Virus record (IMG/VR): IMGVR_UViG_2565956946_000004
Strand: one strand, 5' to 3'
Source of the DNA: an uncultured virus (IMG/VR IMGVR_UViG_2565956946_000004)
Taxonomy: Duplodnaviria; Heunggongvirae; Uroviricota; Caudoviricetes
Length of the DNA stretch: 64,000 nucleotides
In this document: piece by piece, positions 1 to 64,000 of the stretch
How the letters are laid out: each line of letters begins with the position of its first letter
Numbering within the stretch: position 1 is the stretch's first letter
The notes under the pieces: generated by a model
Databases searched by the model: none
What the model saw: only the letters and a program-made list of their open reading frames with translations
Told to the model about the DNA's origin: nothing
Program-made: the position numbers and the translations under genes

Positions 1-820
1 GGCACTGTTGCAAAGTTAGCGATGAGGCAGCCTTTTGTCTTATTCAAAGGCCTTACATTTCAAAAACTCTGCTTACCAGGCGCATTTCGCCCAGGGGATC
101 ACCATAATAAAATGCTGAGGCCTGGCCTTTGCGTAGTGCACGCATCACCTCAATACCTTTGATGGTGGCGTAAGCCGTCTTCATGGATTTAAATCCCAGC
201 GTGGCGCCGATTATCCGTTTCAGTTTGCCATGATCGCATTCAATCACGTTGTTCCGGTACTTAATCTGTCGGTGTTCAACGTCAGACGGGCACCGGCCTT
301 CGCGTTTGAGCAGAGCAAGCGCGCGACCATAGGCGGGCGCTTTATCCGTGTTGATGAATCGCGGGATCTGCCACTTCTTCACGTTGTTGAGGATTTTACC
401 CAGAAACCGGTATGCAGCTTTGCTGTTACGACGGGAGGAGAGATAAAAATCGACAGTGCGGCCCCGGCTGTCGACGGCCCGGTACAGATACGCCCAGCGG
501 CCATTGACCTTCACGTAGGTTTCATCCATGTGCCACGGGCAAAGATCGGAAGGGTTACGCCAGTACCAGCGCAGCCGTTTTTCCATTTCAGGCGCATAAC
601 GCTGAACCCAGCGGTAAATCGTGGAGTGATCGACATTCACTCCGCGTTCAGCCAGCATCTCCTGCAGCTCACGGTAACTGATGCCGTATTTGCAGTACCA
701 GCGTACGGCCCACAGAATGATGTCACGCTGAAAATGCCGGCCTTTGAATGGGTTCATGTGCAGCTCCATCAGCAAAAGGGGATGATAAGTTTATCACCAC
801 CGACTATTTGCAACAGTGCC
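1..820 (-). mobile_element. IS26: IS26 (IS6 family), complete, 820 bp
   Basis: 14-bp terminal inverted repeats GGCACTGTTGCAAA (1-14) and TTTGCAACAGTGCC (807-820); encodes the recognisable Tnp26 sequence. Confidence 0.98.
53..757 (-). CDS. tnpA: IS26 DDE transposase Tnp26 (234 aa from MNPFKGRHF; G184 form)
   Basis: Protein MNPFKGRHFQRDIILWAVRWYCKY...VSRVFEM with DDE residues (MDET, NTDK, IECD). Confidence 0.97.
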   Translation of the reverse strand: MNPFKGRHFQRDIILWAVRWYCKYGISYRELQEMLAERGVNVDHSTIYRWVQRYAPEMEKRLRWYWRNPSDLCPWHMDETYVKVNGRWAYLYRAVDSRGRTVDFYLSSRRNSKAAYRFLGKILNNVKKWQIPRFINTDKAPAYGRALALLKREGRCPSDVEHRQIKYRNNVIECDHGKLKRIIGATLGFKSMKTAYATIKGIEVMRALRKGQASAFYYGDPLGEMRLVSRVFEM

Positions 821-821
821 A

Positions 822-908
822 CCTAACGCATACCCAATGTCTGCGGGGAACTTAATTGAACTCGCCGCAGAATACAGCGTTTGTGGCTATGAAATTAAAG
901 GAGAGTAA
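822..908 (+). pseudogene. 3' remnant of a virion (tail-completion/neck region) gene truncated by IS26
   Basis: Open frame PNAYPMSAGNLIELAAEYSVCGYEIKGE* runs from the IS26 end to a TAA abutting the next ATG; no start of its own; lies in the head-tail gene block. Confidence 0.55.
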
Positions 909-1409
909 ATGTTCAAAAAGGGAAATTTTGGAAGACTGCGAGCAAGACTGGAAGCTCTTTCAGAAGTGCCCGAAAAAGTAGCTGCAACAACCTTGCGTGA
1001 CTGTGCCTACAAGGTAAAAGAAACCGCCATCAATATGACACCAATTGACGAGGGCGACCTTCGACGTTCAATTAAGGTGCGTCGAATTGGCGGTGGTACA
1101 AATAAATTGGGGCAATTTAGTCGAGGGCAATCCAGATGGGAGGTGTATGTCAACATGTCCCAACCTACAAGCGGCGGTAAAAAAGAAGCTTTTGTGGGGG
1201 AATATGCTTGGTTAATACACGAACACATGGGCTGGGGAAATGTGCGCATGTCAATCATGCCTTCGGAACGATCAGTGGCGGCGGGGTTAGCAAATGGAGT
1301 TCATGCCGGCGGGCGCTTCATGGATAGAGCGCTCATGTACCACGCCAAAGAGATTCAGAAGGATATTCGCGCACAAGTTCTTAGAGAAATCAAGAAACTG
1401 GACAAATAA
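909..1409 (+). CDS. HK97 gp10-like tail-completion/neck protein
   Basis: TPIDEGDLRRSI motif, YAWLIHE, GRFMDRAL; upstream of tail tube; RBS GGAG. Confidence 0.7.
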   Translation: MFKKGNFGRLRARLEALSEVPEKVAATTLRDCAYKVKETAINMTPIDEGDLRRSIKVRRIGGGTNKLGQFSRGQSRWEVYVNMSQPTSGGKKEAFVGEYAWLIHEHMGWGNVRMSIMPSERSVAAGLANGVHAGGRFMDRALMYHAKEIQKDIRAQVLREIKKLDK

Positions 1410-1435
1410 CCCCCTCTATGATAGATTGCCAAAAA

Positions 1436-1453
1436 TCAGTCATGGATGACTGA
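1436..1453. promoter_or_regulatory. Palindromic operator-like site TCAGTCA-TGGA-TGACTGA
   Basis: Perfect 7-bp arms, just downstream of a TATGAT -10-like box and upstream of the tail tube RBS. Confidence 0.8.
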
Positions 1454-1478
1454 ATATGCCTTTGCAAAGGAGATGACA

Positions 1479-2006
1479 ATGGCAAGCGATGTTAAAAACG
1501 TCAAGCTTGGTGTTTGTAAAATCATGTTCGATGGAGTGGACTTAGGTTTTACAAAAGGCGGCGTTGACGTAACTGTCTCAACTGAAACCCACAAGGTTCA
1601 AGTTGACCAGTTTGGCCAAACACCAATCAATGAATACATTCTCGGTCGTACCGTAGTTGTAAAAGCCCCTCTCGCAGAAACCACTTTGGAAAACTTGGTA
1701 AAAATCATGCCTGGTGCCACTTTGGTTACTGACGCTCAAACCCCTGCTAAAAAACGCGTAGATGTTCCTACTGGCGTTGGTATCAACTTGCTCGACTTCG
1801 CAAAAGAATTGGTATTGCACCCAATTGGCAAGCCTGATACCGACAAATCTGACGACTTTGTTGTTAAACGTGCGGCAACTGCTGGCGCATTGGATTTCGG
1901 CTACAAGCTGGAAGATGAGCGTTTGTTTAACACTGAGTTCAACGCGTATCCAGACGAGAACGGCAAACTGTTCTCTATTGGTGATCCGGCAGCTGGTAAG
2001 GCTTAA
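1479..2006 (+). CDS. Major tail tube protein
   Basis: LGFTKGGVDVTV and VDQFGQTPI motifs typical of siphovirus tube proteins; RBS AAGGAG 6 nt before ATG 1479; precedes chaperone and tape measure. Confidence 0.8.
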   Translation: MASDVKNVKLGVCKIMFDGVDLGFTKGGVDVTVSTETHKVQVDQFGQTPINEYILGRTVVVKAPLAETTLENLVKIMPGATLVTDAQTPAKKRVDVPTGVGINLLDFAKELVLHPIGKPDTDKSDDFVVKRAATAGALDFGYKLEDERLFNTEFNAYPDENGKLFSIGDPAAGKA

Positions 2007-2010
2007 TTTA

Positions 2011-2036
2011 TAAATCAGTCATTACTGACTGATTTA
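2011..2036. promoter_or_regulatory. Operator-like palindrome TAAATCAGTCA-TTAC-TGACTGATTTA
   Basis: 11-bp perfect inverted arms containing the recurrent motif. Confidence 0.85.
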
Positions 2037-2049
2037 ACAACCTCCTAAC

Positions 2050-2074
2050 AGCCCTGTCATTCGCAGGGCTTTCT
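2050..2074 (+). terminator. Possible intrinsic terminator after tail tube gene
   Basis: AGCCCTG...CAGGGCT stem followed by TTCT. Confidence 0.45.
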
Positions 2075-2094
2075 CAGATTCGAGACGCGCAAAA

Positions 2095-2418
2095 ATGAAA
2101 TTATTAAACATTGAAAACATCTCAGTTAAAAGTGATCGATTTATCGAAATCGCTGGCAAAAAACATGAACTCAAAATCATGAGCGTTGGGGAATTTACTC
2201 AATTCGTCAAAGATGCTCGTGAAATTGCAGCTTCGCGTGACCCTCTTCGTGAACTTGAATTTGCCATCAAAGTTGTTAGCTCTGCCCTTCCAGACGTTCC
2301 TGTTGAGGAAATCGAAAAGCTTCAACTTCCTCAACTTCAAGCAATTGTTGCGTTTGTTAGCGGACAAGACAATGACTCTGAAGAGGCTGATGAGGCGGCA
2401 GACAAAGAGGGAAAGTAA
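2095..2418 (+). CDS. Tail assembly chaperone (gpG-like)
   Basis: Between tube and tape measure; ends in G-GGA-AAG-TAA slippery site. Confidence 0.8.
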   Translation: MKLLNIENISVKSDRFIEIAGKKHELKIMSVGEFTQFVKDAREIAASRDPLRELEFAIKVVSSALPDVPVEEIEKLQLPQLQAIVAFVSGQDNDSEEADEAADKEGK

Positions 2419-2753
2419 GTGCCTCTGCGCCAAAGCTTGAATCTTTAGATTTTGGATTCCTGTTTTGTCGCGTAATGCATTTTTACTCAGAAACCTATCA
2501 ATCTCTACTCGCTATGCCAATCAAAACATTTTGGTTGCTTAGCAACAGTGTTGAACGGATCGAGGCTCAAAGAGATCTCCGACACTTAAAAATTGCGCTG
2601 GCAGGAAGCATGGGCGCAACTCAAGAGGGCATTGAGAACCTAATGGAGTCTCTTAGAAAGGAAGTTGGCGAAGTAATCAAGGGAGATAACAACCCAATTT
2701 TAAACACCGAAAGAGACGAAGCTGGATTCGAAGCGCTCCGAAATATGACATAA
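2409..2753 (+). CDS. gpT-like segment of the G-T chaperone fusion reached by -1 ribosomal frameshift
   Basis: GGGAAAG at 2409-2415; the -1 frame is open (GKVSASAPKLESLDFGFLFCRVMHFY...) and continuous with ORF 2475-2753. Confidence 0.8.
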   Translation, partial: GKVSASAPKLESLDFGFLFCRVMHFYSETYQSLLAMPIKTFWLLSNSVERIEAQRDLRHLKIALAGSMGATQEGIENLMESLRKEVGEVIKGDNNPILNTERDEAGFEALRNMT

Positions 2754-2769
2754 GGATGGTTAAACACAC

Positions 2770-5700
2770 ATGATCGGCGGCGGCGAAGTTAAAAACAGCC
2801 TCACGTTAGATGCATCGCAATTTGATTCCGCAATTGAGCAAGCCACCAAAAAGGCAATCGCGCTTGAGAAGGAATTAGACAACCTCGGTAAACAGTCAAC
2901 TAAGCTCGATTCAAAACTTGCTGATACAAAGCAGGGGATGGTCGAGCTTAATCGTCGTTTTAGCGATGCTGAAAAAACACTAGGCACCACAAGCAAAACA
3001 TTTACTGATGCTCAAAAGAAAGTTGGCGAAACTACCAAGAACGTCGACTTGCTTTCGCGCAAGCTTGAAAAGCTGACAGGTGCGGCTACTCAGCAAAAAA
3101 GCGCCATCACTTCCCTTAAAGAACTCACCGACCATTACGGCAATACCATTGATGGTCTAAACCCCGTACTTGATCGCGTTCGTAAAACCGAAGAGCGACT
3201 AGGCAAGTCTCGCATCAAACATGCTGGCGAAGGGGCGGAAAAGGAAAAAACACGTTGGCTTGAGCGTCGCCGCATTCTCGCTGAGGAAGAGCAGGCAAAC
3301 CAACAGTCCTTAAAATCTCGCGAGCAGCTTTATAAGCAATACGAAGCCCTAGAGCGCAAGTTAGAGACTGTTAAGCGCAATGCCACTAGCCAAGCTAATA
3401 AATTCGCCACAGCGACAACTGAGCGCGGTTTAGCGGCATATAAAAACCATTCCGGCAAAGCAAACGCTGCGGAAGAGCAATTAACAACCCTTCGCCAAAC
3501 CAAGCTCGCAATTGAACAGTCTGTTTCCATGTTGCGGGAGCGGAACAAAGAGCTTAAAAACGCAATCAAAATCACTGATGATGGCTTGCGTCTGGAACGC
3601 CAAGAGCGTGATGTTTTAAAAGAACAAAATGACTTAGCCAAAAAACGCAATGATACAGAGCGCGAACGCATTCGTGCTATTAAGGACGTCGAAAAGGCCG
3701 AACGTGGATTGGCCGCCCTTAAAGATCGTGAATCAAAACAACAGATCGCCAACTCCAAACAGGAACAAAGAGCGGCTGAATTAAAGATCAAAGCAGAAGA
3801 GCGCGATTTAAATCGGCTTTAACGCTTAAAGGAGCGTAACCACCAAGCGGAACTAGCGCGTCGACGCCGCGAAGCTGCTGAAATCAACCGCGCGAATGCC
3901 GAAGCGGCCGCAGCGGTAACTGCTGTTGGAGCTGGCGCGGCAACCGTTGCGGGTGTACATGAAGCGGCGAGTTATCAAGATGTCGAAGATCGCGTTCGCA
4001 TGCTTAACTTATCTCCTGAAGAGTTTAATCGCTTCAAGGAGAAGTCATGGGATTTGGCAAGTACTGAAAAATACTTATCCAGAACCGCAGCAATGCAAAC
4101 CCGTCTCGATGCTCTGACGGCAATTGGCTACAACAAAGAGCCAACGATCGACAAAACCATATCGAGCGCTTCTCGAAATGCATATCTTTTGCGTTCTTTG
4201 GGTTATGAAAACGGCACACATTCAGACGTCGTAAAAAATCTATATGGTTTTGCCGAAGCAAGGCAGGTGATGGATGACCCTAACGAAGTCAATAAGTCAT
4301 TTGATATTGCCCGCAGAATGGCCGTTGCTTCAGGCGGCAAAATCAAGATGGCCGACATTGAGACGGTGGCCCGTAATATTGGTGATTTGCGCCAAACCAT
4401 GTCTTCTGAAGGGTGGATTAGACTCGCCGCAGTAATGGAGCAGTTTAAGACAGCTGGCGGCGGAAACGGTGGCGGTGGTGGCGTTTCCTCAGTTGGTACC
4501 ATCTTTAAAATGATGAGCCTTTATGCATCAGGCAAGCCAATAACCAACACGGCGGCTCTCAATTTGCTTGGTGCGGACGTTATGAACGACGCATTCGCCG
4601 ATGGTACGTCGCAACAATTCCAGAACTCGCGAGAAATTCAAGGCGCAATGATGAAAGCTGTGAAAACAGCTGGCTTCAAAGACGTCAAGGAAATGTCGAA
4701 GGACCCTATCAAGTTCTTTGCTGGATTGCGTGGTCAATTGCTCGATTACATGATGCAAGACGCACAGTTCAAGAAGTTCTTTGGTGCAAATACGCCTAAG
4801 CATAGCTACAACGCCGAAGGGCGAATGATCGGTGCAAATGGTCAGCTGGTAGATCAGCGCACACAAGATGACATTGAAAACGCAGCATTTAAGCGTTTCT
4901 TTGCACAGTCGGGCATGTCCAACAAAACCATTGACGGTATGTTGTTGACCATGAACCGCAGTTTTGTGGAGCGTTCAAACCACGCAGCTGAAACAGCAAT
5001 GGGATCTCAAGGCGAACTTGAGGCGATGCAAAATCTAACCGAGAACTGGAATGCCAACATGGACATTCTAAAAGCTTCTTTGGCTGATTTTGCTGTCACC
5101 TTTGAGCCTCTTCTTGCTAAGTTAGCCGAAGTTCCTAAGTTCTTTGCAAGCATCATTCGCTCATTCAGTGAATTTGGTAAGGACAATCCAACTCTAGCCA
5201 CGCTTTCTTTGATGACGGTAGGGTTTGGCCTGCTCAAAGTTACTATTATGGCAACGCTCTCGCCTATTCGAATGTTATTGGGTGTGTTGGGGTTGATGCC
5301 TAAATCTTTGGGGAACATTGTTTCTTCAATGAAAAACTTAGGGACGGCATCAGGGGCGGCCAAAACCTCAATCAACGCAACCAAAGATACTGTCGGAAAA
5401 GCCGCATCTGAATTTACATCCTTCGGCACAACAGCTGAAAAATCCGCAGAACGCGCCAATGCAGGCGTAAAAGGATTTGCAGGCAAGCTATCTGGCCACT
5501 TGGGTTCAGTTAAGGTATTTGCTGGGGGCGCACTTCGCCTATTGGGTTCTGTGGTCAATTGGGCTGGTTGGCTCATCTTGGCGGGGCAATTTGGTTGGGC
5601 GATTGGTAAGTGGATCGGCTCGCTCAAAGTGGGGGGAACAGAAATTAACACCCACATCCAAAATATTGTCAATGACATCGTGTCCAATTGGGATTTGATG

Positions 5701-8514
5701 ATCAACTCTCTTAAAGGCGCTTGGCTATCCTTTAAAGAGTTCTTTACAGGTGAGCAATTACAGGCCCGCGCTGAAATTCAAGAAACGCGCCGTCAGATTA
5801 AGGAGCAGCAAGAGCGTCTTCATGTAGTTACGGAAGGCGAAAAGCAAGAAAAGGTTAATAACATCTCAACCGAAGTAACCAAGCGTTACGCGAATTTGCT
5901 TAAAGGTGCAAAAGTTGGCGATACGGTTAAGGGAGTTAAAGTTACCGATAGCGTCAAGAACTGGGCTAACGCTTACGAGTACAGCCAATCTGGGGCTCGT
6001 TATGGCCATACTGACGTCAAAGCCCCACGTATGCCTTATGAAGTTAAGGTTCAATACGACAAAGCGATGGGGCATGTCAAAAAGAACTATGGCTTAACTT
6101 CGGACGAACAGAAGAAAACATCTGCAACTACTGACAAAGACAACCACACTTCAGCTACCCCAGCTGGCTTCATGCCGGGAACTGGTAATCACGATATTAG
6201 CTCTCCAACGCTTGCTACCAAGCCTAAAAAAGATCGAGGCTCTGGTGGTTCAACTCGTGACTTTGAAAGCAAAGTCATGGGGGTTAATGAAGGTCTGTTA
6301 GCTAAAATTGCGGAGCTGAATGTTCTTGATGATTCAGTTTTGGAAAAAGGTGCGCCAGATTACTACAAACTCGCCAAGCTTTCATTTATCAAAGAGTGGA
6401 TGCAAGGCAACTTTGACGATGGCAGAAACCCTAAGAATCGCCCATTTGCTAACCGCAGCTACCAAAAAGGGCGCGTATGGAAGCAAGAGGATATTGACTG
6501 GAACGCCGTAGATCCAAAAACAGGTATTTCAGTTGAGCAGATTCTCAAAAACATGGCTCAAGTTCGTCAGCTTGAAGACATGCATAAGTCGGTTCAATTT
6601 GCGGTTTCTAAATCAGCAAATGCAAATGAGAACTTCAAAGACTCACTCGAAGATGCAACAAATGACATAGACAATCAAAGTGATGCTTTGGCTGCATTAC
6701 GTCGTGAATTTGCGCGATTTGAAGCGAAGAATCCGTTCGCATACGGCGACCCTAATTACGTTTCAAATAAAAATGCATCTATCGCAATGCAAACAGCTTC
6801 AGATTATTTGGGTTACGCGAAAAAGGCGAAAAACTCAAACTCCGAAGATTCATCTGTATTTGTCGACAATGAATACGCGCGAAACCAACAAGCGGTAAAT
6901 AAAAAGTATGACGACCTGATCAAGCCATACAAGTTGATTCAATCTCAACTTGACGAGCAGATCGCCTCTTTAGACGCCGTACAGCAACGCACTCAAGAAC
7001 AAGAGGACTTGTATGCGAAGTTATTGCAGACACGCAAAGACTTTGAAGAAGAGTTTTCAGAGTTTTACCGCATTCAAGAGGAAAAGCGCCGCCGTGAGCT
7101 AATGTCCACCTATGATCAGGCAATGATCAAATGGCGGGATTACGAAACCACATATCGTCAAACCATTTCAGATCTTGGCGTTGAAATGTCGGATGGCATT
7201 TTTAATAAGTTCCTGAAAGGCGATGACGTCTCCCTAAGCGGCATCTTGTCTGAGAGCGCATCTAAAATTTCACAAGGCGCTTTCCGCTACGTGTGGCAAG
7301 ACATGTCTAAACGCGCGCTTGGTGATGGCGCTAATACCGACCTTTACTCAATGGGCAAATCCTTACTCAAAGGCGAGGCCGTTGATGAAAGTGGATTTGT
7401 TGGAAAGTGGCTAAACAAAATCCGTGGTTTGACTGGGGTGGCGTCAAGTGACTCTTCAGCAGACTCGGCGGAGGCTTCTAACACAATCGCGGTAAATGCC
7501 AACACCGCAGCAATTCAAAACCTCACAGCAGCACTCCGTGGCCAAAGCATTTCTAGTGTCATTGGTGGTGTTGCATCATCAGTTGGTGGTGAAGACCTAA
7601 CAACCTTCGCAAGCGCAGTACTAGGGCCTGAAAATGTTGGGGCTATTGATTATGTCAATGGTTCTGGTGGCTTCCTTGACCATCTAGCCGGCGGGTTTGA
7701 AGGTGGTGCCGGTATGGACCCTAACTTACCTAGCTTCCTCAACGGCGGATTGATGGATAAAAGCGTTGGGGGTTCGCTAGAAGGCGCAGAAGGTGGAGTG
7801 CTTGGTGGTCTGTTTGCGCAGATCAAATCTGGCTTCATGGACATCTTCGGACAGGGAGCGGGTGGCGGCATCTTCTCAACAATCAAGTCGGGCTTCTCTA
7901 ATTTATTCAGCAACGGCAGTGGCTTAATGAGTTCTATCGGCAGTGCATTTAGCAGCTTGTTCGGTGGAGGCGCTGGCGGTGGTGGAATTTTTAGCAGCCT
8001 AGCAAGTGCCATTAGTGGTTTGTTTAGCGGTGGCGGTGGAGCTGGCGGAGGTATGGGAGGTGCTGGTGGCTGGATTGGTGCGGCTGCATCTATCGCTTCC
8101 TCTTTCTTTGCTAACGGTGGCGCTTTTGGCGCTGGTACACATGCTTTTGCTAACGGCGGGGCATTTACCAATGGGATTTACGATTCACCAACCTACTTCA
8201 AGTTTGCCAAAGGCGGCGGATTTGCAAACGGCGTAATGGGAGAAGCTGGGCCAGAAGCGGTCATGCCATTGCAACGTGATTCTTCAGGACGTTTAGGGGT
8301 TGCTCTAAACGGAGGCGCGCCAGTTGGTGGGGGCACGGTTGTAAGCATCAACATTGAAGTCAACAACAATGGAGATACAACAACAGAAAGCTCAAAAGGC
8401 GGAGACAACGAATCCAACTGGAAAGACTTGTCTAACAGAGTCAAGTCATTAGTTCAGGAAGAGATCGTGAAGCAAAAACGACCAGGCGGTATGTTGCGTT
8501 CAACAAACCAGTAA
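2770..8514 (+). pseudogene. Tail tape measure protein (~1914 codons) interrupted by an in-frame TAA at 3820-3822
   Basis: ORFs 2770-3822 and 4000-8514 share a frame, and 3823-3999 is stop-free coiled-coil-like sequence; N-terminal LTLDASQF and C-terminal FANGG/GEAGPEAVMPL tape-measure motifs. Confidence 0.85.
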
Positions 8515-8530
8515 AAATCAATCAAAAAAA

Positions 8531-8548
8531 TCAGTCAGGACTGACTTA
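8531..8548. promoter_or_regulatory. Operator-like site TCAGTCA-GGAC-TGACTTA
   Basis: Recurrent motif immediately before the gpM-like start codon. Confidence 0.8.
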
Positions 8549-8550
8549 CT

Positions 8551-8880
8551 ATGCTAAAATTTGAATGGAGTCCAGATTTAGGCTGTGAGCGGGATGAAAC
8601 CCCGCTCGTTACAGTCACGAAATTTGGCGATGGATATGAAGCAAGACTGGCAACAGGAATTAACTCCCAACCGAATAAATGGACTGTCACGTTCACGAAG
8701 AACTTAGACGAGTACCGAAAAATTCGGGCTTTCCTTAAACAGCATGGAGCAGTTAAGGCGTTTGAGTGGGTTGATCCAGAAGGCGAATTAGGACGATACG
8801 TCTGCCGGTCTTGGAAAAGTAAACAAGTCGGGTTCGGAGTACTTCAGATAACGGGGGTATTCGAACAGGTATTTGAGTAA
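8551..8880 (+). CDS. Lambda gpM-like minor (distal) tail protein
   Basis: KFGDGYEAR, FLKQHGAVKAFEWVDP, FEQVFE motifs. Confidence 0.88.
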   Translation: MLKFEWSPDLGCERDETPLVTVTKFGDGYEARLATGINSQPNKWTVTFTKNLDEYRKIRAFLKQHGAVKAFEWVDPEGELGRYVCRSWKSKQVGFGVLQITGVFEQVFE

Positions 8881-8888
8881 GGACACTC

Positions 8889-9599
8889 GTGAACATTCCA
8901 GTTGTAAACATTCAGACGGAGATTCAATCGCTTTCTCCGTCAGCTTTGGTGGAGTTGTTTGTAATCGACACCACAATGTTTGAAAACGGCTCAATTATGC
9001 GTTTCCACTCAGGAATCGCGCAGGGCTATCAAGACATCGTTTGGCAAGGCTTGAATTACAAGCCTATGCCAATCGAAAGCAGCGGTTTTGACAAGACAGC
9101 TCAAGGCACTTTGCCACGCCCTAAGCTAAAAATTGCCAATGTGGGCGGTTTGTTCTCGGCTATGGTCATCCAAATGGACGATCTGGTGGGCGCTCGAATC
9201 ACTCGCAAACGAACTTTTGCTCGCTATCTTGATGCTGTCAATTTCCGCAACGGCAATCCAGAAGAGAACCCCGACCAACATTTACCAGACGAAATGTGGC
9301 TGGTTGATCGTAAAGCTACCGAAACCAAAGATGTCATCGAATGGGAGCTGGCTTCAGCATTTGATTTCGACGGCATCAAACTGCCTTATCGACAAGTTCT
9401 AAAGAACTCATGCGCATGGCGGTATCGAGGCCCTGAATGTGGCTACTCAGGTGGCTATTACGACGAGTTTGACCAGCCTACAAACGACATCAATAAGGAC
9501 TGTTGCCCAAAGCGGTTTACGTCCTGCAAAGCCCGACAAGGTAGTGATGTTGTTTTGACGTTTGGTGGAATGCCGGGGGTTCAACGTGGCGACGATTAA
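8889..9599 (+). CDS. Lambda gpL-like minor tail protein
   Basis: LVELFVID, PRPKLKIAN, RKRTFARYLDAVNF, C-terminal Cys cluster (CAWRYRGPECGY...CCPKRFTSC). Confidence 0.92.
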   Translation: MNIPVVNIQTEIQSLSPSALVELFVIDTTMFENGSIMRFHSGIAQGYQDIVWQGLNYKPMPIESSGFDKTAQGTLPRPKLKIANVGGLFSAMVIQMDDLVGARITRKRTFARYLDAVNFRNGNPEENPDQHLPDEMWLVDRKATETKDVIEWELASAFDFDGIKLPYRQVLKNSCAWRYRGPECGYSGGYYDEFDQPTNDINKDCCPKRFTSCKARQGSDVVLTFGGMPGVQRGDD

Positions 9600-10344
9600 T
9601 CCTAAAGCTCGTCAGTCTGTTGCTGCCCGAATCCGTGAAATTGCTGAGCTTCGTTACCCATACGAAGCTTGCGGCTTCATTGTGGGGGTGGGCAAGAAGA
9701 CTCTCGTTATCGAAAAGCAAAATGAAGCACACAACAAACGCACTAACTTCTTAATGAATCCCGGCGCTTGGGCTGAAGCGGAGCAAGAAGGTGAGCTTTT
9801 AGGCGTTTGGCATACCCATGTTGAAGAGCCGGCACGACCAACACCAGCAGATTTAGCTGCGTGCGAAGAAAGTGAATTGCCGTGGTTCTTGATGGGCATT
9901 TATAAGCGCTCAGACTGCTTTGAATTTTCCGATCTTATTTACTTTGAGCCGACTGGATACCAACAACCTTACGTTGGTCGTCCATATGTGTACGGCACGT
10001 TTGATTGCTGGTCACTCGTTGTTGATTACCTTAAACGCGAATTAAACATTGAGATCAGCAACAACTATCCACGACTTGAAAACTTTTGGCTCAAGGATGA
10101 GACAAATTTTTTCGACACCCACTTCGCCAATGAAGGTCTTTTCGAAATCGAAGGAGAGCTTCAAAAGGGCGATGTTTTGATGTTTCAAACGGACGCCAGC
10201 GGTCACGCAAACCATGTCGGCGTCTACATTGGAAACAATCAATTTCTTCATCACGTTCAAGGTCGCTTATCAACCATTGATACCTACGGCGGCTATTGGG
10301 AAAAGCACACCATCAGACGATTGAGACACGTAAATGCTAGTTAG
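9586..10344 (+). CDS. Lambda gpK-like tail assembly protein (JAB/MPN + NlpC/P60)
   Basis: EACG, HTH..PTPADL JAB motif; DCWSLV and HVGVY NlpC/P60 motifs; GTG start at 9586 inferred from RBS. Confidence 0.88.
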   Translation: MATINPKARQSVAARIREIAELRYPYEACGFIVGVGKKTLVIEKQNEAHNKRTNFLMNPGAWAEAEQEGELLGVWHTHVEEPARPTPADLAACEESELPWFLMGIYKRSDCFEFSDLIYFEPTGYQQPYVGRPYVYGTFDCWSLVVDYLKRELNIEISNNYPRLENFWLKDETNFFDTHFANEGLFEIEGELQKGDVLMFQTDASGHANHVGVYIGNNQFLHHVQGRLSTIDTYGGYWEKHTIRRLRHVNAS

Positions 10345-10954
10345 CGTTCATCTTCATGGCCCAATGGGCAAGGAGTTTGGCAAGGAATGGAACCTAGCTA
10401 TCAAAACTCCACGCGAAGCATTAGCTCTCATTGATGCAAACACAGGACGTTTGTTTCATTGGATGCGAGCAAATCTTCAAAAGTACAAAAACTACCGAGT
10501 GTTTTGCATCTTCAAGAACGGCAAAAAGGAATTTTTGACGAAAGACACTTTGCTCTCGGCAAACAACATTCAATCCGTTCACTTCGCTCCTGTCGTTACG
10601 GGTTCAGGTAAGTGGGGAAAAATCATCGCCGGTGTGGTTTTGATGGTCGCTTCCTACTGGCTTGGCCCAATGGCGTTCCAAGCCGGACTTGCGCTTGTTA
10701 TGAGCGGGGGAAGTGAGCTTCTAGCTCCGAAGGTCAAAACTGGCTCAACCAGAACCTCTCATTACTTTCAAGGCGCCACCAATACGGTGCAGCAAGGCGA
10801 CCCCGTTCCTTTGATTTACGGACGAATCAAAACGGGTGCTTCGCCTATTTCCGTACGCATGACTGTCAACGAATTGTCAGCTTTTACAACCACTCAAACG
10901 AATCAAGTAAAAGGGTTTTTGCATGGAAGCAGTAACCAACCTACAAACTATTAA
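10334..10954 (+). CDS. Lambda gpI-like tail assembly protein
   Basis: VHLHGPMGKEFG N-terminus; NTVQQGDPVPLIYG motif. Confidence 0.88.
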   Translation: MLVSVHLHGPMGKEFGKEWNLAIKTPREALALIDANTGRLFHWMRANLQKYKNYRVFCIFKNGKKEFLTKDTLLSANNIQSVHFAPVVTGSGKWGKIIAGVVLMVASYWLGPMAFQAGLALVMSGGSELLAPKVKTGSTRTSHYFQGATNTVQQGDPVPLIYGRIKTGASPISVRMTVNELSAFTTTQTNQVKGFLHGSSNQPTNY

Positions 10955-13900
10955 TCAAGCTATTAAAGATGTACATAAGGCCCCTAAAGTCATCGCAGGC
11001 GCAGGCGGTGGCGGTGGTGGCAAAGGGGGCAGTGAATCAGACGACGATCTTGAATCGAAATCGTTCCTGTCTTTGATTGATTTGCTCGGTGAGGGGCAAA
11101 TTGGTGGCTTGGTAGATGACAGCCCTAAGTCAATCTTCCTTAACGATACGCCTTTGGTGAACGCGGCAGGGGAGTACAACTTCCAAAACGTAACTTGGGC
11201 CATGCTTAAAGGAACCCAAGACCAGCCATCTTTAGGTGAAGGTTTCGACACTGTTGAGTCTTCTACTTCGGTTGGGCAGCTTATTACCCGCGATTCTCCT
11301 GCAACTTTCTCAATTACAGACCCAAATGCAGATAGAGCGCGTGTAATTATCTCTACACCATCTTTGATCAGTACAACCAGTCGTGGCGACATTGTTGGCT
11401 CATCAGTCGAGTACAAATTCTCTATCTCGCTGAATAACAGTCATTTTGTTGAGATCGGCAAAGGCAAAATCACAGGTAAGACACGCTCGCGTTATCAGCG
11501 TCAATACGAGTATGCGCTTCCAAAACAAACGGAAGACGGCACACGCGTAACAATGTGGACGATCAAGATTGAGCGCGTAAGTCCTGAGAGTAATGAATCA
11601 TCAACTTCAAACGATATTTACCTTGATAGTTATTCGGTAATTATCGGTTCGCGTTTGTCTTATCCAAACTCAGCCGTTTTTGGATTGAGTATTTCGTCAG
11701 AACAATTTCAAAGCATTCCAACCCGTTCTTACTTAGTTGACGGTTTACTCATTCGCGTTCCGTCTAACTATGACTACAAAACGCGTAAATACGAAGGTAC
11801 TTGGAACGGCACTTTCAAACTCGCTCCAAGCGATAACCCTGCATGGATTCTTTACGACGTTATTACCAACGAGCGTTATGGCTTAGGTCAATTTGTTGAC
11901 CCTGCATATGCAAACCCTGCTCGCTTATATGTGATTGGTCAATATTGTGACGAAATGGTCGATGATGGTTTTGGCGGAAAGGAACCACGTTTCACATTAA
12001 ATACCGTAATCAATAGCATTTCAGATGCTTATCAATTAATTAGCGACATCACTTCCGTATTCAACGGCATGGCCTACTGGTCTGGCTCTCAATTTGGCTA
12101 CATGTGCGACATGCCAACTCAGCCGACCATGCTTTACAACGCCTCAAACGTTGTTAATGGTGAGTTTGTTTATTCGGGCGCGTCTCGAAAAGACATGCAT
12201 TCAGTTGCTTTGATTACTTGGAACGACCCTGAACGCAACTATCAACGCGCCGTTGAATATGTTGAAGACCCTGAACTCATTCAACGTTACGGCGTGCGTA
12301 AAGCTGAAATTACATCATTCGGCTGTACATCACGCGGTCAGGCGCATCGTATCGGTAAATGGTTGCTTTATACAGAGCGTAACCAGTCACGCACCATTTC
12401 CTTCAAAGTTGGTGTTGATTCTTCCTTTGTGCTTCCGGGTGACGTTGTACAGATTGCAGACCCTAATCGCTCAGGCAAACGAATGGGCGGTCGTTTAATT
12501 GGCGCAACTGCAACTTCAGCAACTCTCGATTCTGAAATTATTCTCAACGAAAACTCATCAATCATGTTGCGCTTGGCGAGTGGTGATTTTGTCGAACGTA
12601 ACATCAAGACCATTGGCACTGACTTAGCAACAGGCAACTCGGTTATCAACTGGGATACTGCGCTTTCTACATTGCCAACGGATAACGCCGTTTGGATTGT
12701 TAAGTCTCCAGAGTTAGAGCCTCAACTTGCGCGTGTAGTTGCCATTGGTGACAGCGAGGATGCTCCGGGAACTTACACGATCACTACAATCGCTCACAAC
12801 CCAAGCAAATTCGACTTCATCGAAAGCAACATTCAGCTTGATAGTCCGAATGTGACAATCATTTCGCCGTCACTCATTGAGGCGACAAAGAATGTTGAAA
12901 TCATTGAAGAAGCACGTATCGAACAGGGTATTACGGTTCGAAACATGTCGATCAATTGGGAGCAAGTGCCGAACGCTGTTTCTTACGAAGTTAAGTATAA
13001 GAAAACCGAAGGTAACTGGTTCACACTTCCAATTACAAAAGGATTAAGCGTAGAGATTGAGAATGTCTACGAGGGTGAATATGTGGCTCAAGTAGTAGCT
13101 ATTTCGTCCACTGGCAGCCGTTCACCAGCAACCTACTCTATTCCTACAAAAGTTAATGGCCAAGCTTCGGTATTGCCAAAACTAGGCTTATTTAAAGCTA
13201 CGCCTGCAATGTTTGCCATTGACCTTGCATGGGAATACGCGCCGGGCACCAAAGGCGTTGATCACGTAGAGATTCAAATGAGCCTAGACAACTCATTAGA
13301 AGCTAACTTTGCTCTACTAGGCACATATCCAGACCCAATGAAAGCCCACCAAGTGACAGGTTTAAACCTGAGTGATACGCGTTGGTTCCGCGCTCGCTTA
13401 GTGGACAAATTCGGAATCTCTGGCGAATGGTCTGATGTTGTATCGGCTGCACCAGATATTGACCCGGATAAAGTACTTGAAGTTATTTCTGGGCATATTG
13501 ACGAAAGCGTTTTAGATACTGCCTTACAGGAAAAAATTGATACCTCTGAGCAAACTGCCAATGCCGCAAAAGATGCAGCGTCAGCAGCTCAAGGCGCAGC
13601 GTCGGCAGCGCAAAACGTAGCCAATGCCGCAAAAGATGCAGCGGCTACCGCTAAGAACACGGCAAATTTAGCGCAAAACGTAGCCAAAGAGGCTCAAAGC
13701 ACTGCCGCGACCGCTCAAAACCAAGCAAATGCCGCTAAGACCGCCGCAGATCAAGCCGTTGCCGCATCAAACCAAGCCAAAGACACAGCAGATAAGGCCA
13801 CTTCAGCTGCAACTACTGCGCAAACGATGGCGAACAGCGCTTCTACAGCGGCAGCGAAAGCCAATACAGCCGCAACGAACGCACAAACAACCGCGAATAA

Positions 13901-16900
13901 TGCAGCGTCCGCAGCGTCAAAAGTTGCCAGCGATTTAACAACCTCAACAAATCAGTTGAACCAAAAAATCGCCGATGAAGCAGATGCACGCACAGTGGCA
14001 ATTTCTAATCTGAAAGACGGTCTCACGACAGAAACAACTCAACGCAAGTCAGAAGACGCTGCGTTGTTAAGCAACATTGAGACGTTCAAATCAAGCACTA
14101 AAGGCTCGTTATCTAGCTTGCAAGAGCAGATCACAACGAACGCCACGAATACAGATGCCAATGCTCAGAAAATCACGTCGCTTGATTCCCGTTTGACCAC
14201 AAACGAGGGCAAAACCGCCGAAGCGATTAATTCTGCTGCTACAGCTCAACAAACCGCAAGTACAGCGGTAGACAAGGCTAACGCTGCCGCAAACTCCGTT
14301 ACAGCTCTTAAATCAGAATTAAGCAGCGGAAAAGGCATTAATAACATTGTTGCGCCCTTCTCGGACCCACAAGAACTTCCAGCTCTAGGTGGAGCAGGTC
14401 GTACCGTAGCTTTAGTGGACTCTGCGTTACGTCGAAACGGTAAGGCTTACAAAGTGTCATTCACGGCGGCGGCTCATTATGTGTATTTCGGCACCGCTCA
14501 GGCCGCTCTAGCGCCATCACAAATGGCGATGCAAGTTGAGGCGGGGCGCGCTTATACATTTAGCGCTTGGTTGAAGGCTTTATCAACGGCCGTTCCATCA
14601 TTCCGTTTCAACATCATGTGGTTTATTCGTGACCCTAGCACTGGAAACATCACAACAAATGCCGGAATCATTTTTCCACAAGGTCAAACAGATTCTTACG
14701 TTGCTCCAAACGCTAACGGTCAACGTTATTCCTTTAAACCAGTCAACTCACCTGCAAACACAATCGGCGCAACCGTCTATGTTGTAGGCAACCCTTCGGG
14801 GCCTTCTGCCGGCGAATACCTCATCGATATGTTGATGCTAGAAGAGTCTGTCGGTTCCGAAAAGCCTGCTTCTACGTGGACGGCGGGTCCTGCTGATCTA
14901 AATGCGATTAAGAATGCCTTAGATACAAACGCTGTAGCAATCAACAACCTAACTACACGCGTTTCGAACGACGAGGGGAAAATTACATCTCAGGGCAATT
15001 CGATCACGCAACTAAACAACAGCATTAATACGATTAATGGAACCCTTTCAAACAAAGCGGATGCTACGGCTTTAAATGCATTAACAACTCGCGTTTCTAA
15101 TGCTGAGGGGCAAATTTCATCACAAGGGTCGTCAATTGTCTCTCTTCAAAACGATCTAGCATCTACCAACAAAGCCGTTTCAACCAAAGCTGACTCAAGC
15201 GCTCTCAATTCTTTGGATTCAAAAGTATCAGAAATTGATGGTCGAGTAACAAGTACTGCCAATGCCGTTACCTCGCTTCAGGGCAGTGTTTCCAGCATTG
15301 AGAAGGGGCTTTCAACTAAAGCTGACGCGTCTGCATTAAACAACTACTACACAAAAACTGAGGCTGATTCTGCCGCCTCTGGCGCAATCGACAAGTTCAA
15401 CAGTCAATTGACGATTGGTGGTGTAAACGTTGTTGCGAACTCCGAAGCTCCTCGCACTTCAACTGCCGCAACGAATCGCGAATATTTACTGTATGAACGT
15501 AGCGCCGAATTAAAAGCGTTCTATGACGAAAACCTTGAGAAGCCAATCACGATTTCGTTTGAAATGAGCGTTCCTGTGGCTGGACCGGTTCAAGTTTATT
15601 CGTCAAATGGTTCTGCTCACCAATTCGTTACTTCCGTTAATGCAATTATCGTAAATCAATTTGCCAAATATTCAGTAACAGTTAGTCCAAAAGCGCATAC
15701 GGCAAGTACAACTGTTTCGACAATTGAGTTCTATGGAACGTATGGAACTGGCCGTATCCCGACGATTCGTAAATTACACATTGAAGCGGGCACAAAGGCT
15801 ACCGCTTGGAGTCCAAGCCCTCGTGATACAAAGGCTGCAATTGACGCCAATGCTTCTGCAATTCAAACGACCCAAACAAAAGTTGACAATATCGATGGTC
15901 GGCTAACCACTGCTACAGATTCGATTACGTCACTAAATTCGCGCATGTCTACAGCCGAAGGAAATATCAACAGCACAAATACTGCGGTTGGTGGACTTTC
16001 GACACGCATGGCAACCGCTGAGGGCAAGATCACCAATCAAAGTGATTCAATTGCATCGCTACAAAATAGCGTCACCTCAATCAATGGAACACTGGCAAAC
16101 AAAGCCGATTCAAGCGCGGTCAATAACCTAACTAGCCGAGTGGAAACAGCCGAAGGCAAGATTTCAAGTCAAAGCGGGCAGATTACTTCGCTTAGCAATA
16201 GCCTTGATCTAACAAACAGTAACTTGAACGACGTAAACGTTCTGGCTCGACTGTTATCTCTTGGCAAGCCTTTACGTGACGACCCAACTTTTAAAACTAC
16301 CTCTGCGGGCGGGTTGTCTGCATACAGTTTCCCTGCGGGCACCTCATGGATTAAGCAAGCCAAGTCAACGGACAACCCAACTGGCTCAACTAATGAAATG
16401 CTGATCAAAGCGACTCAAGCTTTGGGCGGTGGCTGGTATCCAACTGCACCTACGCTTGTACTCACTGCAAATAAAACCTTCTTAATTAAACAAATTATTA
16501 AGATGCCAGTGGGTACAAAATTACAAGCCATCGGTAATGCTACGGGTACGGGTGGATACATCCGAATCTTGGGTAATGATCTAGGAACTGGCAAATTTGA
16601 AACGTACTACTCTGTCGTACAAGGTGGGGCTGATTTAAGTGGCTCTACTATTCAAGGTCATTTCCGCGTAATTGCCGGTACTAACCCGCCAGTACCAACG
16701 GTTGATAATCCAGTCTTTGTCATTCTTGCTTCTTATGAAGTATTTGATGTAACGGCTGTGAACGACACCATTCCAAAGGCTTATAGCGATGCTATTGCAG
16801 CCAATGCGAATGCGATTAACACCCTATCAAATACAGTCAGCCAGCAGGGTAATACCATTACTTCCCATAGTAATTCTATTACCCAACTCAACAACAGCAT

Positions 16901-19900
16901 TTCAAGCATTAATGGCGCACTTTCGAGTAAAGCGGATACGAGCGCATTACAGTCGCTTGATTCAAAAGTAACCCTAATCGACGGCAAAGTTACATCTAAC
17001 TCTTCTGCATTAACCACATTACAAAGCAGCTTTGATGGGTTGCCGAATCAGGGCGTGAACTTGCTTGGCCCTGAGATTTCAAATCCAGTAGAAAAGCCAA
17101 CCAACTGGACGTCTGGATTGCCATTTGAAATCATCCAATCGCCAGATACGGTAAATGTACGCGCGTTCCAATTCACGATGCCTGCTTCTTCAAGGAACGG
17201 CACATACTTCAACATTGGAGGCGGCCAAGTTCCGCGACAGTGGCTAACAGAAGGTACATACATTTTTAGTTTTGTTGCCAAAACTGTTGGCGGAACCCCA
17301 CCGCATGCTATTGAGTGGCAACTCTACAATGTAGATAGTACACGCCTGCGCTTTAATATTACCGCAACATTAACCCGCTATAGCGGGGTGTTCACGGTGC
17401 CCGCTGGTGGTGCCGCTGCATGTATGCTGTTAATCGGAAACCCTACAGGCAAACCTGCGGGACAAGTTATCAATATCGAAAGAATGATGCTTGAACGGCA
17501 AGTTGGCAACAACACAACCCCTTCGGCTTGGATTGCAGGTAGCGACCCAACCGGAATGATTCTTTCAACGCAAGCCAAGGCGACTGATTTATTCAACACA
17601 GCCACTAGCCAAAACGCCGCGACTGCGGGACGCGTCACTAGCCTCGAAAGTCGCATGACGACCACAGAAGGCAATTTAAACAAAAAAGCTGATGCTTCTG
17701 CGCTTCAAAACCTCGACACGAAAGTTACGAATGTCGATGGCAAAGTAACGTCAAATACCAATGCCATTACAGCTTTAAGTTCAACTTTAAGCAACGCTAC
17801 TTCAAGCATTTCAATGAATGCGGGTAATGCACAGGGCGATTGGACATTCTTTAATACGTCAGGCGAATACTCAATTGTTGCACAAGCGGATGGCCAAGCG
17901 GGTCGTGTTATTCAACTTGGAAATAATGCTGGCAATGATATTGTTTGGATGCATCCGAATAACTTCATTCCTTTTGATGCAACTAAGACATATCGACTTC
18001 GTGCGCGGTATCGCCGTCGTGCCGGAACAGGCACAATTTACCTCGGTGTCTCTCAGAAAACCCCAGACAAGGCACTATACGTAACAACAGCCAACGCATT
18101 ATCGGGCGATATGGGGTCTTCTAACTATGTTGTTAATGCGCACGCACCTGCGATCGATGAATGGCAAGAAATCGTTGCGTATATCAAAGGTCGATCAGCA
18201 GGAGCAGCATCGGGTTCAGGCTCAAAAACAAGCCCACGTACTGTTTCACAACAAGCAGGCTTCATCACGCCGATGTTTATTGCAAACTATTCGGCGCAAA
18301 CGGGCATTGTTGAGCTTGATTACCTAATTCTGGAAGATGCAGAGGCAATTGTTGGCAATGATGCAAATGCATCAGCGATTAGCGCTCTTGATACCAAAGT
18401 ATCAGAAGTTGATGGACGCTTAACGACAGCAACAAATTCAATCACTTCGCTTAACTCTCGTATGAGTGCAGCAGAAGGGAATATCTCAGCGGCAAACTCG
18501 GCTCTAAGCGGTCTTTCAACGAGAATGACGGCTGCTGAAAATGGTTTAACCAATCAAAGTAATGCGATTACTAATTTAAGTAACAGCTTAACGGTTACAA
18601 CCAATACAGCGAACGCTGCATTGCCAAAGATTCAGGGCGGCACTGGCGCAGCTAAGTTATTTAGAGGCGTGCTGGTGTGGCAACAAAACGGCGCAAATCT
18701 AACTGGCAATATCGTAATCCAAACGCCAATTACGTTCACAAATAAAATGTTCCGACTTTCACTTACTGGCTATAACTACTTGGCCGCTAAGAATGAAATT
18801 AATCTGAACATTGGGGGTTATGCATATTCGGGCACCTCTCTACTTCAACATGGTGTAGTGAATTCGGGCACCATGCCAATTCGAGTTCGCATGGGCGTCC
18901 GTAATGGCACAGTAGTCATTATTTTGACGTCCCAAGCGCCCGGTGCTTATTGGCAGTATCCAAAATTCAACATTGATGCCGAAATCGGCTATACAACTCC
19001 GCCAGACGAATGGATGAATGGTTGGTCTGCAAGCTTCATGGCAGAGGCAGACCTCGCATCTAATGGCATTTCGGCGATCATTGAGCCGTCTTTATTAGAC
19101 ATTTCAACAACGCTTAATGCCACTGCATCTGCAATTAGCAATCTGACAAATACTGTGTCTCAACAGGGTAATACAATTACTTCACAAAGTAATTCTATTA
19201 CCACCTTAACCAACAAGATTACTAACAACGATTTATCGAATCTTGTTCTTAATCCTGATTTCGTAGACCCGAAAAGCGATTGGACATCTGGCGTAATTGT
19301 TGATGCGACTGACGCAGCACCTAACCCGCCTTCTCCAAAAGCATTAAGACTGAATAACCGCGATAGTTATTACGGTCCTTTCGTCAAATGTAATGTTGGC
19401 GACATGTTCTATGTTTCGGCTTGGTTTGCGACGCCAAATACATCAGTAATCGCTTCTGCTGTACTTGGTTTCAATACTCGAAACAGTGCAGGTACTTATA
19501 CTTGGTATAGTGTTGCCGTCAAGTCTACAGATAAAAATGCTTGGGGTATGGTGGAAGGTTATTTCACTGTGCCAAATGGCATGGTTGAAATTCGACCTTG
19601 GCTTCAAGTAAGTATTGCTGCGTCAGAGGCAGCGGGGCAGCAATGGCATGTTACGAACATTCAAGTACGTAACATTACAGGTAATAAGAAATTAGCAACC
19701 GACTTGCAAGCAACCTCGTCTGCATTAAGTACGCTTGATTCCAAAGTTACAAATATTGACGGCCGTGTAACTTCCGCATCTAACAATATTGTTTCGCTCA
19801 ACAATAGCGTCACAAACATCAATGCCACCCTTGCTCAAAAGGCAGATGCGACAGCGTTAAATTCGCTCTCTAACCGCGTAACAAATGCAGAAGGAAATAT

Positions 19901-22601
19901 CACAAGCCAAGGTAACTCAATTACCTCATTGACTAACTCATTAGCAGTTAGCGGAAAAGGTGGAACTAACCTTCTCATTAAATCAAATGTAGTTGGCTTG
20001 TATGATGGCGTCTCATACCCACACCACACTTACAAACTAGGTGAAGATTGGGAAATTGGCGCTAAATACACCTTGATCTGGTGCGCTGAACATAAACGAG
20101 GGACTGGCGATAACAACTCTTACCTAGCGGTTTACGCGGGTGGTGGTAGCCAGACTTTGCAATCTATTGTTAATACAGACGGTAAGGTTATCAGCAAAGT
20201 TACCTTTGTTAAAAACAGCGCAGTTGCCTCTGGTCCAATTATCCACTTCTACATGATCAACCGTCCGACCGCAGATAAGGGCACTATCGGTACTGTTTAT
20301 TGGGCAGTTTTAGTCAAAGGCGATGTACTCACGACTGACGCTTGGATTCCAAGCCCATATGATTACATTCCTGATAGCAATGCAAATGCCGCTGCTATCG
20401 CAAATCTTACTAATACAGTAAGTCAGCAAGGCAATACTATTACATCAAATAGCAGCAGCATTACCTCGCTCACTAATCAAATCGGTAATACGAAGTCATA
20501 TTCGCTGGTGACTTTCCGTAACGGCTCTGCCGTTGGCATGCCAAAGGCGGCTGGCGTCTACACTGGAAACAATACGCGATTATATGGATTTGGGCGCGGT
20601 TTAAATCTCATTGTGTTTAAAAATGGGGATGTTGAAAGCTGTACGCAATATGACACCTATGGCGACATCGTATCTGCATGTAACGCCATCTATGCCGCTA
20701 TCAAGGCGCTTGCATCGGGAACTTACTTTGCAATCGTGGGTACAGATAACATTGGCTCAGTTGGAAATTCAAACCCAAATACTGATTTACGTGCGCTTTT
20801 ACTTGCTTCTGGTGCTGGCGACACATATTTCAGATCTTGGAACTGGAATGCTCTTCCTATTTTTGTAGGACGCAAAGACCTAGATGCAGGCAATGGTATT
20901 CTCGGTATGTTTGATTCGACTGTTCCTAATCAGTGGATTGAATACCCGCTTAGTTTTGTGAATGGTGTACCTGTAGGTTTAGGTGACTCCCGAACTTTAA
21001 CCACTCAACTGGATGCAAATGCTTCTGCCATTTCGTCATTGTCGAACACAGTGACTCAACAAGGTAAGGATATTGCTTCACATAGCAGTAGTATTACCTC
21101 GCTAAACAATAGCATCACCAATATTAACGGCACGTTAGCAACAAAAGCAGATAGTTCGGCTCTAACAAACCTCGCCAACCGCGTAACTACAACCGAAGGT
21201 GCAATTACCTCTCAAGGCTCAAGTATTACTTCGCTGAATGCATCTGTGAATGGCTTATTAAAGGATGTTGCAGTATCCGATACTCGATCTACTAATCAGC
21301 CTCCATCGTGGTATTGGTCAAACTATCCATTGCGTATCGTTCGCGAGTTCAAGCAAGCCTCTGTGCTAGGTTTGACTGGCATGGGTACATATGTCTCCCT
21401 TGAAACATACGTTTATTGGACTGACGCATCTGGTGGTCCGATCATCCAGATTGCACGAGGTACAGATTCGAAACTTACTGCTGAACGCCGTAGCACCAGT
21501 ACATCAACTTGGGGCTCATGGACTCAGGACATCAAAACCCTTAGCGACGGGCTTGCCAATAAAGCTGAAGCATCGGCGGTAAATACGTTAGACGCCAAAG
21601 TTTCAACCATTGATGGCAAAGTTTCAACTCAAGCCAGCAATATTGTTAGTTTACAAACTGCTGTCGGTGGAAACACAAGTGCTATCTCTGAGCAGTCAAA
21701 ATCAATTGATGGCATTAGAAACATCAAGACGATTACGATTGACAATAACGGTGTAATGTCAGGCTATGGCTTAATCTCTGACCTAGTTAATGGTAAAGTG
21801 ACTTCCACTTTTGGCGTCAATGCAGACAACTTCTACATTGGCCCTCCAAGTGGTGGCAAAAAGCCATTCCTGGTCACAACAACCAACACAACCGTTAATG
21901 GTGTGACTTACCCGCCGGGTACTTGGATTGATACCGCATACATTGCTACGGCATCTATCAAGAGCGCGCACATCCAAGATGCAGCAATTACTACTGCAAA
22001 AATTGCTGATGCGGCAATTGATACCGCAAAAATCAAAGATGCGGCTATCACAAACGCCAAAATTGCCGATTTAACGGTCGATACGATCAAAATCAAAGAC
22101 AATGCAATTACGGTGGCAACTGTTGCTGAAAATACACAAGCCAGCAAGATCTTAACGCCTAGTAGTTCAACCTTTGATGCCTGTCAGGTTACGGTAGTCA
22201 CTTCGGGTACAAACTTTGTGAAAATTGATGTTTCGCCATTTTTGTACGCTTGGAATAAATATTCCAGCCCACAAATCTACCTAGATATTTACCGTGATGA
22301 CACCTTGATTAAAACCTTCAACTTGCCGTGGATTCAAAGCACTGAAGTATTCAAGGATAGATCTTGGACAGAAGGTGGTTCTTATGATGTTCTTTACAAT
22401 ATTGTCGTATACACCATGAACACAATGGCTGGTTCGATGTTTACGACATTAGACAGACCTGCGGCTGGCACACACGTCTACAAGGCAACGCTCAGAAGAA
22501 CGACCAACTGGGGACGGGATAACGCAATGGACATGGCGCGTCGATACAACGAGATTGAGTTTACAAACGCTCTTATTTTAATCACGGAGGTTAAAAAATA
22601 A
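10923..22601 (+). CDS. Giant gpJ-like host-specificity/central tail fibre protein (3892 aa)
   Basis: gpJ N-terminal motifs (EGQIGGL, SDNPAWILYD, GCTSRGQAHRIGKW), FN3-like segments, repeated coiled-coil spacers with inserted globular domains, DUF1983-like FGVNADNF and ITTAKIADAAI repeats. Confidence 0.92.
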   Translation: MEAVTNLQTINQAIKDVHKAPKVIAGAGGGGGGKGGSESDDDLESKSFLSLIDLLGEGQIGGLVDDSPKSIFLNDTPLVNAAGEYNFQNVTWAMLKGTQDQPSLGEGFDTVESSTSVGQLITRDSPATFSITDPNADRARVIISTPSLISTTSRGDIVGSSVEYKFSISLNNSHFVEIGKGKITGKTRSRYQRQYEYALPKQTEDGTRVTMWTIKIERVSPESNESSTSNDIYLDSYSVIIGSRLSYPNSAVFGLSISSEQFQSIPTRSYLVDGLLIRVPSNYDYKTRKYEGTWNGTFKLAPSDNPAWILYDVITNERYGLGQFVDPAYANPARLYVIGQYCDEMVDDGFGGKEPRFTLNTVINSISDAYQLISDITSVFNGMAYWSGSQFGYMCDMPTQPTMLYNASNVVNGEFVYSGASRKDMHSVALITWNDPERNYQRAVEYVEDPELIQRYGVRKAEITSFGCTSRGQAHRIGKWLLYTERNQSRTISFKVGVDSSFVLPGDVVQIADPNRSGKRMGGRLIGATATSATLDSEIILNENSSIMLRLASGDFVERNIKTIGTDLATGNSVINWDTALSTLPTDNAVWIVKSPELEPQLARVVAIGDSEDAPGTYTITTIAHNPSKFDFIESNIQLDSPNVTIISPSLIEATKNVEIIEEARIEQGITVRNMSINWEQVPNAVSYEVKYKKTEGNWFTLPITKGLSVEIENVYEGEYVAQVVAISSTGSRSPATYSIPTKVNGQASVLPKLGLFKATPAMFAIDLAWEYAPGTKGVDHVEIQMSLDNSLEANFALLGTYPDPMKAHQVTGLNLSDTRWFRARLVDKFGISGEWSDVVSAAPDIDPDKVLEVISGHIDESVLDTALQEKIDTSEQTANAAKDAASAAQGAASAAQNVANAAKDAAATAKNTANLAQNVAKEAQSTAATAQNQANAAKTAADQAVAASNQAKDTADKATSAATTAQTMANSASTAAAKANTAATNAQTTANNAASAASKVASDLTTSTNQLNQKIADEADARTVAISNLKDGLTTETTQRKSEDAALLSNIETFKSSTKGSLSSLQEQITTNATNTDANAQKITSLDSRLTTNEGKTAEAINSAATAQQTASTAVDKANAAANSVTALKSELSSGKGINNIVAPFSDPQELPALGGAGRTVALVDSALRRNGKAYKVSFTAAAHYVYFGTAQAALAPSQMAMQVEAGRAYTFSAWLKALSTAVPSFRFNIMWFIRDPSTGNITTNAGIIFPQGQTDSYVAPNANGQRYSFKPVNSPANTIGATVYVVGNPSGPSAGEYLIDMLMLEESVGSEKPASTWTAGPADLNAIKNALDTNAVAINNLTTRVSNDEGKITSQGNSITQLNNSINTINGTLSNKADATALNALTTRVSNAEGQISSQGSSIVSLQNDLASTNKAVSTKADSSALNSLDSKVSEIDGRVTSTANAVTSLQGSVSSIEKGLSTKADASALNNYYTKTEADSAASGAIDKFNSQLTIGGVNVVANSEAPRTSTAATNREYLLYERSAELKAFYDENLEKPITISFEMSVPVAGPVQVYSSNGSAHQFVTSVNAIIVNQFAKYSVTVSPKAHTASTTVSTIEFYGTYGTGRIPTIRKLHIEAGTKATAWSPSPRDTKAAIDANASAIQTTQTKVDNIDGRLTTATDSITSLNSRMSTAEGNINSTNTAVGGLSTRMATAEGKITNQSDSIASLQNSVTSINGTLANKADSSAVNNLTSRVETAEGKISSQSGQITSLSNSLDLTNSNLNDVNVLARLLSLGKPLRDDPTFKTTSAGGLSAYSFPAGTSWIKQAKSTDNPTGSTNEMLIKATQALGGGWYPTAPTLVLTANKTFLIKQIIKMPVGTKLQAIGNATGTGGYIRILGNDLGTGKFETYYSVVQGGADLSGSTIQGHFRVIAGTNPPVPTVDNPVFVILASYEVFDVTAVNDTIPKAYSDAIAANANAINTLSNTVSQQGNTITSHSNSITQLNNSISSINGALSSKADTSALQSLDSKVTLIDGKVTSNSSALTTLQSSFDGLPNQGVNLLGPEISNPVEKPTNWTSGLPFEIIQSPDTVNVRAFQFTMPASSRNGTYFNIGGGQVPRQWLTEGTYIFSFVAKTVGGTPPHAIEWQLYNVDSTRLRFNITATLTRYSGVFTVPAGGAAACMLLIGNPTGKPAGQVINIERMMLERQVGNNTTPSAWIAGSDPTGMILSTQAKATDLFNTATSQNAATAGRVTSLESRMTTTEGNLNKKADASALQNLDTKVTNVDGKVTSNTNAITALSSTLSNATSSISMNAGNAQGDWTFFNTSGEYSIVAQADGQAGRVIQLGNNAGNDIVWMHPNNFIPFDATKTYRLRARYRRRAGTGTIYLGVSQKTPDKALYVTTANALSGDMGSSNYVVNAHAPAIDEWQEIVAYIKGRSAGAASGSGSKTSPRTVSQQAGFITPMFIANYSAQTGIVELDYLILEDAEAIVGNDANASAISALDTKVSEVDGRLTTATNSITSLNSRMSAAEGNISAANSALSGLSTRMTAAENGLTNQSNAITNLSNSLTVTTNTANAALPKIQGGTGAAKLFRGVLVWQQNGANLTGNIVIQTPITFTNKMFRLSLTGYNYLAAKNEINLNIGGYAYSGTSLLQHGVVNSGTMPIRVRMGVRNGTVVIILTSQAPGAYWQYPKFNIDAEIGYTTPPDEWMNGWSASFMAEADLASNGISAIIEPSLLDISTTLNATASAISNLTNTVSQQGNTITSQSNSITTLTNKITNNDLSNLVLNPDFVDPKSDWTSGVIVDATDAAPNPPSPKALRLNNRDSYYGPFVKCNVGDMFYVSAWFATPNTSVIASAVLGFNTRNSAGTYTWYSVAVKSTDKNAWGMVEGYFTVPNGMVEIRPWLQVSIAASEAAGQQWHVTNIQVRNITGNKKLATDLQATSSALSTLDSKVTNIDGRVTSASNNIVSLNNSVTNINATLAQKADATALNSLSNRVTNAEGNITSQGNSITSLTNSLAVSGKGGTNLLIKSNVVGLYDGVSYPHHTYKLGEDWEIGAKYTLIWCAEHKRGTGDNNSYLAVYAGGGSQTLQSIVNTDGKVISKVTFVKNSAVASGPIIHFYMINRPTADKGTIGTVYWAVLVKGDVLTTDAWIPSPYDYIPDSNANAAAIANLTNTVSQQGNTITSNSSSITSLTNQIGNTKSYSLVTFRNGSAVGMPKAAGVYTGNNTRLYGFGRGLNLIVFKNGDVESCTQYDTYGDIVSACNAIYAAIKALASGTYFAIVGTDNIGSVGNSNPNTDLRALLLASGAGDTYFRSWNWNALPIFVGRKDLDAGNGILGMFDSTVPNQWIEYPLSFVNGVPVGLGDSRTLTTQLDANASAISSLSNTVTQQGKDIASHSSSITSLNNSITNINGTLATKADSSALTNLANRVTTTEGAITSQGSSITSLNASVNGLLKDVAVSDTRSTNQPPSWYWSNYPLRIVREFKQASVLGLTGMGTYVSLETYVYWTDASGGPIIQIARGTDSKLTAERRSTSTSTWGSWTQDIKTLSDGLANKAEASAVNTLDAKVSTIDGKVSTQASNIVSLQTAVGGNTSAISEQSKSIDGIRNIKTITIDNNGVMSGYGLISDLVNGKVTSTFGVNADNFYIGPPSGGKKPFLVTTTNTTVNGVTYPPGTWIDTAYIATASIKSAHIQDAAITTAKIADAAIDTAKIKDAAITNAKIADLTVDTIKIKDNAITVATVAENTQASKILTPSSSTFDACQVTVVTSGTNFVKIDVSPFLYAWNKYSSPQIYLDIYRDDTLIKTFNLPWIQSTEVFKDRSWTEGGSYDVLYNIVVYTMNTMAGSMFTTLDRPAAGTHVYKATLRRTTNWGRDNAMDMARRYNEIEFTNALILITEVKK

Positions 22602-23158
22602 TGAGAACTCGATATGTCATTTCCGATGAGGGTAAATGCATTGCCTCATTTACGGGGTCAAATGAAATACTCGAACTCAACACTCAAGGAAAGAAATATA
22701 CCGAGAAGCAACCCACCAGTCCTAGTGACTGGTGGAACTTCGAAACCGAAAGTTGGGAAAGCATAGGTGAAAAACCTAGTGAAGTGCATGAATTTGATTA
22801 CACAGCTAAGAAGTGGTCTGATCCAAGATCACTCGATCAAGTCAAAGAAGAAAAATGGAACAAGATTAAGCTTCAGCGCAATCAACTCGAATTTGGTGGT
22901 TTTGAGTTTAATGGCCATACTTTCGACTCAGACATCGCGTCTCAAAGTCGCATAGCTACAGCTGCGGCGCTTGGACTGGAAGTGGAGTGGACAACCAAAG
23001 ACAACTCAACCATTTTGCTAAACTCTGAACAGTTAAAAAACCTACAAGTGGCATTAGCTCAACATGTAAATAAACTTCATGAACTCGGCAGAAAGGCTCG
23101 CTTAAAGATCGCCGAAGCTACCACTAAAGAGGAAGTAGAAGCTGTCACGCTGATTTGA
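22601..23158 (+). CDS. Tail fibre assembly chaperone-like protein (DUF4376-like)
   Basis: Directly after the fibre; FDSDIASQSRI and WTTKDNS motifs. Confidence 0.7.
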   Translation: MRTRYVISDEGKCIASFTGSNEILELNTQGKKYTEKQPTSPSDWWNFETESWESIGEKPSEVHEFDYTAKKWSDPRSLDQVKEEKWNKIKLQRNQLEFGGFEFNGHTFDSDIASQSRIATAAALGLEVEWTTKDNSTILLNSEQLKNLQVALAQHVNKLHELGRKARLKIAEATTKEEVEAVTLI

Positions 23159-23165
23159 TCATTTC

Positions 23166-23200
23166 GGCAAATAATTTAGGTATAACAATTATTTGCCTTT
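23166..23200 (+). terminator. Hairpin ending the tail operon
   Basis: GGCAAATAATT...AATTATTTGCC inverted repeat followed by TTT. Confidence 0.5.
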
Positions 23201-23275
23201 AATTATTTTTCCAGAAATGACAACTTCTCGGTATAATTAATGCAAATCTTTTGCGTTAAAAGGAAAGCTGTTTTA

Positions 23276-23407
23276 ATGAAAAAATTGATTGCCGCTCTTG
23301 CTGTGTTGGTCGTTCTAACTGGTTGTGTGTACGATCCTGTAAATTACGACAAAATACACGATCAAGAGTTCGAAGATCACCTCAAGCAAAACGGCGGTGA
23401 CTCATAA
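23276..23407 (+). CDS. Small lipoprotein (43 aa; moron, not in the ORF track)
   Basis: MKKLIAALAVLVVLTG-C lipobox; own promoter (TTCCAG-17-TATAAT, 23209-23237), RBS AAGGA and terminator. Confidence 0.75.
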   Translation: MKKLIAALAVLVVLTGCVYDPVNYDKIHDQEFEDHLKQNGGDS

Positions 23408-23439
23408 TAAAAAAGCCCACGCAATGTGGGCTTTTTATT
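23406..23439. terminator. Bidirectional intrinsic terminator
   Basis: AAAAAAGCCCAC-GCAAT-GTGGGCTTTTT between convergent small ORFs. Confidence 0.85.
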
Positions 23440-23457
23440 GGCTTCGTTCTAGGGCAA

Positions 23458-23634
23458 TTAGACTGAAGCCGTTGGTTGCTCTTCGAGAATTAAATTGATG
23501 CCATTCTCGCCGGTAACGCCGTCATATGTTAATTCCAACTTTTCAACCTTTCGTCCTGTTTGACTCTCAACCAAACTTACTTGACCAAGCAACCAAGTTG
23601 TTAAATTCGCTTCCTCGCGAGTGATAGTTTTCAT
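23458..23634 (-). CDS. Small hypothetical protein (58 aa)
   Basis: ORF MKTITREE... converging on the bidirectional terminator. Confidence 0.5.
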   Translation of the reverse strand: MKTITREEANLTTWLLGQVSLVESQTGRKVEKLELTYDGVTGENGINLILEEQPTASV

Positions 23635-23694
23635 ACTCAATATTCATCCATGAATGAGTTTTACGGAGATTTGATTTTAACCAGAATAAATTCA

Positions 23695-23789
23695 TAAGTC
23701 ACTACTTACTGACTCAATTTAATAAAATATAAGTTCATGATTAATACAAATCAATTTAAATAGCAATATATTCAGTCACTACTGACTTA
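23695..23789. promoter_or_regulatory. Two operator-like sites (23695-23712 degenerate; 23772-23789 TCAGTCA-CTAC-TGACTTA) upstream of the lysis cassette
   Basis: Recurrent motif; TATAAT at ~23810 before the holin RBS. Confidence 0.75.
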
Positions 23790-23841
23790 CAAATAATCAA
23801 TAATCCGCTTATAATTCACTCAACTTCAAGGAGTGAAGATT

Positions 23842-24159
23842 ATGACAGACCCATTCAGCACAGGCACCGATCAAGTCCAGTGGTGGCACGTCCTGTTAGC
23901 TGCAATCACGGCAATGTGGGGAGGCATTGTCAACTACTTGGGCAAAGTTCAAGCGGGTGAAAAACCAACATTTATCGGCGCAACAATTCATTTATCAATG
24001 AGTGGATTTGCCGGTCTTTTGTGTTGGTTGTTGTGCGCTCAATTCCAAGTTGCCGGATTTATGACAGCAATCTGTACAGGTCTAGCTGGGCATTTGGGTT
24101 CAGAGTTCATTCGTTTGTTAGAAGCCAAGTTTGTGCGAAAAATCAAAGGAGTTGAATAA
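23842..24159 (+). CDS. Holin (LydA-like)
   Basis: Small protein with several hydrophobic helices, WGGIVNY and SGFAGLL motifs; directly upstream of endolysin; RBS AAGGAG. Confidence 0.8.
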   Translation: MTDPFSTGTDQVQWWHVLLAAITAMWGGIVNYLGKVQAGEKPTFIGATIHLSMSGFAGLLCWLLCAQFQVAGFMTAICTGLAGHLGSEFIRLLEAKFVRKIKGVE

Positions 24160-24728
24160 TGAGTGCAAATCCAGAATTACCGTGGATCGCAGAGGCTCGC
24201 CGTCACATAGGGTTGGCTGAAATCGCCGGCCCCAAACACAACCAGACAATCATCAAATGGCTGAAGGACTTAAAGTCCTCTTGGCTTGACGATGAAACTG
24301 CATGGTGCGGAACATTCGTTGCGCACTGTCTCCAAACGGCGGGATTTCAAAGAGGAAGTGTAAACTCGCGTTCCAAAACTTATAAATCAGGAACAAAGGC
24401 CCCACCAGGCTTTTATCCTTTCAACTGGTATGCCGCACTTGAATACATCAAAGAAGGCGGAGTCAAATTAGACAAGCCTTGTTATGGGTGTGTTGCGGTA
24501 AAATCAAGAGAGGGCGGTGGCCATGTAACTTTCGTTGTTGGTAAAACACCTACTGGTAAATTAATTTGCTTAGGTGGTAATCAGTCAAATAAAGTTTGTT
24601 TTGCAGTATATGACGTTTCGGCTTTTGAAGCCTTTATGTGGTATGGCAAAACAAGTAAACCAGCTGCTCACCGATACGATTTACCAGTCCTAAAAATCGT
24701 TTCTGTTACGAGTGTTTCAGAGGCTTAA
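24159..24728 (+). CDS. Endolysin, TIGR02594/CHAP-NlpC-like cysteine peptidase
   Basis: PWIAEA, DETAWCGTFV, GGGHVTFVVG, LGGNQSN motifs. Confidence 0.85.
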   Translation: MSANPELPWIAEARRHIGLAEIAGPKHNQTIIKWLKDLKSSWLDDETAWCGTFVAHCLQTAGFQRGSVNSRSKTYKSGTKAPPGFYPFNWYAALEYIKEGGVKLDKPCYGCVAVKSREGGGHVTFVVGKTPTGKLICLGGNQSNKVCFAVYDVSAFEAFMWYGKTSKPAAHRYDLPVLKIVSVTSVSEA

Positions 24729-24731
24729 TCT

Positions 24732-24890
24732 ATGCACTTACTTCAAGGAACAAAACCCCTCAAAGTTTTTCTTGTTGTTGTTCTTCTTGTAATTGTGAGT
24801 GCATGGAGTTACTTGCTTGGTTCTAACGATGCAACCAAGAAAGCAAAACAACAAGCTGAAACAGTTATCCACAGTGAAAAAATTAAGTGA
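24732..24890 (+). CDS. Small membrane protein after endolysin (52 aa; possible lysis accessory)
   Basis: MHLLQGTKPLKVFLVVVLLVIVSAWSYLLG... single TM helix then short basic tail; not in ORF track. Confidence 0.5.
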   Translation: MHLLQGTKPLKVFLVVVLLVIVSAWSYLLGSNDATKKAKQQAETVIHSEKIK

Positions 24891-24917
24891 GTGTAAAGCT
24901 TGCTTAAAATACCCTGC

Positions 24918-25019
24918 TAAAACGCTCTAATTTCTCAAATTTAAGCTTTGTTTAAGATGATTGATAAACTTTACCGATTTTTCATAAACAGGGCTTAAAA
25001 ACGATTTTAGAGCGTTTTA
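24918..25019. repeat. ~100-bp imperfect inverted repeat next to the origin
   Basis: TAAAACGCTCTAA/TTAGAGCGTTTTA perfect outer arms; TTAAGCTTTGTTTA/TAAACAGGGCTTAA inner arms. Confidence 0.7.
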
Positions 25020-25540
25020 AACTTTAAAATGGATACACGTTTAAACAAATTTAAATTTAAAATTTTTAAACCTGCTATAACATGTAGCAAAGCGGAATTT
25101 TTTATAATAATAAATTTAAATTCAAATTTTAAATTTATTCATAAGATCACATGCCTGCATATGATCAAACACCGTCTAGTGTTTATATACTATACCGTAG
25201 GTATTTTATAATAACTTATAGAACATGCCTCAAAGCTTTTTGTAGCAAAGGTTTCAGCTTGTTTTCGGTAGTTACTATTTCCGTTTTCGGTAGTTAAAAA
25301 TTCCGTTTTTTAAATTTTCGGTAGTTAAAAATTCCAATTTCGGTAGTTAAAAATTCCAAAGTTTGGTAGTCATTTTTTCCACCAAATACAGTGGTTATCA
25401 ACATGGTTATCCACAGTTTTTGTGGGTAAGTTGGTTAATATTTAGCTGATTGAGTCTTAAAAAATTGGTTTTGACACTTATTACTATCAAATGTAGGCTT
25501 AATGACGCCAAAACAAAATATTTCGGTAGTTAAGTTTTTC
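25020..25540. other. oriV: Plasmid replication origin: AT-rich region, iterons and DnaA boxes
   Basis: Iterons TTTCGGTAGTTAAAAATTCC-like at ~25263, 25285, 25316, 25338, 25361 (22-23 bp periods) and 25521; DnaA boxes TTATCAACA 25395, TTATCCACA 25407, TGTGGGTAA 25421 and TTATCCACA 24865. Confidence 0.88.
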
Positions 25541-25576
25541 ATCAGTACTTGGTGATCATTGGAAGTTAGGGAATAT

Positions 25577-26425
25577 ATGTCCTCTATTGTTAAAAGCAAT
25601 CCAAAAGTTAAGAAACACAATAACTTAACACAGGCTCATTTTTTTAATGTATCAGTCATCGCTTATAGACTTATATTATTAGCCGGTACGGACAAGTTCT
25701 TAGAAAACATGCTAAAGTCTGGCGAGAATACTTACATTCGCATTACAGCGCATGATTATCACAATTTATATGGCTCAAGTTCGGACATGTCGGGTTCGTA
25801 TAAAGCAATTAAAGATGCGCCCGATGATTTACTTAATGCCAAGTTGAAATACAAAAGACTTAAAACAGAATCAGACCCCGGCCGTTGGGTAGGTGGTATT
25901 AACTGGGTACAAGACGCTCGTTATAACGACGAGTTAAAATGTGTTGAAATTCTATTTTCTACAACAGTACTTCCTTTGCTGGCGAATGTTCGCAAAAGTT
26001 TTACTTATTACAACCTACGACATATTGGTCGGTTGTCATCCATGCATTCGATTAGGATGTATGAACTAATGATGATGTGGCGCAAAAGCGGCAAAACGCC
26101 AGACTTGACAGTTAGCTATATGAAAAACTTCTTAGGCGTGCCAGACAATGAATATTCCGACCCAAAAGAGTTAAAGTTTTTCACAGCTCAAGTAATTAAA
26201 AAGTCCGTCAAAGAAGTCACAAGTAAAACTAATATTGAAATGGACTTTGAAGTTGTAAGAGGGGAAAAGAGAGCAACTATCGGCTATTCTTTTAGTCATA
26301 AATTGAAAGCGCTGCCTGAAGGTGAACAGCCTGAGCAAGAAGAACTTGAGGACGATAACGAAGGCGGCGGAGATCCAAGCAAATTGCTACCGAACAATGA
26401 CGACGACCCAGAGTTGCCATTTTAA
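25577..26425 (+). CDS. repB: Rep_3-family plasmid replication initiator
   Basis: VKKHNNLTQA, INWVQDARY, LSSMHSIRMYELM, VIKKSVKEV motifs; adjacent iterons. Confidence 0.88.
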   Translation: MSSIVKSNPKVKKHNNLTQAHFFNVSVIAYRLILLAGTDKFLENMLKSGENTYIRITAHDYHNLYGSSSDMSGSYKAIKDAPDDLLNAKLKYKRLKTESDPGRWVGGINWVQDARYNDELKCVEILFSTTVLPLLANVRKSFTYYNLRHIGRLSSMHSIRMYELMMMWRKSGKTPDLTVSYMKNFLGVPDNEYSDPKELKFFTAQVIKKSVKEVTSKTNIEMDFEVVRGEKRATIGYSFSHKLKALPEGEQPEQEELEDDNEGGGDPSKLLPNNDDDPELPF

Positions 26426-26540
26426 TACCGCTGGCAACATTTGTATTCCGCGACTTGGGCACTTGGGAATGAATACCGCGATCACTATATTAATTATATA
26501 ATCTCTCTTAGTTAATATTTATTAATAGTGATTCACACGG

Positions 26541-27281
26541 ATGCACCCAAGTTCACCCAAGTCGAAGTTTCTAAACTTCCTGCCGCCGTTCTTGTACGGC
26601 AATCTCCGATTTGAGCATTATGAAATCCTCACTATAAGCAACATTAAACGTGCGGATCTCAAAGTTGAAACAGAGCTGATGAATAAGAAGTGGTTTGATT
26701 ACAGAATCATGCACCCACTTATGGCCACTTATTATTTTTTCCACTTGTACAGCGAAGCTTACAAAAACTTTTGGCGTCAAAACATCAACTGCGAGCAGGC
26801 AGACTTTGTAAAGCCAATGCGTAAGTACGTTGATTTTCTCGACTCAACTCAAGAGCGAAATACAATTTGGCGTTTAAGACAAATGGTAGATGCTTGCGGC
26901 ATGAGATATGAGTTCTTTTTTACAAGTGCAATGAAGCATTTGCATAAGATGATCTATAACGGTCGAATTATGCCACCACGCCCATCAATGCTTAAAAATG
27001 AAGAGCTGTTCGAAAAAGTGTATGCAGACTGGTTGGAAACATGTGAGGCGGTAACTCAATACGCTTGTAGCCCCTACTTCAACGTCGCAAACTACTCAAA
27101 CAGTGTAGTTCAACGTGATTATGAGGACTATTTGATTAAGCAAATTAAGCGTAAACGTTTACCTCAATATGCTTTGTCTTATTGTCTTTATGAGAAAGAG
27201 TGCTTGAGAATCGAGAGGGTCATTGCTGAGTTTGATCTTGACATTGTTCAGGAGGCGATCAATGAAGCTAAATTCATTTAA
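26541..27281 (+). CDS. Hypothetical protein (246 aa)
   Basis: Long ORF between rep and the helicase operon. Confidence 0.7.
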   Translation: MHPSSPKSKFLNFLPPFLYGNLRFEHYEILTISNIKRADLKVETELMNKKWFDYRIMHPLMATYYFFHLYSEAYKNFWRQNINCEQADFVKPMRKYVDFLDSTQERNTIWRLRQMVDACGMRYEFFFTSAMKHLHKMIYNGRIMPPRPSMLKNEELFEKVYADWLETCEAVTQYACSPYFNVANYSNSVVQRDYEDYLIKQIKRKRLPQYALSYCLYEKECLRIERVIAEFDLDIVQEAINEAKFI

Positions 27282-27297
27282 ATATTTCTTTTAATAG

Positions 27298-27318
27298 TCA
27301 GTCAGTACTGACTATACT
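27298..27318 (+). promoter_or_regulatory. Operator TCAGTCA-GTAC-TGACTAT overlapping a TATACT -10 box
   Basis: Recurrent motif fused to TATACT (27313-27318) upstream of the Hfq-like/helicase genes. Confidence 0.85.
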
Positions 27319-27349
27319 AATTGGGTATTTAATATAGAAGGAACTATAT

Positions 27350-27889
27350 ATGATTCAAGGTTGGAATACTCAGGATGAGATGATTTCTCAAGCACAATAT
27401 GGTCGTATGATGATGCAAAACGAACCTGATGAGGAATTCGGGCAAGCGATTGATCAGAAAGTGCCAAACCCATACATAAAAGAGCGATTTGCGGTAGGTA
27501 ACTCCGCTATGCCGCCTGTGGTTACTGACACTTTAGAGTTTCGTCACCCTTACAACCATCCAAAAGGTACATTGCGTCATGGTTTCCGTGATCAAAAAGA
27601 GTGGAGAAAGGGAATCTTTAGTAATGATCAGACAGAGAGCAAAAAAACTTTCTTATCTGGTCATCGTAAATATTTGTTCAACTTACAAGAGACTCAAAGT
27701 CCAATCGAAGTGACGTTGACCAATGGCATGACGTACACGGGAACCATTCGAACCTCAGATGAAGAAACGATTTCGCTTGAGTGTCCGAATGAAGACGGCA
27801 AAACCTACACTGTGCGAGTGATTTTTAAACACAATTTGGTAATGTTCTCACCGATTACTGCGGTGACAACTGCACCAAGACCAAGCTAA
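27350..27889 (+). CDS. Protein with C-terminal Hfq/Sm-like domain
   Basis: YLFNLQETQSPIEVTLTNGMTYTGTIRTSDEETISL...VIFKHNL matches by eye the Hfq Sm1 (V.IYLVNG..L.G.I.SFD) and Sm2 (YKHAI) motifs. Confidence 0.65.
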   Translation: MIQGWNTQDEMISQAQYGRMMMQNEPDEEFGQAIDQKVPNPYIKERFAVGNSAMPPVVTDTLEFRHPYNHPKGTLRHGFRDQKEWRKGIFSNDQTESKKTFLSGHRKYLFNLQETQSPIEVTLTNGMTYTGTIRTSDEETISLECPNEDGKTYTVRVIFKHNLVMFSPITAVTTAPRPS

Positions 27890-27898
27890 GGTGTAACT

Positions 27899-29296
27899 AT
27901 GTCAGTTCAAAGTACTGCGGCGGCTCAGCCCGCCACAGCACAACAGCCAGTAACAGATCAATTTGAGTTTGACGATGCTTTTCAGTTGAAGATAGCAGCG
28001 CTTTCTTTGCGTGATAGTGAATTTTTGCGTCGATCAGCCATGATGTTAAAACCTGAGTTTTTCGTAAACGAAGGGCTAGGACAGTTGGTTGCGGTCGCAT
28101 TAGACCACTTTCAAAAATACAACTGCGCTCCAGATAACGCTTCTTTAATCGCTCAGCTGAAAGAAAGAATAACGAAGCGGGCCATTCGTAGAGAGTTGAC
28201 GCCACTTGTTATTCAAGCAGCTAAAGACGTTCAGTTAGCAGACTTATCTAACCGTCAATTTGTCGAAGAAAAATTGGTGGATTTTGCTCGCACATTCGCG
28301 ATGAAAACTGCAATTTTGAAGGCGGTCGATCTACTTAACAAATGTAAAGTCGAAGCGATTCACCCTGTCATTGAAGAAGCGCTTGCTGTCGGTATTAATG
28401 AAGATGGCGCGGGTTATGACTTCTTTGCTCATGATCGCATCCAGCAACGTACCGTTGAGCGCATAGAGAAGGTGAGTGGCGTTCTTCCTCCACAGGGTAT
28501 ATCGACGGGCGACCCTCGTTTAGATGGGCTTTTATATCATCGAGGATGGGGGCGCAAAGAGTTATATGCGTTCTTGGGTGGGCCAAAGTCAGGTAAAACT
28601 ACAGCTTTAATTCACTTTGCTCGAATTGCCTCATGGTTAGGTTTTAACGTTTTGTACGCAACCTTAGAAGTGGGCGCAAATATCATTGCGGATCGTTTTG
28701 ATGCGTCGCTTACAGACACCATGATGAAAGAGCTTGGCGTGAAAGCCAATGATGTTGCGCAACAAATTCAGAAGCTCGCTAAAGAATCTGGTCAATTGCG
28801 TATTCATGAATACGCATCAGGAACATTGACTGGCAATCAGTTGCGAAATCTCATTCAGTCTTACAAGCGTGCAGCTCGTAACCCGGATGGAACAATTCGA
28901 CCGCCAATAACTTTCGATTTAATCGTAGTCGATTATGCAGACATTATGGCGCCGAATTACCGCACATCAGACCCAATCGAAAACTCAAAGCAAGTCTGGG
29001 TGGATCTTCGTGCAATCGCCTTTGAAGAAAATGCCGCTGTTCTAACCGCGACTCAATCGAATCGTGATGGTAGTAAACAAACGGTAGCCAAAGCAGAACA
29101 CGTAGCAGACGACTTTAACAAAGTGCGTATCGTGGATTTGATGATTTCGATTAACAAAACCGAAGAAGAGCGTCAAAACGGTGAAGCGCGGTTGTATTTT
29201 GCTGCATCACGTAACCAAGAAGCAGGTTTCACAATCGTTATTAAGCAAGACTTATCTCGTATGAAGTTCATCGAGAGAATTTTAAGGGTGGACTAA
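27899..29296 (+). CDS. Replicative DNA helicase (DnaB/T4 gp41-like)
   Basis: Walker A GGPKSGKT, YATLE, IVVDYAD, TATQSNR motifs. Confidence 0.9.
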   Translation: MSVQSTAAAQPATAQQPVTDQFEFDDAFQLKIAALSLRDSEFLRRSAMMLKPEFFVNEGLGQLVAVALDHFQKYNCAPDNASLIAQLKERITKRAIRRELTPLVIQAAKDVQLADLSNRQFVEEKLVDFARTFAMKTAILKAVDLLNKCKVEAIHPVIEEALAVGINEDGAGYDFFAHDRIQQRTVERIEKVSGVLPPQGISTGDPRLDGLLYHRGWGRKELYAFLGGPKSGKTTALIHFARIASWLGFNVLYATLEVGANIIADRFDASLTDTMMKELGVKANDVAQQIQKLAKESGQLRIHEYASGTLTGNQLRNLIQSYKRAARNPDGTIRPPITFDLIVVDYADIMAPNYRTSDPIENSKQVWVDLRAIAFEENAAVLTATQSNRDGSKQTVAKAEHVADDFNKVRIVDLMISINKTEEERQNGEARLYFAASRNQEAGFTIVIKQDLSRMKFIERILRVD

Positions 29297-29380
29297 ATGC
29301 GAAAGTCAAAAAAGATCACTGAAATCTGGCTCATCTTTGTGCAGGTCATGCTAGGCATTGCGGTTGTGGCGGGGCGCTAA
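29297..29380 (+). CDS. Possible 27-aa membrane peptide
   Basis: MRKSKKITEIWLIFVQVMLGIAVVAGR, ATG directly after the helicase stop. Confidence 0.35.
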   Translation: MRKSKKITEIWLIFVQVMLGIAVVAGR

Positions 29381-29390
29381 GTTTGATCTT

Positions 29391-29445
29391 TGAGTCATAA
29401 CTGACATTGCCAGATAGGGGTTCAAGTAACCCCTATTTTTATTCA
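29391..29445 (+). promoter_or_regulatory. Degenerate operator TGAGTCA-TAAC-TGACATT followed by terminator-like hairpin
   Basis: One core mismatch to the motif; ATAGGGG...CCCCTAT-TTTT hairpin; upstream of primase. Confidence 0.55.
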
Positions 29446-29482
29446 TTAACATTTACTTATGTGATTTTTTAAGGGTGAAATT

Positions 29483-30595
29483 ATGAGTGGCCAACCGTCA
29501 AAAGAAGATTTTGGCGAAATACTCGACCACATTGATATTGAGTATTGGCTAAATCGTGAAGGCGTTGAGTATAAAGTTACTCGTGGTCGAAATGGTGTGC
29601 AGCTGAACTTGAAGGAATGTCCTGTTTGCGGTAACGCGAATTGGAAGGTCTACATTGGGGCCACGACAGGTTTGGGCAACTGCTTTCATGGTGACTGTGA
29701 GGCTAAATTCTCTAAATGGTCATTTATTAAAGCTGAGCTTGGCAATTTAACCAATAAAGAAATTGCAGAACACATCAAGGTCGTTGCAAGGGAGCAGGGT
29801 TGGCAACCGAAGCATAAACAAGAAGTCCAGCGACCAAAGTTGGGAAATCTGCACTTTCCAGCTTCGTTTGAGTTGCCCATTCTCGGTAAAGACTCAAAGC
29901 TTCACAATTTGAAGTATTTAGCTGATCGAGGCATTAGCATCGAGACGGCTAAAGCTTTTGGTCTGCGTTTTTGTCAGCAGGGTTCTTTTTCTTACATCGA
30001 TTCATTCGGTCAGAAGAAGCGCCAAAGTTTTGATAACCGCATCATCATTCCCGTTCGAGATCTGAATGGAAAATTAGTTTCGTATCAAGGGCGTGACATT
30101 ACAGGCTTAGCTGAGAAGAAATATCTTTTTCCTTCAGGTTATGCGTCTACAGCTGCCTTTCTTTACAACGGTAATAACGCGTATGGATGCGTAGATATTG
30201 CGATGGGTGAAGGCGCTTTTGACGTCATGGCTATACATCAAGCCTTTTCAGAAGATGACGCACTTTGCAATGTCGGTGTCATTGGTTCGTTCGGTAAACA
30301 CCTTTCATACGGCGATGAAGAAACACAATTCGCAGAACTGTTAAAGCTCAAAGAGGCTGGTTTGCAACGCTTGACCTTTATGTGGGATGGAGAGCGACGA
30401 GCAATTCAAGATGCAATCGAAGCAGCTCTAATGGTTCGTAAATGTGGCATCACTGTACGAATAGCCATCCTCCCTCCCGGCAAAGACCCTAATGAAATTC
30501 CACCAGAAATGGTGCGCTCACTCTACAGATCGGCAATTGTCGTCAATGAAATGAGCGCGGTAACTCTCAAGCTACAATATGGAGTCAAAAAATGA
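29483..30595 (+). CDS. DNA primase (Zn finger + TOPRIM)
   Basis: CPVC...CFHGDC zinc finger; RIIIP, YQGR, KKYLFP, GEGAFD, WDGE, KDPNE motifs. Confidence 0.9.
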   Translation: MSGQPSKEDFGEILDHIDIEYWLNREGVEYKVTRGRNGVQLNLKECPVCGNANWKVYIGATTGLGNCFHGDCEAKFSKWSFIKAELGNLTNKEIAEHIKVVAREQGWQPKHKQEVQRPKLGNLHFPASFELPILGKDSKLHNLKYLADRGISIETAKAFGLRFCQQGSFSYIDSFGQKKRQSFDNRIIIPVRDLNGKLVSYQGRDITGLAEKKYLFPSGYASTAAFLYNGNNAYGCVDIAMGEGAFDVMAIHQAFSEDDALCNVGVIGSFGKHLSYGDEETQFAELLKLKEAGLQRLTFMWDGERRAIQDAIEAALMVRKCGITVRIAILPPGKDPNEIPPEMVRSLYRSAIVVNEMSAVTLKLQYGVKK

Positions 30596-30948
30596 TTCAA
30601 AGGTTTCTTAAATTATTTAACAGAAAGCCATCTGAAATAAAGATCAATGGTAAAAGTTATCACGGCTCAAACGTGGTCATTCAAGACGATGGCATTTTCA
30701 TTGATGGAGGTTGCGTTCAGGGCCTTTCGCCAAAAATTGAAGTTGTGATAAATGGCGATTGTGATTCAGTGGATACTACAAGTGGAAATGTCAGAATTGA
30801 AGGCAATGTGGGCGACATTAGCACAGTATCGGGCAACGTGACTTGTGGCGACGTTACTGGTGATATTGAGACCGTTACTGGCGATGTTCGAGCGCGTGTG
30901 ATCAAGGGCGATATTGAAACCCTTTCTGGCGATGTAACTACAAGATAG
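30592..30948 (+). CDS. Hypothetical beta-solenoid protein (DUF4097-like repeats)
   Basis: Repeated V.GDI.TVSG.V units. Confidence 0.7.
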   Translation: MIQRFLKLFNRKPSEIKINGKSYHGSNVVIQDDGIFIDGGCVQGLSPKIEVVINGDCDSVDTTSGNVRIEGNVGDISTVSGNVTCGDVTGDIETVTGDVRARVIKGDIETLSGDVTTR

Positions 30949-30959
30949 GAAGCGATCAA

Positions 30960-31475
30960 ATGACCCTTAAAATCGAAATGGTTGAATACATGATCTGTGA
31001 CTCAAGTTCGGGCGGCAAAGATTATATGCTTATCCATGCGTATAACACCCAAACTGGCGCGGGTTGGGTTAGAGGATATTACGGGAAGTTATCCGGGCGG
31101 TTTCAAGAAGTGGTTTATCTTTTTAAGGATGCGCGCTCAGCCAAAGAGCATCTTTCAAAAGTGATTGATGAGAAAAAATCAAAAGGCTACACCTCACACA
31201 CGCCTGAAGAACGCAAATTGGCAAACACGCTATTTGGAAAATTTAGAGACCTTTGCGCACACGAAATTGTGGTGAGAAGACCACATATGATCGAATTTAA
31301 CGCAAACAGAATAATGAAGGCGACATTAAGTCAATTTTTGGCAGATGACTACCTTGAATACCTTTTTGGGGTTATGGATGACCAATACGCAATGCCGACT
31401 GTGCCAGTATCAAAAGCATCAGAAGCGAAACGTATCCAAGAAAGCTATGGCTCCAAGTGGGGTGCGTGGTCATGA
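30960..31475 (+). CDS. Hypothetical protein, WGR-like N-terminus, C-terminal WGAWS
   Basis: KDY...RGYYGKL...IDEKKSKGY pattern; ends SYGSKWGAWS*. Confidence 0.7.
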   Translation: MTLKIEMVEYMICDSSSGGKDYMLIHAYNTQTGAGWVRGYYGKLSGRFQEVVYLFKDARSAKEHLSKVIDEKKSKGYTSHTPEERKLANTLFGKFRDLCAHEIVVRRPHMIEFNANRIMKATLSQFLADDYLEYLFGVMDDQYAMPTVPVSKASEAKRIQESYGSKWGAWS

Positions 31476-31894
31476 TCAGGCTTAAAACTGGCGGTTCATA
31501 CATGAGCCATGACTTTTCTACAACTAGATCCATCCATCTTGTTAGCGTCGGTGACGACCCTAACAAATGTGTGGTTTTTGATTTTATTGTCAATCAGAAA
31601 GCAAATGGCAAATTCAAGATCACAGACAATAGTTTTGTCTGCCGCATTAATGAGGGGATAAATCACATTGCGCTTGAGGTGGAAAAATTAGGAAAAGACG
31701 AAAAATTTGCAGGCTCCAAAGCAATTCAGTTTGGACTATCTGCATTTAAAAACAACTCAATGCTATCGACTGAGGACATTGTTCAACGAATCGGCAAGTT
31801 TTTGACTGAAGCCAAGATAAGAATCTTGGTGTCAAAAGCAAGCTCAAGATATGAGACGGAAGGCAAGAGTTTGGTTTGGGGTAGTTGGAGTTAA
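31472..31894 (+). CDS. Hypothetical protein with C-terminal WGSWS
   Basis: ATGA overlap with the upstream gene; ends SLVWGSWS*. Confidence 0.7.
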   Translation: MIRLKTGGSYMSHDFSTTRSIHLVSVGDDPNKCVVFDFIVNQKANGKFKITDNSFVCRINEGINHIALEVEKLGKDEKFAGSKAIQFGLSAFKNNSMLSTEDIVQRIGKFLTEAKIRILVSKASSRYETEGKSLVWGSWS

Positions 31895-31976
31895 TTATGG
31901 CTATCAAACCGCATCTATTTAAACCCCTACTGTCGCTTAATAAAATGACCATACCGAAACAAACAATGAGTATTCA

Positions 31977-32576
31977 ATGAATAATCGTATAGAAATAGTG
32001 CCATTCGTCGATACAGCAATTTACCCTGTTGAAGCTTCTGCTCAAGGGGACAATGCTTTTTACCTTGAATATTGTGGCGCTTCTGGTTATCGCCCAGCTT
32101 ATGCTTCGTGCTTAAATCGCATACGCGAGATAGAGGCGGGTAAATTGCTTCCATCTGTTGAGTCTGGTTGCTCAGCTGCAATATGCAATAAAGTTTGTCA
32201 GGCGTTGACTATGCGCCAAGAAGAGAAGCGGAATGGTGCAGCGATCTACTACATCAACCGAGTTAAGATGCGCCAGAACGTGCGTCACAACGCAGCTCAA
32301 TACGGTATTAAAATTTCCGATATCGTAATTAAAAACGACATTAAAAAGCCAACTCTTACGCCGTCAGAGCCAGTAAATACATTCGAAGTTGGTTCGATTG
32401 CAGACGCCATAAATAGTCGCATTGCTAAGGAAATGAAGTCGGAAAATCAACAATCCGCTTTAAATTCCACTGAGAAACCTTTATCATCACATAAAGATCA
32501 GTCAGTACTGACTGTTAAAAAAGGTATGTCATTAATAGATATTGCCAAAGCAAAGCGACAACAATTAAGTGTTTGA
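31977..32576 (+). CDS. Hypothetical Cys-containing protein
   Basis: 199-aa ORF; carries an internal operator copy near its 3' end. Confidence 0.7.
   Translation: MNNRIEIVPFVDTAIYPVEASAQGDNAFYLEYCGASGYRPAYASCLNRIREIEAGKLLPSVESGCSAAICNKVCQALTMRQEEKRNGAAIYYINRVKMRQNVRHNAAQYGIKISDIVIKNDIKKPTLTPSEPVNTFEVGSIADAINSRIAKEMKSENQQSALNSTEKPLSSHKDQSVLTVKKGMSLIDIAKAKRQQLSV
32498..32515. promoter_or_regulatory. Operator TCAGTCA-GTAC-TGACTGT (intragenic, upstream of the ligase block)
   Basis: Perfect core motif. Confidence 0.75.
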
Positions 32577-32596
32577 GTATTAGTGGTAGGTAATTT

Positions 32597-32854
32597 ATGA
32601 CTGATTTATATCAAATATTAAGTTGCCAAGTTGCTGAGGTTAAGCGAACTAAAGGCGCAACACGAAAAGACATCATTAACGCCCTTAAAAAATTGATGGG
32701 TGATGAGTTGGGTAACTTTGCTGCGGCGAAGCATTTAGACGATGAGCAAATCAGAGCAATGGTTGCTGATTTAGCAAGTGGCGTTGAGCTGATAGCTCAG
32801 CAAAGAGTTTCAAATATAGAGCGCATTGAGCGTGATTATCTGGCCCGTTTATAA
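32597..32854 (+). CDS. Hypothetical protein (85 aa)
   Basis: ORF with RBS; followed by GGCCCGTT-TAT-AACGGGCC hairpin. Confidence 0.65.
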   Translation: MTDLYQILSCQVAEVKRTKGATRKDIINALKKLMGDELGNFAAAKHLDDEQIRAMVADLASGVELIAQQRVSNIERIERDYLARL

Positions 32855-32882
32855 CGGGCCAATGTAAAAATTGGAGTAACAA

Positions 32883-34286
32883 ATGGCAACTTTGGAGCCA
32901 GTCTTAACACAAACATTCAATAGCGACCTTGTGTGTCAGGCGCTCAATGAAATAGCTCAAGAGAGTTCTAAAAATAAAAAACTGGAAATGGTGAGCCACT
33001 ACATAAGCAATCCTTTATTTAAAGAAGTGTGTTCACTTGCTTATAACCCATTCCGCATATTTGGTATTCTCCCGGATAAAGATGCAAAGGGCACTGGTGA
33101 GCTATGGTTTGACGAAGCGGATACTTTAGAAATCATATACGCACTAGAAAAACGTGAACTTACAGGCAATGCAGCTCGCGAAGCGGTTCGTTGTCAGCTG
33201 GCTCAATTGAGCGAAAAGTCAGGCGATCTATTTATTCGAATTTTGCGTAAAGACTTACGCGCAGGCTTTAGTGAATCAACAATCAATAAAGCATGCAAAG
33301 GCTTAATTCCTGAATTTCCATATCAACGTTGTTCTTTGCCTAAAGATGCAAAATTTGATACGTGGACATGGGGCAAAGGCGTTTTCTCACAAGAGAAAGC
33401 AGACGGCATGTACGCGAACGGAAATAAACGTGCAAATGAACTACTTTCATTTGTCTCTCGTCAAGGCTCTCAATTCCCTATGGATGAGTTTAAAGACATC
33501 GTAGAAGAAGCGGAGCTTTTACTTCAGCCTAACTTCCAGTATCACGGCGAGCTACTTGTCGAGCGTGATGGTGTAGAGCTTCCACGAGAGATTGGCAATG
33601 GCATTCTTAATAGCGTCTTGAAGGGCGGTAAATTTGCCGAGAATGAGCGTCCAATTTATAAAGTGTGGGATTTCATCCCTTTTGAGGCGGTAGTGCCAAA
33701 AGGGGTATTTAAGGCGCCATACGCTAATCGTTTTCGCGCACTGTTTAACATGGTTAAGGGCGGTAAATACATTCGCATCATCGAGACCCGTATTGTAAAT
33801 AGCCTAAGCGAAGCATATAAGCACTGTGAAGAGAAGCTGCTATTAGGAAAAGAAGGCACGGTTATTAAAAACTCAACAGCAATTTGGAAAGACGGCACAA
33901 GTAAAGAACAAATCAAATTAAAGCTTGAGGCTGACTGTGAGTTAGAAGTCGTGGGTATCAATGAAGGCAAGGCTGGATCGAAAAATGAAGGAAGGGCAGG
34001 GGCATTAAGTTGCAAGTCAGCGTGCGGTCAATTAATTGTCGACGTCGCCGTTAAAAATGAAAAATTACGTGACGAATTGGACGCAAACCCGGAAGACTGG
34101 ATTGGTCGAATCATTACTGTGCGTTCGAACACGATTCTAAAACCTTCAGCGAGCAGTCCTAATTATTCGTTGTTTTTGCCACGCATGGTTGAAGACTGTT
34201 ATCGCTTAGACAAAACGGTTGCAGACGATCTAGCGCGCATTTATGAGCAATTTGATAACGCGATTAAAAACGTACAGGTAGGTTAA
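32883..34286 (+). CDS. lig: ATP-dependent DNA ligase
   Basis: EKADG adenylation motif, YHGEL, VWDF, EGTVIKN, KLK, LFLPR. Confidence 0.9.
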   Translation: MATLEPVLTQTFNSDLVCQALNEIAQESSKNKKLEMVSHYISNPLFKEVCSLAYNPFRIFGILPDKDAKGTGELWFDEADTLEIIYALEKRELTGNAAREAVRCQLAQLSEKSGDLFIRILRKDLRAGFSESTINKACKGLIPEFPYQRCSLPKDAKFDTWTWGKGVFSQEKADGMYANGNKRANELLSFVSRQGSQFPMDEFKDIVEEAELLLQPNFQYHGELLVERDGVELPREIGNGILNSVLKGGKFAENERPIYKVWDFIPFEAVVPKGVFKAPYANRFRALFNMVKGGKYIRIIETRIVNSLSEAYKHCEEKLLLGKEGTVIKNSTAIWKDGTSKEQIKLKLEADCELEVVGINEGKAGSKNEGRAGALSCKSACGQLIVDVAVKNEKLRDELDANPEDWIGRIITVRSNTILKPSASSPNYSLFLPRMVEDCYRLDKTVADDLARIYEQFDNAIKNVQVG

Positions 34287-34291
34287 ATACA

Positions 34292-34681
34292 ATGCGAAAA
34301 ATACAAGGTAAGCATAAATCAGCGTTGTTAGTTGTTGCGGCTGCAATCTTAACAGCGGCAAGCATAGCTACTTTTGCACCATCGGCACACGCGGCAGTTT
34401 CTGCCCGTGCGTCGGTATCTTCTGCGCGATCTGTTTCGGTTTCACGCCCTTCGGCAATTCGCTCAATATCTACAACGCCAGTGAGAACAAGCTATAAGCC
34501 GACCGTTAGCAAGCCAGTAGTAACGAAGCCAACGACACCCGCTCGCACATCATATGTAAGCAGCTCGGCGGCAAAGAAAAAGCGCTCTACTGGCCCTGAA
34601 TATGAATATTACGCTTGGGGCGACTGTGCGCCTTATTCAAATTTAAACTTTAGAGGCTGGAAATGCCTAGACCGCGATTAA
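34292..34681 (+). CDS. Putative exported low-complexity protein
   Basis: Signal peptide ending AHA; Ser/Arg/Thr/Pro-rich body; C-terminal Cys pair. Confidence 0.6.
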   Translation: MRKIQGKHKSALLVVAAAILTAASIATFAPSAHAAVSARASVSSARSVSVSRPSAIRSISTTPVRTSYKPTVSKPVVTKPTTPARTSYVSSSAAKKKRSTGPEYEYYAWGDCAPYSNLNFRGWKCLDRD

Positions 34682-34684
34682 AAG

Positions 34685-35320
34685 GTGAATAAAATGATTT
34701 TAATAATTTCAGGAAAAACATGTTCGGGGAAATCGACTCTCGCGAAACACCTTATTGAGAATGGCGGTTTTGGGCGAATCGTAACTTGCACAACTCGACA
34801 ACCGCGTGAAGGCGAGAAAAATGGTGTCCATTACCACTTCTTGACCAAAGAGCAATTCAGCGATGCCATTAACAAAGACGAGTTTATTGAGTTTAACGTG
34901 CATGGTGGCGTCATGTACGGTGTGCGCAAGAAAGAGATCATTCAAGCAATAGATGCGCCGTTTGACTCTTTGATAGTGATTGAACCCGTCGGTCGTCGTA
35001 AGCTTGTAAAATATCTTCAAGGTAATCAAATGCGATATTTGTCGATCTACCTTGACATAAGCTCGGTAATACAAGCTGAACGGTTTATGAATCGCATTCA
35101 AATGGCGAGCGCTAATGAATTAACAGATTTAACTGACCGTATGGCGTCTATGTTGGAAGTTGAGCAAAACTGGCTTAAATCATCAACCACTGACGGCTCT
35201 TGTGATATGGTTTTTGCGTCGTTTAATACAGCATCCGATTTAAAGCATGTGACGGACATCATCATGCAGCATGTGATGAAAAAACCATTTGATCAAACCG
35301 AAAAGGCAAAGGCAGTTTGA
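34685..35320 (+). CDS. gmk: Guanylate kinase-like nucleotide kinase
   Basis: SGKTCSGKST P-loop; TTRQPREGEKNGVHYHF; FIE...YG. Confidence 0.85.
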   Translation: MNKMILIISGKTCSGKSTLAKHLIENGGFGRIVTCTTRQPREGEKNGVHYHFLTKEQFSDAINKDEFIEFNVHGGVMYGVRKKEIIQAIDAPFDSLIVIEPVGRRKLVKYLQGNQMRYLSIYLDISSVIQAERFMNRIQMASANELTDLTDRMASMLEVEQNWLKSSTTDGSCDMVFASFNTASDLKHVTDIIMQHVMKKPFDQTEKAKAV

Positions 35321-35399
35321 TTAGCCTAAGCAAATAATTCCAAGTTTTTCAGCACTGTCTAACTATACTAAACTCCATGTAGGCACATGGAGTTTTTTC

Positions 35400-36014
35400 A
35401 TGCTTTTAAAAGATGTTCCTGGTGTTTTGCCAAGACTTGAAAATTCATTAATTTCTAAAACAGATATGTGGACGGCAGAGGTTGATACGGTTATTCCGGC
35501 TCAATTCTTAGCTTTCCGAAAAATTATTAAATCAGACTATCCCGATGTAGATATAGACCGAGATATTAATTATTTAGTGCGTCAGGTGCAGTTTGCAGAG
35601 TTAGAAAATGTTTTAACGTCACCTTTGCGTGATTATGTCGAACCAAACGAAAACTTTTTACTCACAAGCGAATTAAAAGAAGGTTTGCAAAAATTAAGTC
35701 AGACCTATCAACATGCCTTTTTGTTCGGAATGGAAACGCACTATTCTTCTTTTCAGATAGAAACCATGTCATACCAGCAGGCGATTAAGGTTTGTCCAAA
35801 CACGGCTTTGGCCACAAGTATTATTAATTCATTAATTCCTAGCTCAAGAACGATCAATGCTTTTTGGAAAGTTGAGAATGGCCAACATGTCCCACTGGAT
35901 GACTTAGAGTCTGAAGTTTATCGTGCTTTCGGCAAAACATGGCGTGAATTGTTGTCTGGATATTCACGATTGATTACGGATGAAATTGACGTTGATTTTG
36001 TAATGTATCTATAG
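35400..36014 (+). CDS. Hypothetical protein (204 aa)
   Basis: ORF with GGAG RBS inside a hairpin, TATACT upstream. Confidence 0.7.
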   Translation: MLLKDVPGVLPRLENSLISKTDMWTAEVDTVIPAQFLAFRKIIKSDYPDVDIDRDINYLVRQVQFAELENVLTSPLRDYVEPNENFLLTSELKEGLQKLSQTYQHAFLFGMETHYSSFQIETMSYQQAIKVCPNTALATSIINSLIPSSRTINAFWKVENGQHVPLDDLESEVYRAFGKTWRELLSGYSRLITDEIDVDFVMYL

Positions 36015-36028
36015 AAATCATCTAATAA

Positions 36029-36433
36029 ATGTTAAAAATAGATCTGAACAATGAGCCTGTGGTGACTCGAATGCTTCAGATCAGATTAGACGTACTCGCT
36101 GCCGCAAGACAACTTGCTACCGCGTATTTGAACGTATTTAAAGCTGAATACTCGATGATTCAAAATCATCGAGATAACGCTATTATCGTTGAAATAAGCG
36201 CTAAAACTGACTTAGAAACGTCACCAATTGTTCGCATAAGATATGACGACAGGGGCACAACAATCACGGTGCATGTGCCTCCTGCGTATAATGCGGTTAT
36301 ACAACTCGAAGCGGATGACTACAACTTCTTTTCTTGGTGGGTAAACCGCATTTTTACAGAAGATGAATTTGTCAGAGCCAATAAAGATTTTTGGCTCAGA
36401 AGCGGGCGCATCCAGAAAAATACACTATTCTAG
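36029..36433 (+). CDS. Hypothetical protein (134 aa)
   Basis: ORF following the previous gene. Confidence 0.65.
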   Translation: MLKIDLNNEPVVTRMLQIRLDVLAAARQLATAYLNVFKAEYSMIQNHRDNAIIVEISAKTDLETSPIVRIRYDDRGTTITVHVPPAYNAVIQLEADDYNFFSWWVNRIFTEDEFVRANKDFWLRSGRIQKNTLF

Positions 36434-36544
36434 GACTATTTTGGCAATTCTATTATTATTTAGTATTTACTATTAATCATTTCTCAAAAATACATTAAAA
36501 TATTGAACTTACTCCTATAATTCATTCTGCATCTGTAGTCTTAC

Positions 36545-36606
36545 AAGGCCCTGATTATCTCAGGGCCTTTTCTTTGCATAAAAAAGCCGCCCAAAGGCGA
36601 CTTTCT
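36545..36606. terminator. Back-to-back terminators between convergent operons
   Basis: AAGGCCCTGA-TTATC-TCAGGGCCTT-TTCTTT (+) and AAAAAAGCCGCC...GGCGACTTT (-). Confidence 0.75.
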
Positions 36607-36618
36607 CAAATGGCTTTC

Positions 36619-37035
36619 TTAGACCTTGTAACCCATTTTTTTGAGAGTCTTTTCTGTACTCTCCATTAGAGCTTTAGTCACAATCTGCGTCATGTCAAGT
36701 TTTTTTGGACTATTTAACTGCTCAATAGCAACAATAAAGTTGAGTCTTAAATATAATTCCATCGGAAGGTTTGCTGAAAACTTCTTGGTTGCAAGCATCA
36801 ACTCTTCTTCAGACATTGTGGACTTTTTACGCCACGGTGCTGCGTCGTTTAGAAAGTTAGTCGCTTCAGTTGCTTTTTGTTGAACTTCAACCACTTCAGC
36901 TTCAGGTTCTTCTACTTGCGGAGCTTCAACTTTTGGCGCTAAAGGTTGAGCTGCTACAGGAGCGGAATTTAAGATAGACTCTTTAGCTTCGCGTGCTGCA
37001 CGCTGAGGCAATGGTGCATTTTTATCGTTTGCCAT
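36619..37035 (-). CDS. Partition partner protein (ParG/type Ib ParB-like, probable ribbon-helix-helix C-terminus)
   Basis: Overlaps the parA end; disordered N-terminus and KKFSANLPMELYLRL...MTQIVTKAL C-terminus. Confidence 0.65.
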   Translation of the reverse strand: MANDKNAPLPQRAAREAKESILNSAPVAAQPLAPKVEAPQVEEPEAEVVEVQQKATEATNFLNDAAPWRKKSTMSEEELMLATKKFSANLPMELYLRLNFIVAIEQLNSPKKLDMTQIVTKALMESTEKTLKKMGYKV

Positions 37036-37699
37036 TTTCAATGATCTCCTCAAGTAACTGTTCAAATTCTTTAATTGCAACTCGATTGTTTACGTCCATT
37101 TCCATTTCAGTAATGCCGACGTTGTTTCGATAAGCGCGGCTATATGGCATACGTAAACGCATAATTGTTTGAAGACGTGGGGCTTCGTTTTGAATCGCTT
37201 CAAGTGCTTTAATGGTGTCGCGTAAATCAACTGAATTATCGGCCGCAGGAGCTTGGGTAATAACAGGATGCACGACAATTGGGTTCTCGCCAGCCGGTTT
37301 GCGAACAGTGTCATTGATCAAATCAACTAAATCCAAAAGCGTATAAAGCCCTTTGAGATCTTGAGCTCCAACTTTAAGAGGCGAAACAATAACGTCCGCA
37401 GCTAAAAGAGCCGAGCGCATTTCGGCAGAGTCATATCCCGGCGTGTCAATTACGACGTAATCATATTCTTCATTTAAGCGACGAGCTTCGTCTTCGATAT
37501 TGCCTGTTAAATGAAAAAATTTACCGTTTTCTACTTCGTTTTCGGCTTCTCGTGCTTGGCTCCATTCGAAAGAGCCTTTGTTGGCATCTAGGTCAATACC
37601 GATAACAGTGTTACCTCTTTGGTGCAGCGCGGCCACAGTAGATGTGGCAAGAGTTGTTTTGCTCACGCCGCCTTTTGTATTGGCGTACACGATAATCAT
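37022..37699 (-). CDS. parA: ParA-family partition ATPase
   Basis: Deviant Walker A NTKGGVSKTT, IDLD, YDYVVIDTPG. Confidence 0.92.
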   Translation of the reverse strand: MIIVYANTKGGVSKTTLATSTVAALHQRGNTVIGIDLDANKGSFEWSQAREAENEVENGKFFHLTGNIEDEARRLNEEYDYVVIDTPGYDSAEMRSALLAADVIVSPLKVGAQDLKGLYTLLDLVDLINDTVRKPAGENPIVVHPVITQAPAADNSVDLRDTIKALEAIQNEAPRLQTIMRLRMPYSRAYRNNVGITEMEMDVNNRVAIKEFEQLLEEIIENGKR

Positions 37700-37746
37700 C
37701 AAAATTTCCTTAGTTAAGTTGGCATAAACGCCTATAAAACAGAATC

Positions 37747-37775
37747 ATTCTAGTGAATTGAATAGAAGTTGTAAA
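37747..37775 (-). promoter_or_regulatory. Sigma70-type promoter of the par operon
   Basis: TTTACA-17 bp-TAGAAT on the minus strand. Confidence 0.7.
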
Positions 37776-37846
37776 CTAGAAGCGCTGTAAGACGTGATGC
37801 TAAGTTGTAAATAAGACCATAAAGATAGTATTTAAAATACATATTG

Positions 37847-37898
37847 GTATTACCGTATTATCATATGACTATACACACACATGGTAATACGGTAATAC
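37847..37898. repeat. 18-bp inverted repeat built of GTATTACC units (candidate centromere)
   Basis: GTATTACCGTATTATCAT / ATGGTAATACGGTAATAC, one mismatch, 16-bp spacer, upstream of parA. Confidence 0.6.
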
Positions 37899-37900
37899 GC

Positions 37901-38488
37901 TTAGTCGTTTAATTTCTCGGCTATACTGCGGAGCAATTCCGGATCCGATGCAAAATATTTTTGCGTGGTCAGGATTGAGCTATGCCCCATCAATTGTTGA
38001 ATTGAATAAATATCACCGCCCTTTCTTATTAGCCTTGTGGCAAAGGAACGTCGACCGGAATGGCTGGTTGCTTGAATACCAGCCTTCTTATAACAGTTAT
38101 TAATCATGGTCACCATGCTATTTGGTGAGAATGGACCGCCCTTCTGCGATAAAAATAAAGGTGCGTCTGGATCCTTTGGTCTTTCTTTTGTTATGTATTC
38201 TTCTACCAGTGATCTAGCGATTGGATTGACCAGGAATACCTCTCGGTAGCGGTTGCCTTTAGTAATATTACCGAGCAATCGAATAATATCCTTCAGCTTA
38301 CCCTTCTTCACATCGTAAACATCGCCGACCTTTAACATTGATAATTCTTTAGCGCGAAGCCCAAGGAAGTGTGAGAAATACAAAACACATTTGTTCCGTA
38401 ATGCATTTACGCCCGTTTGAGTGGCTAAAGTAATCTCAAGATCATCTTCTGACACATATGGGGCTTTTCCAGTTGTTGTTCTTGCCAT
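37901..38488 (-). CDS. Tyrosine recombinase/resolvase (catalytic-domain only, ~195 aa)
   Basis: R (GLRAKEL), K (TKGN), HSGRR, MGH and Y (TQKY) catalytic residues. Confidence 0.9.
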   Translation of the reverse strand: MARTTTGKAPYVSEDDLEITLATQTGVNALRNKCVLYFSHFLGLRAKELSMLKVGDVYDVKKGKLKDIIRLLGNITKGNRYREVFLVNPIARSLVEEYITKERPKDPDAPLFLSQKGGPFSPNSMVTMINNCYKKAGIQATSHSGRRSFATRLIRKGGDIYSIQQLMGHSSILTTQKYFASDPELLRSIAEKLND

Positions 38489-38566
38489 AAATCGACCAAA
38501 TAATTTTTTATTACATTTTTCCAAAAACGGAAAGGATATAAAAACAGTCTACCACATGTCGAAAAA

Positions 38567-38606
38567 TAAAAAATGTAATAAAAGAAGCCTTTTATTATAT
38601 TTTTTA
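38567..38606. other. Candidate recombinase core site (lox/dif-like palindrome)
   Basis: TAAAAAATGTAATAAAAG-AAGC-CTTTTATTATATTTTTTA; a further arm copy TTTTATTACATTTTT at 38506-38520. Confidence 0.55.
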
Positions 38607-38794
38607 TGGACGAAACAACGAAAGTGCGTCATCATTCGACGTATACAGACTTTTCTGAATATGCAGCTATTTTAATGATGGATTTTAATGGATAAGCTGT
38701 GCTAAATTTGAATTTGTAACGTTTTCAAGTTTGGGAAAAAGTAAGAGGAAGTGAATATGCGAAAAGTTAGCCAAGTATTTAAAAAACATAAAAT

Positions 38795-38818
38795 AATGCC
38801 CGATCTGATTCGGGCATT
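38795..38818 (-). terminator. Intrinsic terminator of the repressor gene
   Basis: AATGCCCGA...TCGGGCATT stem flanked by A/T tracts. Confidence 0.7.
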
Positions 38819-38852
38819 TTTAGGGAAGGCAAATGAGGTATTTACACTTGTT

Positions 38853-39317
38853 TCATTTCTGAGATCTGAATGCCGATTCCTCCTTATTTTTTTGAAGCTC
38901 AGCGCGGTGCTTAATTGTCTCGCTTTCCATTTCCTTAATTACGTCAACAAACTTGTCACGAGTGTCTCCATAAAAAGAAGGGTCTTCCATAGTTACACTG
39001 CGAATAGTTTTGACGATATTAATTTCGTTAGGGGTTAATGGAGTTTGCCCAGTGATTGACTCGACAACATCAATTAAGTCCGGTGCATATTCTTTTAGAA
39101 CGCGTATAAGAAGGCGAGTAGGGTTTTCGCCTAATGCTAAAGCGGTAGGCTTGATTTTATCGATCGGTAAGCGAGTTTCACCACTCTTAATCATCGATAA
39201 AACGTTAGGGCGTTTAAAACCTATTTCCTCAGCAATCTCACGCTGGCTTTTAGGAGAATTCTCGATTAAGTCTGCGAGATATTCTGCCACGTTCATATTG
39301 TTGCGATTTTTAGCCAT
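38853..39317 (-). CDS. XRE-family HTH transcriptional regulator, probable prophage repressor
   Basis: SQREIAEEIGFKRPNVLSMIKSGETRLP HTH; RBS GGAGAGG; divergent from lytic genes with operator copies upstream. Confidence 0.8.
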   Translation of the reverse strand: MAKNRNNMNVAEYLADLIENSPKSQREIAEEIGFKRPNVLSMIKSGETRLPIDKIKPTALALGENPTRLLIRVLKEYAPDLIDVVESITGQTPLTPNEINIVKTIRSVTMEDPSFYGDTRDKFVDVIKEMESETIKHRAELQKNKEESAFRSQK

Positions 39318-39401
39318 TTGCCTCTCCAAATACAGAGTTAAATTTTTCCTATGATGAGTCGTAATTCACTTTGTAATAATCCAGAACATGAGACCAAATA
39401 T

Positions 39402-39491
39402 ATACTCAGAACTGACTGATTTTGAATTACAGCACTATTATAGGTGGTGGGGGGACTAATTTTATAGAAAAAATCAGTCACTCGTGAATTA
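39402..39491. promoter_or_regulatory. Two degenerate operators upstream of the repressor (39402-39419; 39474-39491)
   Basis: ATACTCA-GAAC-TGACTGA and TCAGTCA-CTCG-TGAATTA, one core mismatch each. Confidence 0.65.
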
Positions 39492-39627
39492 TATACGCCC
39501 AAGTTTACAAACTAGATGCAGCGAATGCAAAGTGTATTCGATTGAATGGACTAATTTTTTCCAGATTTTTTGTTATTTTTTTTAGTCAAAAAAGGAAAAA
39601 ATTACAATATGGCAATGTAGAAAGTCC

Positions 39628-39690
39628 AAAATTAACTATTTAAAATTAACCGTTTATATAAATTGTCTAAAAATTAACAGTTTATATAAA
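39628..39690. repeat. Direct repeats AAAATTAAC(C/A)GTTTATATAAA
   Basis: 21-bp copies at 39642 and 39670, partial copy at 39628. Confidence 0.65.
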
Positions 39691-39790
39691 CCCCATCAAC
39701 TTACAAAACTTCACACTGTATTAAGTTTTGTTAATTATCACATAAGGAGAATTTATGAATACGATCAACAACTGGCTTTTAAATGTTCAA

Positions 39791-39808
39791 ACAGTCACTT
39801 CTGACTGA
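39791..39808. promoter_or_regulatory. Operator ACAGTCA-CTTC-TGACTGA
   Basis: Perfect core; TATAAT at ~39840 downstream. Confidence 0.8.
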
Positions 39809-39918
39809 TTTTATTAAAAGCTTTTGAGCGAACCCAAACTATAATATACGGGGCTGAAATGATGAGACGTATATTAATAGCCTCTTCAAAATCTTGATAA
39901 ATCAGAATGGTGATTTAA

Positions 39919-40119
39919 ATGACTGTGACATTGAATGATCAATTCCAAACTGTAGACTTGGATGAACTTGCTGAAATTTTAGAAAAAACAGAAGGTGTAG
40001 AAACACTGCTAAATGACGGGTTTTACACTATAAAGCGCTATAAGCATCTGAATTTAGGGGACATTGAGGTAATTAATACCTGCGCTCCAAAAAGTATAGT
40101 TAGAGTGATAAATCCATAA
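39919..40119 (+). CDS. Small hypothetical protein (66 aa)
   Basis: First ORF of the rightward unit divergent from the repressor. Confidence 0.6.
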   Translation: MTVTLNDQFQTVDLDELAEILEKTEGVETLLNDGFYTIKRYKHLNLGDIEVINTCAPKSIVRVINP

Positions 40120-40243
40120 TTTTTATAAGAATATCATTAGTGAAGTTAGCAAGATTGAGGCGGTGATTTGTCGCCCTCTTGCTGAAGCCAAACAAAACTC
40201 TATACACCCCAACTCTAAATCGTCATAATATGATCATAAATAA

Positions 40244-40261
40244 TCAGTCATCACTGACTGA
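40244..40261. promoter_or_regulatory. Operator TCAGTCA-TCAC-TGACTGA
   Basis: Perfect palindrome between a -10-like box and the RBS of the vWA gene. Confidence 0.85.
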
Positions 40262-40278
40262 ATCGCTAAGGATCTATT

Positions 40279-42336
40279 ATGAACAATCGCATTGCTAATT
40301 TACGCAACGCTATCGTTGCAATCACAAATGCTCTCATTGAGAAAAAAATTGAAGTAACTCAAATAGGTATGGAAGCATACGTCAAGTCTGACATTAATGG
40401 AAATCCGATTTCTATCAATTTACCGTACCTTTCGGACAATGCATCAGAAGAACTTATAAGAGCAATACAGGGATTCTTAGATCATGAGGTTGCACATGTT
40501 CTTTTCTCTGATTTTAAAGCCCTAAATAGCGTTGGCGATTACCTTTTAAAAAGTCTCGCAAATATTTTAGAAGACGCCCGCATCGAAAAATGCATGGCTG
40601 AAAAATTTAGAGGTTCTGGTTCTAACTTAGATCACACCGCACACTTCTTTTTAGAAGAGATGATTACTCCGAAATTTAAAGAAGTTATGGCGCATCCCGA
40701 TGTTGATGAAACAAAGATTATGGGTATCTTGGCCACTCCATATCTCCGCAGCCTTTCGGGTCAATCAACTTTTGAAATTTATATGCGCGACAAGATTCAT
40801 TTGTTGCCAAATATTCATGCTGCCATCAAACACCTTGCGCCACAACTTCAATCAATGCAGTCGTCTCAGGATGCCGTTCGCTTAGCTAAAGAAATTTACA
40901 AAGCTCTAAAAAGTCCCGAAGACGAGAAACAACCCCCGCAAGATCAACAACAGGAAGAAGAATGTGATCAACAAGGAAATGGTCAATCTAACGAAGATGA
41001 AGATGAGCAACCAGGCGGCTCAGGTGGCGGAAATTCTGACGAAGATGAAGGTTCAGATGCAGACGGTCAGCAAGGCGCTGGTGAGGGAGATGATGGCGAT
41101 TCTGAAGAAGATGGTGCCGGTGAGTCTTCAGGCGATGCTGATGAGCAAGACGAACAAGGTGATGGAGGTAAAGGCGGTCAATCCGAAGATGAGGATGGTG
41201 GGAACGAATCAGATGGTAAAAGTGAGCGCCACCAAAATAAGTCTGACAAATCGAATGGTAAGGGCGACAGCAATGAAGGCAACGAGTCTAGCGACTCTGA
41301 GAATCAGACGTCAGAAAAGAAAAAGGAATTAAGAAAGCTTAATTTAGACGCTAAGGCGATTTTGCAAGAGATCGACAAGGAGTCAGCGAATGATTTTGAC
41401 GCCTCGTTTGCCGTTCAGTTAAGCAATGAAGCAAAAGACTTTGCTTGCACTGCGCCATATCTCGTTTATACAAACAGATATGACGTTATCGAAACATTAA
41501 AAATTGGCAGAAATTACAAATCGTCCTTTATGGATGATTTAGATAGAGCAACCAATAAAATTACGGGAACAATTCAAAAAGATTTGGAACGTCTTATGGT
41601 TGCTCGATCAGCAAGAACATGGGAGAACGGTTTACGGCAAGGAAAAATTAACCAGGCGTCACTTTCTCGTTTAGCTGTTAGAGACGACCGTATATTCCGT
41701 CGCAAACAAGAGAATCGTTCCAAAGATGTCGCTGTAACCCTCTTAATTGACTGTTCAGGTTCAATGAAGGGCGAACGCATTAACACAGCCTCTCAAGCGT
41801 CATATGCAATGTCATCTGTTCTTGACCGTCTCAACATTAATCATGAAGTTATTGGATTCACAACTAAAAACGGTGATCCACACGCAAAAGAAAGCTTTAC
41901 GCATAATGGCAAAACGATTCGATACACAAGAACGGAAGGTTTATATATGCCAGTCATTAAAGGGTTTAATGAGCGCTTAACGCTCGAAAACCGCCATCGT
42001 TTTGCATGGTTGCCTCATGTTAGGTTCTTAAACACGAATGTTGATGGGGAGTGTCTTCAAATTGCGGCACAGCGGCTAAGCGCTCAAAAAGAAGCACGGA
42101 AAATCATTATGGTGTTAAGTGATGGTAATCCAAATGGTAGCGGCCCGACCCCAACGCTAAACAAACACCTCAAAACAACCGTTCAGGAAATTTCTCGCTC
42201 AGGATTTGAAGTTATTGGAATTGGAATCAATACGCAAAGCGTAAAAGAGTTCTATCCAAAAAATGTCGTTTTGAGATCTGTTGCCGACTTACCTAACACG
42301 GTTATTGGCGAGCTTCGCTCATTACTTCTCAAGTAA
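40279..42336 (+). CDS. CobT-like vWA domain protein
   Basis: N-terminal DHEVAH motif, long acidic Gly/Asp/Glu linker, MIDAS DCSGS and VLSDG. Confidence 0.85.
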   Translation: MNNRIANLRNAIVAITNALIEKKIEVTQIGMEAYVKSDINGNPISINLPYLSDNASEELIRAIQGFLDHEVAHVLFSDFKALNSVGDYLLKSLANILEDARIEKCMAEKFRGSGSNLDHTAHFFLEEMITPKFKEVMAHPDVDETKIMGILATPYLRSLSGQSTFEIYMRDKIHLLPNIHAAIKHLAPQLQSMQSSQDAVRLAKEIYKALKSPEDEKQPPQDQQQEEECDQQGNGQSNEDEDEQPGGSGGGNSDEDEGSDADGQQGAGEGDDGDSEEDGAGESSGDADEQDEQGDGGKGGQSEDEDGGNESDGKSERHQNKSDKSNGKGDSNEGNESSDSENQTSEKKKELRKLNLDAKAILQEIDKESANDFDASFAVQLSNEAKDFACTAPYLVYTNRYDVIETLKIGRNYKSSFMDDLDRATNKITGTIQKDLERLMVARSARTWENGLRQGKINQASLSRLAVRDDRIFRRKQENRSKDVAVTLLIDCSGSMKGERINTASQASYAMSSVLDRLNINHEVIGFTTKNGDPHAKESFTHNGKTIRYTRTEGLYMPVIKGFNERLTLENRHRFAWLPHVRFLNTNVDGECLQIAAQRLSAQKEARKIIMVLSDGNPNGSGPTPTLNKHLKTTVQEISRSGFEVIGIGINTQSVKEFYPKNVVLRSVADLPNTVIGELRSLLLK

Positions 42337-42374
42337 TTCGTGAGCAAGATAGTCAGTTGGGGTTATTTAAATAA

Positions 42375-42392
42375 TCAGTCAGTACTGACTAT
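42375..42392. promoter_or_regulatory. Operator TCAGTCA-GTAC-TGACTAT
   Basis: Perfect core upstream of the MoxR ATPase. Confidence 0.85.
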
Positions 42393-42475
42393 CTTTTCCT
42401 AGAAGATATTAGTATCATTCACGCATATTCAAAAGACAAAGTTTTGTCAAAATCTATCTTTGTGAGATTTAAAAA

Positions 42476-43675
42476 ATGACTGTAAATCAAAATGAAACAA
42501 TCGCATGCGAAATTTGTAAAGCTCAAGTGCATTCTATACCTCATCACCTTAATACTGATCACCCAAAGGTGACTTTTGAGAATTATAAATCTTCTTATCC
42601 TAATGCACCGACCCAATCGCCAGCTTTAATCGAGCGCATCAGAATGAAAGCGGAAGAGCAGAAGAAAAAGGCTCAAGAACAAGCGGCAGCTCAGCCAGCT
42701 CAACCAAGTTCGGTAATTCAAAAGCCGGGTTCGTTCGTCGCTAAAGACACCTTAGTTGCGCGTAATTTACATGAAATTTTTGAAATCTCTGGCCCAGAAG
42801 GTAAAAACGCACAGGGTGATCCAATCCCAGTATCTTGTATTGAGAACTCATCATCACCAGACATGGTGCCTGAAATTAACAACACATACGTTTTTGAAAT
42901 TGATGTGTTGAAAAATACCCTTATCGCGCTTGAACTGAATATTCCTTTTTATGTTTGGGGCCACAAAGGTACTGGTAAAACAGAACTTATTGATCAGGTG
43001 GCTGCAAGAACTGGTCGACCAGTCGTTCGTATTCAGCACACCGCCAATACAGAAGAAGCACATATCGTCGGCATGTGGACTGTAGTTGATGGAAACATGA
43101 CTTTCCAACTTGGGCCGTTGGCGTTAGCGATGAAGCATGGCTGGTTATATCTTGCTGACGAATATGACTTTGCGCAGCCAAGTGTATTGTCTGTTTATCA
43201 AGCTGTTATGGAAGGTAAGCCGCTCAACATTAAAGAAGCTGACCCTGAAAATCGCATTATCAAACCTCATCCAAATTTCCGCTTCTGTGCGACGGGTAAC
43301 ACCAATGGTACGGGTGATGAAACAGGTTTGTATTCAGGAACAACCATTCAAAACACGGCGAACTATGACCGCTTTGGCATGGTGATGGAAAAGCATTACA
43401 TGTCTAAAGAAGATGAAGCAAAAGCCATTGTACGTCACACACAAATTGACCCAATAGATGCGAAAAATCTAGTTGAGTTTGCAACTAAGGTGCGCGCTGC
43501 TTATAGCAATAAAGAAATTAGCGATACGATTTCTTTGCGCTCTCTAATCTATGCGGCGAAATTAGGTGTGATGCGCGGCTCTATGAATACGGGTATCTCT
43601 TTAGCTTATGCCAACAAACAATCTTCCCGCGATTACGAAATTGTGAAGGGAATTGCGCAGCGAGTGTTCGGGTAA
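42476..43675 (+). CDS. CobS/MoxR-family AAA+ ATPase with N-terminal zinc finger
   Basis: CEIC..H..H; Walker A GHKGTGKT; Walker B LADE; HPNFRFCATGNT; DRF. Confidence 0.88.
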   Translation: MTVNQNETIACEICKAQVHSIPHHLNTDHPKVTFENYKSSYPNAPTQSPALIERIRMKAEEQKKKAQEQAAAQPAQPSSVIQKPGSFVAKDTLVARNLHEIFEISGPEGKNAQGDPIPVSCIENSSSPDMVPEINNTYVFEIDVLKNTLIALELNIPFYVWGHKGTGKTELIDQVAARTGRPVVRIQHTANTEEAHIVGMWTVVDGNMTFQLGPLALAMKHGWLYLADEYDFAQPSVLSVYQAVMEGKPLNIKEADPENRIIKPHPNFRFCATGNTNGTGDETGLYSGTTIQNTANYDRFGMVMEKHYMSKEDEAKAIVRHTQIDPIDAKNLVEFATKVRAAYSNKEISDTISLRSLIYAAKLGVMRGSMNTGISLAYANKQSSRDYEIVKGIAQRVFG

Positions 43676-43704
43676 TTCCGAACACTTCTTTGGGAGATAG
43701 CGGC

Positions 43705-44388
43705 ATGAATAAATCAGTAAACGAACTCTACAAAGAGCATGTTGGCTTAATCAACAAAGTAACAAGCAACATTTTAAAACGTGTTGCCAATATGCAAAGC
43801 GCAGGGATGCAGGTTCCGATCGAACTTCAAGACGGCGAAGACATTCACAACCTACTTTTTGAAGTTTTCGTGAAAACGATCAAAGGCTTTGATGAGAAAC
43901 AAAATTTTCGTTTCTCGACCTACTTCGTAAAGTCGGCATATAACCGTATTAATCGCATTATCGAAAATGCTGTTGGCGACCGTTCGATTAATACAGTCTC
44001 TTTCTTTGACCTTGCGAATCATCACGAAAGCGAGCCGGTAGATGCCGAAGTCTTTTTGGACGTAGAGCAGGAAAACTCATTAGAACAAGTGGATCTATCC
44101 AACCTTCTTAGCTACGTGCAAAAGCAATTAAGTCCTTTGGCCGTAGCGCTGCTTAAACAGGTTATTCATCCAGACCAAGAATTTGAGCGCGAGTATGAGG
44201 CTCAATATGCCAAAAGAGAGTTTGCGCTTCAATTTCACAGCTCCCACTACAAAGCGATGGTAAAGCCTCTCAATCTCGCATTTATTGTGCGCTGTGTTAA
44301 ACGCACAGCAAGAAACAATAAGGAGTTGGTGCTAATCGACGAAGCAGCAAAAGAGATCCGCAAATTGCTTAGCAATGAGCTTATGTGA
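43705..44388 (+). CDS. Sigma70 region-2-like transcription factor
   Basis: FVKTIKGFDEKQNFRFSTYFVKSAYNRI resembles sigma region 2.3-2.4. Confidence 0.6.
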   Translation: MNKSVNELYKEHVGLINKVTSNILKRVANMQSAGMQVPIELQDGEDIHNLLFEVFVKTIKGFDEKQNFRFSTYFVKSAYNRINRIIENAVGDRSINTVSFFDLANHHESEPVDAEVFLDVEQENSLEQVDLSNLLSYVQKQLSPLAVALLKQVIHPDQEFEREYEAQYAKREFALQFHSSHYKAMVKPLNLAFIVRCVKRTARNNKELVLIDEAAKEIRKLLSNELM

Positions 44389-44463
44389 CGCTTTTAAGTT
44401 AGTCAGCTAACAAACATCAGTTAAACGGTTTAAAGCGCTGTATGCGCAAAAGAGAGCGAATTA

Positions 44464-45153
44464 ATGACACACGAAAATGAACATAAAAAAGCTGCATTGA
44501 ATGCGCCCGCTTGTTTTGGTGCCGTCTCATGTTTTTCTCATGAAAGTGCGGTATGCAAAGAGTGTCCAGCATTTGAACAATGTATTCCAGCGGTAACAGA
44601 GACGTTAAATCGCATTAAGGGCGTAATTAACGTTGAGGACTATTTGAAAAAACACGAAAAGGCCAAGAAAGAAGCGAGAGCGCGCATTGAAGAGCGTATG
44701 AAGCAAGAAATGGCTGAAAAAGCAGCTGAACGCAAAGAAATGCCTATGCCTGAAATGAAAGTGCCGCGCAAAACTAAGGTTGAGAAGGTCGAATTTAAAT
44801 TAACAGACGATCAAAACACTCTAATCGCAGAGCTTCCAGTGAAAGCACAGTCGTTTGCGGTACAGCTTTGTAAGACTGGTTTAGTCGACCGTATCAAGAA
44901 AGACCTTACAGCTGGTGTTAATCCACTTGAAAAGACTGGCCCAAAGTGGCTTGCAATCCTTATTGAAATGTTAATTAAGGGCGGTGTAACACGCGCACAA
45001 TTGAAGAGCGAGTATATGAGCCGTCTTGAGTGGTCAGATGGTACAGCTGGCAGTCACACATCATTAGCTTTCAAGATTTTTCAGGCATTTGAAATCGCCG
45101 TTGAGTCTGAGTCAAAACTCATAGCTAATCCTAAGTTATTTGAATCTAATTAA
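44464..45153 (+). CDS. Hypothetical protein with N-terminal Cys cluster
   Basis: CFG..C...CKECPAFEQC metal-binding-like motif, coiled coil, possible C-terminal winged helix. Confidence 0.7.
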   Translation: MTHENEHKKAALNAPACFGAVSCFSHESAVCKECPAFEQCIPAVTETLNRIKGVINVEDYLKKHEKAKKEARARIEERMKQEMAEKAAERKEMPMPEMKVPRKTKVEKVEFKLTDDQNTLIAELPVKAQSFAVQLCKTGLVDRIKKDLTAGVNPLEKTGPKWLAILIEMLIKGGVTRAQLKSEYMSRLEWSDGTAGSHTSLAFKIFQAFEIAVESESKLIANPKLFESN

Positions 45154-45184
45154 TTTTTACTTATTAAATTGCTAAAGGAATGTA

Positions 45185-48100
45185 ATGAATATTAATCATG
45201 CCCTTTCCGTACAGTCGGACTTCTCGATTGGTCAGTCAATGCTTCAAGTTGATCATATCATTGAGAAAGCGAAGGAGTTGGGTTATCAATCGGTGGCTTT
45301 AGTGGATGATATGAGCGTGCATGCGTTAATTCAGTTCACTTACAAAGCTGAGAAAGAAGGCATAAAACCAATTGCTGGCGTGCGTGTACGTGTTTATGAC
45401 GACCCTACCTACCGTCGACCTACAAAACAATCTCAAGAGATTCCTAAAGAAAATCTGTCGTTTATCTGTAAGGTTTACGCGAAGACTGAGGTTGGATTCA
45501 AAGGGCTGCTTAGGCTATTGACCGAAGCAAATACTCCAGAGCGCTTTTATTACAATCCACGCTCGTGTTTAAAAGACTTGCTTGAGTTAGAAGACGTCAT
45601 CATATCTACAGGCGATATGTTCGGTATGTGTAGTCATCCAGACTATGAAAATATAGCTCGTCAACTCAAAGCGCGTTTTGGTGAAGATTTCTATGCGGAA
45701 CTTTGCCCTATAAACACTCCCCTTTTCGACAAAATGAATAAGCGCGCAATCGAGCTGGTTGGCTCATTGGGCTGCAAGCCACTTGTCACCTACCCTTTCC
45801 GCTACTTAGATAATGCAGACGCTAGTACGATGGATGTGATGAGTGCCATTGCGAGTAACACGCAGTTAGATGCACCTTTTCGCAGTCGTCAGTATGTTAA
45901 GGAATTTGCATTTGTAGAGCCTAGCGCAATCATAGACCGCACTAAAGCTGCTATTGCACGCGGAATTAAGTTTAATCGCACTGTACTTGACCCTAAATCG
46001 GTAACTGCAATTTGGACAAATGGCATTAAGAACTGCGAAGAAGTAGTGCAAAAGTGCCAGTACAAGTTTGAAAAACAACCAGTTTCATTGCCTAAACTCG
46101 CTAATGATGAGTTTAAGAAGTTGTGCGAGTTATGCGTTGAGGGTTGGAAAAAACGTTTTAGCAAGCCCGTCTTAGGCTATTTGCCACCTAAAAATTTACT
46201 CGATACCGTTTACAAAGAACGCTTAGGCTATGAGTTAAAAACGCTTAAAAACATGGGTTTTGAATCTTACTTCCTTATGGTTGAAGACCTTGTTACATGG
46301 GCGAAAAACAATGGTGTGATTGTAGGTCCGGGACGTGGTTCGGTTAATGGTTCACTTGTTGCGTATCTAATCGGTATTGCCGACGTCGATCCAATTCGAT
46401 TCGGTTTGATCTTTGAGCGTTTTATTAACCCTGAACGTTTAGACTTACCCGATGCTGACTTGGACTTTGCCTCTTCACGTCGTCATAAGGTCGTTGAGTA
46501 TTTGATTGATAAATACGGTAAAGACTACGTAGCGGGTATTTCCAACTATTCGACCTTAGCCTCTGCGTCAGCGCTACGTGATGTTGGTCGTCTAAGTGGT
46601 TTAACACCTCTTGAACTCACAGCTTCAAAATTCGTACTCAAAGATCATGGCCAAACAATGTCTTTGGAAGAGTCAGCTAAAGCGGTTCCTGAATTAGAGA
46701 AATTTAAAAAAGCACATCCTGAGATCTGGAAGCACGCGGTCAAACTTGCAGGCACAATGAAGTCATTTGGCCAACACGCTGCCGGTATTGTTGTTGCAGG
46801 TGAGCCGATTGTGAATCGCGCTGTATTAGAGCGAAGATCTGAAGACACTGTGGTCAATTGGGATAAACGCGTTGTAGAAGATTGCGGTTTGGTCAAAATG
46901 GACTTACTCGGTTTGTCCACTTTAGATACGCTGAATATCGCCCGTGATTATATTAAAGAACGTCATGGTATTTATCTAAATTACTTAGAAATTCCATTAG
47001 ATGACCCAAAAACATTGCAAGCTTTCGCAAACGGTAATACTACGGGCGTGTTCCAGTTTGAATCAGGAGGCATGAAGCAGCTGCTTAAAGATATTGCGAA
47101 AGGCGGTTCAATGACCTTTGATGATATTTCAGCTGCAACCGCGTTGTATCGTCCGGGTCCGATGGATTCAGGACTTTTAGATGATTATGTTGCTACGCGT
47201 CAGGGTATGCGTTCAGTAAGTTACGATCATCCTAATATGGTTGAAGCACTCAAAGACACGCTAGGCGTCATAATCTATCAAGAACAGGTAATGAAAGTCT
47301 CTGTGGATTTTGCAGGTTTTACAAATGCTGAAGCGGATAAACTCCGTAAAGCAATGGGTAAAAAGAATGTAGATGAAATGGCTAAAATGCGTCAAAAGTT
47401 CATTGATGGCGCCGTTGCTAAATCAGGAGTAGAACCAGGAGAAGCCGGTCGCATCTTTGACAAGATCGAAGCCTTTGCTGGCTATGGTTTCAACAAAAGT
47501 CACGCAACGGCTTATTCGATTATCTCGGTATGGTGTGCATACGTTCGTGTCCACTACCCTGCTGAGTATTTCGCAGCCTCTTTATCAATCGTAGACGAAG
47601 ACAAATTGAAGGGGTTGGTAAAGGATGCGCGCGAATGCGGTATCGAAGTATTGCCGCCCGATATTAACTTATCTTCTGATCGTTACACCATTTTAGACAA
47701 TCACAACATTCTTGCACCTTTTAACGCTGTAAAGGGTGTGTCAGAGACAACGGCGCGCGCTATTGTGAAATTACGCGAAAAGCATCGTGACTTGAAGATT
47801 GTTAAGTATAAACGCGACAAAACACCCGTTTGGGGCTATGACGACGATGCGCCAATTAAAAAACGTTTTGATAGTCTCTTTGAGTTCCAAGAAGCAGCAG
47901 CACAGCCTAAAACAAAGGTAAACAGCAAAGTGGTTGAATCGCTTAATGCAATTGGCGCTTTAGCGAGTGTTGAGCCTACTCAATTACCTGCACGACACGT
48001 CGACCGTCGCAAGGCTCAAATGGACTTATTGCCCGGCATTATCATTGATACTGTAAAAGCTGACCGTGTTGCTGATCTAACCGAGCAGCATTTAAAGAGT

Positions 48101-48640
48101 CGCATCATTATGGTGGCTCAAGAATACAAACAGTGTGACGCTTGTGATTTGAAAGGTAAAAAGCACCCTACTATGCGCTGTGGTAACAAAGTTAAGTTTA
48201 TGGTTGTCACAGATTGTCCTAACGTCGATGAGGACAAACAAGACAAACTTATGGTCGGTGATGTCTCAACTTATCTTAAACAGGCAATTAAAGACGCTGG
48301 CTTAAATCCTAGTGATGGTTATTACACAACTATGGTGAAAGCGCGTAAATCAGATAAGTTTCTTACTAACTCGCAGATTAACAACTGTAGTAAGTACTTG
48401 GAAGAAGAGATAAAACTCGTAAAACCGAGCATTATTGTTGCGCTAGGATCTTCGGTGGCCAAAAAGTTCTTACCGTCGGTTAAAGGTGGAATATCAGAAC
48501 TGAATGCTACAGCGGTTTATGACCCAACGCTTGATGCAACAATCGTATGCGGGATTAGTCCAGCTCAATTACCGTTTGACCCTTCAAAATTACCAGACCT
48601 TACTTTAGCCTTTGAAAAAGTGGCTGAAGTATTAAGTTGA
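45185..48640 (+). CDS. dnaE: DNA polymerase III alpha (DnaE-like) with C-terminal UDG family-4-like domain
   Basis: PHP domain, GPGRGS, PDADLDF, KMDLLGL, GVFQFES, YGFNKSH; C-terminal CDAC...IVALG UDG-like segment. Confidence 0.92.
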   Translation: MNINHALSVQSDFSIGQSMLQVDHIIEKAKELGYQSVALVDDMSVHALIQFTYKAEKEGIKPIAGVRVRVYDDPTYRRPTKQSQEIPKENLSFICKVYAKTEVGFKGLLRLLTEANTPERFYYNPRSCLKDLLELEDVIISTGDMFGMCSHPDYENIARQLKARFGEDFYAELCPINTPLFDKMNKRAIELVGSLGCKPLVTYPFRYLDNADASTMDVMSAIASNTQLDAPFRSRQYVKEFAFVEPSAIIDRTKAAIARGIKFNRTVLDPKSVTAIWTNGIKNCEEVVQKCQYKFEKQPVSLPKLANDEFKKLCELCVEGWKKRFSKPVLGYLPPKNLLDTVYKERLGYELKTLKNMGFESYFLMVEDLVTWAKNNGVIVGPGRGSVNGSLVAYLIGIADVDPIRFGLIFERFINPERLDLPDADLDFASSRRHKVVEYLIDKYGKDYVAGISNYSTLASASALRDVGRLSGLTPLELTASKFVLKDHGQTMSLEESAKAVPELEKFKKAHPEIWKHAVKLAGTMKSFGQHAAGIVVAGEPIVNRAVLERRSEDTVVNWDKRVVEDCGLVKMDLLGLSTLDTLNIARDYIKERHGIYLNYLEIPLDDPKTLQAFANGNTTGVFQFESGGMKQLLKDIAKGGSMTFDDISAATALYRPGPMDSGLLDDYVATRQGMRSVSYDHPNMVEALKDTLGVIIYQEQVMKVSVDFAGFTNAEADKLRKAMGKKNVDEMAKMRQKFIDGAVAKSGVEPGEAGRIFDKIEAFAGYGFNKSHATAYSIISVWCAYVRVHYPAEYFAASLSIVDEDKLKGLVKDARECGIEVLPPDINLSSDRYTILDNHNILAPFNAVKGVSETTARAIVKLREKHRDLKIVKYKRDKTPVWGYDDDAPIKKRFDSLFEFQEAAAQPKTKVNSKVVESLNAIGALASVEPTQLPARHVDRRKAQMDLLPGIIIDTVKADRVADLTEQHLKSRIIMVAQEYKQCDACDLKGKKHPTMRCGNKVKFMVVTDCPNVDEDKQDKLMVGDVSTYLKQAIKDAGLNPSDGYYTTMVKARKSDKFLTNSQINNCSKYLEEEIKLVKPSIIVALGSSVAKKFLPSVKGGISELNATAVYDPTLDATIVCGISPAQLPFDPSKLPDLTLAFEKVAEVLS

Positions 48641-48647
48641 TTTATCT

Positions 48648-48677
48648 GAAAAGTCAGTCACTACTGATTGACTTTTC
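48648..48677. promoter_or_regulatory. Extended operator palindrome GAAAAGTCAGTCA-CTAC-TGATTGACTTTTC
   Basis: Motif with one core mismatch, extended arms; between dnaE and the next gene. Confidence 0.7.
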
Positions 48678-48724
48678 GTTTAATAATTTTATAGTGACAC
48701 CTTATTTTTAACGCAGAGGTATTT

Positions 48725-49831
48725 ATGACAACTCAAACACAAGATTTCGCAACAGAACAGGACTTAGACAAACTATTTGAAGAATTAGACATGCTTGGCG
48801 AAATGCATTCTACGCCAGCTGAGCAACCTTCTGCACCAGCAGCAGAACCACAGCCTCAAGTAGTTCAACAAACAGTGACCGCACCTTCTCCACAGCCTCA
48901 AGCGGTACCTGAGCCGCCAGTGCAGCAAGTTATTACTCCTGAGCCAACCCCTGTTGCATCAACACCTCAAGCTATGTTCGCCAATTTTAATGTTGGTGGA
49001 ATGCTTAAACACGCTGAAGGAAAAGTTGAATTAGAACCAGAGACTCAAACCCCCCCACCACAACAGCAGACTACGTTACAACCGCCAGTTCCAGAAAGGG
49101 TGGACAATGATGCAGATCAAAAAGTTGTTGATCAAATATTTGCTACGACCGCTTCTACTCCATCCGCCGCTCCTGCTAATACTAGCGTCGTACCACCTAT
49201 CGCAACTGCTCCTAAAAATCCTCAACCTATTGCTGAGCAAGCTGCTCCAAGCCCTGCGCAACAAACATCAGCAATGGCTCAACAAAAGCGAGCAACGGGA
49301 TATGTCGGAAAATTAGGTATCACATTAGAAAACCTGAAATACAAGCCGGATGTACACGCATTTCAGATAGAAACAGCGATTTCCGATGTCACAATTGACC
49401 AATGTATGACAGCTCAACCTTCATTAATGGCTTACTGGTCAGCTCAACAAGCTCTCGCAGATCATCAGCAAGCACTGGCGAAGCGACAGCTCGAACATGT
49501 AGAAGCTACGTTGTTTCAGGTGTACCGTAAATCACTTATTAAAGCAGGTGAAAAGCCTACTGAACGTCTCATTGACGCTTATATTCGCAGAGACCCAACA
49601 TGGGAACTGGCTTATGACGTACATGCTACGGCAACGCAATACGCCAACATCCATAAGGGAAATGTGTTTGCGCTTGTACATCGTCGTGACATGTTAATTC
49701 AACGCGGATCTAGTTTGCGCGCCGAGCTACAAGGTCAGATGCGGATATTAAATCAAGATAATCATAATGACGATTCGATGGCCGCGGTTGAAAACGCTGC
49801 TCGCTCATTAAATCGTACATATACCCAATAA
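48725..49831 (+). CDS. Pro/Gln-rich protein with C-terminal UvsY-like helical domain
   Basis: Low-complexity N-terminal half; QPSLMAYWS...KPTERLIDAYIRRDP...RRDMLI helical domain; upstream of SSB/exonuclease/recA. Confidence 0.55.
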   Translation: MTTQTQDFATEQDLDKLFEELDMLGEMHSTPAEQPSAPAAEPQPQVVQQTVTAPSPQPQAVPEPPVQQVITPEPTPVASTPQAMFANFNVGGMLKHAEGKVELEPETQTPPPQQQTTLQPPVPERVDNDADQKVVDQIFATTASTPSAAPANTSVVPPIATAPKNPQPIAEQAAPSPAQQTSAMAQQKRATGYVGKLGITLENLKYKPDVHAFQIETAISDVTIDQCMTAQPSLMAYWSAQQALADHQQALAKRQLEHVEATLFQVYRKSLIKAGEKPTERLIDAYIRRDPTWELAYDVHATATQYANIHKGNVFALVHRRDMLIQRGSSLRAELQGQMRILNQDNHNDDSMAAVENAARSLNRTYTQ

Positions 49832-49837
49832 TTCTTA

Positions 49838-49867
49838 TTGAAAAGATCAGTCAGTACTGACTATACT
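49838..49867 (+). promoter_or_regulatory. Promoter TTGAAA-18-TATACT with operator TCAGTCA-GTAC-TGACTAT in the spacer
   Basis: Operator at 49847-49864 between the -35 and -10 boxes. Confidence 0.85.
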
Positions 49868-49981
49868 ATCAACCGTTAAAACAAGCGAATCGCAGCACGT
49901 CGAAATGAAGCGATTCGCAAGTTTTAACAAGTCTCAAAGCAACAAAGCAATCAACGCAAAGCTACTCAAGGAAATTGTAAC

Positions 49982-50869
49982 ATGACTCAATTCGTTTTAG
50001 ACCCAGCTAAATTAATGGAAACCGCAGCAAATAAGCAAAACGCTATTCGCTCGCGTGAGAAAACTCTCAAACCTAAAGATGGGTCGAATCGTTATGTATT
50101 ACTTCCGGGGTGGGGTTGGAAGCAAGGTAAGCAAGACGTGTGGTTCCACGATTTCGGTATGCACTTTATTAAAGATGCAAACGGTGATCTACAGTCTACT
50201 TATGTTTGTTTAGATAAGACATTTGGCAAGGATTGCCCGATCTGTGGCGCTTTAAAACAAGCTGCTAACATAGCTACAACAGAAGCTCAAGTCGAAGCAT
50301 TAAAAGAGTGTGGTTCACGCCAAACTTATTTAATGAACGTTTTGGCTTTAGATTCTGACCGTCCAAACGATCCGCAAATCTTAGAAGTGCCTAAAACAGT
50401 ATTTAGCGCAATCTTTGATGTATTGGCTAAATGGGGTGCGCGTTTATTTGATCCTAACGGTTCACAAGTCATTGTGATTAACCGAAACGGCTCAGGTATG
50501 AACACCAAATACACTGTTTTACCAGATGCCGAAACCAAACCAGTTCCTCCACAAGTTTACGAAAAACTTAACAATCTTGATGAATATGTTTCTCAAGAAA
50601 ATGACGAACGTTTACAACGCTCGTTAGGACACGTTCAACAAGTTGTAGGTTTGTTACCGCCCGCTCAAAGCAACGATACGCCTCGTACTGCACCTGCTGC
50701 AATTGGCTTAGCTGCTGGCGGCGCTGCGCAACCTGCATATCAACAGACCGCAGAGGAAATTTCGTATACCGAAGTTACTCAGCCTGCACAACCTCAAACG
50801 GTTGAGCATGCCCCGATCAACCTTAACACTGATTTAGAAGCGTTATTAGACCTCGATATTCCAGTTTAA
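49982..50869 (+). CDS. T4 gp32-like single-stranded DNA-binding protein
   Basis: H..C..CPIC zinc motif, NGSGMNTKY, acidic tail DLEALLDLDIPV. Confidence 0.75.
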   Translation: MTQFVLDPAKLMETAANKQNAIRSREKTLKPKDGSNRYVLLPGWGWKQGKQDVWFHDFGMHFIKDANGDLQSTYVCLDKTFGKDCPICGALKQAANIATTEAQVEALKECGSRQTYLMNVLALDSDRPNDPQILEVPKTVFSAIFDVLAKWGARLFDPNGSQVIVINRNGSGMNTKYTVLPDAETKPVPPQVYEKLNNLDEYVSQENDERLQRSLGHVQQVVGLLPPAQSNDTPRTAPAAIGLAAGGAAQPAYQQTAEEISYTEVTQPAQPQTVEHAPINLNTDLEALLDLDIPV

Positions 50870-50881
50870 CGGTTAATCAAC

Positions 50882-50907
50882 AAGAAGCCGCCGCAAGGTG
50901 GCTTCTT
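50882..50907 (+). terminator. Intrinsic terminator
   Basis: AAGAAGCCGCC-GCAA-GGTGGCTTCTT. Confidence 0.7.
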
Positions 50908-50925
50908 CGTCAGAGGGTATCAAAT

Positions 50926-51990
50926 ATGCCACATTTAACGATTTTAATTGATGCGAACTCTATTGGTTACGCAGCTCATCACGCTACAAAACTGCATTCG
51001 GGTGTTATGCAAACTCAGGCAGTGTACGGTTTTCTTCGTACAGTGCGCGAATTACGCATCCGCAACCCGTTAGCAACAATCTATGTGCTATGGGATGGAA
51101 AAGCTCAATTTCGCTTTGATATGTGCCCTGAATACAAAATTAAGCGCGTTGCTGATACACCTGAAAAGGTCGCTGATAAAGAAGCTTACAAAGCGCAGTT
51201 ACCGTTTATCAAAGCGGCTCTATCTGCTTTAGGCATTACGCAGATTCTTTCATACATTCATGAAGCTGATGACTTAGCTGGAATCTTAGTAAAGCAAATC
51301 ATGAAAAATCCAGATCAAGAAATCTTACTTGCGTCAGGCGACGTAGATTGGGTGCAACTCATACGTCGTGGTGTGCGTTGGCAAGATTTGCGTGACAAAC
51401 GAAATGAGAAGGTTATTACCTTTGAAAATTTTGTTGAAAAGACTGGCTATAAAACTCCACTAGCGTTTTTGGAGGGCAAAGCTCTTCAAGGCGATTCTTC
51501 TGACTGCATACCGGGAGTTGGCGGTATTGGTGAAGCAACAGCGCCGTTATTTCTAGCTGAACATGGTTCGGTTGGTAAATTCATTCAACGTTGCGAAAGT
51601 GGCGAAATTAAACCAGCCAATAAAGCTCAACGCTCATTGTGGAAAGGCACTTCTCCCTACACGAAAGAGCAATGGAAAAACTTATTCCATTATCAACGTG
51701 ACGACTCTCTAAGTGACGAAGAGAACGAGAAGGAACACAAGAAACAGCTGAAAAAACACATGGACGCATATATCGGTCAAGGTCGTTCGATCTTCATTCG
51801 AAATATGAAAATCATGCAGCTGATCAACCCACATCCTTTAGAGAAGCAACACCTTGAAATAGACAAAGGCAACTTTGACTTAGACAAGTTCATTGACATA
51901 TGCGCGGAGCTGAACTTCGCATCCATTTTGAACGTAATTGATAACTTTGTTCAACCGTTCAAACAAGCATTACCGACACAAACTAATTGA
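50926..51990 (+). CDS. 5'-3' exonuclease / flap endonuclease (Pol I N-terminal, T4 RNase H-like)
   Basis: LIDANS, WDG, YK..R, EADDL, SGDVDW.QL, GDSSDCIPGVGGIGE. Confidence 0.9.
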   Translation: MPHLTILIDANSIGYAAHHATKLHSGVMQTQAVYGFLRTVRELRIRNPLATIYVLWDGKAQFRFDMCPEYKIKRVADTPEKVADKEAYKAQLPFIKAALSALGITQILSYIHEADDLAGILVKQIMKNPDQEILLASGDVDWVQLIRRGVRWQDLRDKRNEKVITFENFVEKTGYKTPLAFLEGKALQGDSSDCIPGVGGIGEATAPLFLAEHGSVGKFIQRCESGEIKPANKAQRSLWKGTSPYTKEQWKNLFHYQRDDSLSDEENEKEHKKQLKKHMDAYIGQGRSIFIRNMKIMQLINPHPLEKQHLEIDKGNFDLDKFIDICAELNFASILNVIDNFVQPFKQALPTQTN

Positions 51991-52000
51991 GATTAAAGAC

Positions 52001-53497
52001 ATGACAGCACAAGCACAAATCGACGCACTAAATGACGCATTATTCAAAGCAATCGGTGATAACCATGCAGAACAAGCGGTCACTCGTTGGATTGATACGG
52101 GCAACCCTGAATTAAACCGCATTATTTCAGGAAGCTACGAAGGCGGTTTGCCATTTGGTCGAATGGTTGAAGTATTTGGCGAATCATCTACTGGTAAAAC
52201 TGCTGACGCTACTGAATGGATGGTTCGCGCTCAGAAAATGGGTGGCTGTGCAATCTTCATTGACTGGGAACGCTCTTTCGATGTTCGTTTGGCTGAAGGG
52301 TTCGGTCTTAACACACAGCGTCCATATTGGATTTACGCGAAGCCTGCAACATGGGAGGAAGGAAACACACTTGCCGCTAAAGCGTGCCAGTTAATTCGTG
52401 CATCTAAAGCTATTCCTGATGATGCGCCAATTTTAGTTGTATTTGACTCTATTGCTGCTGCATTACCTAAATCGCAAGCTGGCAAAGAAATTGATGAATA
52501 CACCATGAATGACACTACGGCGCTGGCTCGTGTAACGTCTTCTACGTTAAAAACCATGAGTCACCGAGCTGAAGAGTTTAGCGCGACATTCGTATATCTC
52601 AACCAAATGCGCTTAAAGCCGGGTGTTATGTTTGGTGATCCTCGCTGTTTACGTGGTGACGTTCAAATTCCCTTTGTTGATGGCACAACTGCAACAATCA
52701 AGGAAATCGTTAAGAACAAGATCAACAAGGAAGTGTGGTCATACAACGAAACAACAGGTGAAATTGAGCCTAAATTTATCGTTGATTGGCATGACAATGG
52801 CTCTATCGCTGATACCGACAAGCGTTGGATTCACATTCGAGCAACTACACCTGAAACGAAGAATGGCGTATCTGCGGTTACAGCAACAAACGATCACAAA
52901 ATTCTTACTCGCGAGTGTGGCTGGATTAACGCAGAGGATGTGAAGGTTGGCTATCACCTTGTTACTCATAAGCACAAAACCGCCTATGCTGTCGTCACAG
53001 AGGTTCGCGAAGGCGGTAAGAAGTTAGACACCCGCATGTATGACATTACCATTGAGGGCAATCACAACTTCCTTGCGGGCAACAAAGACAATGGCTTCAT
53101 TGTTCACAACTGCACACCAGGCGGAAAAGCAATGGAGTTTTACGCTTCTGCACGCTTGGCTTTAGGTCGTCAAAAAATCATGGACAAAGACGAAGTTGGT
53201 GAAAAGGAATTTGTGGGCCAAAACATTACCGTTCAATGCGTCAAAACAAAATTCACTCGACCGTTCCAAGAGTGCAATTTACGCATGATGTACAACGAAT
53301 TTGATGTGGCTTACTTCGATCATATCGCCGCTATGCTTGATCATTTAATTAAGCGCGGTTGGATTGAATACAACAAGCCTCGTGTTACATGGACAGATGG
53401 CAAGAAGTACTTTGTCAAAGAGCTTGTAGCCAAGTTAAACGCAGAACCTAATGGCATGGAGCAGTTAAAAGCTTTCTTACCCAAGTCCGATAAATAA
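52001..53497 (+). CDS. recA: RecA-like recombinase containing a mini-intein
   Basis: GGLPFGRMVEVFGESSTGKT, VFDSIAA, LNQMR.KPGVMFGDP, TPGGKAMEFYAS. Confidence 0.92.
   Translation: MTAQAQIDALNDALFKAIGDNHAEQAVTRWIDTGNPELNRIISGSYEGGLPFGRMVEVFGESSTGKTADATEWMVRAQKMGGCAIFIDWERSFDVRLAEGFGLNTQRPYWIYAKPATWEEGNTLAAKACQLIRASKAIPDDAPILVVFDSIAAALPKSQAGKEIDEYTMNDTTALARVTSSTLKTMSHRAEEFSATFVYLNQMRLKPGVMFGDPRCLRGDVQIPFVDGTTATIKEIVKNKINKEVWSYNETTGEIEPKFIVDWHDNGSIADTDKRWIHIRATTPETKNGVSAVTATNDHKILTRECGWINAEDVKVGYHLVTHKHKTAYAVVTEVREGGKKLDTRMYDITIEGNHNFLAGNKDNGFIVHNCTPGGKAMEFYASARLALGRQKIMDKDEVGEKEFVGQNITVQCVKTKFTRPFQECNLRMMYNEFDVAYFDHIAAMLDHLIKRGWIEYNKPRVTWTDGKKYFVKELVAKLNAEPNGMEQLKAFLPKSDK
52646..53110 (+). mobile_element. 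Mini-intein (155 aa, no homing endonuclease) in recA
   Basis: Starts CLRGDV, block B TNDHKIL, block F MYDITIEGNHNF, ends VHN followed by Cys+1. Confidence 0.92.
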
Positions 53498-53569
53498 TTC
53501 TCAGGAGTAATAGTTAGACCGCCCTAAACTAAAAGTGTGAATAACATTTTTATTAGGGCGGTTTTGCTT

Positions 53570-53923
53570 ATGAAACATTATGTTTTGGATTTTGTACCAC
53601 CACTACAAGGCATGGATGATCACTTCAATACAATTCGTTTGGGGGTTACATGGTCAAAGAAACTTGCCGCTGGTGATCGAGTGTATCTCCAAAATTCAAA
53701 AACTAAAATGATCGAAGGTTTAGCGATTGTTGATCGTGTAATTGTCGGGAAGCTTGGCGAGCTATGCGCTTATTACGGTGCTGATAATCACACCGAAATT
53801 GACAGCGAAGACAAATGCAGAAGCGCAGAGCGCTTATATAAATTAACCTTAAAGCTTTACGGGCCACACATCGCAAGCGCAATGAAGAAATCAACAGTTA
53901 TTTATTTAAGGCGAATAGAGTGA
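53570..53923 (+). CDS. ASCH/PUA-like domain protein
   Basis: NTIRLG...GDRVYL...A.V..V pattern. Confidence 0.5.
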   Translation: MKHYVLDFVPPLQGMDDHFNTIRLGVTWSKKLAAGDRVYLQNSKTKMIEGLAIVDRVIVGKLGELCAYYGADNHTEIDSEDKCRSAERLYKLTLKLYGPHIASAMKKSTVIYLRRIE

Positions 53924-54318
53924 CTATAAAATTTGATGAGAAGTTTCCTGAAGGGAAATACAAAGGGCGAACACCGGCTGAACTTATTCTCATGCTTCAG
54001 AATGACTCCGATTTTGAAGGTGTTGATTACTTATTGTGGTTGAGAAAATTTCGAGCGGGTAAGTTTGGTGGTTTGGCAAGTACATTTGACGAAACCGTCA
54101 ACGCAATTATCGACTTAATTGTTTTTGAAGTGCCGGAGTTAAAGAAAAGATATCCAGTTACCGTCTACACAAAGCTAGAAGCCAAAGAAATTTTCGACAA
54201 ATATCATAAAGAAGCTCAAGAAGCCGCAAAACAGGAAGCGATTAGAAAAGAAATGAAAGCTCGCGCAGATCGCGAGCGAGCGGAACGCTACAAAGGCAAA
54301 TGGGGGAGCTGGGCATAA
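53920..54318 (+). CDS. Hypothetical protein (FPEGKYKG motif), C-terminal WGSWA
   Basis: GKYKG...YLLWL resembles DUF3820-like motif; ends YKGKWGSWA*. Confidence 0.7.
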   Translation: MTIKFDEKFPEGKYKGRTPAELILMLQNDSDFEGVDYLLWLRKFRAGKFGGLASTFDETVNAIIDLIVFEVPELKKRYPVTVYTKLEAKEIFDKYHKEAQEAAKQEAIRKEMKARADRERAERYKGKWGSWA

Positions 54319-54755
54319 TGTTAGAAGAACAGTTAGAGCCAGATCTAAACGTTGTTGAGCATCTTTTTCAACAAGGCAATTATGTTTACCGTTTAATGTT
54401 TTTAAGCAATGCAAATGAAACCAAAATGGCTTTTTTGAAGGGTCTCTATAATTGGCGAGAACCACATGCGCCTCCAATGGAAACAATCCTTTTAACATCT
54501 GAAAACACAGATAAAGAAGAGCTGTTCGCCAATGGAAAGACTTTCATTGAGGAAGTCAAAAGAGATGTAGCTGGAAAGGCCGAATATATTTGGTGGGCAT
54601 CGCCTCTTTATTTTAACGATGACAGTCAAATGTGTATGTTAGAGACGAAACTAACTAGAACAGTTGGTTTTTATTATAAAAATGCGGTTTTGAAGTTCTT
54701 TCGAGATCCACCCGTTCCGAAACGCAACAATCCAAATTGGGGAGCTTGGTCATGA
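54318..54755 (+). CDS. Hypothetical protein, C-terminal WGAWS
   Basis: TAATG overlap; ends PKRNNPNWGAWS*. Confidence 0.7.
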   Translation: MLEEQLEPDLNVVEHLFQQGNYVYRLMFLSNANETKMAFLKGLYNWREPHAPPMETILLTSENTDKEELFANGKTFIEEVKRDVAGKAEYIWWASPLYFNDDSQMCMLETKLTRTVGFYYKNAVLKFFRDPPVPKRNNPNWGAWS

Positions 54756-55270
54756 AATACATCCCGAATCTAAATGCTGAGCTAAGCGTCTTAGAATACC
54801 GATTTAGAAACGAGTATGAAAACAGCCGTCTAATGATTATCTCCACGTTAGACAGAACTAAGATGGCTTATGTCAAAGGTCACACGCGTCGAGACGTACC
54901 AGAATTAGGCTCTCAGCGACCCGAAGTGAAATTATCCAATGATGAAGAGCATTTCAATGTTGGGGAGCTGTACAGCTATGCCCTTGATGAAATTCACACC
55001 TACATGCGCGAACACAATGATGCCACTCATCATAAATGTGAACGCGAGGAGTACACTGTATTTTTTAATAACTCGTTTAGAGCGGGAGAGCTGATTGGAA
55101 AGATAGAAGGGGCTGTTGGTGGCTCAAAAGCCAGAGAAGTGCTGTGCTTTCTTGGGGCGTATTTTGCGCTCACCAAAGAAAGTGTAGATCAACCCGAAGT
55201 TCCAAATCCAAAAAGAACAAATCCTAATTATTCAAAAAGAACAAATCCTAATTGGGGGTTATTTTCATGA
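54752..55270 (+). CDS. Hypothetical protein, C-terminal WGLFS
   Basis: ATGA overlap; ends PKRTNPNYSKRTNPNWGLFS*. Confidence 0.7.
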   Translation: MKYIPNLNAELSVLEYRFRNEYENSRLMIISTLDRTKMAYVKGHTRRDVPELGSQRPEVKLSNDEEHFNVGELYSYALDEIHTYMREHNDATHHKCEREEYTVFFNNSFRAGELIGKIEGAVGGSKAREVLCFLGAYFALTKESVDQPEVPNPKRTNPNYSKRTNPNWGLFS

Positions 55271-55632
55271 GAAAACCACACTCAATCAACGGCAAACAAG
55301 TCGGCATGGTTTACACGCAAGGCGGCAAATCTATCTACTTGGCCATGAGATCAGGAGCTAAGAATCGCAATATTGATTTAAAGACCAACTCATGGCTTTT
55401 TGAACCTATTATCATCAGTCATTGTATTAACAACTCAATTGATGCAATTGGGGTAGTTCACCGCGTAAACAAGAAATGCACTTACTACCTCACCCCTTTA
55501 AGCCACTTTCTCGAGAACTGCGAACCACACAGCACATCAAAAGGCTTGTACAAACGTTTAAACATGAACAAATTCATGATCAATTCAGAGCGTTTTCACG
55601 GCAATCTTGAAAAATCACTCAAAATTAAGTAG
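55267..55632 (+). CDS. Hypothetical protein (121 aa)
   Basis: ATGA overlap with the upstream gene. Confidence 0.65.
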   Translation: MRKPHSINGKQVGMVYTQGGKSIYLAMRSGAKNRNIDLKTNSWLFEPIIISHCINNSIDAIGVVHRVNKKCTYYLTPLSHFLENCEPHSTSKGLYKRLNMNKFMINSERFHGNLEKSLKIK

Positions 55633-55640
55633 CCTATTAT

Positions 55641-55658
55641 TCAGTCACCAATGACTTA
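55641..55658. promoter_or_regulatory. Operator TCAGTCA-CCAA-TGACTTA
   Basis: Perfect core upstream of the HicA-like gene. Confidence 0.8.
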
Positions 55659-55702
55659 CTTTTAAAATGTTCATATCTGAAACAAACAAAGAGTTTAAAG
55701 AT

Positions 55703-55915
55703 ATGAACATTTCTAACAATCGCACGATTGACCGAGCAGCTAAAGCCTTAATTAAGGAAGGTTGGACATATCGCCAAAGTAAAGGCGGTCACGTTGTCTT
55801 GAAAGACCCAAAAACGGGCTTTTCTCTCCCCGCTCCTGTTTCTCCTTCTTGCCATAGAGCCGAGAAAAATTGGCTTTCAGCTGTGAAGAAAATACGACAA
55901 GGAGTTCGACCATAA
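55703..55915 (+). CDS. HicA-like small protein
   Basis: LIKEGW..RQSKGGHVVLKDP motif typical of the HicA dsRBD-like fold. Confidence 0.6.
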   Translation: MNISNNRTIDRAAKALIKEGWTYRQSKGGHVVLKDPKTGFSLPAPVSPSCHRAEKNWLSAVKKIRQGVRP

Positions 55916-56313
55916 TGATTTTGACATCCGCGCTGACATGCCTAGCTTTGAACATTTACCACGAAGCACGAGGTGAACCAAAGCTAGGCAAAGAGTTAGT
56001 TGCAATTACCACCCTTAACCGCGCTGAAGGCGACAATAGTAAAATTTGTCAGGAAGTCCTTAGAAAACATCAATTCTCATGGACTGCAAGTAAGGTAAGC
56101 GGTAGAACGCTCAACAGCAGCGGAAAGCCAAAAGAAAAAGAAGCTTGGGAAGATTCAAAACGAATTGCAGAACAAGCCTTAAATGGTCGATTTTCAGTTC
56201 CAGTACGGTACAGCGGTGTTACTCATTTTTTCTCACATCGTAAGCGAGGCTGGGAAAAACAACTCAAATATGTTGGTCAAATAGGCAACCATCATTTTTA
56301 TATGGCAAAATAA
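55915..56313 (+). CDS. Cell wall hydrolase (SleB/Hydrolase_2 family)
   Basis: CLALNIYHEARGEP, QFSW, IGNHHFY motifs. Confidence 0.88.
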   Translation: MILTSALTCLALNIYHEARGEPKLGKELVAITTLNRAEGDNSKICQEVLRKHQFSWTASKVSGRTLNSSGKPKEKEAWEDSKRIAEQALNGRFSVPVRYSGVTHFFSHRKRGWEKQLKYVGQIGNHHFYMAK

Positions 56314-56345
56314 TCAGTCAGTACTGACTTATTTATGTCTATAAT
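56314..56345 (+). promoter_or_regulatory. Operator TCAGTCA-GTAC-TGACTTA with downstream TATAAT
   Basis: Perfect core at 56314-56331; TATAAT 56340-56345. Confidence 0.85.
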
Positions 56346-56374
56346 TATCACACAATTTTGTGGAAACTATATCT

Positions 56375-57469
56375 ATGAAACCTTATGGCATTCAGTCAGA
56401 TTCGCATCACCATAATTGGAGTGCGTTTTCACACACTACTGCTAACGGTATCAATAACCGTTTAGAAGGGTGTTTAAACGAAGTTCGCCGTCTTGCAGCA
56501 GAAGTTAAAAGCGCAGGCGGCAACACTATTTATCACACAGGTGATTTATTTCATGTGCGCGGGCAGATTGCGCCCTCAGTACTAAACCCTACGCTTGATG
56601 TTTACCGCCAATTGATTGAAGAAGGTTTTATCATTCGTATATTAGCTGGCAACCATGATCTTGAAGATCGTCATGTCACACGCACCGGCTCTGCAGTAAC
56701 AGCATTAGAAGGTATCGGTTGTCAAATCGTTAATAAGCCTACTTTCTTCAATGATGATCGTGTTGTGATGATACCGTGGATTGAAAGCGTAAAAGGGCTT
56801 AAAGACGAGATAGAAAAGGCTAAAAAGCACATCGAATCAATGCCATCCCCTCCGCCTTTGCGCTCTATGGAAAGCATAAGTGATTGGACGTTAATGATTC
56901 ATGCGCCTGTAGACGGCGTTATTGCGGGATTACCTGAGCATGGACTTACCGCAAGTGATCTTGAGCAATATGGATTTAAGCTCGTATTTAGCGGTCACTA
57001 CCATCATCACAAACAACTTAGCGAAACTGTTTATTCGGTAGGTGCATTGGCTCACTACACATGGTCTGACGTTGGCCATAAAGCAGGATTCTTAGTTGTA
57101 AATAACACCGATGTGCGTTGGTACAAATCCCATTTACCTGCCTTTGTTGAAATTGATGGCTCAATGGATGAATTAGACATTCAAGCTGTTGTGCCTGGTA
57201 ACTATGTCCGCGCAAAAATCAAGATCGTTAAACAAATCGAAATTGAGCAGTTCCGCAAATACCTTACAGATATTGGCGCTCAAGGTGTGACGATCATTGC
57301 GTCCAAACCAGTTGCAGACGTTCAACGTGCAAACGCAGCGGTAAAAGCTGGCGCGTCAATTGAGTCGTCCGTAACTCAATTTATTACTAACTCGCCGTTA
57401 AACAGCCCTCAACTTGATGCGCTGTGCCAATCAATTTTGACAGAAGCGCGCATGGAGGTTGCTGAGTAA
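56375..57469 (+). CDS. SbcD/Mre11-like metallophosphoesterase nuclease
   Basis: SDSH, GDLFH, GNHD, SGHYH motifs. Confidence 0.88.
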   Translation: MKPYGIQSDSHHHNWSAFSHTTANGINNRLEGCLNEVRRLAAEVKSAGGNTIYHTGDLFHVRGQIAPSVLNPTLDVYRQLIEEGFIIRILAGNHDLEDRHVTRTGSAVTALEGIGCQIVNKPTFFNDDRVVMIPWIESVKGLKDEIEKAKKHIESMPSPPPLRSMESISDWTLMIHAPVDGVIAGLPEHGLTASDLEQYGFKLVFSGHYHHHKQLSETVYSVGALAHYTWSDVGHKAGFLVVNNTDVRWYKSHLPAFVEIDGSMDELDIQAVVPGNYVRAKIKIVKQIEIEQFRKYLTDIGAQGVTIIASKPVADVQRANAAVKAGASIESSVTQFITNSPLNSPQLDALCQSILTEARMEVAE

Positions 57470-59421
57470 TGGAATTTTTAACACTCAAGATTAATAACTT
57501 CTTAACGATTGGCGAAGCCCGTCTTGATTTAGCTAATCGTGGATTATTGTTGGTGCAAGGTGAAAACAAAGACAACTCATCCGCAGACTCAAATGGTTCA
57601 GGTAAGTCATCCATTGTTGACGCTTTATGTTGGTGCCTCTACGGAACTACCGCAAGAGACGTTACAGGAGATTTAGTCATTAATAAGACGGCCAAAAAGG
57701 ATTGTGCGGTCGAACTCACGATTCATGACAATGGACAGTGTTACAAAATCGCTCGTCACCGCAAACATGCGACACACAAAAACGCGCTGATTGTCTTAAA
57801 AACCGATATTTACGGCAATGAGTTACCTAATGGCAACATCACGAAAGGCACTGATAAAGAAACTCAGGAGCTTGTAGTTGATATTGTTGGTTCTACGCTA
57901 GATGTCTTTATGTCATCCGTATATGCGGGTCAGGAAATGATGCCAAACCTCCCCGCCCTTACGGATAAAAACCTGAAAGTCTTAATTGAAGAGGCGGCTG
58001 GCATTCAGGTTTTAGAGCAAGCGCACACCATTGCAAAACGTAAGTTAGCCGAAGTTAAAGCGAAGCTCTCAAATAAGCTCACAATACGCGATAATTTTGC
58101 GACGGTACTTGCGACCATGCAGAGTCAACTGGCTGAGACACAAGCGAAATTAAAGCAGTTTGACGACACAAAAGAGTCACGCGCTAGAGCTGTGTTGAGC
58201 GAAGCGTTACCGCTGAAGAAGGCTATTGAAGACATCAAAGTCCAAATGGGCAATACCGACATTAACGCTCTCAATGCCGAGAAACAAAGTATTGAAACCG
58301 CGATTAGTAAAGCGGAAGATTTAGTTAATGAGGCAAAGAAATTAACTCAGATCCGTGATGACTTGGGTATCAAGTACCGCATCACTAATAATAATTATTC
58401 TTCTCTTAAAACTAATTTAAATAATTTAGCGACCAAAATTCGAGGCATTGACGGTTTAGTTGGTACGCCTTGCACACAGTGCGGTAAAGAATTTTGCGCT
58501 AGTGATTTACAGCAAGCGCGGTCGGTTCAAATGAATCAAGCCCAAGTTGCAAAACAAGATGCGCTGAAAGCCAAAGCCGAAATGGAACAGGTGAAAGCTG
58601 AATTTGAAGCGGCTGAGAAGAACCTCAATGACTTCCTTCAAAACAATTCGCTGGACGTTCGCAAGCTCTATGCTGACAAGGCTGCTGTTGAAGGCGCAAT
58701 TGCTGCATTTACTTCGTCAAGCTCTGAGATTGACCGCAATCTCAAGGACATTGAAAGAATCAAAAAGCGCGCAAAAGATGTAATGAATGAGGCGAATCCA
58801 TTCTCAGCAATGGAAGCTGACCAACAAGCAAAAATTGCGGATTACATCGCAAAGAACTCTGCAATTGATCAGGAAGTGCAGGAATTGCAAGCGTTAGTTG
58901 AATTACATGAACATGCGGTTTTGATTTATGGCCCATCAGGTGTGCGCGCTCATATTCTCGATACAGTTACGCCGTTCTTGAATGAGCGAACCGAAGACTA
59001 TCTCGGCGCACTTACTGACGGCAACACTCATGCGGTTTGGTCGACCTTGACGCTTAACAGCAAAAAAGAGCTTAAAGAAAAATTCACAATCGATGTCCGT
59101 GACAATACGGGCGGAGAGTCATTTAAAGGTTTGAGCGGCGGTGAAAAACGTAAGGTTCGTTTAGCTACCGCTTTAGCACTGCAAGATCTGGTTGCTAGTC
59201 GCGCAACCAAGCCGATTAGTTTGTTCATCGGTGACGAAATTGATGATGCATTGGATAAATCAGGTCTTGAACGTCTTATGGGTGTGCTTGAGCGAAAAGC
59301 ACGAGAACGAGGCACCGTGATCGTTGTGTCGCATTCAGAGCTGCGAGATTGGATTGACGATGTTGTGGTAGTCACTAAGGAAAATGGTTACTCAACTGTG
59401 AGCGGTGCAAATCTCGTTTAA
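57469..59421 (+). CDS. SbcC/Rad50-like ATPase
   Basis: NGSGKS, coiled coil with CTQC zinc hook, LSGGE signature, FIGDEIDDALD, VVSH. Confidence 0.9.
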   Translation: MEFLTLKINNFLTIGEARLDLANRGLLLVQGENKDNSSADSNGSGKSSIVDALCWCLYGTTARDVTGDLVINKTAKKDCAVELTIHDNGQCYKIARHRKHATHKNALIVLKTDIYGNELPNGNITKGTDKETQELVVDIVGSTLDVFMSSVYAGQEMMPNLPALTDKNLKVLIEEAAGIQVLEQAHTIAKRKLAEVKAKLSNKLTIRDNFATVLATMQSQLAETQAKLKQFDDTKESRARAVLSEALPLKKAIEDIKVQMGNTDINALNAEKQSIETAISKAEDLVNEAKKLTQIRDDLGIKYRITNNNYSSLKTNLNNLATKIRGIDGLVGTPCTQCGKEFCASDLQQARSVQMNQAQVAKQDALKAKAEMEQVKAEFEAAEKNLNDFLQNNSLDVRKLYADKAAVEGAIAAFTSSSSEIDRNLKDIERIKKRAKDVMNEANPFSAMEADQQAKIADYIAKNSAIDQEVQELQALVELHEHAVLIYGPSGVRAHILDTVTPFLNERTEDYLGALTDGNTHAVWSTLTLNSKKELKEKFTIDVRDNTGGESFKGLSGGEKRKVRLATALALQDLVASRATKPISLFIGDEIDDALDKSGLERLMGVLERKARERGTVIVVSHSELRDWIDDVVVVTKENGYSTVSGANLV

Positions 59422-59437
59422 TCCCGTCTAAACATAC

Positions 59438-59475
59438 CGCTAATACGCACAGATTGCGCGTATTAGCGCGTTTTT
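59438..59475 (+). terminator. Intrinsic terminator
   Basis: CGCTAATACGC...GCGTATTAGCG stem followed by TTTTT. Confidence 0.7.
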
Positions 59476-59521
59476 CGTTAAGGGCATACAAATTCACACA
59501 TTAATTGCAAGGAGAGCATTT

Positions 59522-60154
59522 GTGAACATCTATGAAGCTATTGAGGATGAAGTCCTCGCTCAGCTAGAAAAGGAGGACAGTTTAATTCAGCAGCATTTGA
59601 ATTTGTGCGCAAATGAGGATGCAAAACTCGCTTCAAAAGTGAAGGAAATCCTTTCTGGCGTTGTGCATCAAATGAATGCTGAACTTGATATGAATGCTAA
59701 CGACTCTGAATTTTCCCCTCTGTCATTTGCTAACGAGTTTATGTTGGCTCAGGGTGGGAATATTCAGGTTCGAAAAATCTATAAAAGCGGTACGGACTCT
59801 TGGACGCAGCGAGAGTTTTTGGGTGGAGAATCATTCCTTTTGTTTAAGGCTGGCATAAATGAAAGCCTCATTGAGCAAATGGACTTTTGGAAAGTTCAAG
59901 AGGACATCCTTGATTTAATTCACCTCCGCTTCAGACCCGCTTTTGCTGCCGATTTTGCAGAAATCATGGTTGATATAAATCGTGGCCGTCAGCTTTTTAA
60001 CGGATTGCATGAAACGCTGACGGAAGTTTTCGACAGCTTGTCATTTAGACCAGCGATCAAATCAATCCAAGAGGCAAAAGCGGAAATCAAGAAGCTCCGC
60101 TGTGTGCGCGAGCAAAAGATTCAAAGTTTAAAAAACAATGTGGCAGTGTGGTAA
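59522..60154 (+). CDS. Hypothetical protein ending in Trp
   Basis: RBS AAGGAG, GTG start; ends KNNVAVW*. Confidence 0.7.
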   Translation: MNIYEAIEDEVLAQLEKEDSLIQQHLNLCANEDAKLASKVKEILSGVVHQMNAELDMNANDSEFSPLSFANEFMLAQGGNIQVRKIYKSGTDSWTQREFLGGESFLLFKAGINESLIEQMDFWKVQEDILDLIHLRFRPAFAADFAEIMVDINRGRQLFNGLHETLTEVFDSLSFRPAIKSIQEAKAEIKKLRCVREQKIQSLKNNVAVW

Positions 60155-60157
60155 AAA

Positions 60158-60751
60158 ATGAGTAATACAGTACGCGTAATCGGGATTGACCCATCATTAA
60201 AGAATTTCGGAATCGTAGTTGCCGATGTGAATTTGGATGATCCAGATCTTTCATTCTCTGTTGTGAGCATGAACTTAATTAAATCTGAAGAGAACAAGGC
60301 AACTAAAAAAGTTGTTCGCAAAAACAGTGATGACTTACGCCGGGCAAAATCGCTTCATGATGGTTTAAAAGAAGCTTGTAAGGGTGCTTCATTTGCTATT
60401 TGCGAAGTTCCTGTTGGCTCTCAGTCAGCGCGAGCAATGGTTTCTTACGGTATTTGCATTGGGGTTTTGTCTAGTTGTCCGCTTCCTTTAATTCAAGTCA
60501 CACCGACCGAAGTAAAATTAGCTGGAACCGGCATTAAAACCGCAACAAAGGGCGAAATGATCGAAGCTGCAATGAATGCTCATCCTGAAGCTAAATGGCC
60601 AATGCGAAAAATCAAAGGCGTACTAGAGCCATTAAGTAGTAACGAACATTTGGCAGATGCTACTTTCGCGATTAAGGCAGGTTTGGACACCGACGAGTTT
60701 AAATCTGCAATTCAGATGCTCAAGCAGTTAAAAAATGCCCAACTAAATTAA
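60158..60751 (+). CDS. ruvC: RuvC-like Holliday junction resolvase
   Basis: IGIDPSLKNFG, CE, VTPTEVK...ATKGEMI, HLADA. Confidence 0.82.
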   Translation: MSNTVRVIGIDPSLKNFGIVVADVNLDDPDLSFSVVSMNLIKSEENKATKKVVRKNSDDLRRAKSLHDGLKEACKGASFAICEVPVGSQSARAMVSYGICIGVLSSCPLPLIQVTPTEVKLAGTGIKTATKGEMIEAAMNAHPEAKWPMRKIKGVLEPLSSNEHLADATFAIKAGLDTDEFKSAIQMLKQLKNAQLN

Positions 60752-60767
60752 AAAATTAGGCACTAGA

Positions 60768-60816
60768 TCAGTCAGTACTGACTATACTATTAAGGCGGCG
60801 ATTTGTCGCCTTAATA
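60768..60816 (+). promoter_or_regulatory. Operator TCAGTCA-GTAC-TGACTAT overlapping TATACT, followed by a hairpin
   Basis: Motif at 60768-60785; TATTAAGGCGGCGA/TGTCGCCTTAATA hairpin. Confidence 0.82.
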
Positions 60817-60833
60817 TTTTATTTATTAGGTTT

Positions 60834-61439
60834 TTGGATCACCAACAGATGAGCAATGACAAACTAAAACTCTTTGCAGAAGGAAATCCCGCTCGTGTTA
60901 CCGTTCGGTTAGACCCCCTCGAAAGAGATATTGAAGCCGCACTTAGTTACTCCAAAAGTAAGGCTATGAAAATAGCGGTAAACGAAGGCTTCATTTCCTC
61001 TCAATGCCTGAATTGTCATTGCTTTAAGGTTCAAAGCGAAGTTGTTCGCACTCGCAAGAGCTGGGAGGATGAGCTAAGAGTAACGATAAGATGTGATTCG
61101 CAAACGATTTTTCGACCAGTTATCTGCCCTGCTCCATTAGGCGCAAACGAGCTAACAAACAGCTTATCAAATCTCACATCGAGAGTAAGTGCGGCAGACC
61201 TTTCAGTCAAAGCAAGCGCAAGTGCAATTTCTTCGTTGGTAAGTCGAGTTGATTATGACTCGTTGCGGAATAAAAAAGCTGAATCATGGGATGGCTATTT
61301 TGAACGTGACTCAATTATCGTTCCACCCATAACGCCAAAGAAAACACCTGAAGAGCTAGAAAAAGAGCTTGAAGAAGCCTCAGATGAATCAGTGGGCATC
61401 ACAAAAGATACCCCTCGAACTGGTGGGGTGGCATGGTGA
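60834..61439 (+). CDS. Hypothetical protein ending PRTGGVAW
   Basis: CLNCHC motif; start codon uncertain (60834 TTG or 60849 ATG). Confidence 0.65.
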   Translation: MDHQQMSNDKLKLFAEGNPARVTVRLDPLERDIEAALSYSKSKAMKIAVNEGFISSQCLNCHCFKVQSEVVRTRKSWEDELRVTIRCDSQTIFRPVICPAPLGANELTNSLSNLTSRVSAADLSVKASASAISSLVSRVDYDSLRNKKAESWDGYFERDSIIVPPITPKKTPEELEKELEEASDESVGITKDTPRTGGVAW

Positions 61440-61753
61440 TTCTTCACAGACCTCGCAGCATGGGAAGGTTTGCCTTCAATCAAAAGCTTATAGATCAGCT
61501 CACAAAGGACTTAGCAAGACAAGGTAAAGACGTATGGGTGCCCTCTACCCCCGCCAAGCCGTCATCAAAGGCGATTTACATGGATGAATGGGACTCTATA
61601 GACCCTATGGCGAATGCTTGGGCGAAATCACTGTTCTCAAACATTGTCAAAGACGGAAAAGCAGCAGTGGTGATCGGCGTCGACGAAATCGAACCTGAAA
61701 AGGCTGCTCCGCTTGCTTCAGATAAACCCCGAACAAAAGCATTTGTTTGGTAA
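61433..61753 (+). CDS. Hypothetical protein ending PRTKAFVW
   Basis: Overlaps the upstream stop. Confidence 0.65.
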   Translation: MVILHRPRSMGRFAFNQKLIDQLTKDLARQGKDVWVPSTPAKPSSKAIYMDEWDSIDPMANAWAKSLFSNIVKDGKAAVVIGVDEIEPEKAAPLASDKPRTKAFVW

Positions 61754-61798
61754 TTCTCGTGGCGAAAGCCACACAACGTAACGCAACAAGGAAACAAA

Positions 61799-64000
61799 AT
61801 GACCAACCGTGTAACCAAACGCAACGGCTCTACGGAGCCTTTTTCTCAAGAAAAAATTGAGAAAGCGGTAATTTGGGCCACAAAAAACACAAACGTGCCA
61901 CCTCAATTAGTTATTGATAATGCAATTATGCTTATCTATGACGGTATTAAAACAAGCGACATTCAAGAAGCTTTAATTAGCGCAGCATCTAAACTAACTT
62001 CTGCAACCATGACAGATGCTTCATTTGTAGCGGCTCGCTTATTGCTCTTAGATTTATACAAACTTGTATGCGGCGAGCAAGGAAAGGTCGATGGTGGTGG
62101 TTTTAAATATCCTCACATTAAGGATTACATTCAGGGGGGTGTTTCTTGCAACCTTCTCGACCCTGCTTTATTGCAAAGCTACGACCTAGATAGAATTAAT
62201 GCCGCAATCAAGCCAGAGCGTGATTTGCTGTTTGGTTATTTAGGACTAGATACTCTAAAAGACCGTTACTTTATTCGCAAAAATCGCGATGTTAAGTACG
62301 AAAAAGCGACTGGTAAAACTTCAGGTGAAATTATCGAATTGCCGCAACATTTCTGGATGCGTGTAGCAATGGGTGTCGCAATTAAAGAAAAGCCTGAAAA
62401 CCGCACGGCGCGCGCTCTTGAATACTATGAAATGTATTCAACTTTGAACTATATCTCTTCAACACCAACGCTTTTCAATGCCGGTACATTACGCCCTCAG
62501 TTGTCTAGCTGTTACTTAAACCAAGTATCAGACACGATCACAGCCGAACTTGGTGACAGTCGTTATGCTTCAATCTTTGGAGCCATTGAAGAAACAGCTT
62601 TATTGTCTAAGTTTGCTGGTGGTATCGGCACAGATTGGACACCTGTGCGTGGTGAAAATGAAATCATCATTGGTACAAATGGTATCTCTAGCGGTGTTGT
62701 GCCTTACATCAAAGTTCAAAACAATACAGCTGTCGCGGTAAATCAAGGCGGTAAACGTAAAGGTTCTGTGGCGCCTTATCTTGAATCTTGGCATCCTGAT
62801 TTCATGTCCTTCTGTGAACTCAAGAAGGAAGCTGGTGATGACCGACTTCGTGCGCATGATGTATTCCCTGCCGCTTGGGTTCCTGATTTGTTAATGAAAC
62901 GCAAAGAAGACCCGGAAGCAATGTGGTCGTTCTTCTCTCCGCATAAATTCCCTGAGCTTCATGAGTTGTATGGCGAAGAATTTGAAGCCCGTTATGAAGA
63001 GCTTGAAGCGCTTGGTGAATTTGAGTTCCAATTGCCTGCAATTAAAGTGTGGCGTCATATTCTTTCTAACTTGTTTGAAACGGGCCACCCGTGGATTACA
63101 TTCAAAGACGAGAGTAACCGCCGTAACCCTCAGTCGCATGTGGGGGTAATTCACCACAGTAACTTGTGTACCGAAATCACGCTAAATACATCTAAAGAAG
63201 AAACAGCTGTTTGTAATCTTGGCTCAATCAACCTAGCCGTTGTAATGTCGGGCGATAATCCATTAGAAAAATTGCGTACAGCAGTTCGTTTGGCCATCCG
63301 AAATCTCGACTCGGTGATTGACGTAAACTACTACCCATCAGAACGCGCCAAACTCTCTAACCTTCGTCACCGCCCAATTGGTTTAGGTGTAATGGGTTAT
63401 TACGAGTGGCTAGTAAAACAAGGTGTAGATTTTGAAAGTGATCAACATCTTGAACAAGCAGACGCATTGTTTGAGGCAATTTCTTACTTTGCAATTGAAG
63501 CCTCAGCAGATCTAGCGCAAGAGCTTGGGTCATATCCTTCATTTGAAGGTTCTAAGTGGTCACAAGGCATCTTGCCAATTGACACTGCTAAGAAGATGGA
63601 AGATGGCAAGCCTTTCTTTGATCGCCCACGTCGTTTCGATTGGGAAGCCTTGCGCGAGAAAGTCAAGAAAGGCATGCGCAACTCAAACATCATGGCAATT
63701 GCACCAACGGCAACGATCTCAAACATTGCCGGTACAACCCAATGCACAGAAGTGCCATTCCTGCTTCAGTTCTATAAAACGAACTTAGGTGGCGTGTACA
63801 AAGTGATTGACCCATCGGTGCGTCATGTTGGAACAAACTATCACTTACTTAAAGAGGCGTTCTATGTTGATCAGCTATGGATTATTAAAGCCGCAGCTGT
63901 TCGACAAAAATGGATCTGTCAGTCTCAATCAACTAACTTGTTCGCTAAGCAAGGAACAACTGGTAGAGACTTAGACCTCATTTACACCGAAGCTCACCGC
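61799..64000 (+). CDS. nrdA: Class Ia ribonucleotide reductase large subunit (partial, runs off the window)
   Basis: ATP cone MTNRVTKRNGSTEPF; STPTLFNAG..QLSSCY; SNLCTEI; VCNLGSINL; AIAPTATIS all in one frame; missing from the ORF track because no stop lies in the window. Confidence 0.93.
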   Translation, partial: MTNRVTKRNGSTEPFSQEKIEKAVIWATKNTNVPPQLVIDNAIMLIYDGIKTSDIQEALISAASKLTSATMTDASFVAARLLLLDLYKLVCGEQGKVDGGGFKYPHIKDYIQGGVSCNLLDPALLQSYDLDRINAAIKPERDLLFGYLGLDTLKDRYFIRKNRDVKYEKATGKTSGEIIELPQHFWMRVAMGVAIKEKPENRTARALEYYEMYSTLNYISSTPTLFNAGTLRPQLSSCYLNQVSDTITAELGDSRYASIFGAIEETALLSKFAGGIGTDWTPVRGENEIIIGTNGISSGVVPYIKVQNNTAVAVNQGGKRKGSVAPYLESWHPDFMSFCELKKEAGDDRLRAHDVFPAAWVPDLLMKRKEDPEAMWSFFSPHKFPELHELYGEEFEARYEELEALGEFEFQLPAIKVWRHILSNLFETGHPWITFKDESNRRNPQSHVGVIHHSNLCTEITLNTSKEETAVCNLGSINLAVVMSGDNPLEKLRTAVRLAIRNLDSVIDVNYYPSERAKLSNLRHRPIGLGVMGYYEWLVKQGVDFESDQHLEQADALFEAISYFAIEASADLAQELGSYPSFEGSKWSQGILPIDTAKKMEDGKPFFDRPRRFDWEALREKVKKGMRNSNIMAIAPTATISNIAGTTQCTEVPFLLQFYKTNLGGVYKVIDPSVRHVGTNYHLLKEAFYVDQLWIIKAAAVRQKWICQSQSTNLFAKQGTTGRDLDLIYTEAHR

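Follow-up and report, generated by a model that had tools for sequence, protein, structure and literature searches.

Several unrelated, fast-evolving small proteins of a phage replication/recombination module end in the same short aromatic tail, [WFY]-G-x-[WF], with no or one further residue before the C-terminus. The tail is often preceded by N-P-x or Y-x-D-L-G and terminates a charged helical linker. We consider it probable (about 0.7) that this ending is a short linear C-terminal docking motif for one common hub of the replication/recombination machinery, and it looks like a docking tag that has not been described. The window, i.e. the whole stretch of 64,000 nucleotides analysed, is part of a ~108-kb Acinetobacter baumannii phage-plasmid with SSU5-like gene order. 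Tagged genes are embedded within the replication and recombination module, not among virion genes (Table 1). The carriers form a large group of ~100-120-kb phages and phage-plasmids with DnaE, CobS/CobT, a gp32-like SSB, RecA and SbcCD.

Table 1. Tailed proteins of the window and the genes that define their setting (C-termini are given up to the stop codon)
Feature	Position	Strand	Description
Toprim primase	29483..30595	+	annotation; constant 5' neighbour of the post-primase tail family in every lineage examined (synteny)
tag1	30960-31475	+	171 aa, post-primase; ...YGSKWGAWS
tag2	31472-31894	+	140 aa, hypothetical; ...SLVWGSWS
ATP-dependent DNA ligase	32883..34286	+	annotation, synteny; 3' of the post-primase tail proteins
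CobT-like vWA protein	40279-42336	+	Pfam; partner proposed in the sequence-only reading
CobS-like MoxR ATPase	42476-43675	+	Pfam; partner proposed in the sequence-only reading
CobT-like + CobS-like gene pair	40279..43675	+	found in all complete relatives examined
DnaE (Pol III alpha)	45185..48640	+	internal canonical-looking clamp-binding motif KAQMDLLPGI near residue 945
gp32-like SSB	49982..50869	+	Pfam gp32 E = 1.6e-20; acidic C-terminal tail ...DLEALLDLDIPV; candidate hub
tag3	53920-54318	+	132 aa, hypothetical; ...YKGKWGSWA
tag4	54318-54755	+	145 aa (151 aa if the annotated start, 54300, is used); ...NNPNWGAWS
tag5	54752-55270	+	172 aa; ...KRTNPNYSKRTNPNWGLFS (ends TNPNWGLFS)
SbcD	56375-57469	+	annotation; upstream neighbour of the pre-RuvC tail family
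SbcC	57469-59421	+	annotation; upstream neighbour of the pre-RuvC tail family
p210	59522-60154	+	210 aa, between SbcC and the RuvC-like gene; ...NNVAVW
RuvC-like resolvase	60158..60751	+	phrog_159, E = 6e-50; constant 3' neighbour of the pre-RuvC tail family (synteny)
p196	60849-61439	+	196 aa, just upstream of nrdA; ...PRTGGVAW
p97	61460-61753	+	97 aa, just upstream of nrdA; ...PRTKAFVW

A sequence-only reading of this DNA had listed eight C-termini, five with the tail (W-G-x-[WF]-[SA] in the window) and three ending in Trp, and all eight are as described. The codon variation that it reported is also present: the tail Gly codons of tag1 to tag5 are GGT, GGT, GGG, GGA and GGG, and the last residue is Ser in four (TCA three times, AGT once) and Ala (GCA) in one. 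That the five tailed proteins are dissimilar holds for most pairs, which align at the tail only or with E > 0.02, but tag4 and tag5 are detectable paralogues, the only ones in the set (BLASTP E = 4e-7). Both match phrog_5427, whose function is unknown, and the KRTNPN sequence of tag5 is duplicated internally. As had been noted, no virion protein carries the tag.

The motif occurs at a frequency far above chance. The near-identical plasmid record NZ_CP140432.1, with 31,246 residues in 122 intact annotated proteins, provided the statistics. This set has nine occurrences of [WF]G.[WF], five of them within the last four to five residues, and composition predicts 0.037 C-terminal tails where five are observed (Poisson P(>=5) = 5.8e-10). 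When the last six residues were redrawn 20,000 times, one redraw gave three tagged proteins and none gave more. Proteins ending in Trp are likewise in excess, at 6 of 122 where 1.4 would be expected (P = 0.003).

Tails are present in Cyrano, Pseudomonas phage nickie, Rhizobium phage RHEph10 and five IMG/VR genomes (G002-G006). At the very C-terminus of proteins from distant relatives with alpha-, beta- and gammaproteobacterial hosts the tail is retained in the form [WFY]-G-x-[WF], and it is found at 15 of 19 SbcC-anchored loci in genomes from these three classes. A scan of IMG/VR with the DNA pattern NP-x-WG-x-W-stop placed 59 of 116 matches at the ends of long open reading frames. Between lineages, the bodies of the tagged proteins have diverged beyond the reach of BLAST, and an alignment of 12 sequences with 22% mean identity (A3) has only Met1 and the tail Gly as invariant columns. 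All four Gly codons are used, and Trp and Phe interchange. These comparisons show the tail to be far more conserved than the bodies of its carriers.

Two tail families are positionally conserved, a WGR-domain protein encoded after the primase and a protein encoded between SbcC and RuvC. The post-primase genes have a fixed place beside primase and ligase in the lineages examined by synteny. Positional counterparts match the Pfam WGR domain above the cut-off of 22 bits in RHEph10 (58.2 bits), G004 (30.6) and G006 (22.5); the match of tag1 is weak (E = 0.0076, 16.8 bits) and below this cut-off, but tag1 is the window's member of the family. WGR is a nucleic-acid-binding domain. In the family alignment (A5), W-G-x-W makes up three of the six invariant columns, and the tail is found in 16 of 16 homologues with intact C-termini.

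The pre-RuvC tailed genes are equally fixed by synteny beside SbcCD and RuvC, with SbcD/SbcC (56375..59421) 5' of the family, as read from an alignment (A1) and from 19 genome loci. Sixteen pre-RuvC proteins, p210 included, form one BLAST single-linkage cluster. By this grouping, a further alignment (A2) and the family profile, p210, one of the three Trp-ended proteins that the sequence-only reading had set beside the tailed ones, is an orthologue with a degenerate tail. A profile search with the family gave 725 clusters; among the best 150 representatives, 143 end in [WFY]-G-x-[WFY], and the second aromatic residue is the exact C-terminus in 127 of these 143. The AlphaFold2 model of p210 (pLDDT 80) has a beta core flanked by long N- and C-terminal helices, and in the model of a canonical family member a 44-residue helix is followed by a non-helical tail. 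The modelled tail has a pLDDT of ~79, which is above expectation for a free peptide.

This family raises the question of whether the tail serves self-association, or whether the pre-RuvC protein, through its conserved beta core, acts as the receptor on which every tail of a genome docks. Covariation between tail and beta-core columns (MI-APC ranks 9, 11, 13 and 23-29 of 9,800 pairs) and the tail pLDDT in the deep-alignment model agree with this, as does the Acinetobacter arrangement, where the pre-RuvC protein is without a canonical tail of its own and five other proteins have one. However, two subfamilies, NP-x-FG-x-F and ADLGFGSW, mark the same columns and confound the signal. The covariation could reflect a self or homo-oligomeric contact in place of a separate hub, or just subfamily structure. 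The family also stands at the anchor position of each tail-bearing locus, but the loci were picked via SbcC and its presence there is by design. On balance, this alternative seems rather unlikely.

A different possibility is that the peptide is functionless and its DNA a nucleotide-level by-product, TGGGG(N) being a Shine-Dalgarno sequence and TCATGA a stop/start overlap. The sequence-only reading had itself entered this caveat, and locally it applies: four of the five window tails overlap the next start (ATGA or TAATG; the tag3 stop overlaps the tag4 start as TAATG), with TGGGG ~9 nt 5' of that start. The three paralogue ends of G002 are near-identical in DNA (AAT TGG GGA GCN TGG TCA TGA), and in RHEph10 GCATGA overlaps give a terminal Ala to many unrelated proteins, which shows that coupling can influence which residue comes last. 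The DNA at these four window tails is dual-use, encoding the tail and providing the upstream G-run of a coupled start. The last Ser/Ala of the Acinetobacter tails is most simply a by-product of overlap with the following gene (TCATGA/GCATAATG), and this residue looks to be the only part of the tail that gene overlap shapes.

The caveat fails at uncoupled and F-type tails. After tag2, 82 nt pass before another annotated gene begins. In Cyrano, the gene after an ISWGSW end is 55 nt away and that after an NPIWGTW end 9 nt, and in the second case a separate GGAG follows the stop. No start lies within 15 nt for 14 of 58 tails collected from 28 sources, the Rhizobium phage tails read TTC-GGN and lack a G-run, and F-type tails (TTC GGN ... 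TTC) retain aromatic-G-x-aromatic without one. Codons over the 58 tails are mixed for Gly (GGA 29, GGG 11, GGT 10, GGC 8) and for the aromatic positions (TGG 81, TTT 16, TTC 15, TAT 2, TAC 2). Other ATGA junctions of the element encode very different C-terminal residues, and the retention of the motif in 143 of the best 150 pre-RuvC representatives is also not expected of a by-product. As the sole explanation it is ruled out by the uncoupled and F-type tails, and overall we regard it as very improbable.

Comparison with G002 bears on the same point. Tagged proteins are 55-89% identical between the window and this relative, against 85-93% for core genes, and four tails show synonymous Gly/Ala codon changes with the residues unchanged. 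The tag2 homologue, at 89% identity, retains the tail, in which GGG replaces GGT; that of tag3 is just 55% identical and has an identical tail with GCA changed to GCG. The tag5 orthologue ends NPNWGAWS, and a third G002 paralogue ends NTPNWGAWS. Because the tail outlasts deep divergence, codon and aromatic swaps and the loss of gene coupling, the comparisons show selection as protein and not as a ribosome-binding site. The proposal of a protein-level recognition tag common to unrelated proteins is borne out to this extent; neither Shine-Dalgarno conservation, nor loss of the second Trp on uncoupling, nor full-length paralogy holds as the whole explanation.

If the tail is a docking motif, its two aromatic side chains would plug a hydrophobic site on a common replisome or recombination hub, and accessory factors would thereby be tethered to their site of action. 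One such factor may be the WGR-domain protein, as a sensor of DNA nicks or DNA ends encoded between primase and ligase; a second may be the SbcCD-linked protein encoded 5' of RuvC; others would be lineage-specific extras, e.g. tags 2-5 in the window. Both binding by the tail and the receptor are inferred by us. A core protein of the phage (gp32-like SSB, RecA, SbcCD, RuvC or the pre-RuvC beta core, taken jointly) comes close to an even chance of being the receptor; the host beta sliding clamp is unlikely, CobS/CobT improbable, and the remainder is left to something else. Hub residues that switch with W-type or F-type tails were sought in six proteins and found at background level only (0.3-2.1% discriminating columns), in a comparison that rests on only two independent switches.

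Replication and repair classically use the beta clamp as their tool-belt, and recruitment of the tagged proteins to the host clamp by a non-canonical clamp-binding motif is a sub-case of docking. DnaE is encoded yet a DnaN gene is absent in five of five complete elements, and each of five element-carrying host genomes has a single DnaN. Phage DnaE retains the canonical internal motif Q-x-[DE]-L-[LM] at the expected place, as read from an alignment of four phage DnaE proteins. Clamp motifs are short, frequently C-terminal and aromatic-ended. A natural motif with W-G is given for mycobacterial ImuB (352-QLPLWG-357; PMC10421592), and many tails read N-P-[LIMN]-[WF]-G; a preprint has RecBCD, an end-processing enzyme, binding the clamp through such a motif (bioRxiv 10.1101/2025.08.20.671105). 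The C-terminal tails, however, differ from the DnaE motif and miss two of the three key positions of the published consensus Q-phi-x-[LM]-[FL]. Gln is outside the six commonest residues preceding the first aromatic in the 143 tails, and Leu or Met stands before the last aromatic in 25 of these, most having Ser, Thr, Ala, Arg or Gly. The spacing of the aromatics (i, i+3) is unlike the canonical hydrophobic pair. Sister clades with close Enterobacterales hosts have WG[ST]W in one case and [FM]GSF in the other, which is unexpected for a conserved host cleft, and the long-ORF C-terminal matches of the IMG/VR scans whose context was examined come from this phage group.

The sequence-only reading had suggested, as the role of the signal, the delivery of diverse cargoes or effectors to a shared partner, be it the CobT-vWA/CobS-MoxR pair, a route for capsid loading or ejection, or a host protease or scaffold. 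Tails or carboxylates can be bound by MoxR-type AAA+ rings and by the MIDAS sites of vWA domains, and both genes are in every complete tail-bearing genome examined, in the same module and adjoining dnaE. Such co-occurrence discriminates nothing, because some 15 other core genes co-occur as well. Strict recognition of the carboxylate is disfavoured because its position varies by one residue from one lineage to another (W, WS, WA or FG before the stop). Sorting of cargo finds no support, since the tagged genes stand amid replication and recombination genes in positionally fixed families, one of them WGR-bearing, and virion proteins have no tail. None of the named partners is supported, and this version is improbable.

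The tail might also be a C-terminal degron, through which ClpXP, ClpAP, Lon or a Tsp-like protease keeps the proteins short-lived, e.g. during plasmid-state lysogeny. Its strictly C-terminal place and its hydrophobic and aromatic nature would suit this, as would the fact that several unrelated proteins from a single temporal class of genes carry it. It is not known to resemble established C-terminal degrons such as ssrA LAA or basic tails of the MuA type, and the invariant Gly and N-P-x turn indicate a high specificity for which a dedicated pocket is likelier than a promiscuous protease. Annotation and Pfam scans found no protease gene linked to the tagged genes. A degron is improbable.

The remaining Trp-ended proteins, p196 and p97, lie 5' of nrdA and probably represent a second, NrdB-like class of tail (GGALAW); the p196 end resembles that of NrdB of the same element (...TGGALAW, read in the plasmid record and in G002). 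The P-(K)-R-[TN] element reported upstream of the tails is present (PKRNN, SKRTN, TPRTG, KPRTK) and is kept in part in G002, a relative of 57-80% identity. It is lineage-specific, and N-P-x or Y-x-D-L-G is the broadly conserved upstream element.

Translation of the window and a check against the database record return the eight C-termini of the sequence-only reading exactly as it gave them, namely five proteins, all annotated as hypothetical, that end in W-G-x-[WF]-[SA] (tag1 to tag5), and three that end in Trp (p210, p196 and p97). In the near-identical plasmid record NZ_CP140432.1 the pattern [WF]G.[WF] occurs nine times in 122 intact proteins, and five of the nine occurrences are at the very end of a protein. 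From composition, 0.037 such C-terminal tails are expected as compared with the five observed (P = 5.8e-10), and when the last six residues were redrawn 20,000 times, three tagged proteins appeared in a single redraw and more than three in none. Proteins with a terminal Trp number six of the 122, versus 1.4 expected. That reading had called the proteins otherwise dissimilar, which holds apart from tag4 and tag5, the only paralogous pair (E = 4e-7); other pairs are alike at the tail alone. The residues ahead of the first aromatic are K, V, K, N and N. The tag5 C-terminus has a tandem duplication directly ahead of the tail (55200-55270, ...PNPKRTNPNYSKRTNPNWGLFS), and this is the sole window tail with Phe as second aromatic; the orthologue in the related genome G002 has WGAWS.

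Coordinates of the proteins and elements discussed in the text
Feature	Record	Position	Length
RepB-family initiator	window	25577-26425	
protein directly upstream of the helicase	window	26541-27281	246 aa
Hfq/Sm-like protein	window	27350-27889	179 aa
tag1 (post-primase family)	window	30960-31475 (+)	
tag2	window	31472-31894 (+)	
DnaE	window	45185-48640	
gp32-like SSB	window	49982-50869	
RecA-like recombinase	window	52001-53497	498 aa
tag3	window	53920-54318 (+)	
tag4	window	54318-54755 (+)	
tag5	window	54752-55270 (+)	
p210 (pre-RuvC family)	window	59522-60154	
p196	window	60849-61439	
p97	window	61460-61753	
p196 and p97 together	window	60849-61753	
NrdB (outside the window)	NZ_CP140432.1	100774-101766	
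NrdB	G002	36564-37556	
thioredoxin-family protein (outside the window)	NZ_CP140432.1	25804-26157	
ISAba1 copy	NZ_CP140432.1	99119-100209	

Nucleotides 53500-61800 of the window match 27 Acinetobacter baumannii plasmids (104-114 kb) at 100% identity (megablast), and window 821-63784 aligns with NZ_CP140432.1 36137-99100 at 99.98% identity. Searches of phages and plasmids with this region and with tag1 (megablast and tblastn) matched no phage record, only near-identical A. baumannii plasmids. Besides terminase, portal, capsid and tail genes, the annotation of NZ_CP140432.1 shows RepB and ParA/ParB as well as a DNA-metabolism module that is complete. Because phage genes and RepB, ParA/ParB are present in one record, the element is, judged by its gene content, a phage-plasmid.

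The module begins with a DnaB-like helicase, primase, small genes and an ATP-dependent ligase, continues with CobT, CobS, DnaE, a UvsY-like protein, a gp32-like SSB, a 5'-3' exonuclease and RecA (with an intein here), and ends with SbcD, SbcC, a small gene, a RuvC-like resolvase and the alpha and beta subunits of ribonucleotide reductase (RNR). The genes are arranged identically in Escherichia phage Cyrano, Pseudomonas phage nickie and Rhizobium phage RHEph10 (108-115 kb); relatives were reached via the UvsY-like protein, IMG/VR and DNA patterns. We call this order 'SSU5-like', after the SSU5 group of phage-plasmids; the phages compared with the window were Cyrano, nickie and RHEph10. In the A. 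baumannii element the canonical tail is carried by tag1 and by four lineage-specific small proteins.

It should be pointed out that the tail could reflect a nucleotide signal, and the sequence-only reading itself cautioned that TGGGG(A)G also provides a Shine-Dalgarno sequence for a coupled downstream gene. Locally this stands: four of the five window tails overlap the next start (TCATGA or GCATAATG) with TGGGG ~9 nt upstream of that start, and the same proportion has a purine/G-rich run 5-10 nt before an overlapping or abutting start. As a definition of the motif it does not stand. The next annotated gene after tag2 is 82 nt downstream. In Cyrano the tails are ISWGSW and NPIWGTW, with the next genes 55 and 9 nt off, and in the 9-nt case the next gene has its own GGAG after the stop. 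The tails of nickie are GSGWGAFG, TDFGGWA and YDIGGWA; those of RHEph10 are NPRFGMF, ENFGRF and NPNFGRF, which are encoded by TTC-GGN codons and have no G-run. Among 58 tails from 28 sources, all four Gly codons and the aromatic codons TGG, TTT, TTC, TAT and TAC are used, and no start lies within 15 nt of 14 of them; an automatic 'overlap' class of 36/58 is inflated, given that TGG-TGA itself makes GTG and TTG triplets. The coupling feature is therefore a local one that is missing from tag2, both Cyrano tails and 14 of 58 overall, as well as from the TTC-GGN tails, and it cannot define the motif.

The complete IMG/VR genome G002 (109.7 kb) has tagged proteins 55-89% identical to those of the window (core genes, 85-93%) and holds a sixth tagged paralogue. 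The earlier suggestion that codon variation favours selection at the protein level is borne out here, as G002 keeps all tails with Gly and Ala codons changed synonymously. Since relatives keep the tail through codon change, without coupling and without a G-run, the tail is, by sequence comparison, selected as a peptide. Gene overlap plausibly accounts for the extra Ser/Ala of the Acinetobacter lineage only, because 127 of 143 tails elsewhere, those of the pre-RuvC family, stop exactly at the second aromatic. At tag2, an ATG directly follows the stop (TAATTATG; window 31895-31976) and G002 has a TAATG overlap; the frames are short, each <40 codons.

The pre-RuvC family is encoded directly after SbcC, often with gene overlap. 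BLAST single-linkage clustering joins 16 members, p210 included. In a 12-sequence alignment (mean identity 22%), Met1 and the tail Gly alone are invariant. The profile of the family alignment A2 found 725 clusters at E <= 0.001 among 1.84 billion representatives; in the best 150 of these 725, 143 end in [WFY]-G-x-[WFY] plus at most two residues, three are loose fits and four do not fit. The first aromatic of the 143 tails is F in 94, W in 34 and Y in 15, and the second is W in 76, F in 66 and Y in one. Ahead of the last aromatic are S (71), M (20), R (16), T (10), A (9) and L (5), and the commonest residues ahead of the first are G (54), L (27), N (17), D (11), M (8) and E (5). Upstream of the tail there is Y-x-x-N-P-x or Y-A-D-L-G.

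p210, which the sequence-only reading listed for its terminal Trp, belongs to a tail-bearing family but is without the strict motif. By homology p210 is a pre-RuvC orthologue whose tail has degenerated to VAVW; its NNVAVW end is among the seven of 150 that lack strict [WFY]-G-x-[WFY], as are those of the Acinetobacter relatives P0005 (NVTVW) and P0034 (EANSW).

Pfam gave no match at E <= 0.05 for any of the seven pre-RuvC members scanned, weaker rows being all far below the cut-off, and the corresponding PHROG is without assigned function. AlphaFold2 models of p210 (pLDDT 80) and of a canonical member (pLDDT 89, built with 150 sequences) agree, and predict a small beta core between N-terminal helices and a long C-terminal helix, which has 44 residues in the canonical model and leads to a non-helical tail. 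Foldseek found no PDB match to either model at E <= 0.001, and a wide VIA structure search gave helical matches only, with Z <= 6.3, below the tool's stated noise level. A small domain, a long stalk and a conserved terminal peptide, as modelled, would be the usual build for tethering.

The post-primase family is represented in the window by tag1. The Pfam WGR domain (PF05406) scores 16.8 bits on tag1, where the gathering cut-off is 22, and the positional counterparts of tag1 in RHEph10 (58.2 bits) and in the related genomes G004 (30.6) and G006 (22.5) all pass. Four Rhizobium-group hits of the post-primase profile search also carry PF05406 in their source annotation. The W, G and W of the tail are three of the six invariant columns in the family alignment A5, and in a database search the tail is present in all 16 homologues with intact C-termini (among them ISWGSW, IAWGTW, ISFGSW, NPRFGMF, NPHFGRF and NANFGRF), a count that leaves aside seven further hits, five of them N-terminal pieces without a C-terminus and two short and labelled partial in the source. 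Word-indexed searches with single proteins gave three clusters each for tag1 and p210. WGR domains are found fused to bacterial ATP-dependent ligases according to a ligase review (PMC7470946), and such fusions fit with a WGR tail protein being encoded next to the ligase.

DNA encoding N-P-N-W-G-x-W is present at 72 loci in IMG/VR. Outside the Acinetobacter lineage 13 matches lie at least 100 codons into an ORF; seven are internal, and six stop within one codon and are found after primase or after SbcC on contigs of up to 117 kb. When the stop codon was included in a second IMG/VR scan, 59 of the 116 matches terminated long ORFs, and the contexts sampled were again post-primase and pre-RuvC genes; the others are in short upstream frames, as chance predicts. 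There are at least six tails in the complete genome G004 and at least seven in G005.

In species-representative bacterial genomes an SbcC profile led to 19 loci, mostly on contigs of ~100-118 kb. The hosts include Xenorhabdus, Morganella, Kluyvera, Paracoccus, Phyllobacterium, Ancylobacter, Magnetospirillum, Roseospira, Chitinibacter, Castellaniella and Paraburkholderia, among others. At least one ORF ends in the motif in 15 of the 19 loci; the four without it are from Kluyvera (WATW) and an Acinetobacter MAG (ANSW), plus one degraded locus and one with a weak partial match. Within genomes, all three RHEph10 tails are F-G-x-F, all six of G004 are W-G-x-W, and three of the four in Paraburkholderia end in F.

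Unrelated DNA-metabolism proteins that share a C-terminal peptide are otherwise represented by clamp-binding motifs and phage replisome tails. By this analogy, the aromatic-Gly-x-aromatic tail is most likely a docking peptide for one common replication/recombination hub. The beta sliding clamp is the textbook candidate for a hub, and would here be that of the host. The tail is like the clamp motifs (QL[SD]LF) in that these are hydrophobic/aromatic peptides of 5-6 residues, often at the extreme C-terminus, shared by a large number of unrelated proteins of DNA metabolism, all docking on a single hub. Moreover, dnaN was found in none of five complete elements, all of which have DnaE, and a canonical Q-x-[DE]-L-[LM] is retained inside phage-plasmid DnaE. 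This is part of a conserved block, [KR]-[AD]-Q-x-[DE]-L-[LM]-[PG]-[GN]-[IL], at about residue 945, where the internal clamp motif is located in E. coli Pol III alpha. Among natural clamp motifs, that of ImuB (QLPLWG) contains W-G (PMC10421592).

The match to the clamp consensus is incomplete, however. In a recent preprint the consensus is Q-phi-x-[LM]-[FL] with an essential terminal aromatic (bioRxiv 10.1101/2025.08.20.671105). All 143 pre-RuvC tails have an aromatic as last motif residue, 127 of them end there, and in the canonical model the tail is a non-helical end beyond the long helix, but Gln is outside the six commonest residues before the first aromatic, and Leu/Met stands right before the terminal aromatic in 25 of 143. 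The tail thus differs from clamp motifs in having no conserved Gln, in the spacing of its aromatics at i and i+3 around an invariant Gly, and in the mostly small or polar residue before the last aromatic. Variants also differ between sister phage clades of related Enterobacterales (WG[ST]W vs [FM]GSF), which argues against a host clamp. On these sequence features the host clamp is an unlikely receptor.

A docking tail with a phage-encoded receptor is favoured, because the concerted variation of tails within genomes fits a receptor that co-evolves with the phage, recent paralogy being a confounder. The chance that the receptor is one or other of the phage core proteins, taken collectively, may be put somewhat short of even. 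Columns that switch with W-type or F-type tails are found at background frequency in SbcD (7/337), SbcC (4/624), RuvC (2/186), RecA (2/326), gp32-like SSB (4/244) and exonuclease (1/294), in a test that has two independent switches only, on a quick SbcC tree. CobS and CobT are present in all complete tail-bearing genomes, and so are DnaB, primase, DnaE, SSB, exonuclease, RecA, SbcCD and RuvC. Pfam scans of the rest of the element gave no PDZ, TPR, SH3 or WD40 domain. In the pre-RuvC family, tail columns covary with beta-core columns of the same protein (MI-APC, ranks 9-29 of 9,800 pairs, confounded by two subfamilies); this could indicate the beta core as receptor, or merely the two subfamilies.

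Other docking systems offer parallels. The tails of T4 gp43, gp33 and gp55 bind the gp45 clamp, and the acidic, Phe-ending tails of T7 gp2.5 and gp4 bind gp5. In these, too, different phage proteins share one C-terminal tail and compete or hand over at one replisome site. However, T4/T7 tails are acidic or Leu/Phe-rich with known receptors, whereas the tail described here is aromatic-Gly-x-aromatic and not acidic, and its carriers are accessory proteins, not polymerase, helicase or SSB. The tip of bacterial SSB (...DDDIPF) is likewise a short C-terminal peptide, and organizes a replication/repair interactome; there, one hub bears the tail and partners have pockets, whereas here many clients bear the tail. 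The gp32-like SSB of the element itself ends in ...LDLDIPV, and the RepB-family initiator in ...NNDDDPELPF (G002, ...DEDPELPF). With their resemblance to the SSB tip, both ends may be further docking tails.

Eukaryotic break factors have short motifs as well, such as NFKxFxK of Nbs1 for Mre11, the Nbs1/ATRIP/Ku80 motifs for PIKK kinases, and the Ku-binding motifs of XLF/APLF. These are aromatic or basic, near the C-terminus, and serve as tethers for break-processing factors. N-F-K-x-F has a likeness in N-[FW]-x-x-[FW], and one of the tail families is encoded right after SbcD/SbcC, the homologues of Mre11/Rad50. With no homology and in other organisms, the resemblance to Nbs1-type motifs is a lead only.

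p196 and p97, which had been listed alongside the W-G-x-W tags as proteins ending in Trp, probably belong elsewhere. They are encoded immediately upstream of nrdA and end in ...TGGVAW and ...KAFVW, respectively, and both ends are like that of the element's own NrdB (...TGGALAW). In nickie, NrdB ends in ...GLEW, while PEW and VKW are the ends of a pair of small proteins whose genes lie between nrdA and nrdB; in G005 the ends are ...GALQW for NrdB and ...NAGIW for the protein ahead of NrdA; in RHEph10 they are ...DDEF for NrdB and ...DDDF for the adjacent glutaredoxin. Because the NrdB C-terminal tail is a known handle for the RNR large subunit, p196 and p97 look like members of a second class of tail, distinct from the first and directed at NrdA. 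Perhaps they mimic the small-subunit tail to dock on or regulate NrdA. The small-subunit tail is the likely model for this terminal-Trp class, and not for W-G-x-W.

The docking-tail logic is already known, but the motif, its carriers and its putative receptor appear to be undescribed; a full-text literature search, judged from titles and abstracts, found no description of an aromatic-Gly-x-aromatic tail. A seven-residue tail that outlasts its carrier proteins points to an unmapped protein-protein contact; this one is retained by hundreds of protein clusters, in phages whose hosts are alpha-, beta- and gammaproteobacteria. The phages concerned form a large group of medical relevance, with SSU5-like phage-plasmids in Enterobacterales and Acinetobacter. 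A host sliding clamp as receptor would widen the known clamp-binding repertoire, and a phage-encoded receptor would be a new hub. In a more speculative and rather doubtful proposal, tail and putative receptor would form a phage-encoded 'tool-belt' that depends on neither the sliding clamp nor SSB tails. Accessory proteins that evolve fast, and whose set changes, would be recruited through an aromatic-Gly-x-aromatic C-terminal plug to a single receptor, e.g. the conserved beta core of the pre-RuvC protein linked to SbcCD, or some other core protein of the ~110-kb phages. Clients might be sensors of nicks or ends and cofactors of nucleases, and perhaps also factors for host takeover or counter-defence. 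If true, this would be a modular docking system of an undescribed kind for phage DNA metabolism. Finding the receptor would give a working context to hypothetical proteins, i.e. the WGR protein by primase/ligase, the SbcCD-linked protein and the extra tagged genes. The tail is a direct experimental handle, as a synthetic peptide or GFP-tail fusion can fish out a receptor candidate.

Several other features of the element were observed. The 246-aa protein directly upstream of the helicase is 26-32% identical in all relatives examined, with conserved blocks KWFDYR.M.P..AT, W..RQ.AD and LPRP. It has no Pfam or Atlas match, its PHROG (phrog_2500) is without function, and it is a candidate replication factor. 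It was also considered as a clamp and set aside, since the KWFDYR... and LPRP blocks show no clamp hint; a 368-aa protein after DnaE was rejected as a clamp, its C-terminal part matching proteins annotated as UvsY-like mediators. Between the 246-aa gene and the helicase is a gene whose product has a C-terminal Hfq/Sm-like domain (Pfam Hfq, 27.7 bits), with a BLAST match among relatives in G002 only. The RecA-like recombinase has Pfam Intein_splicing and PT-HINT matches inside the RecA domain. RecA of G002 is 343 aa and aligns by the N-terminal part only, which suggests that it is without the intein.

An ISAba1 copy interrupts nrdA in NZ_CP140432.1; the window junction (63784-63776) is without the insertion, and nrdA reads through. 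Window 1-820 does not align to NZ_CP140432.1, the remainder being 99.98% identical, which suggests that part of the head-tail connector region has been replaced locally. A thioredoxin-family protein ends in ...MDSWGF (G002, ...MDNWGF), a W-G-F ending that recalls the tail but is shorter.
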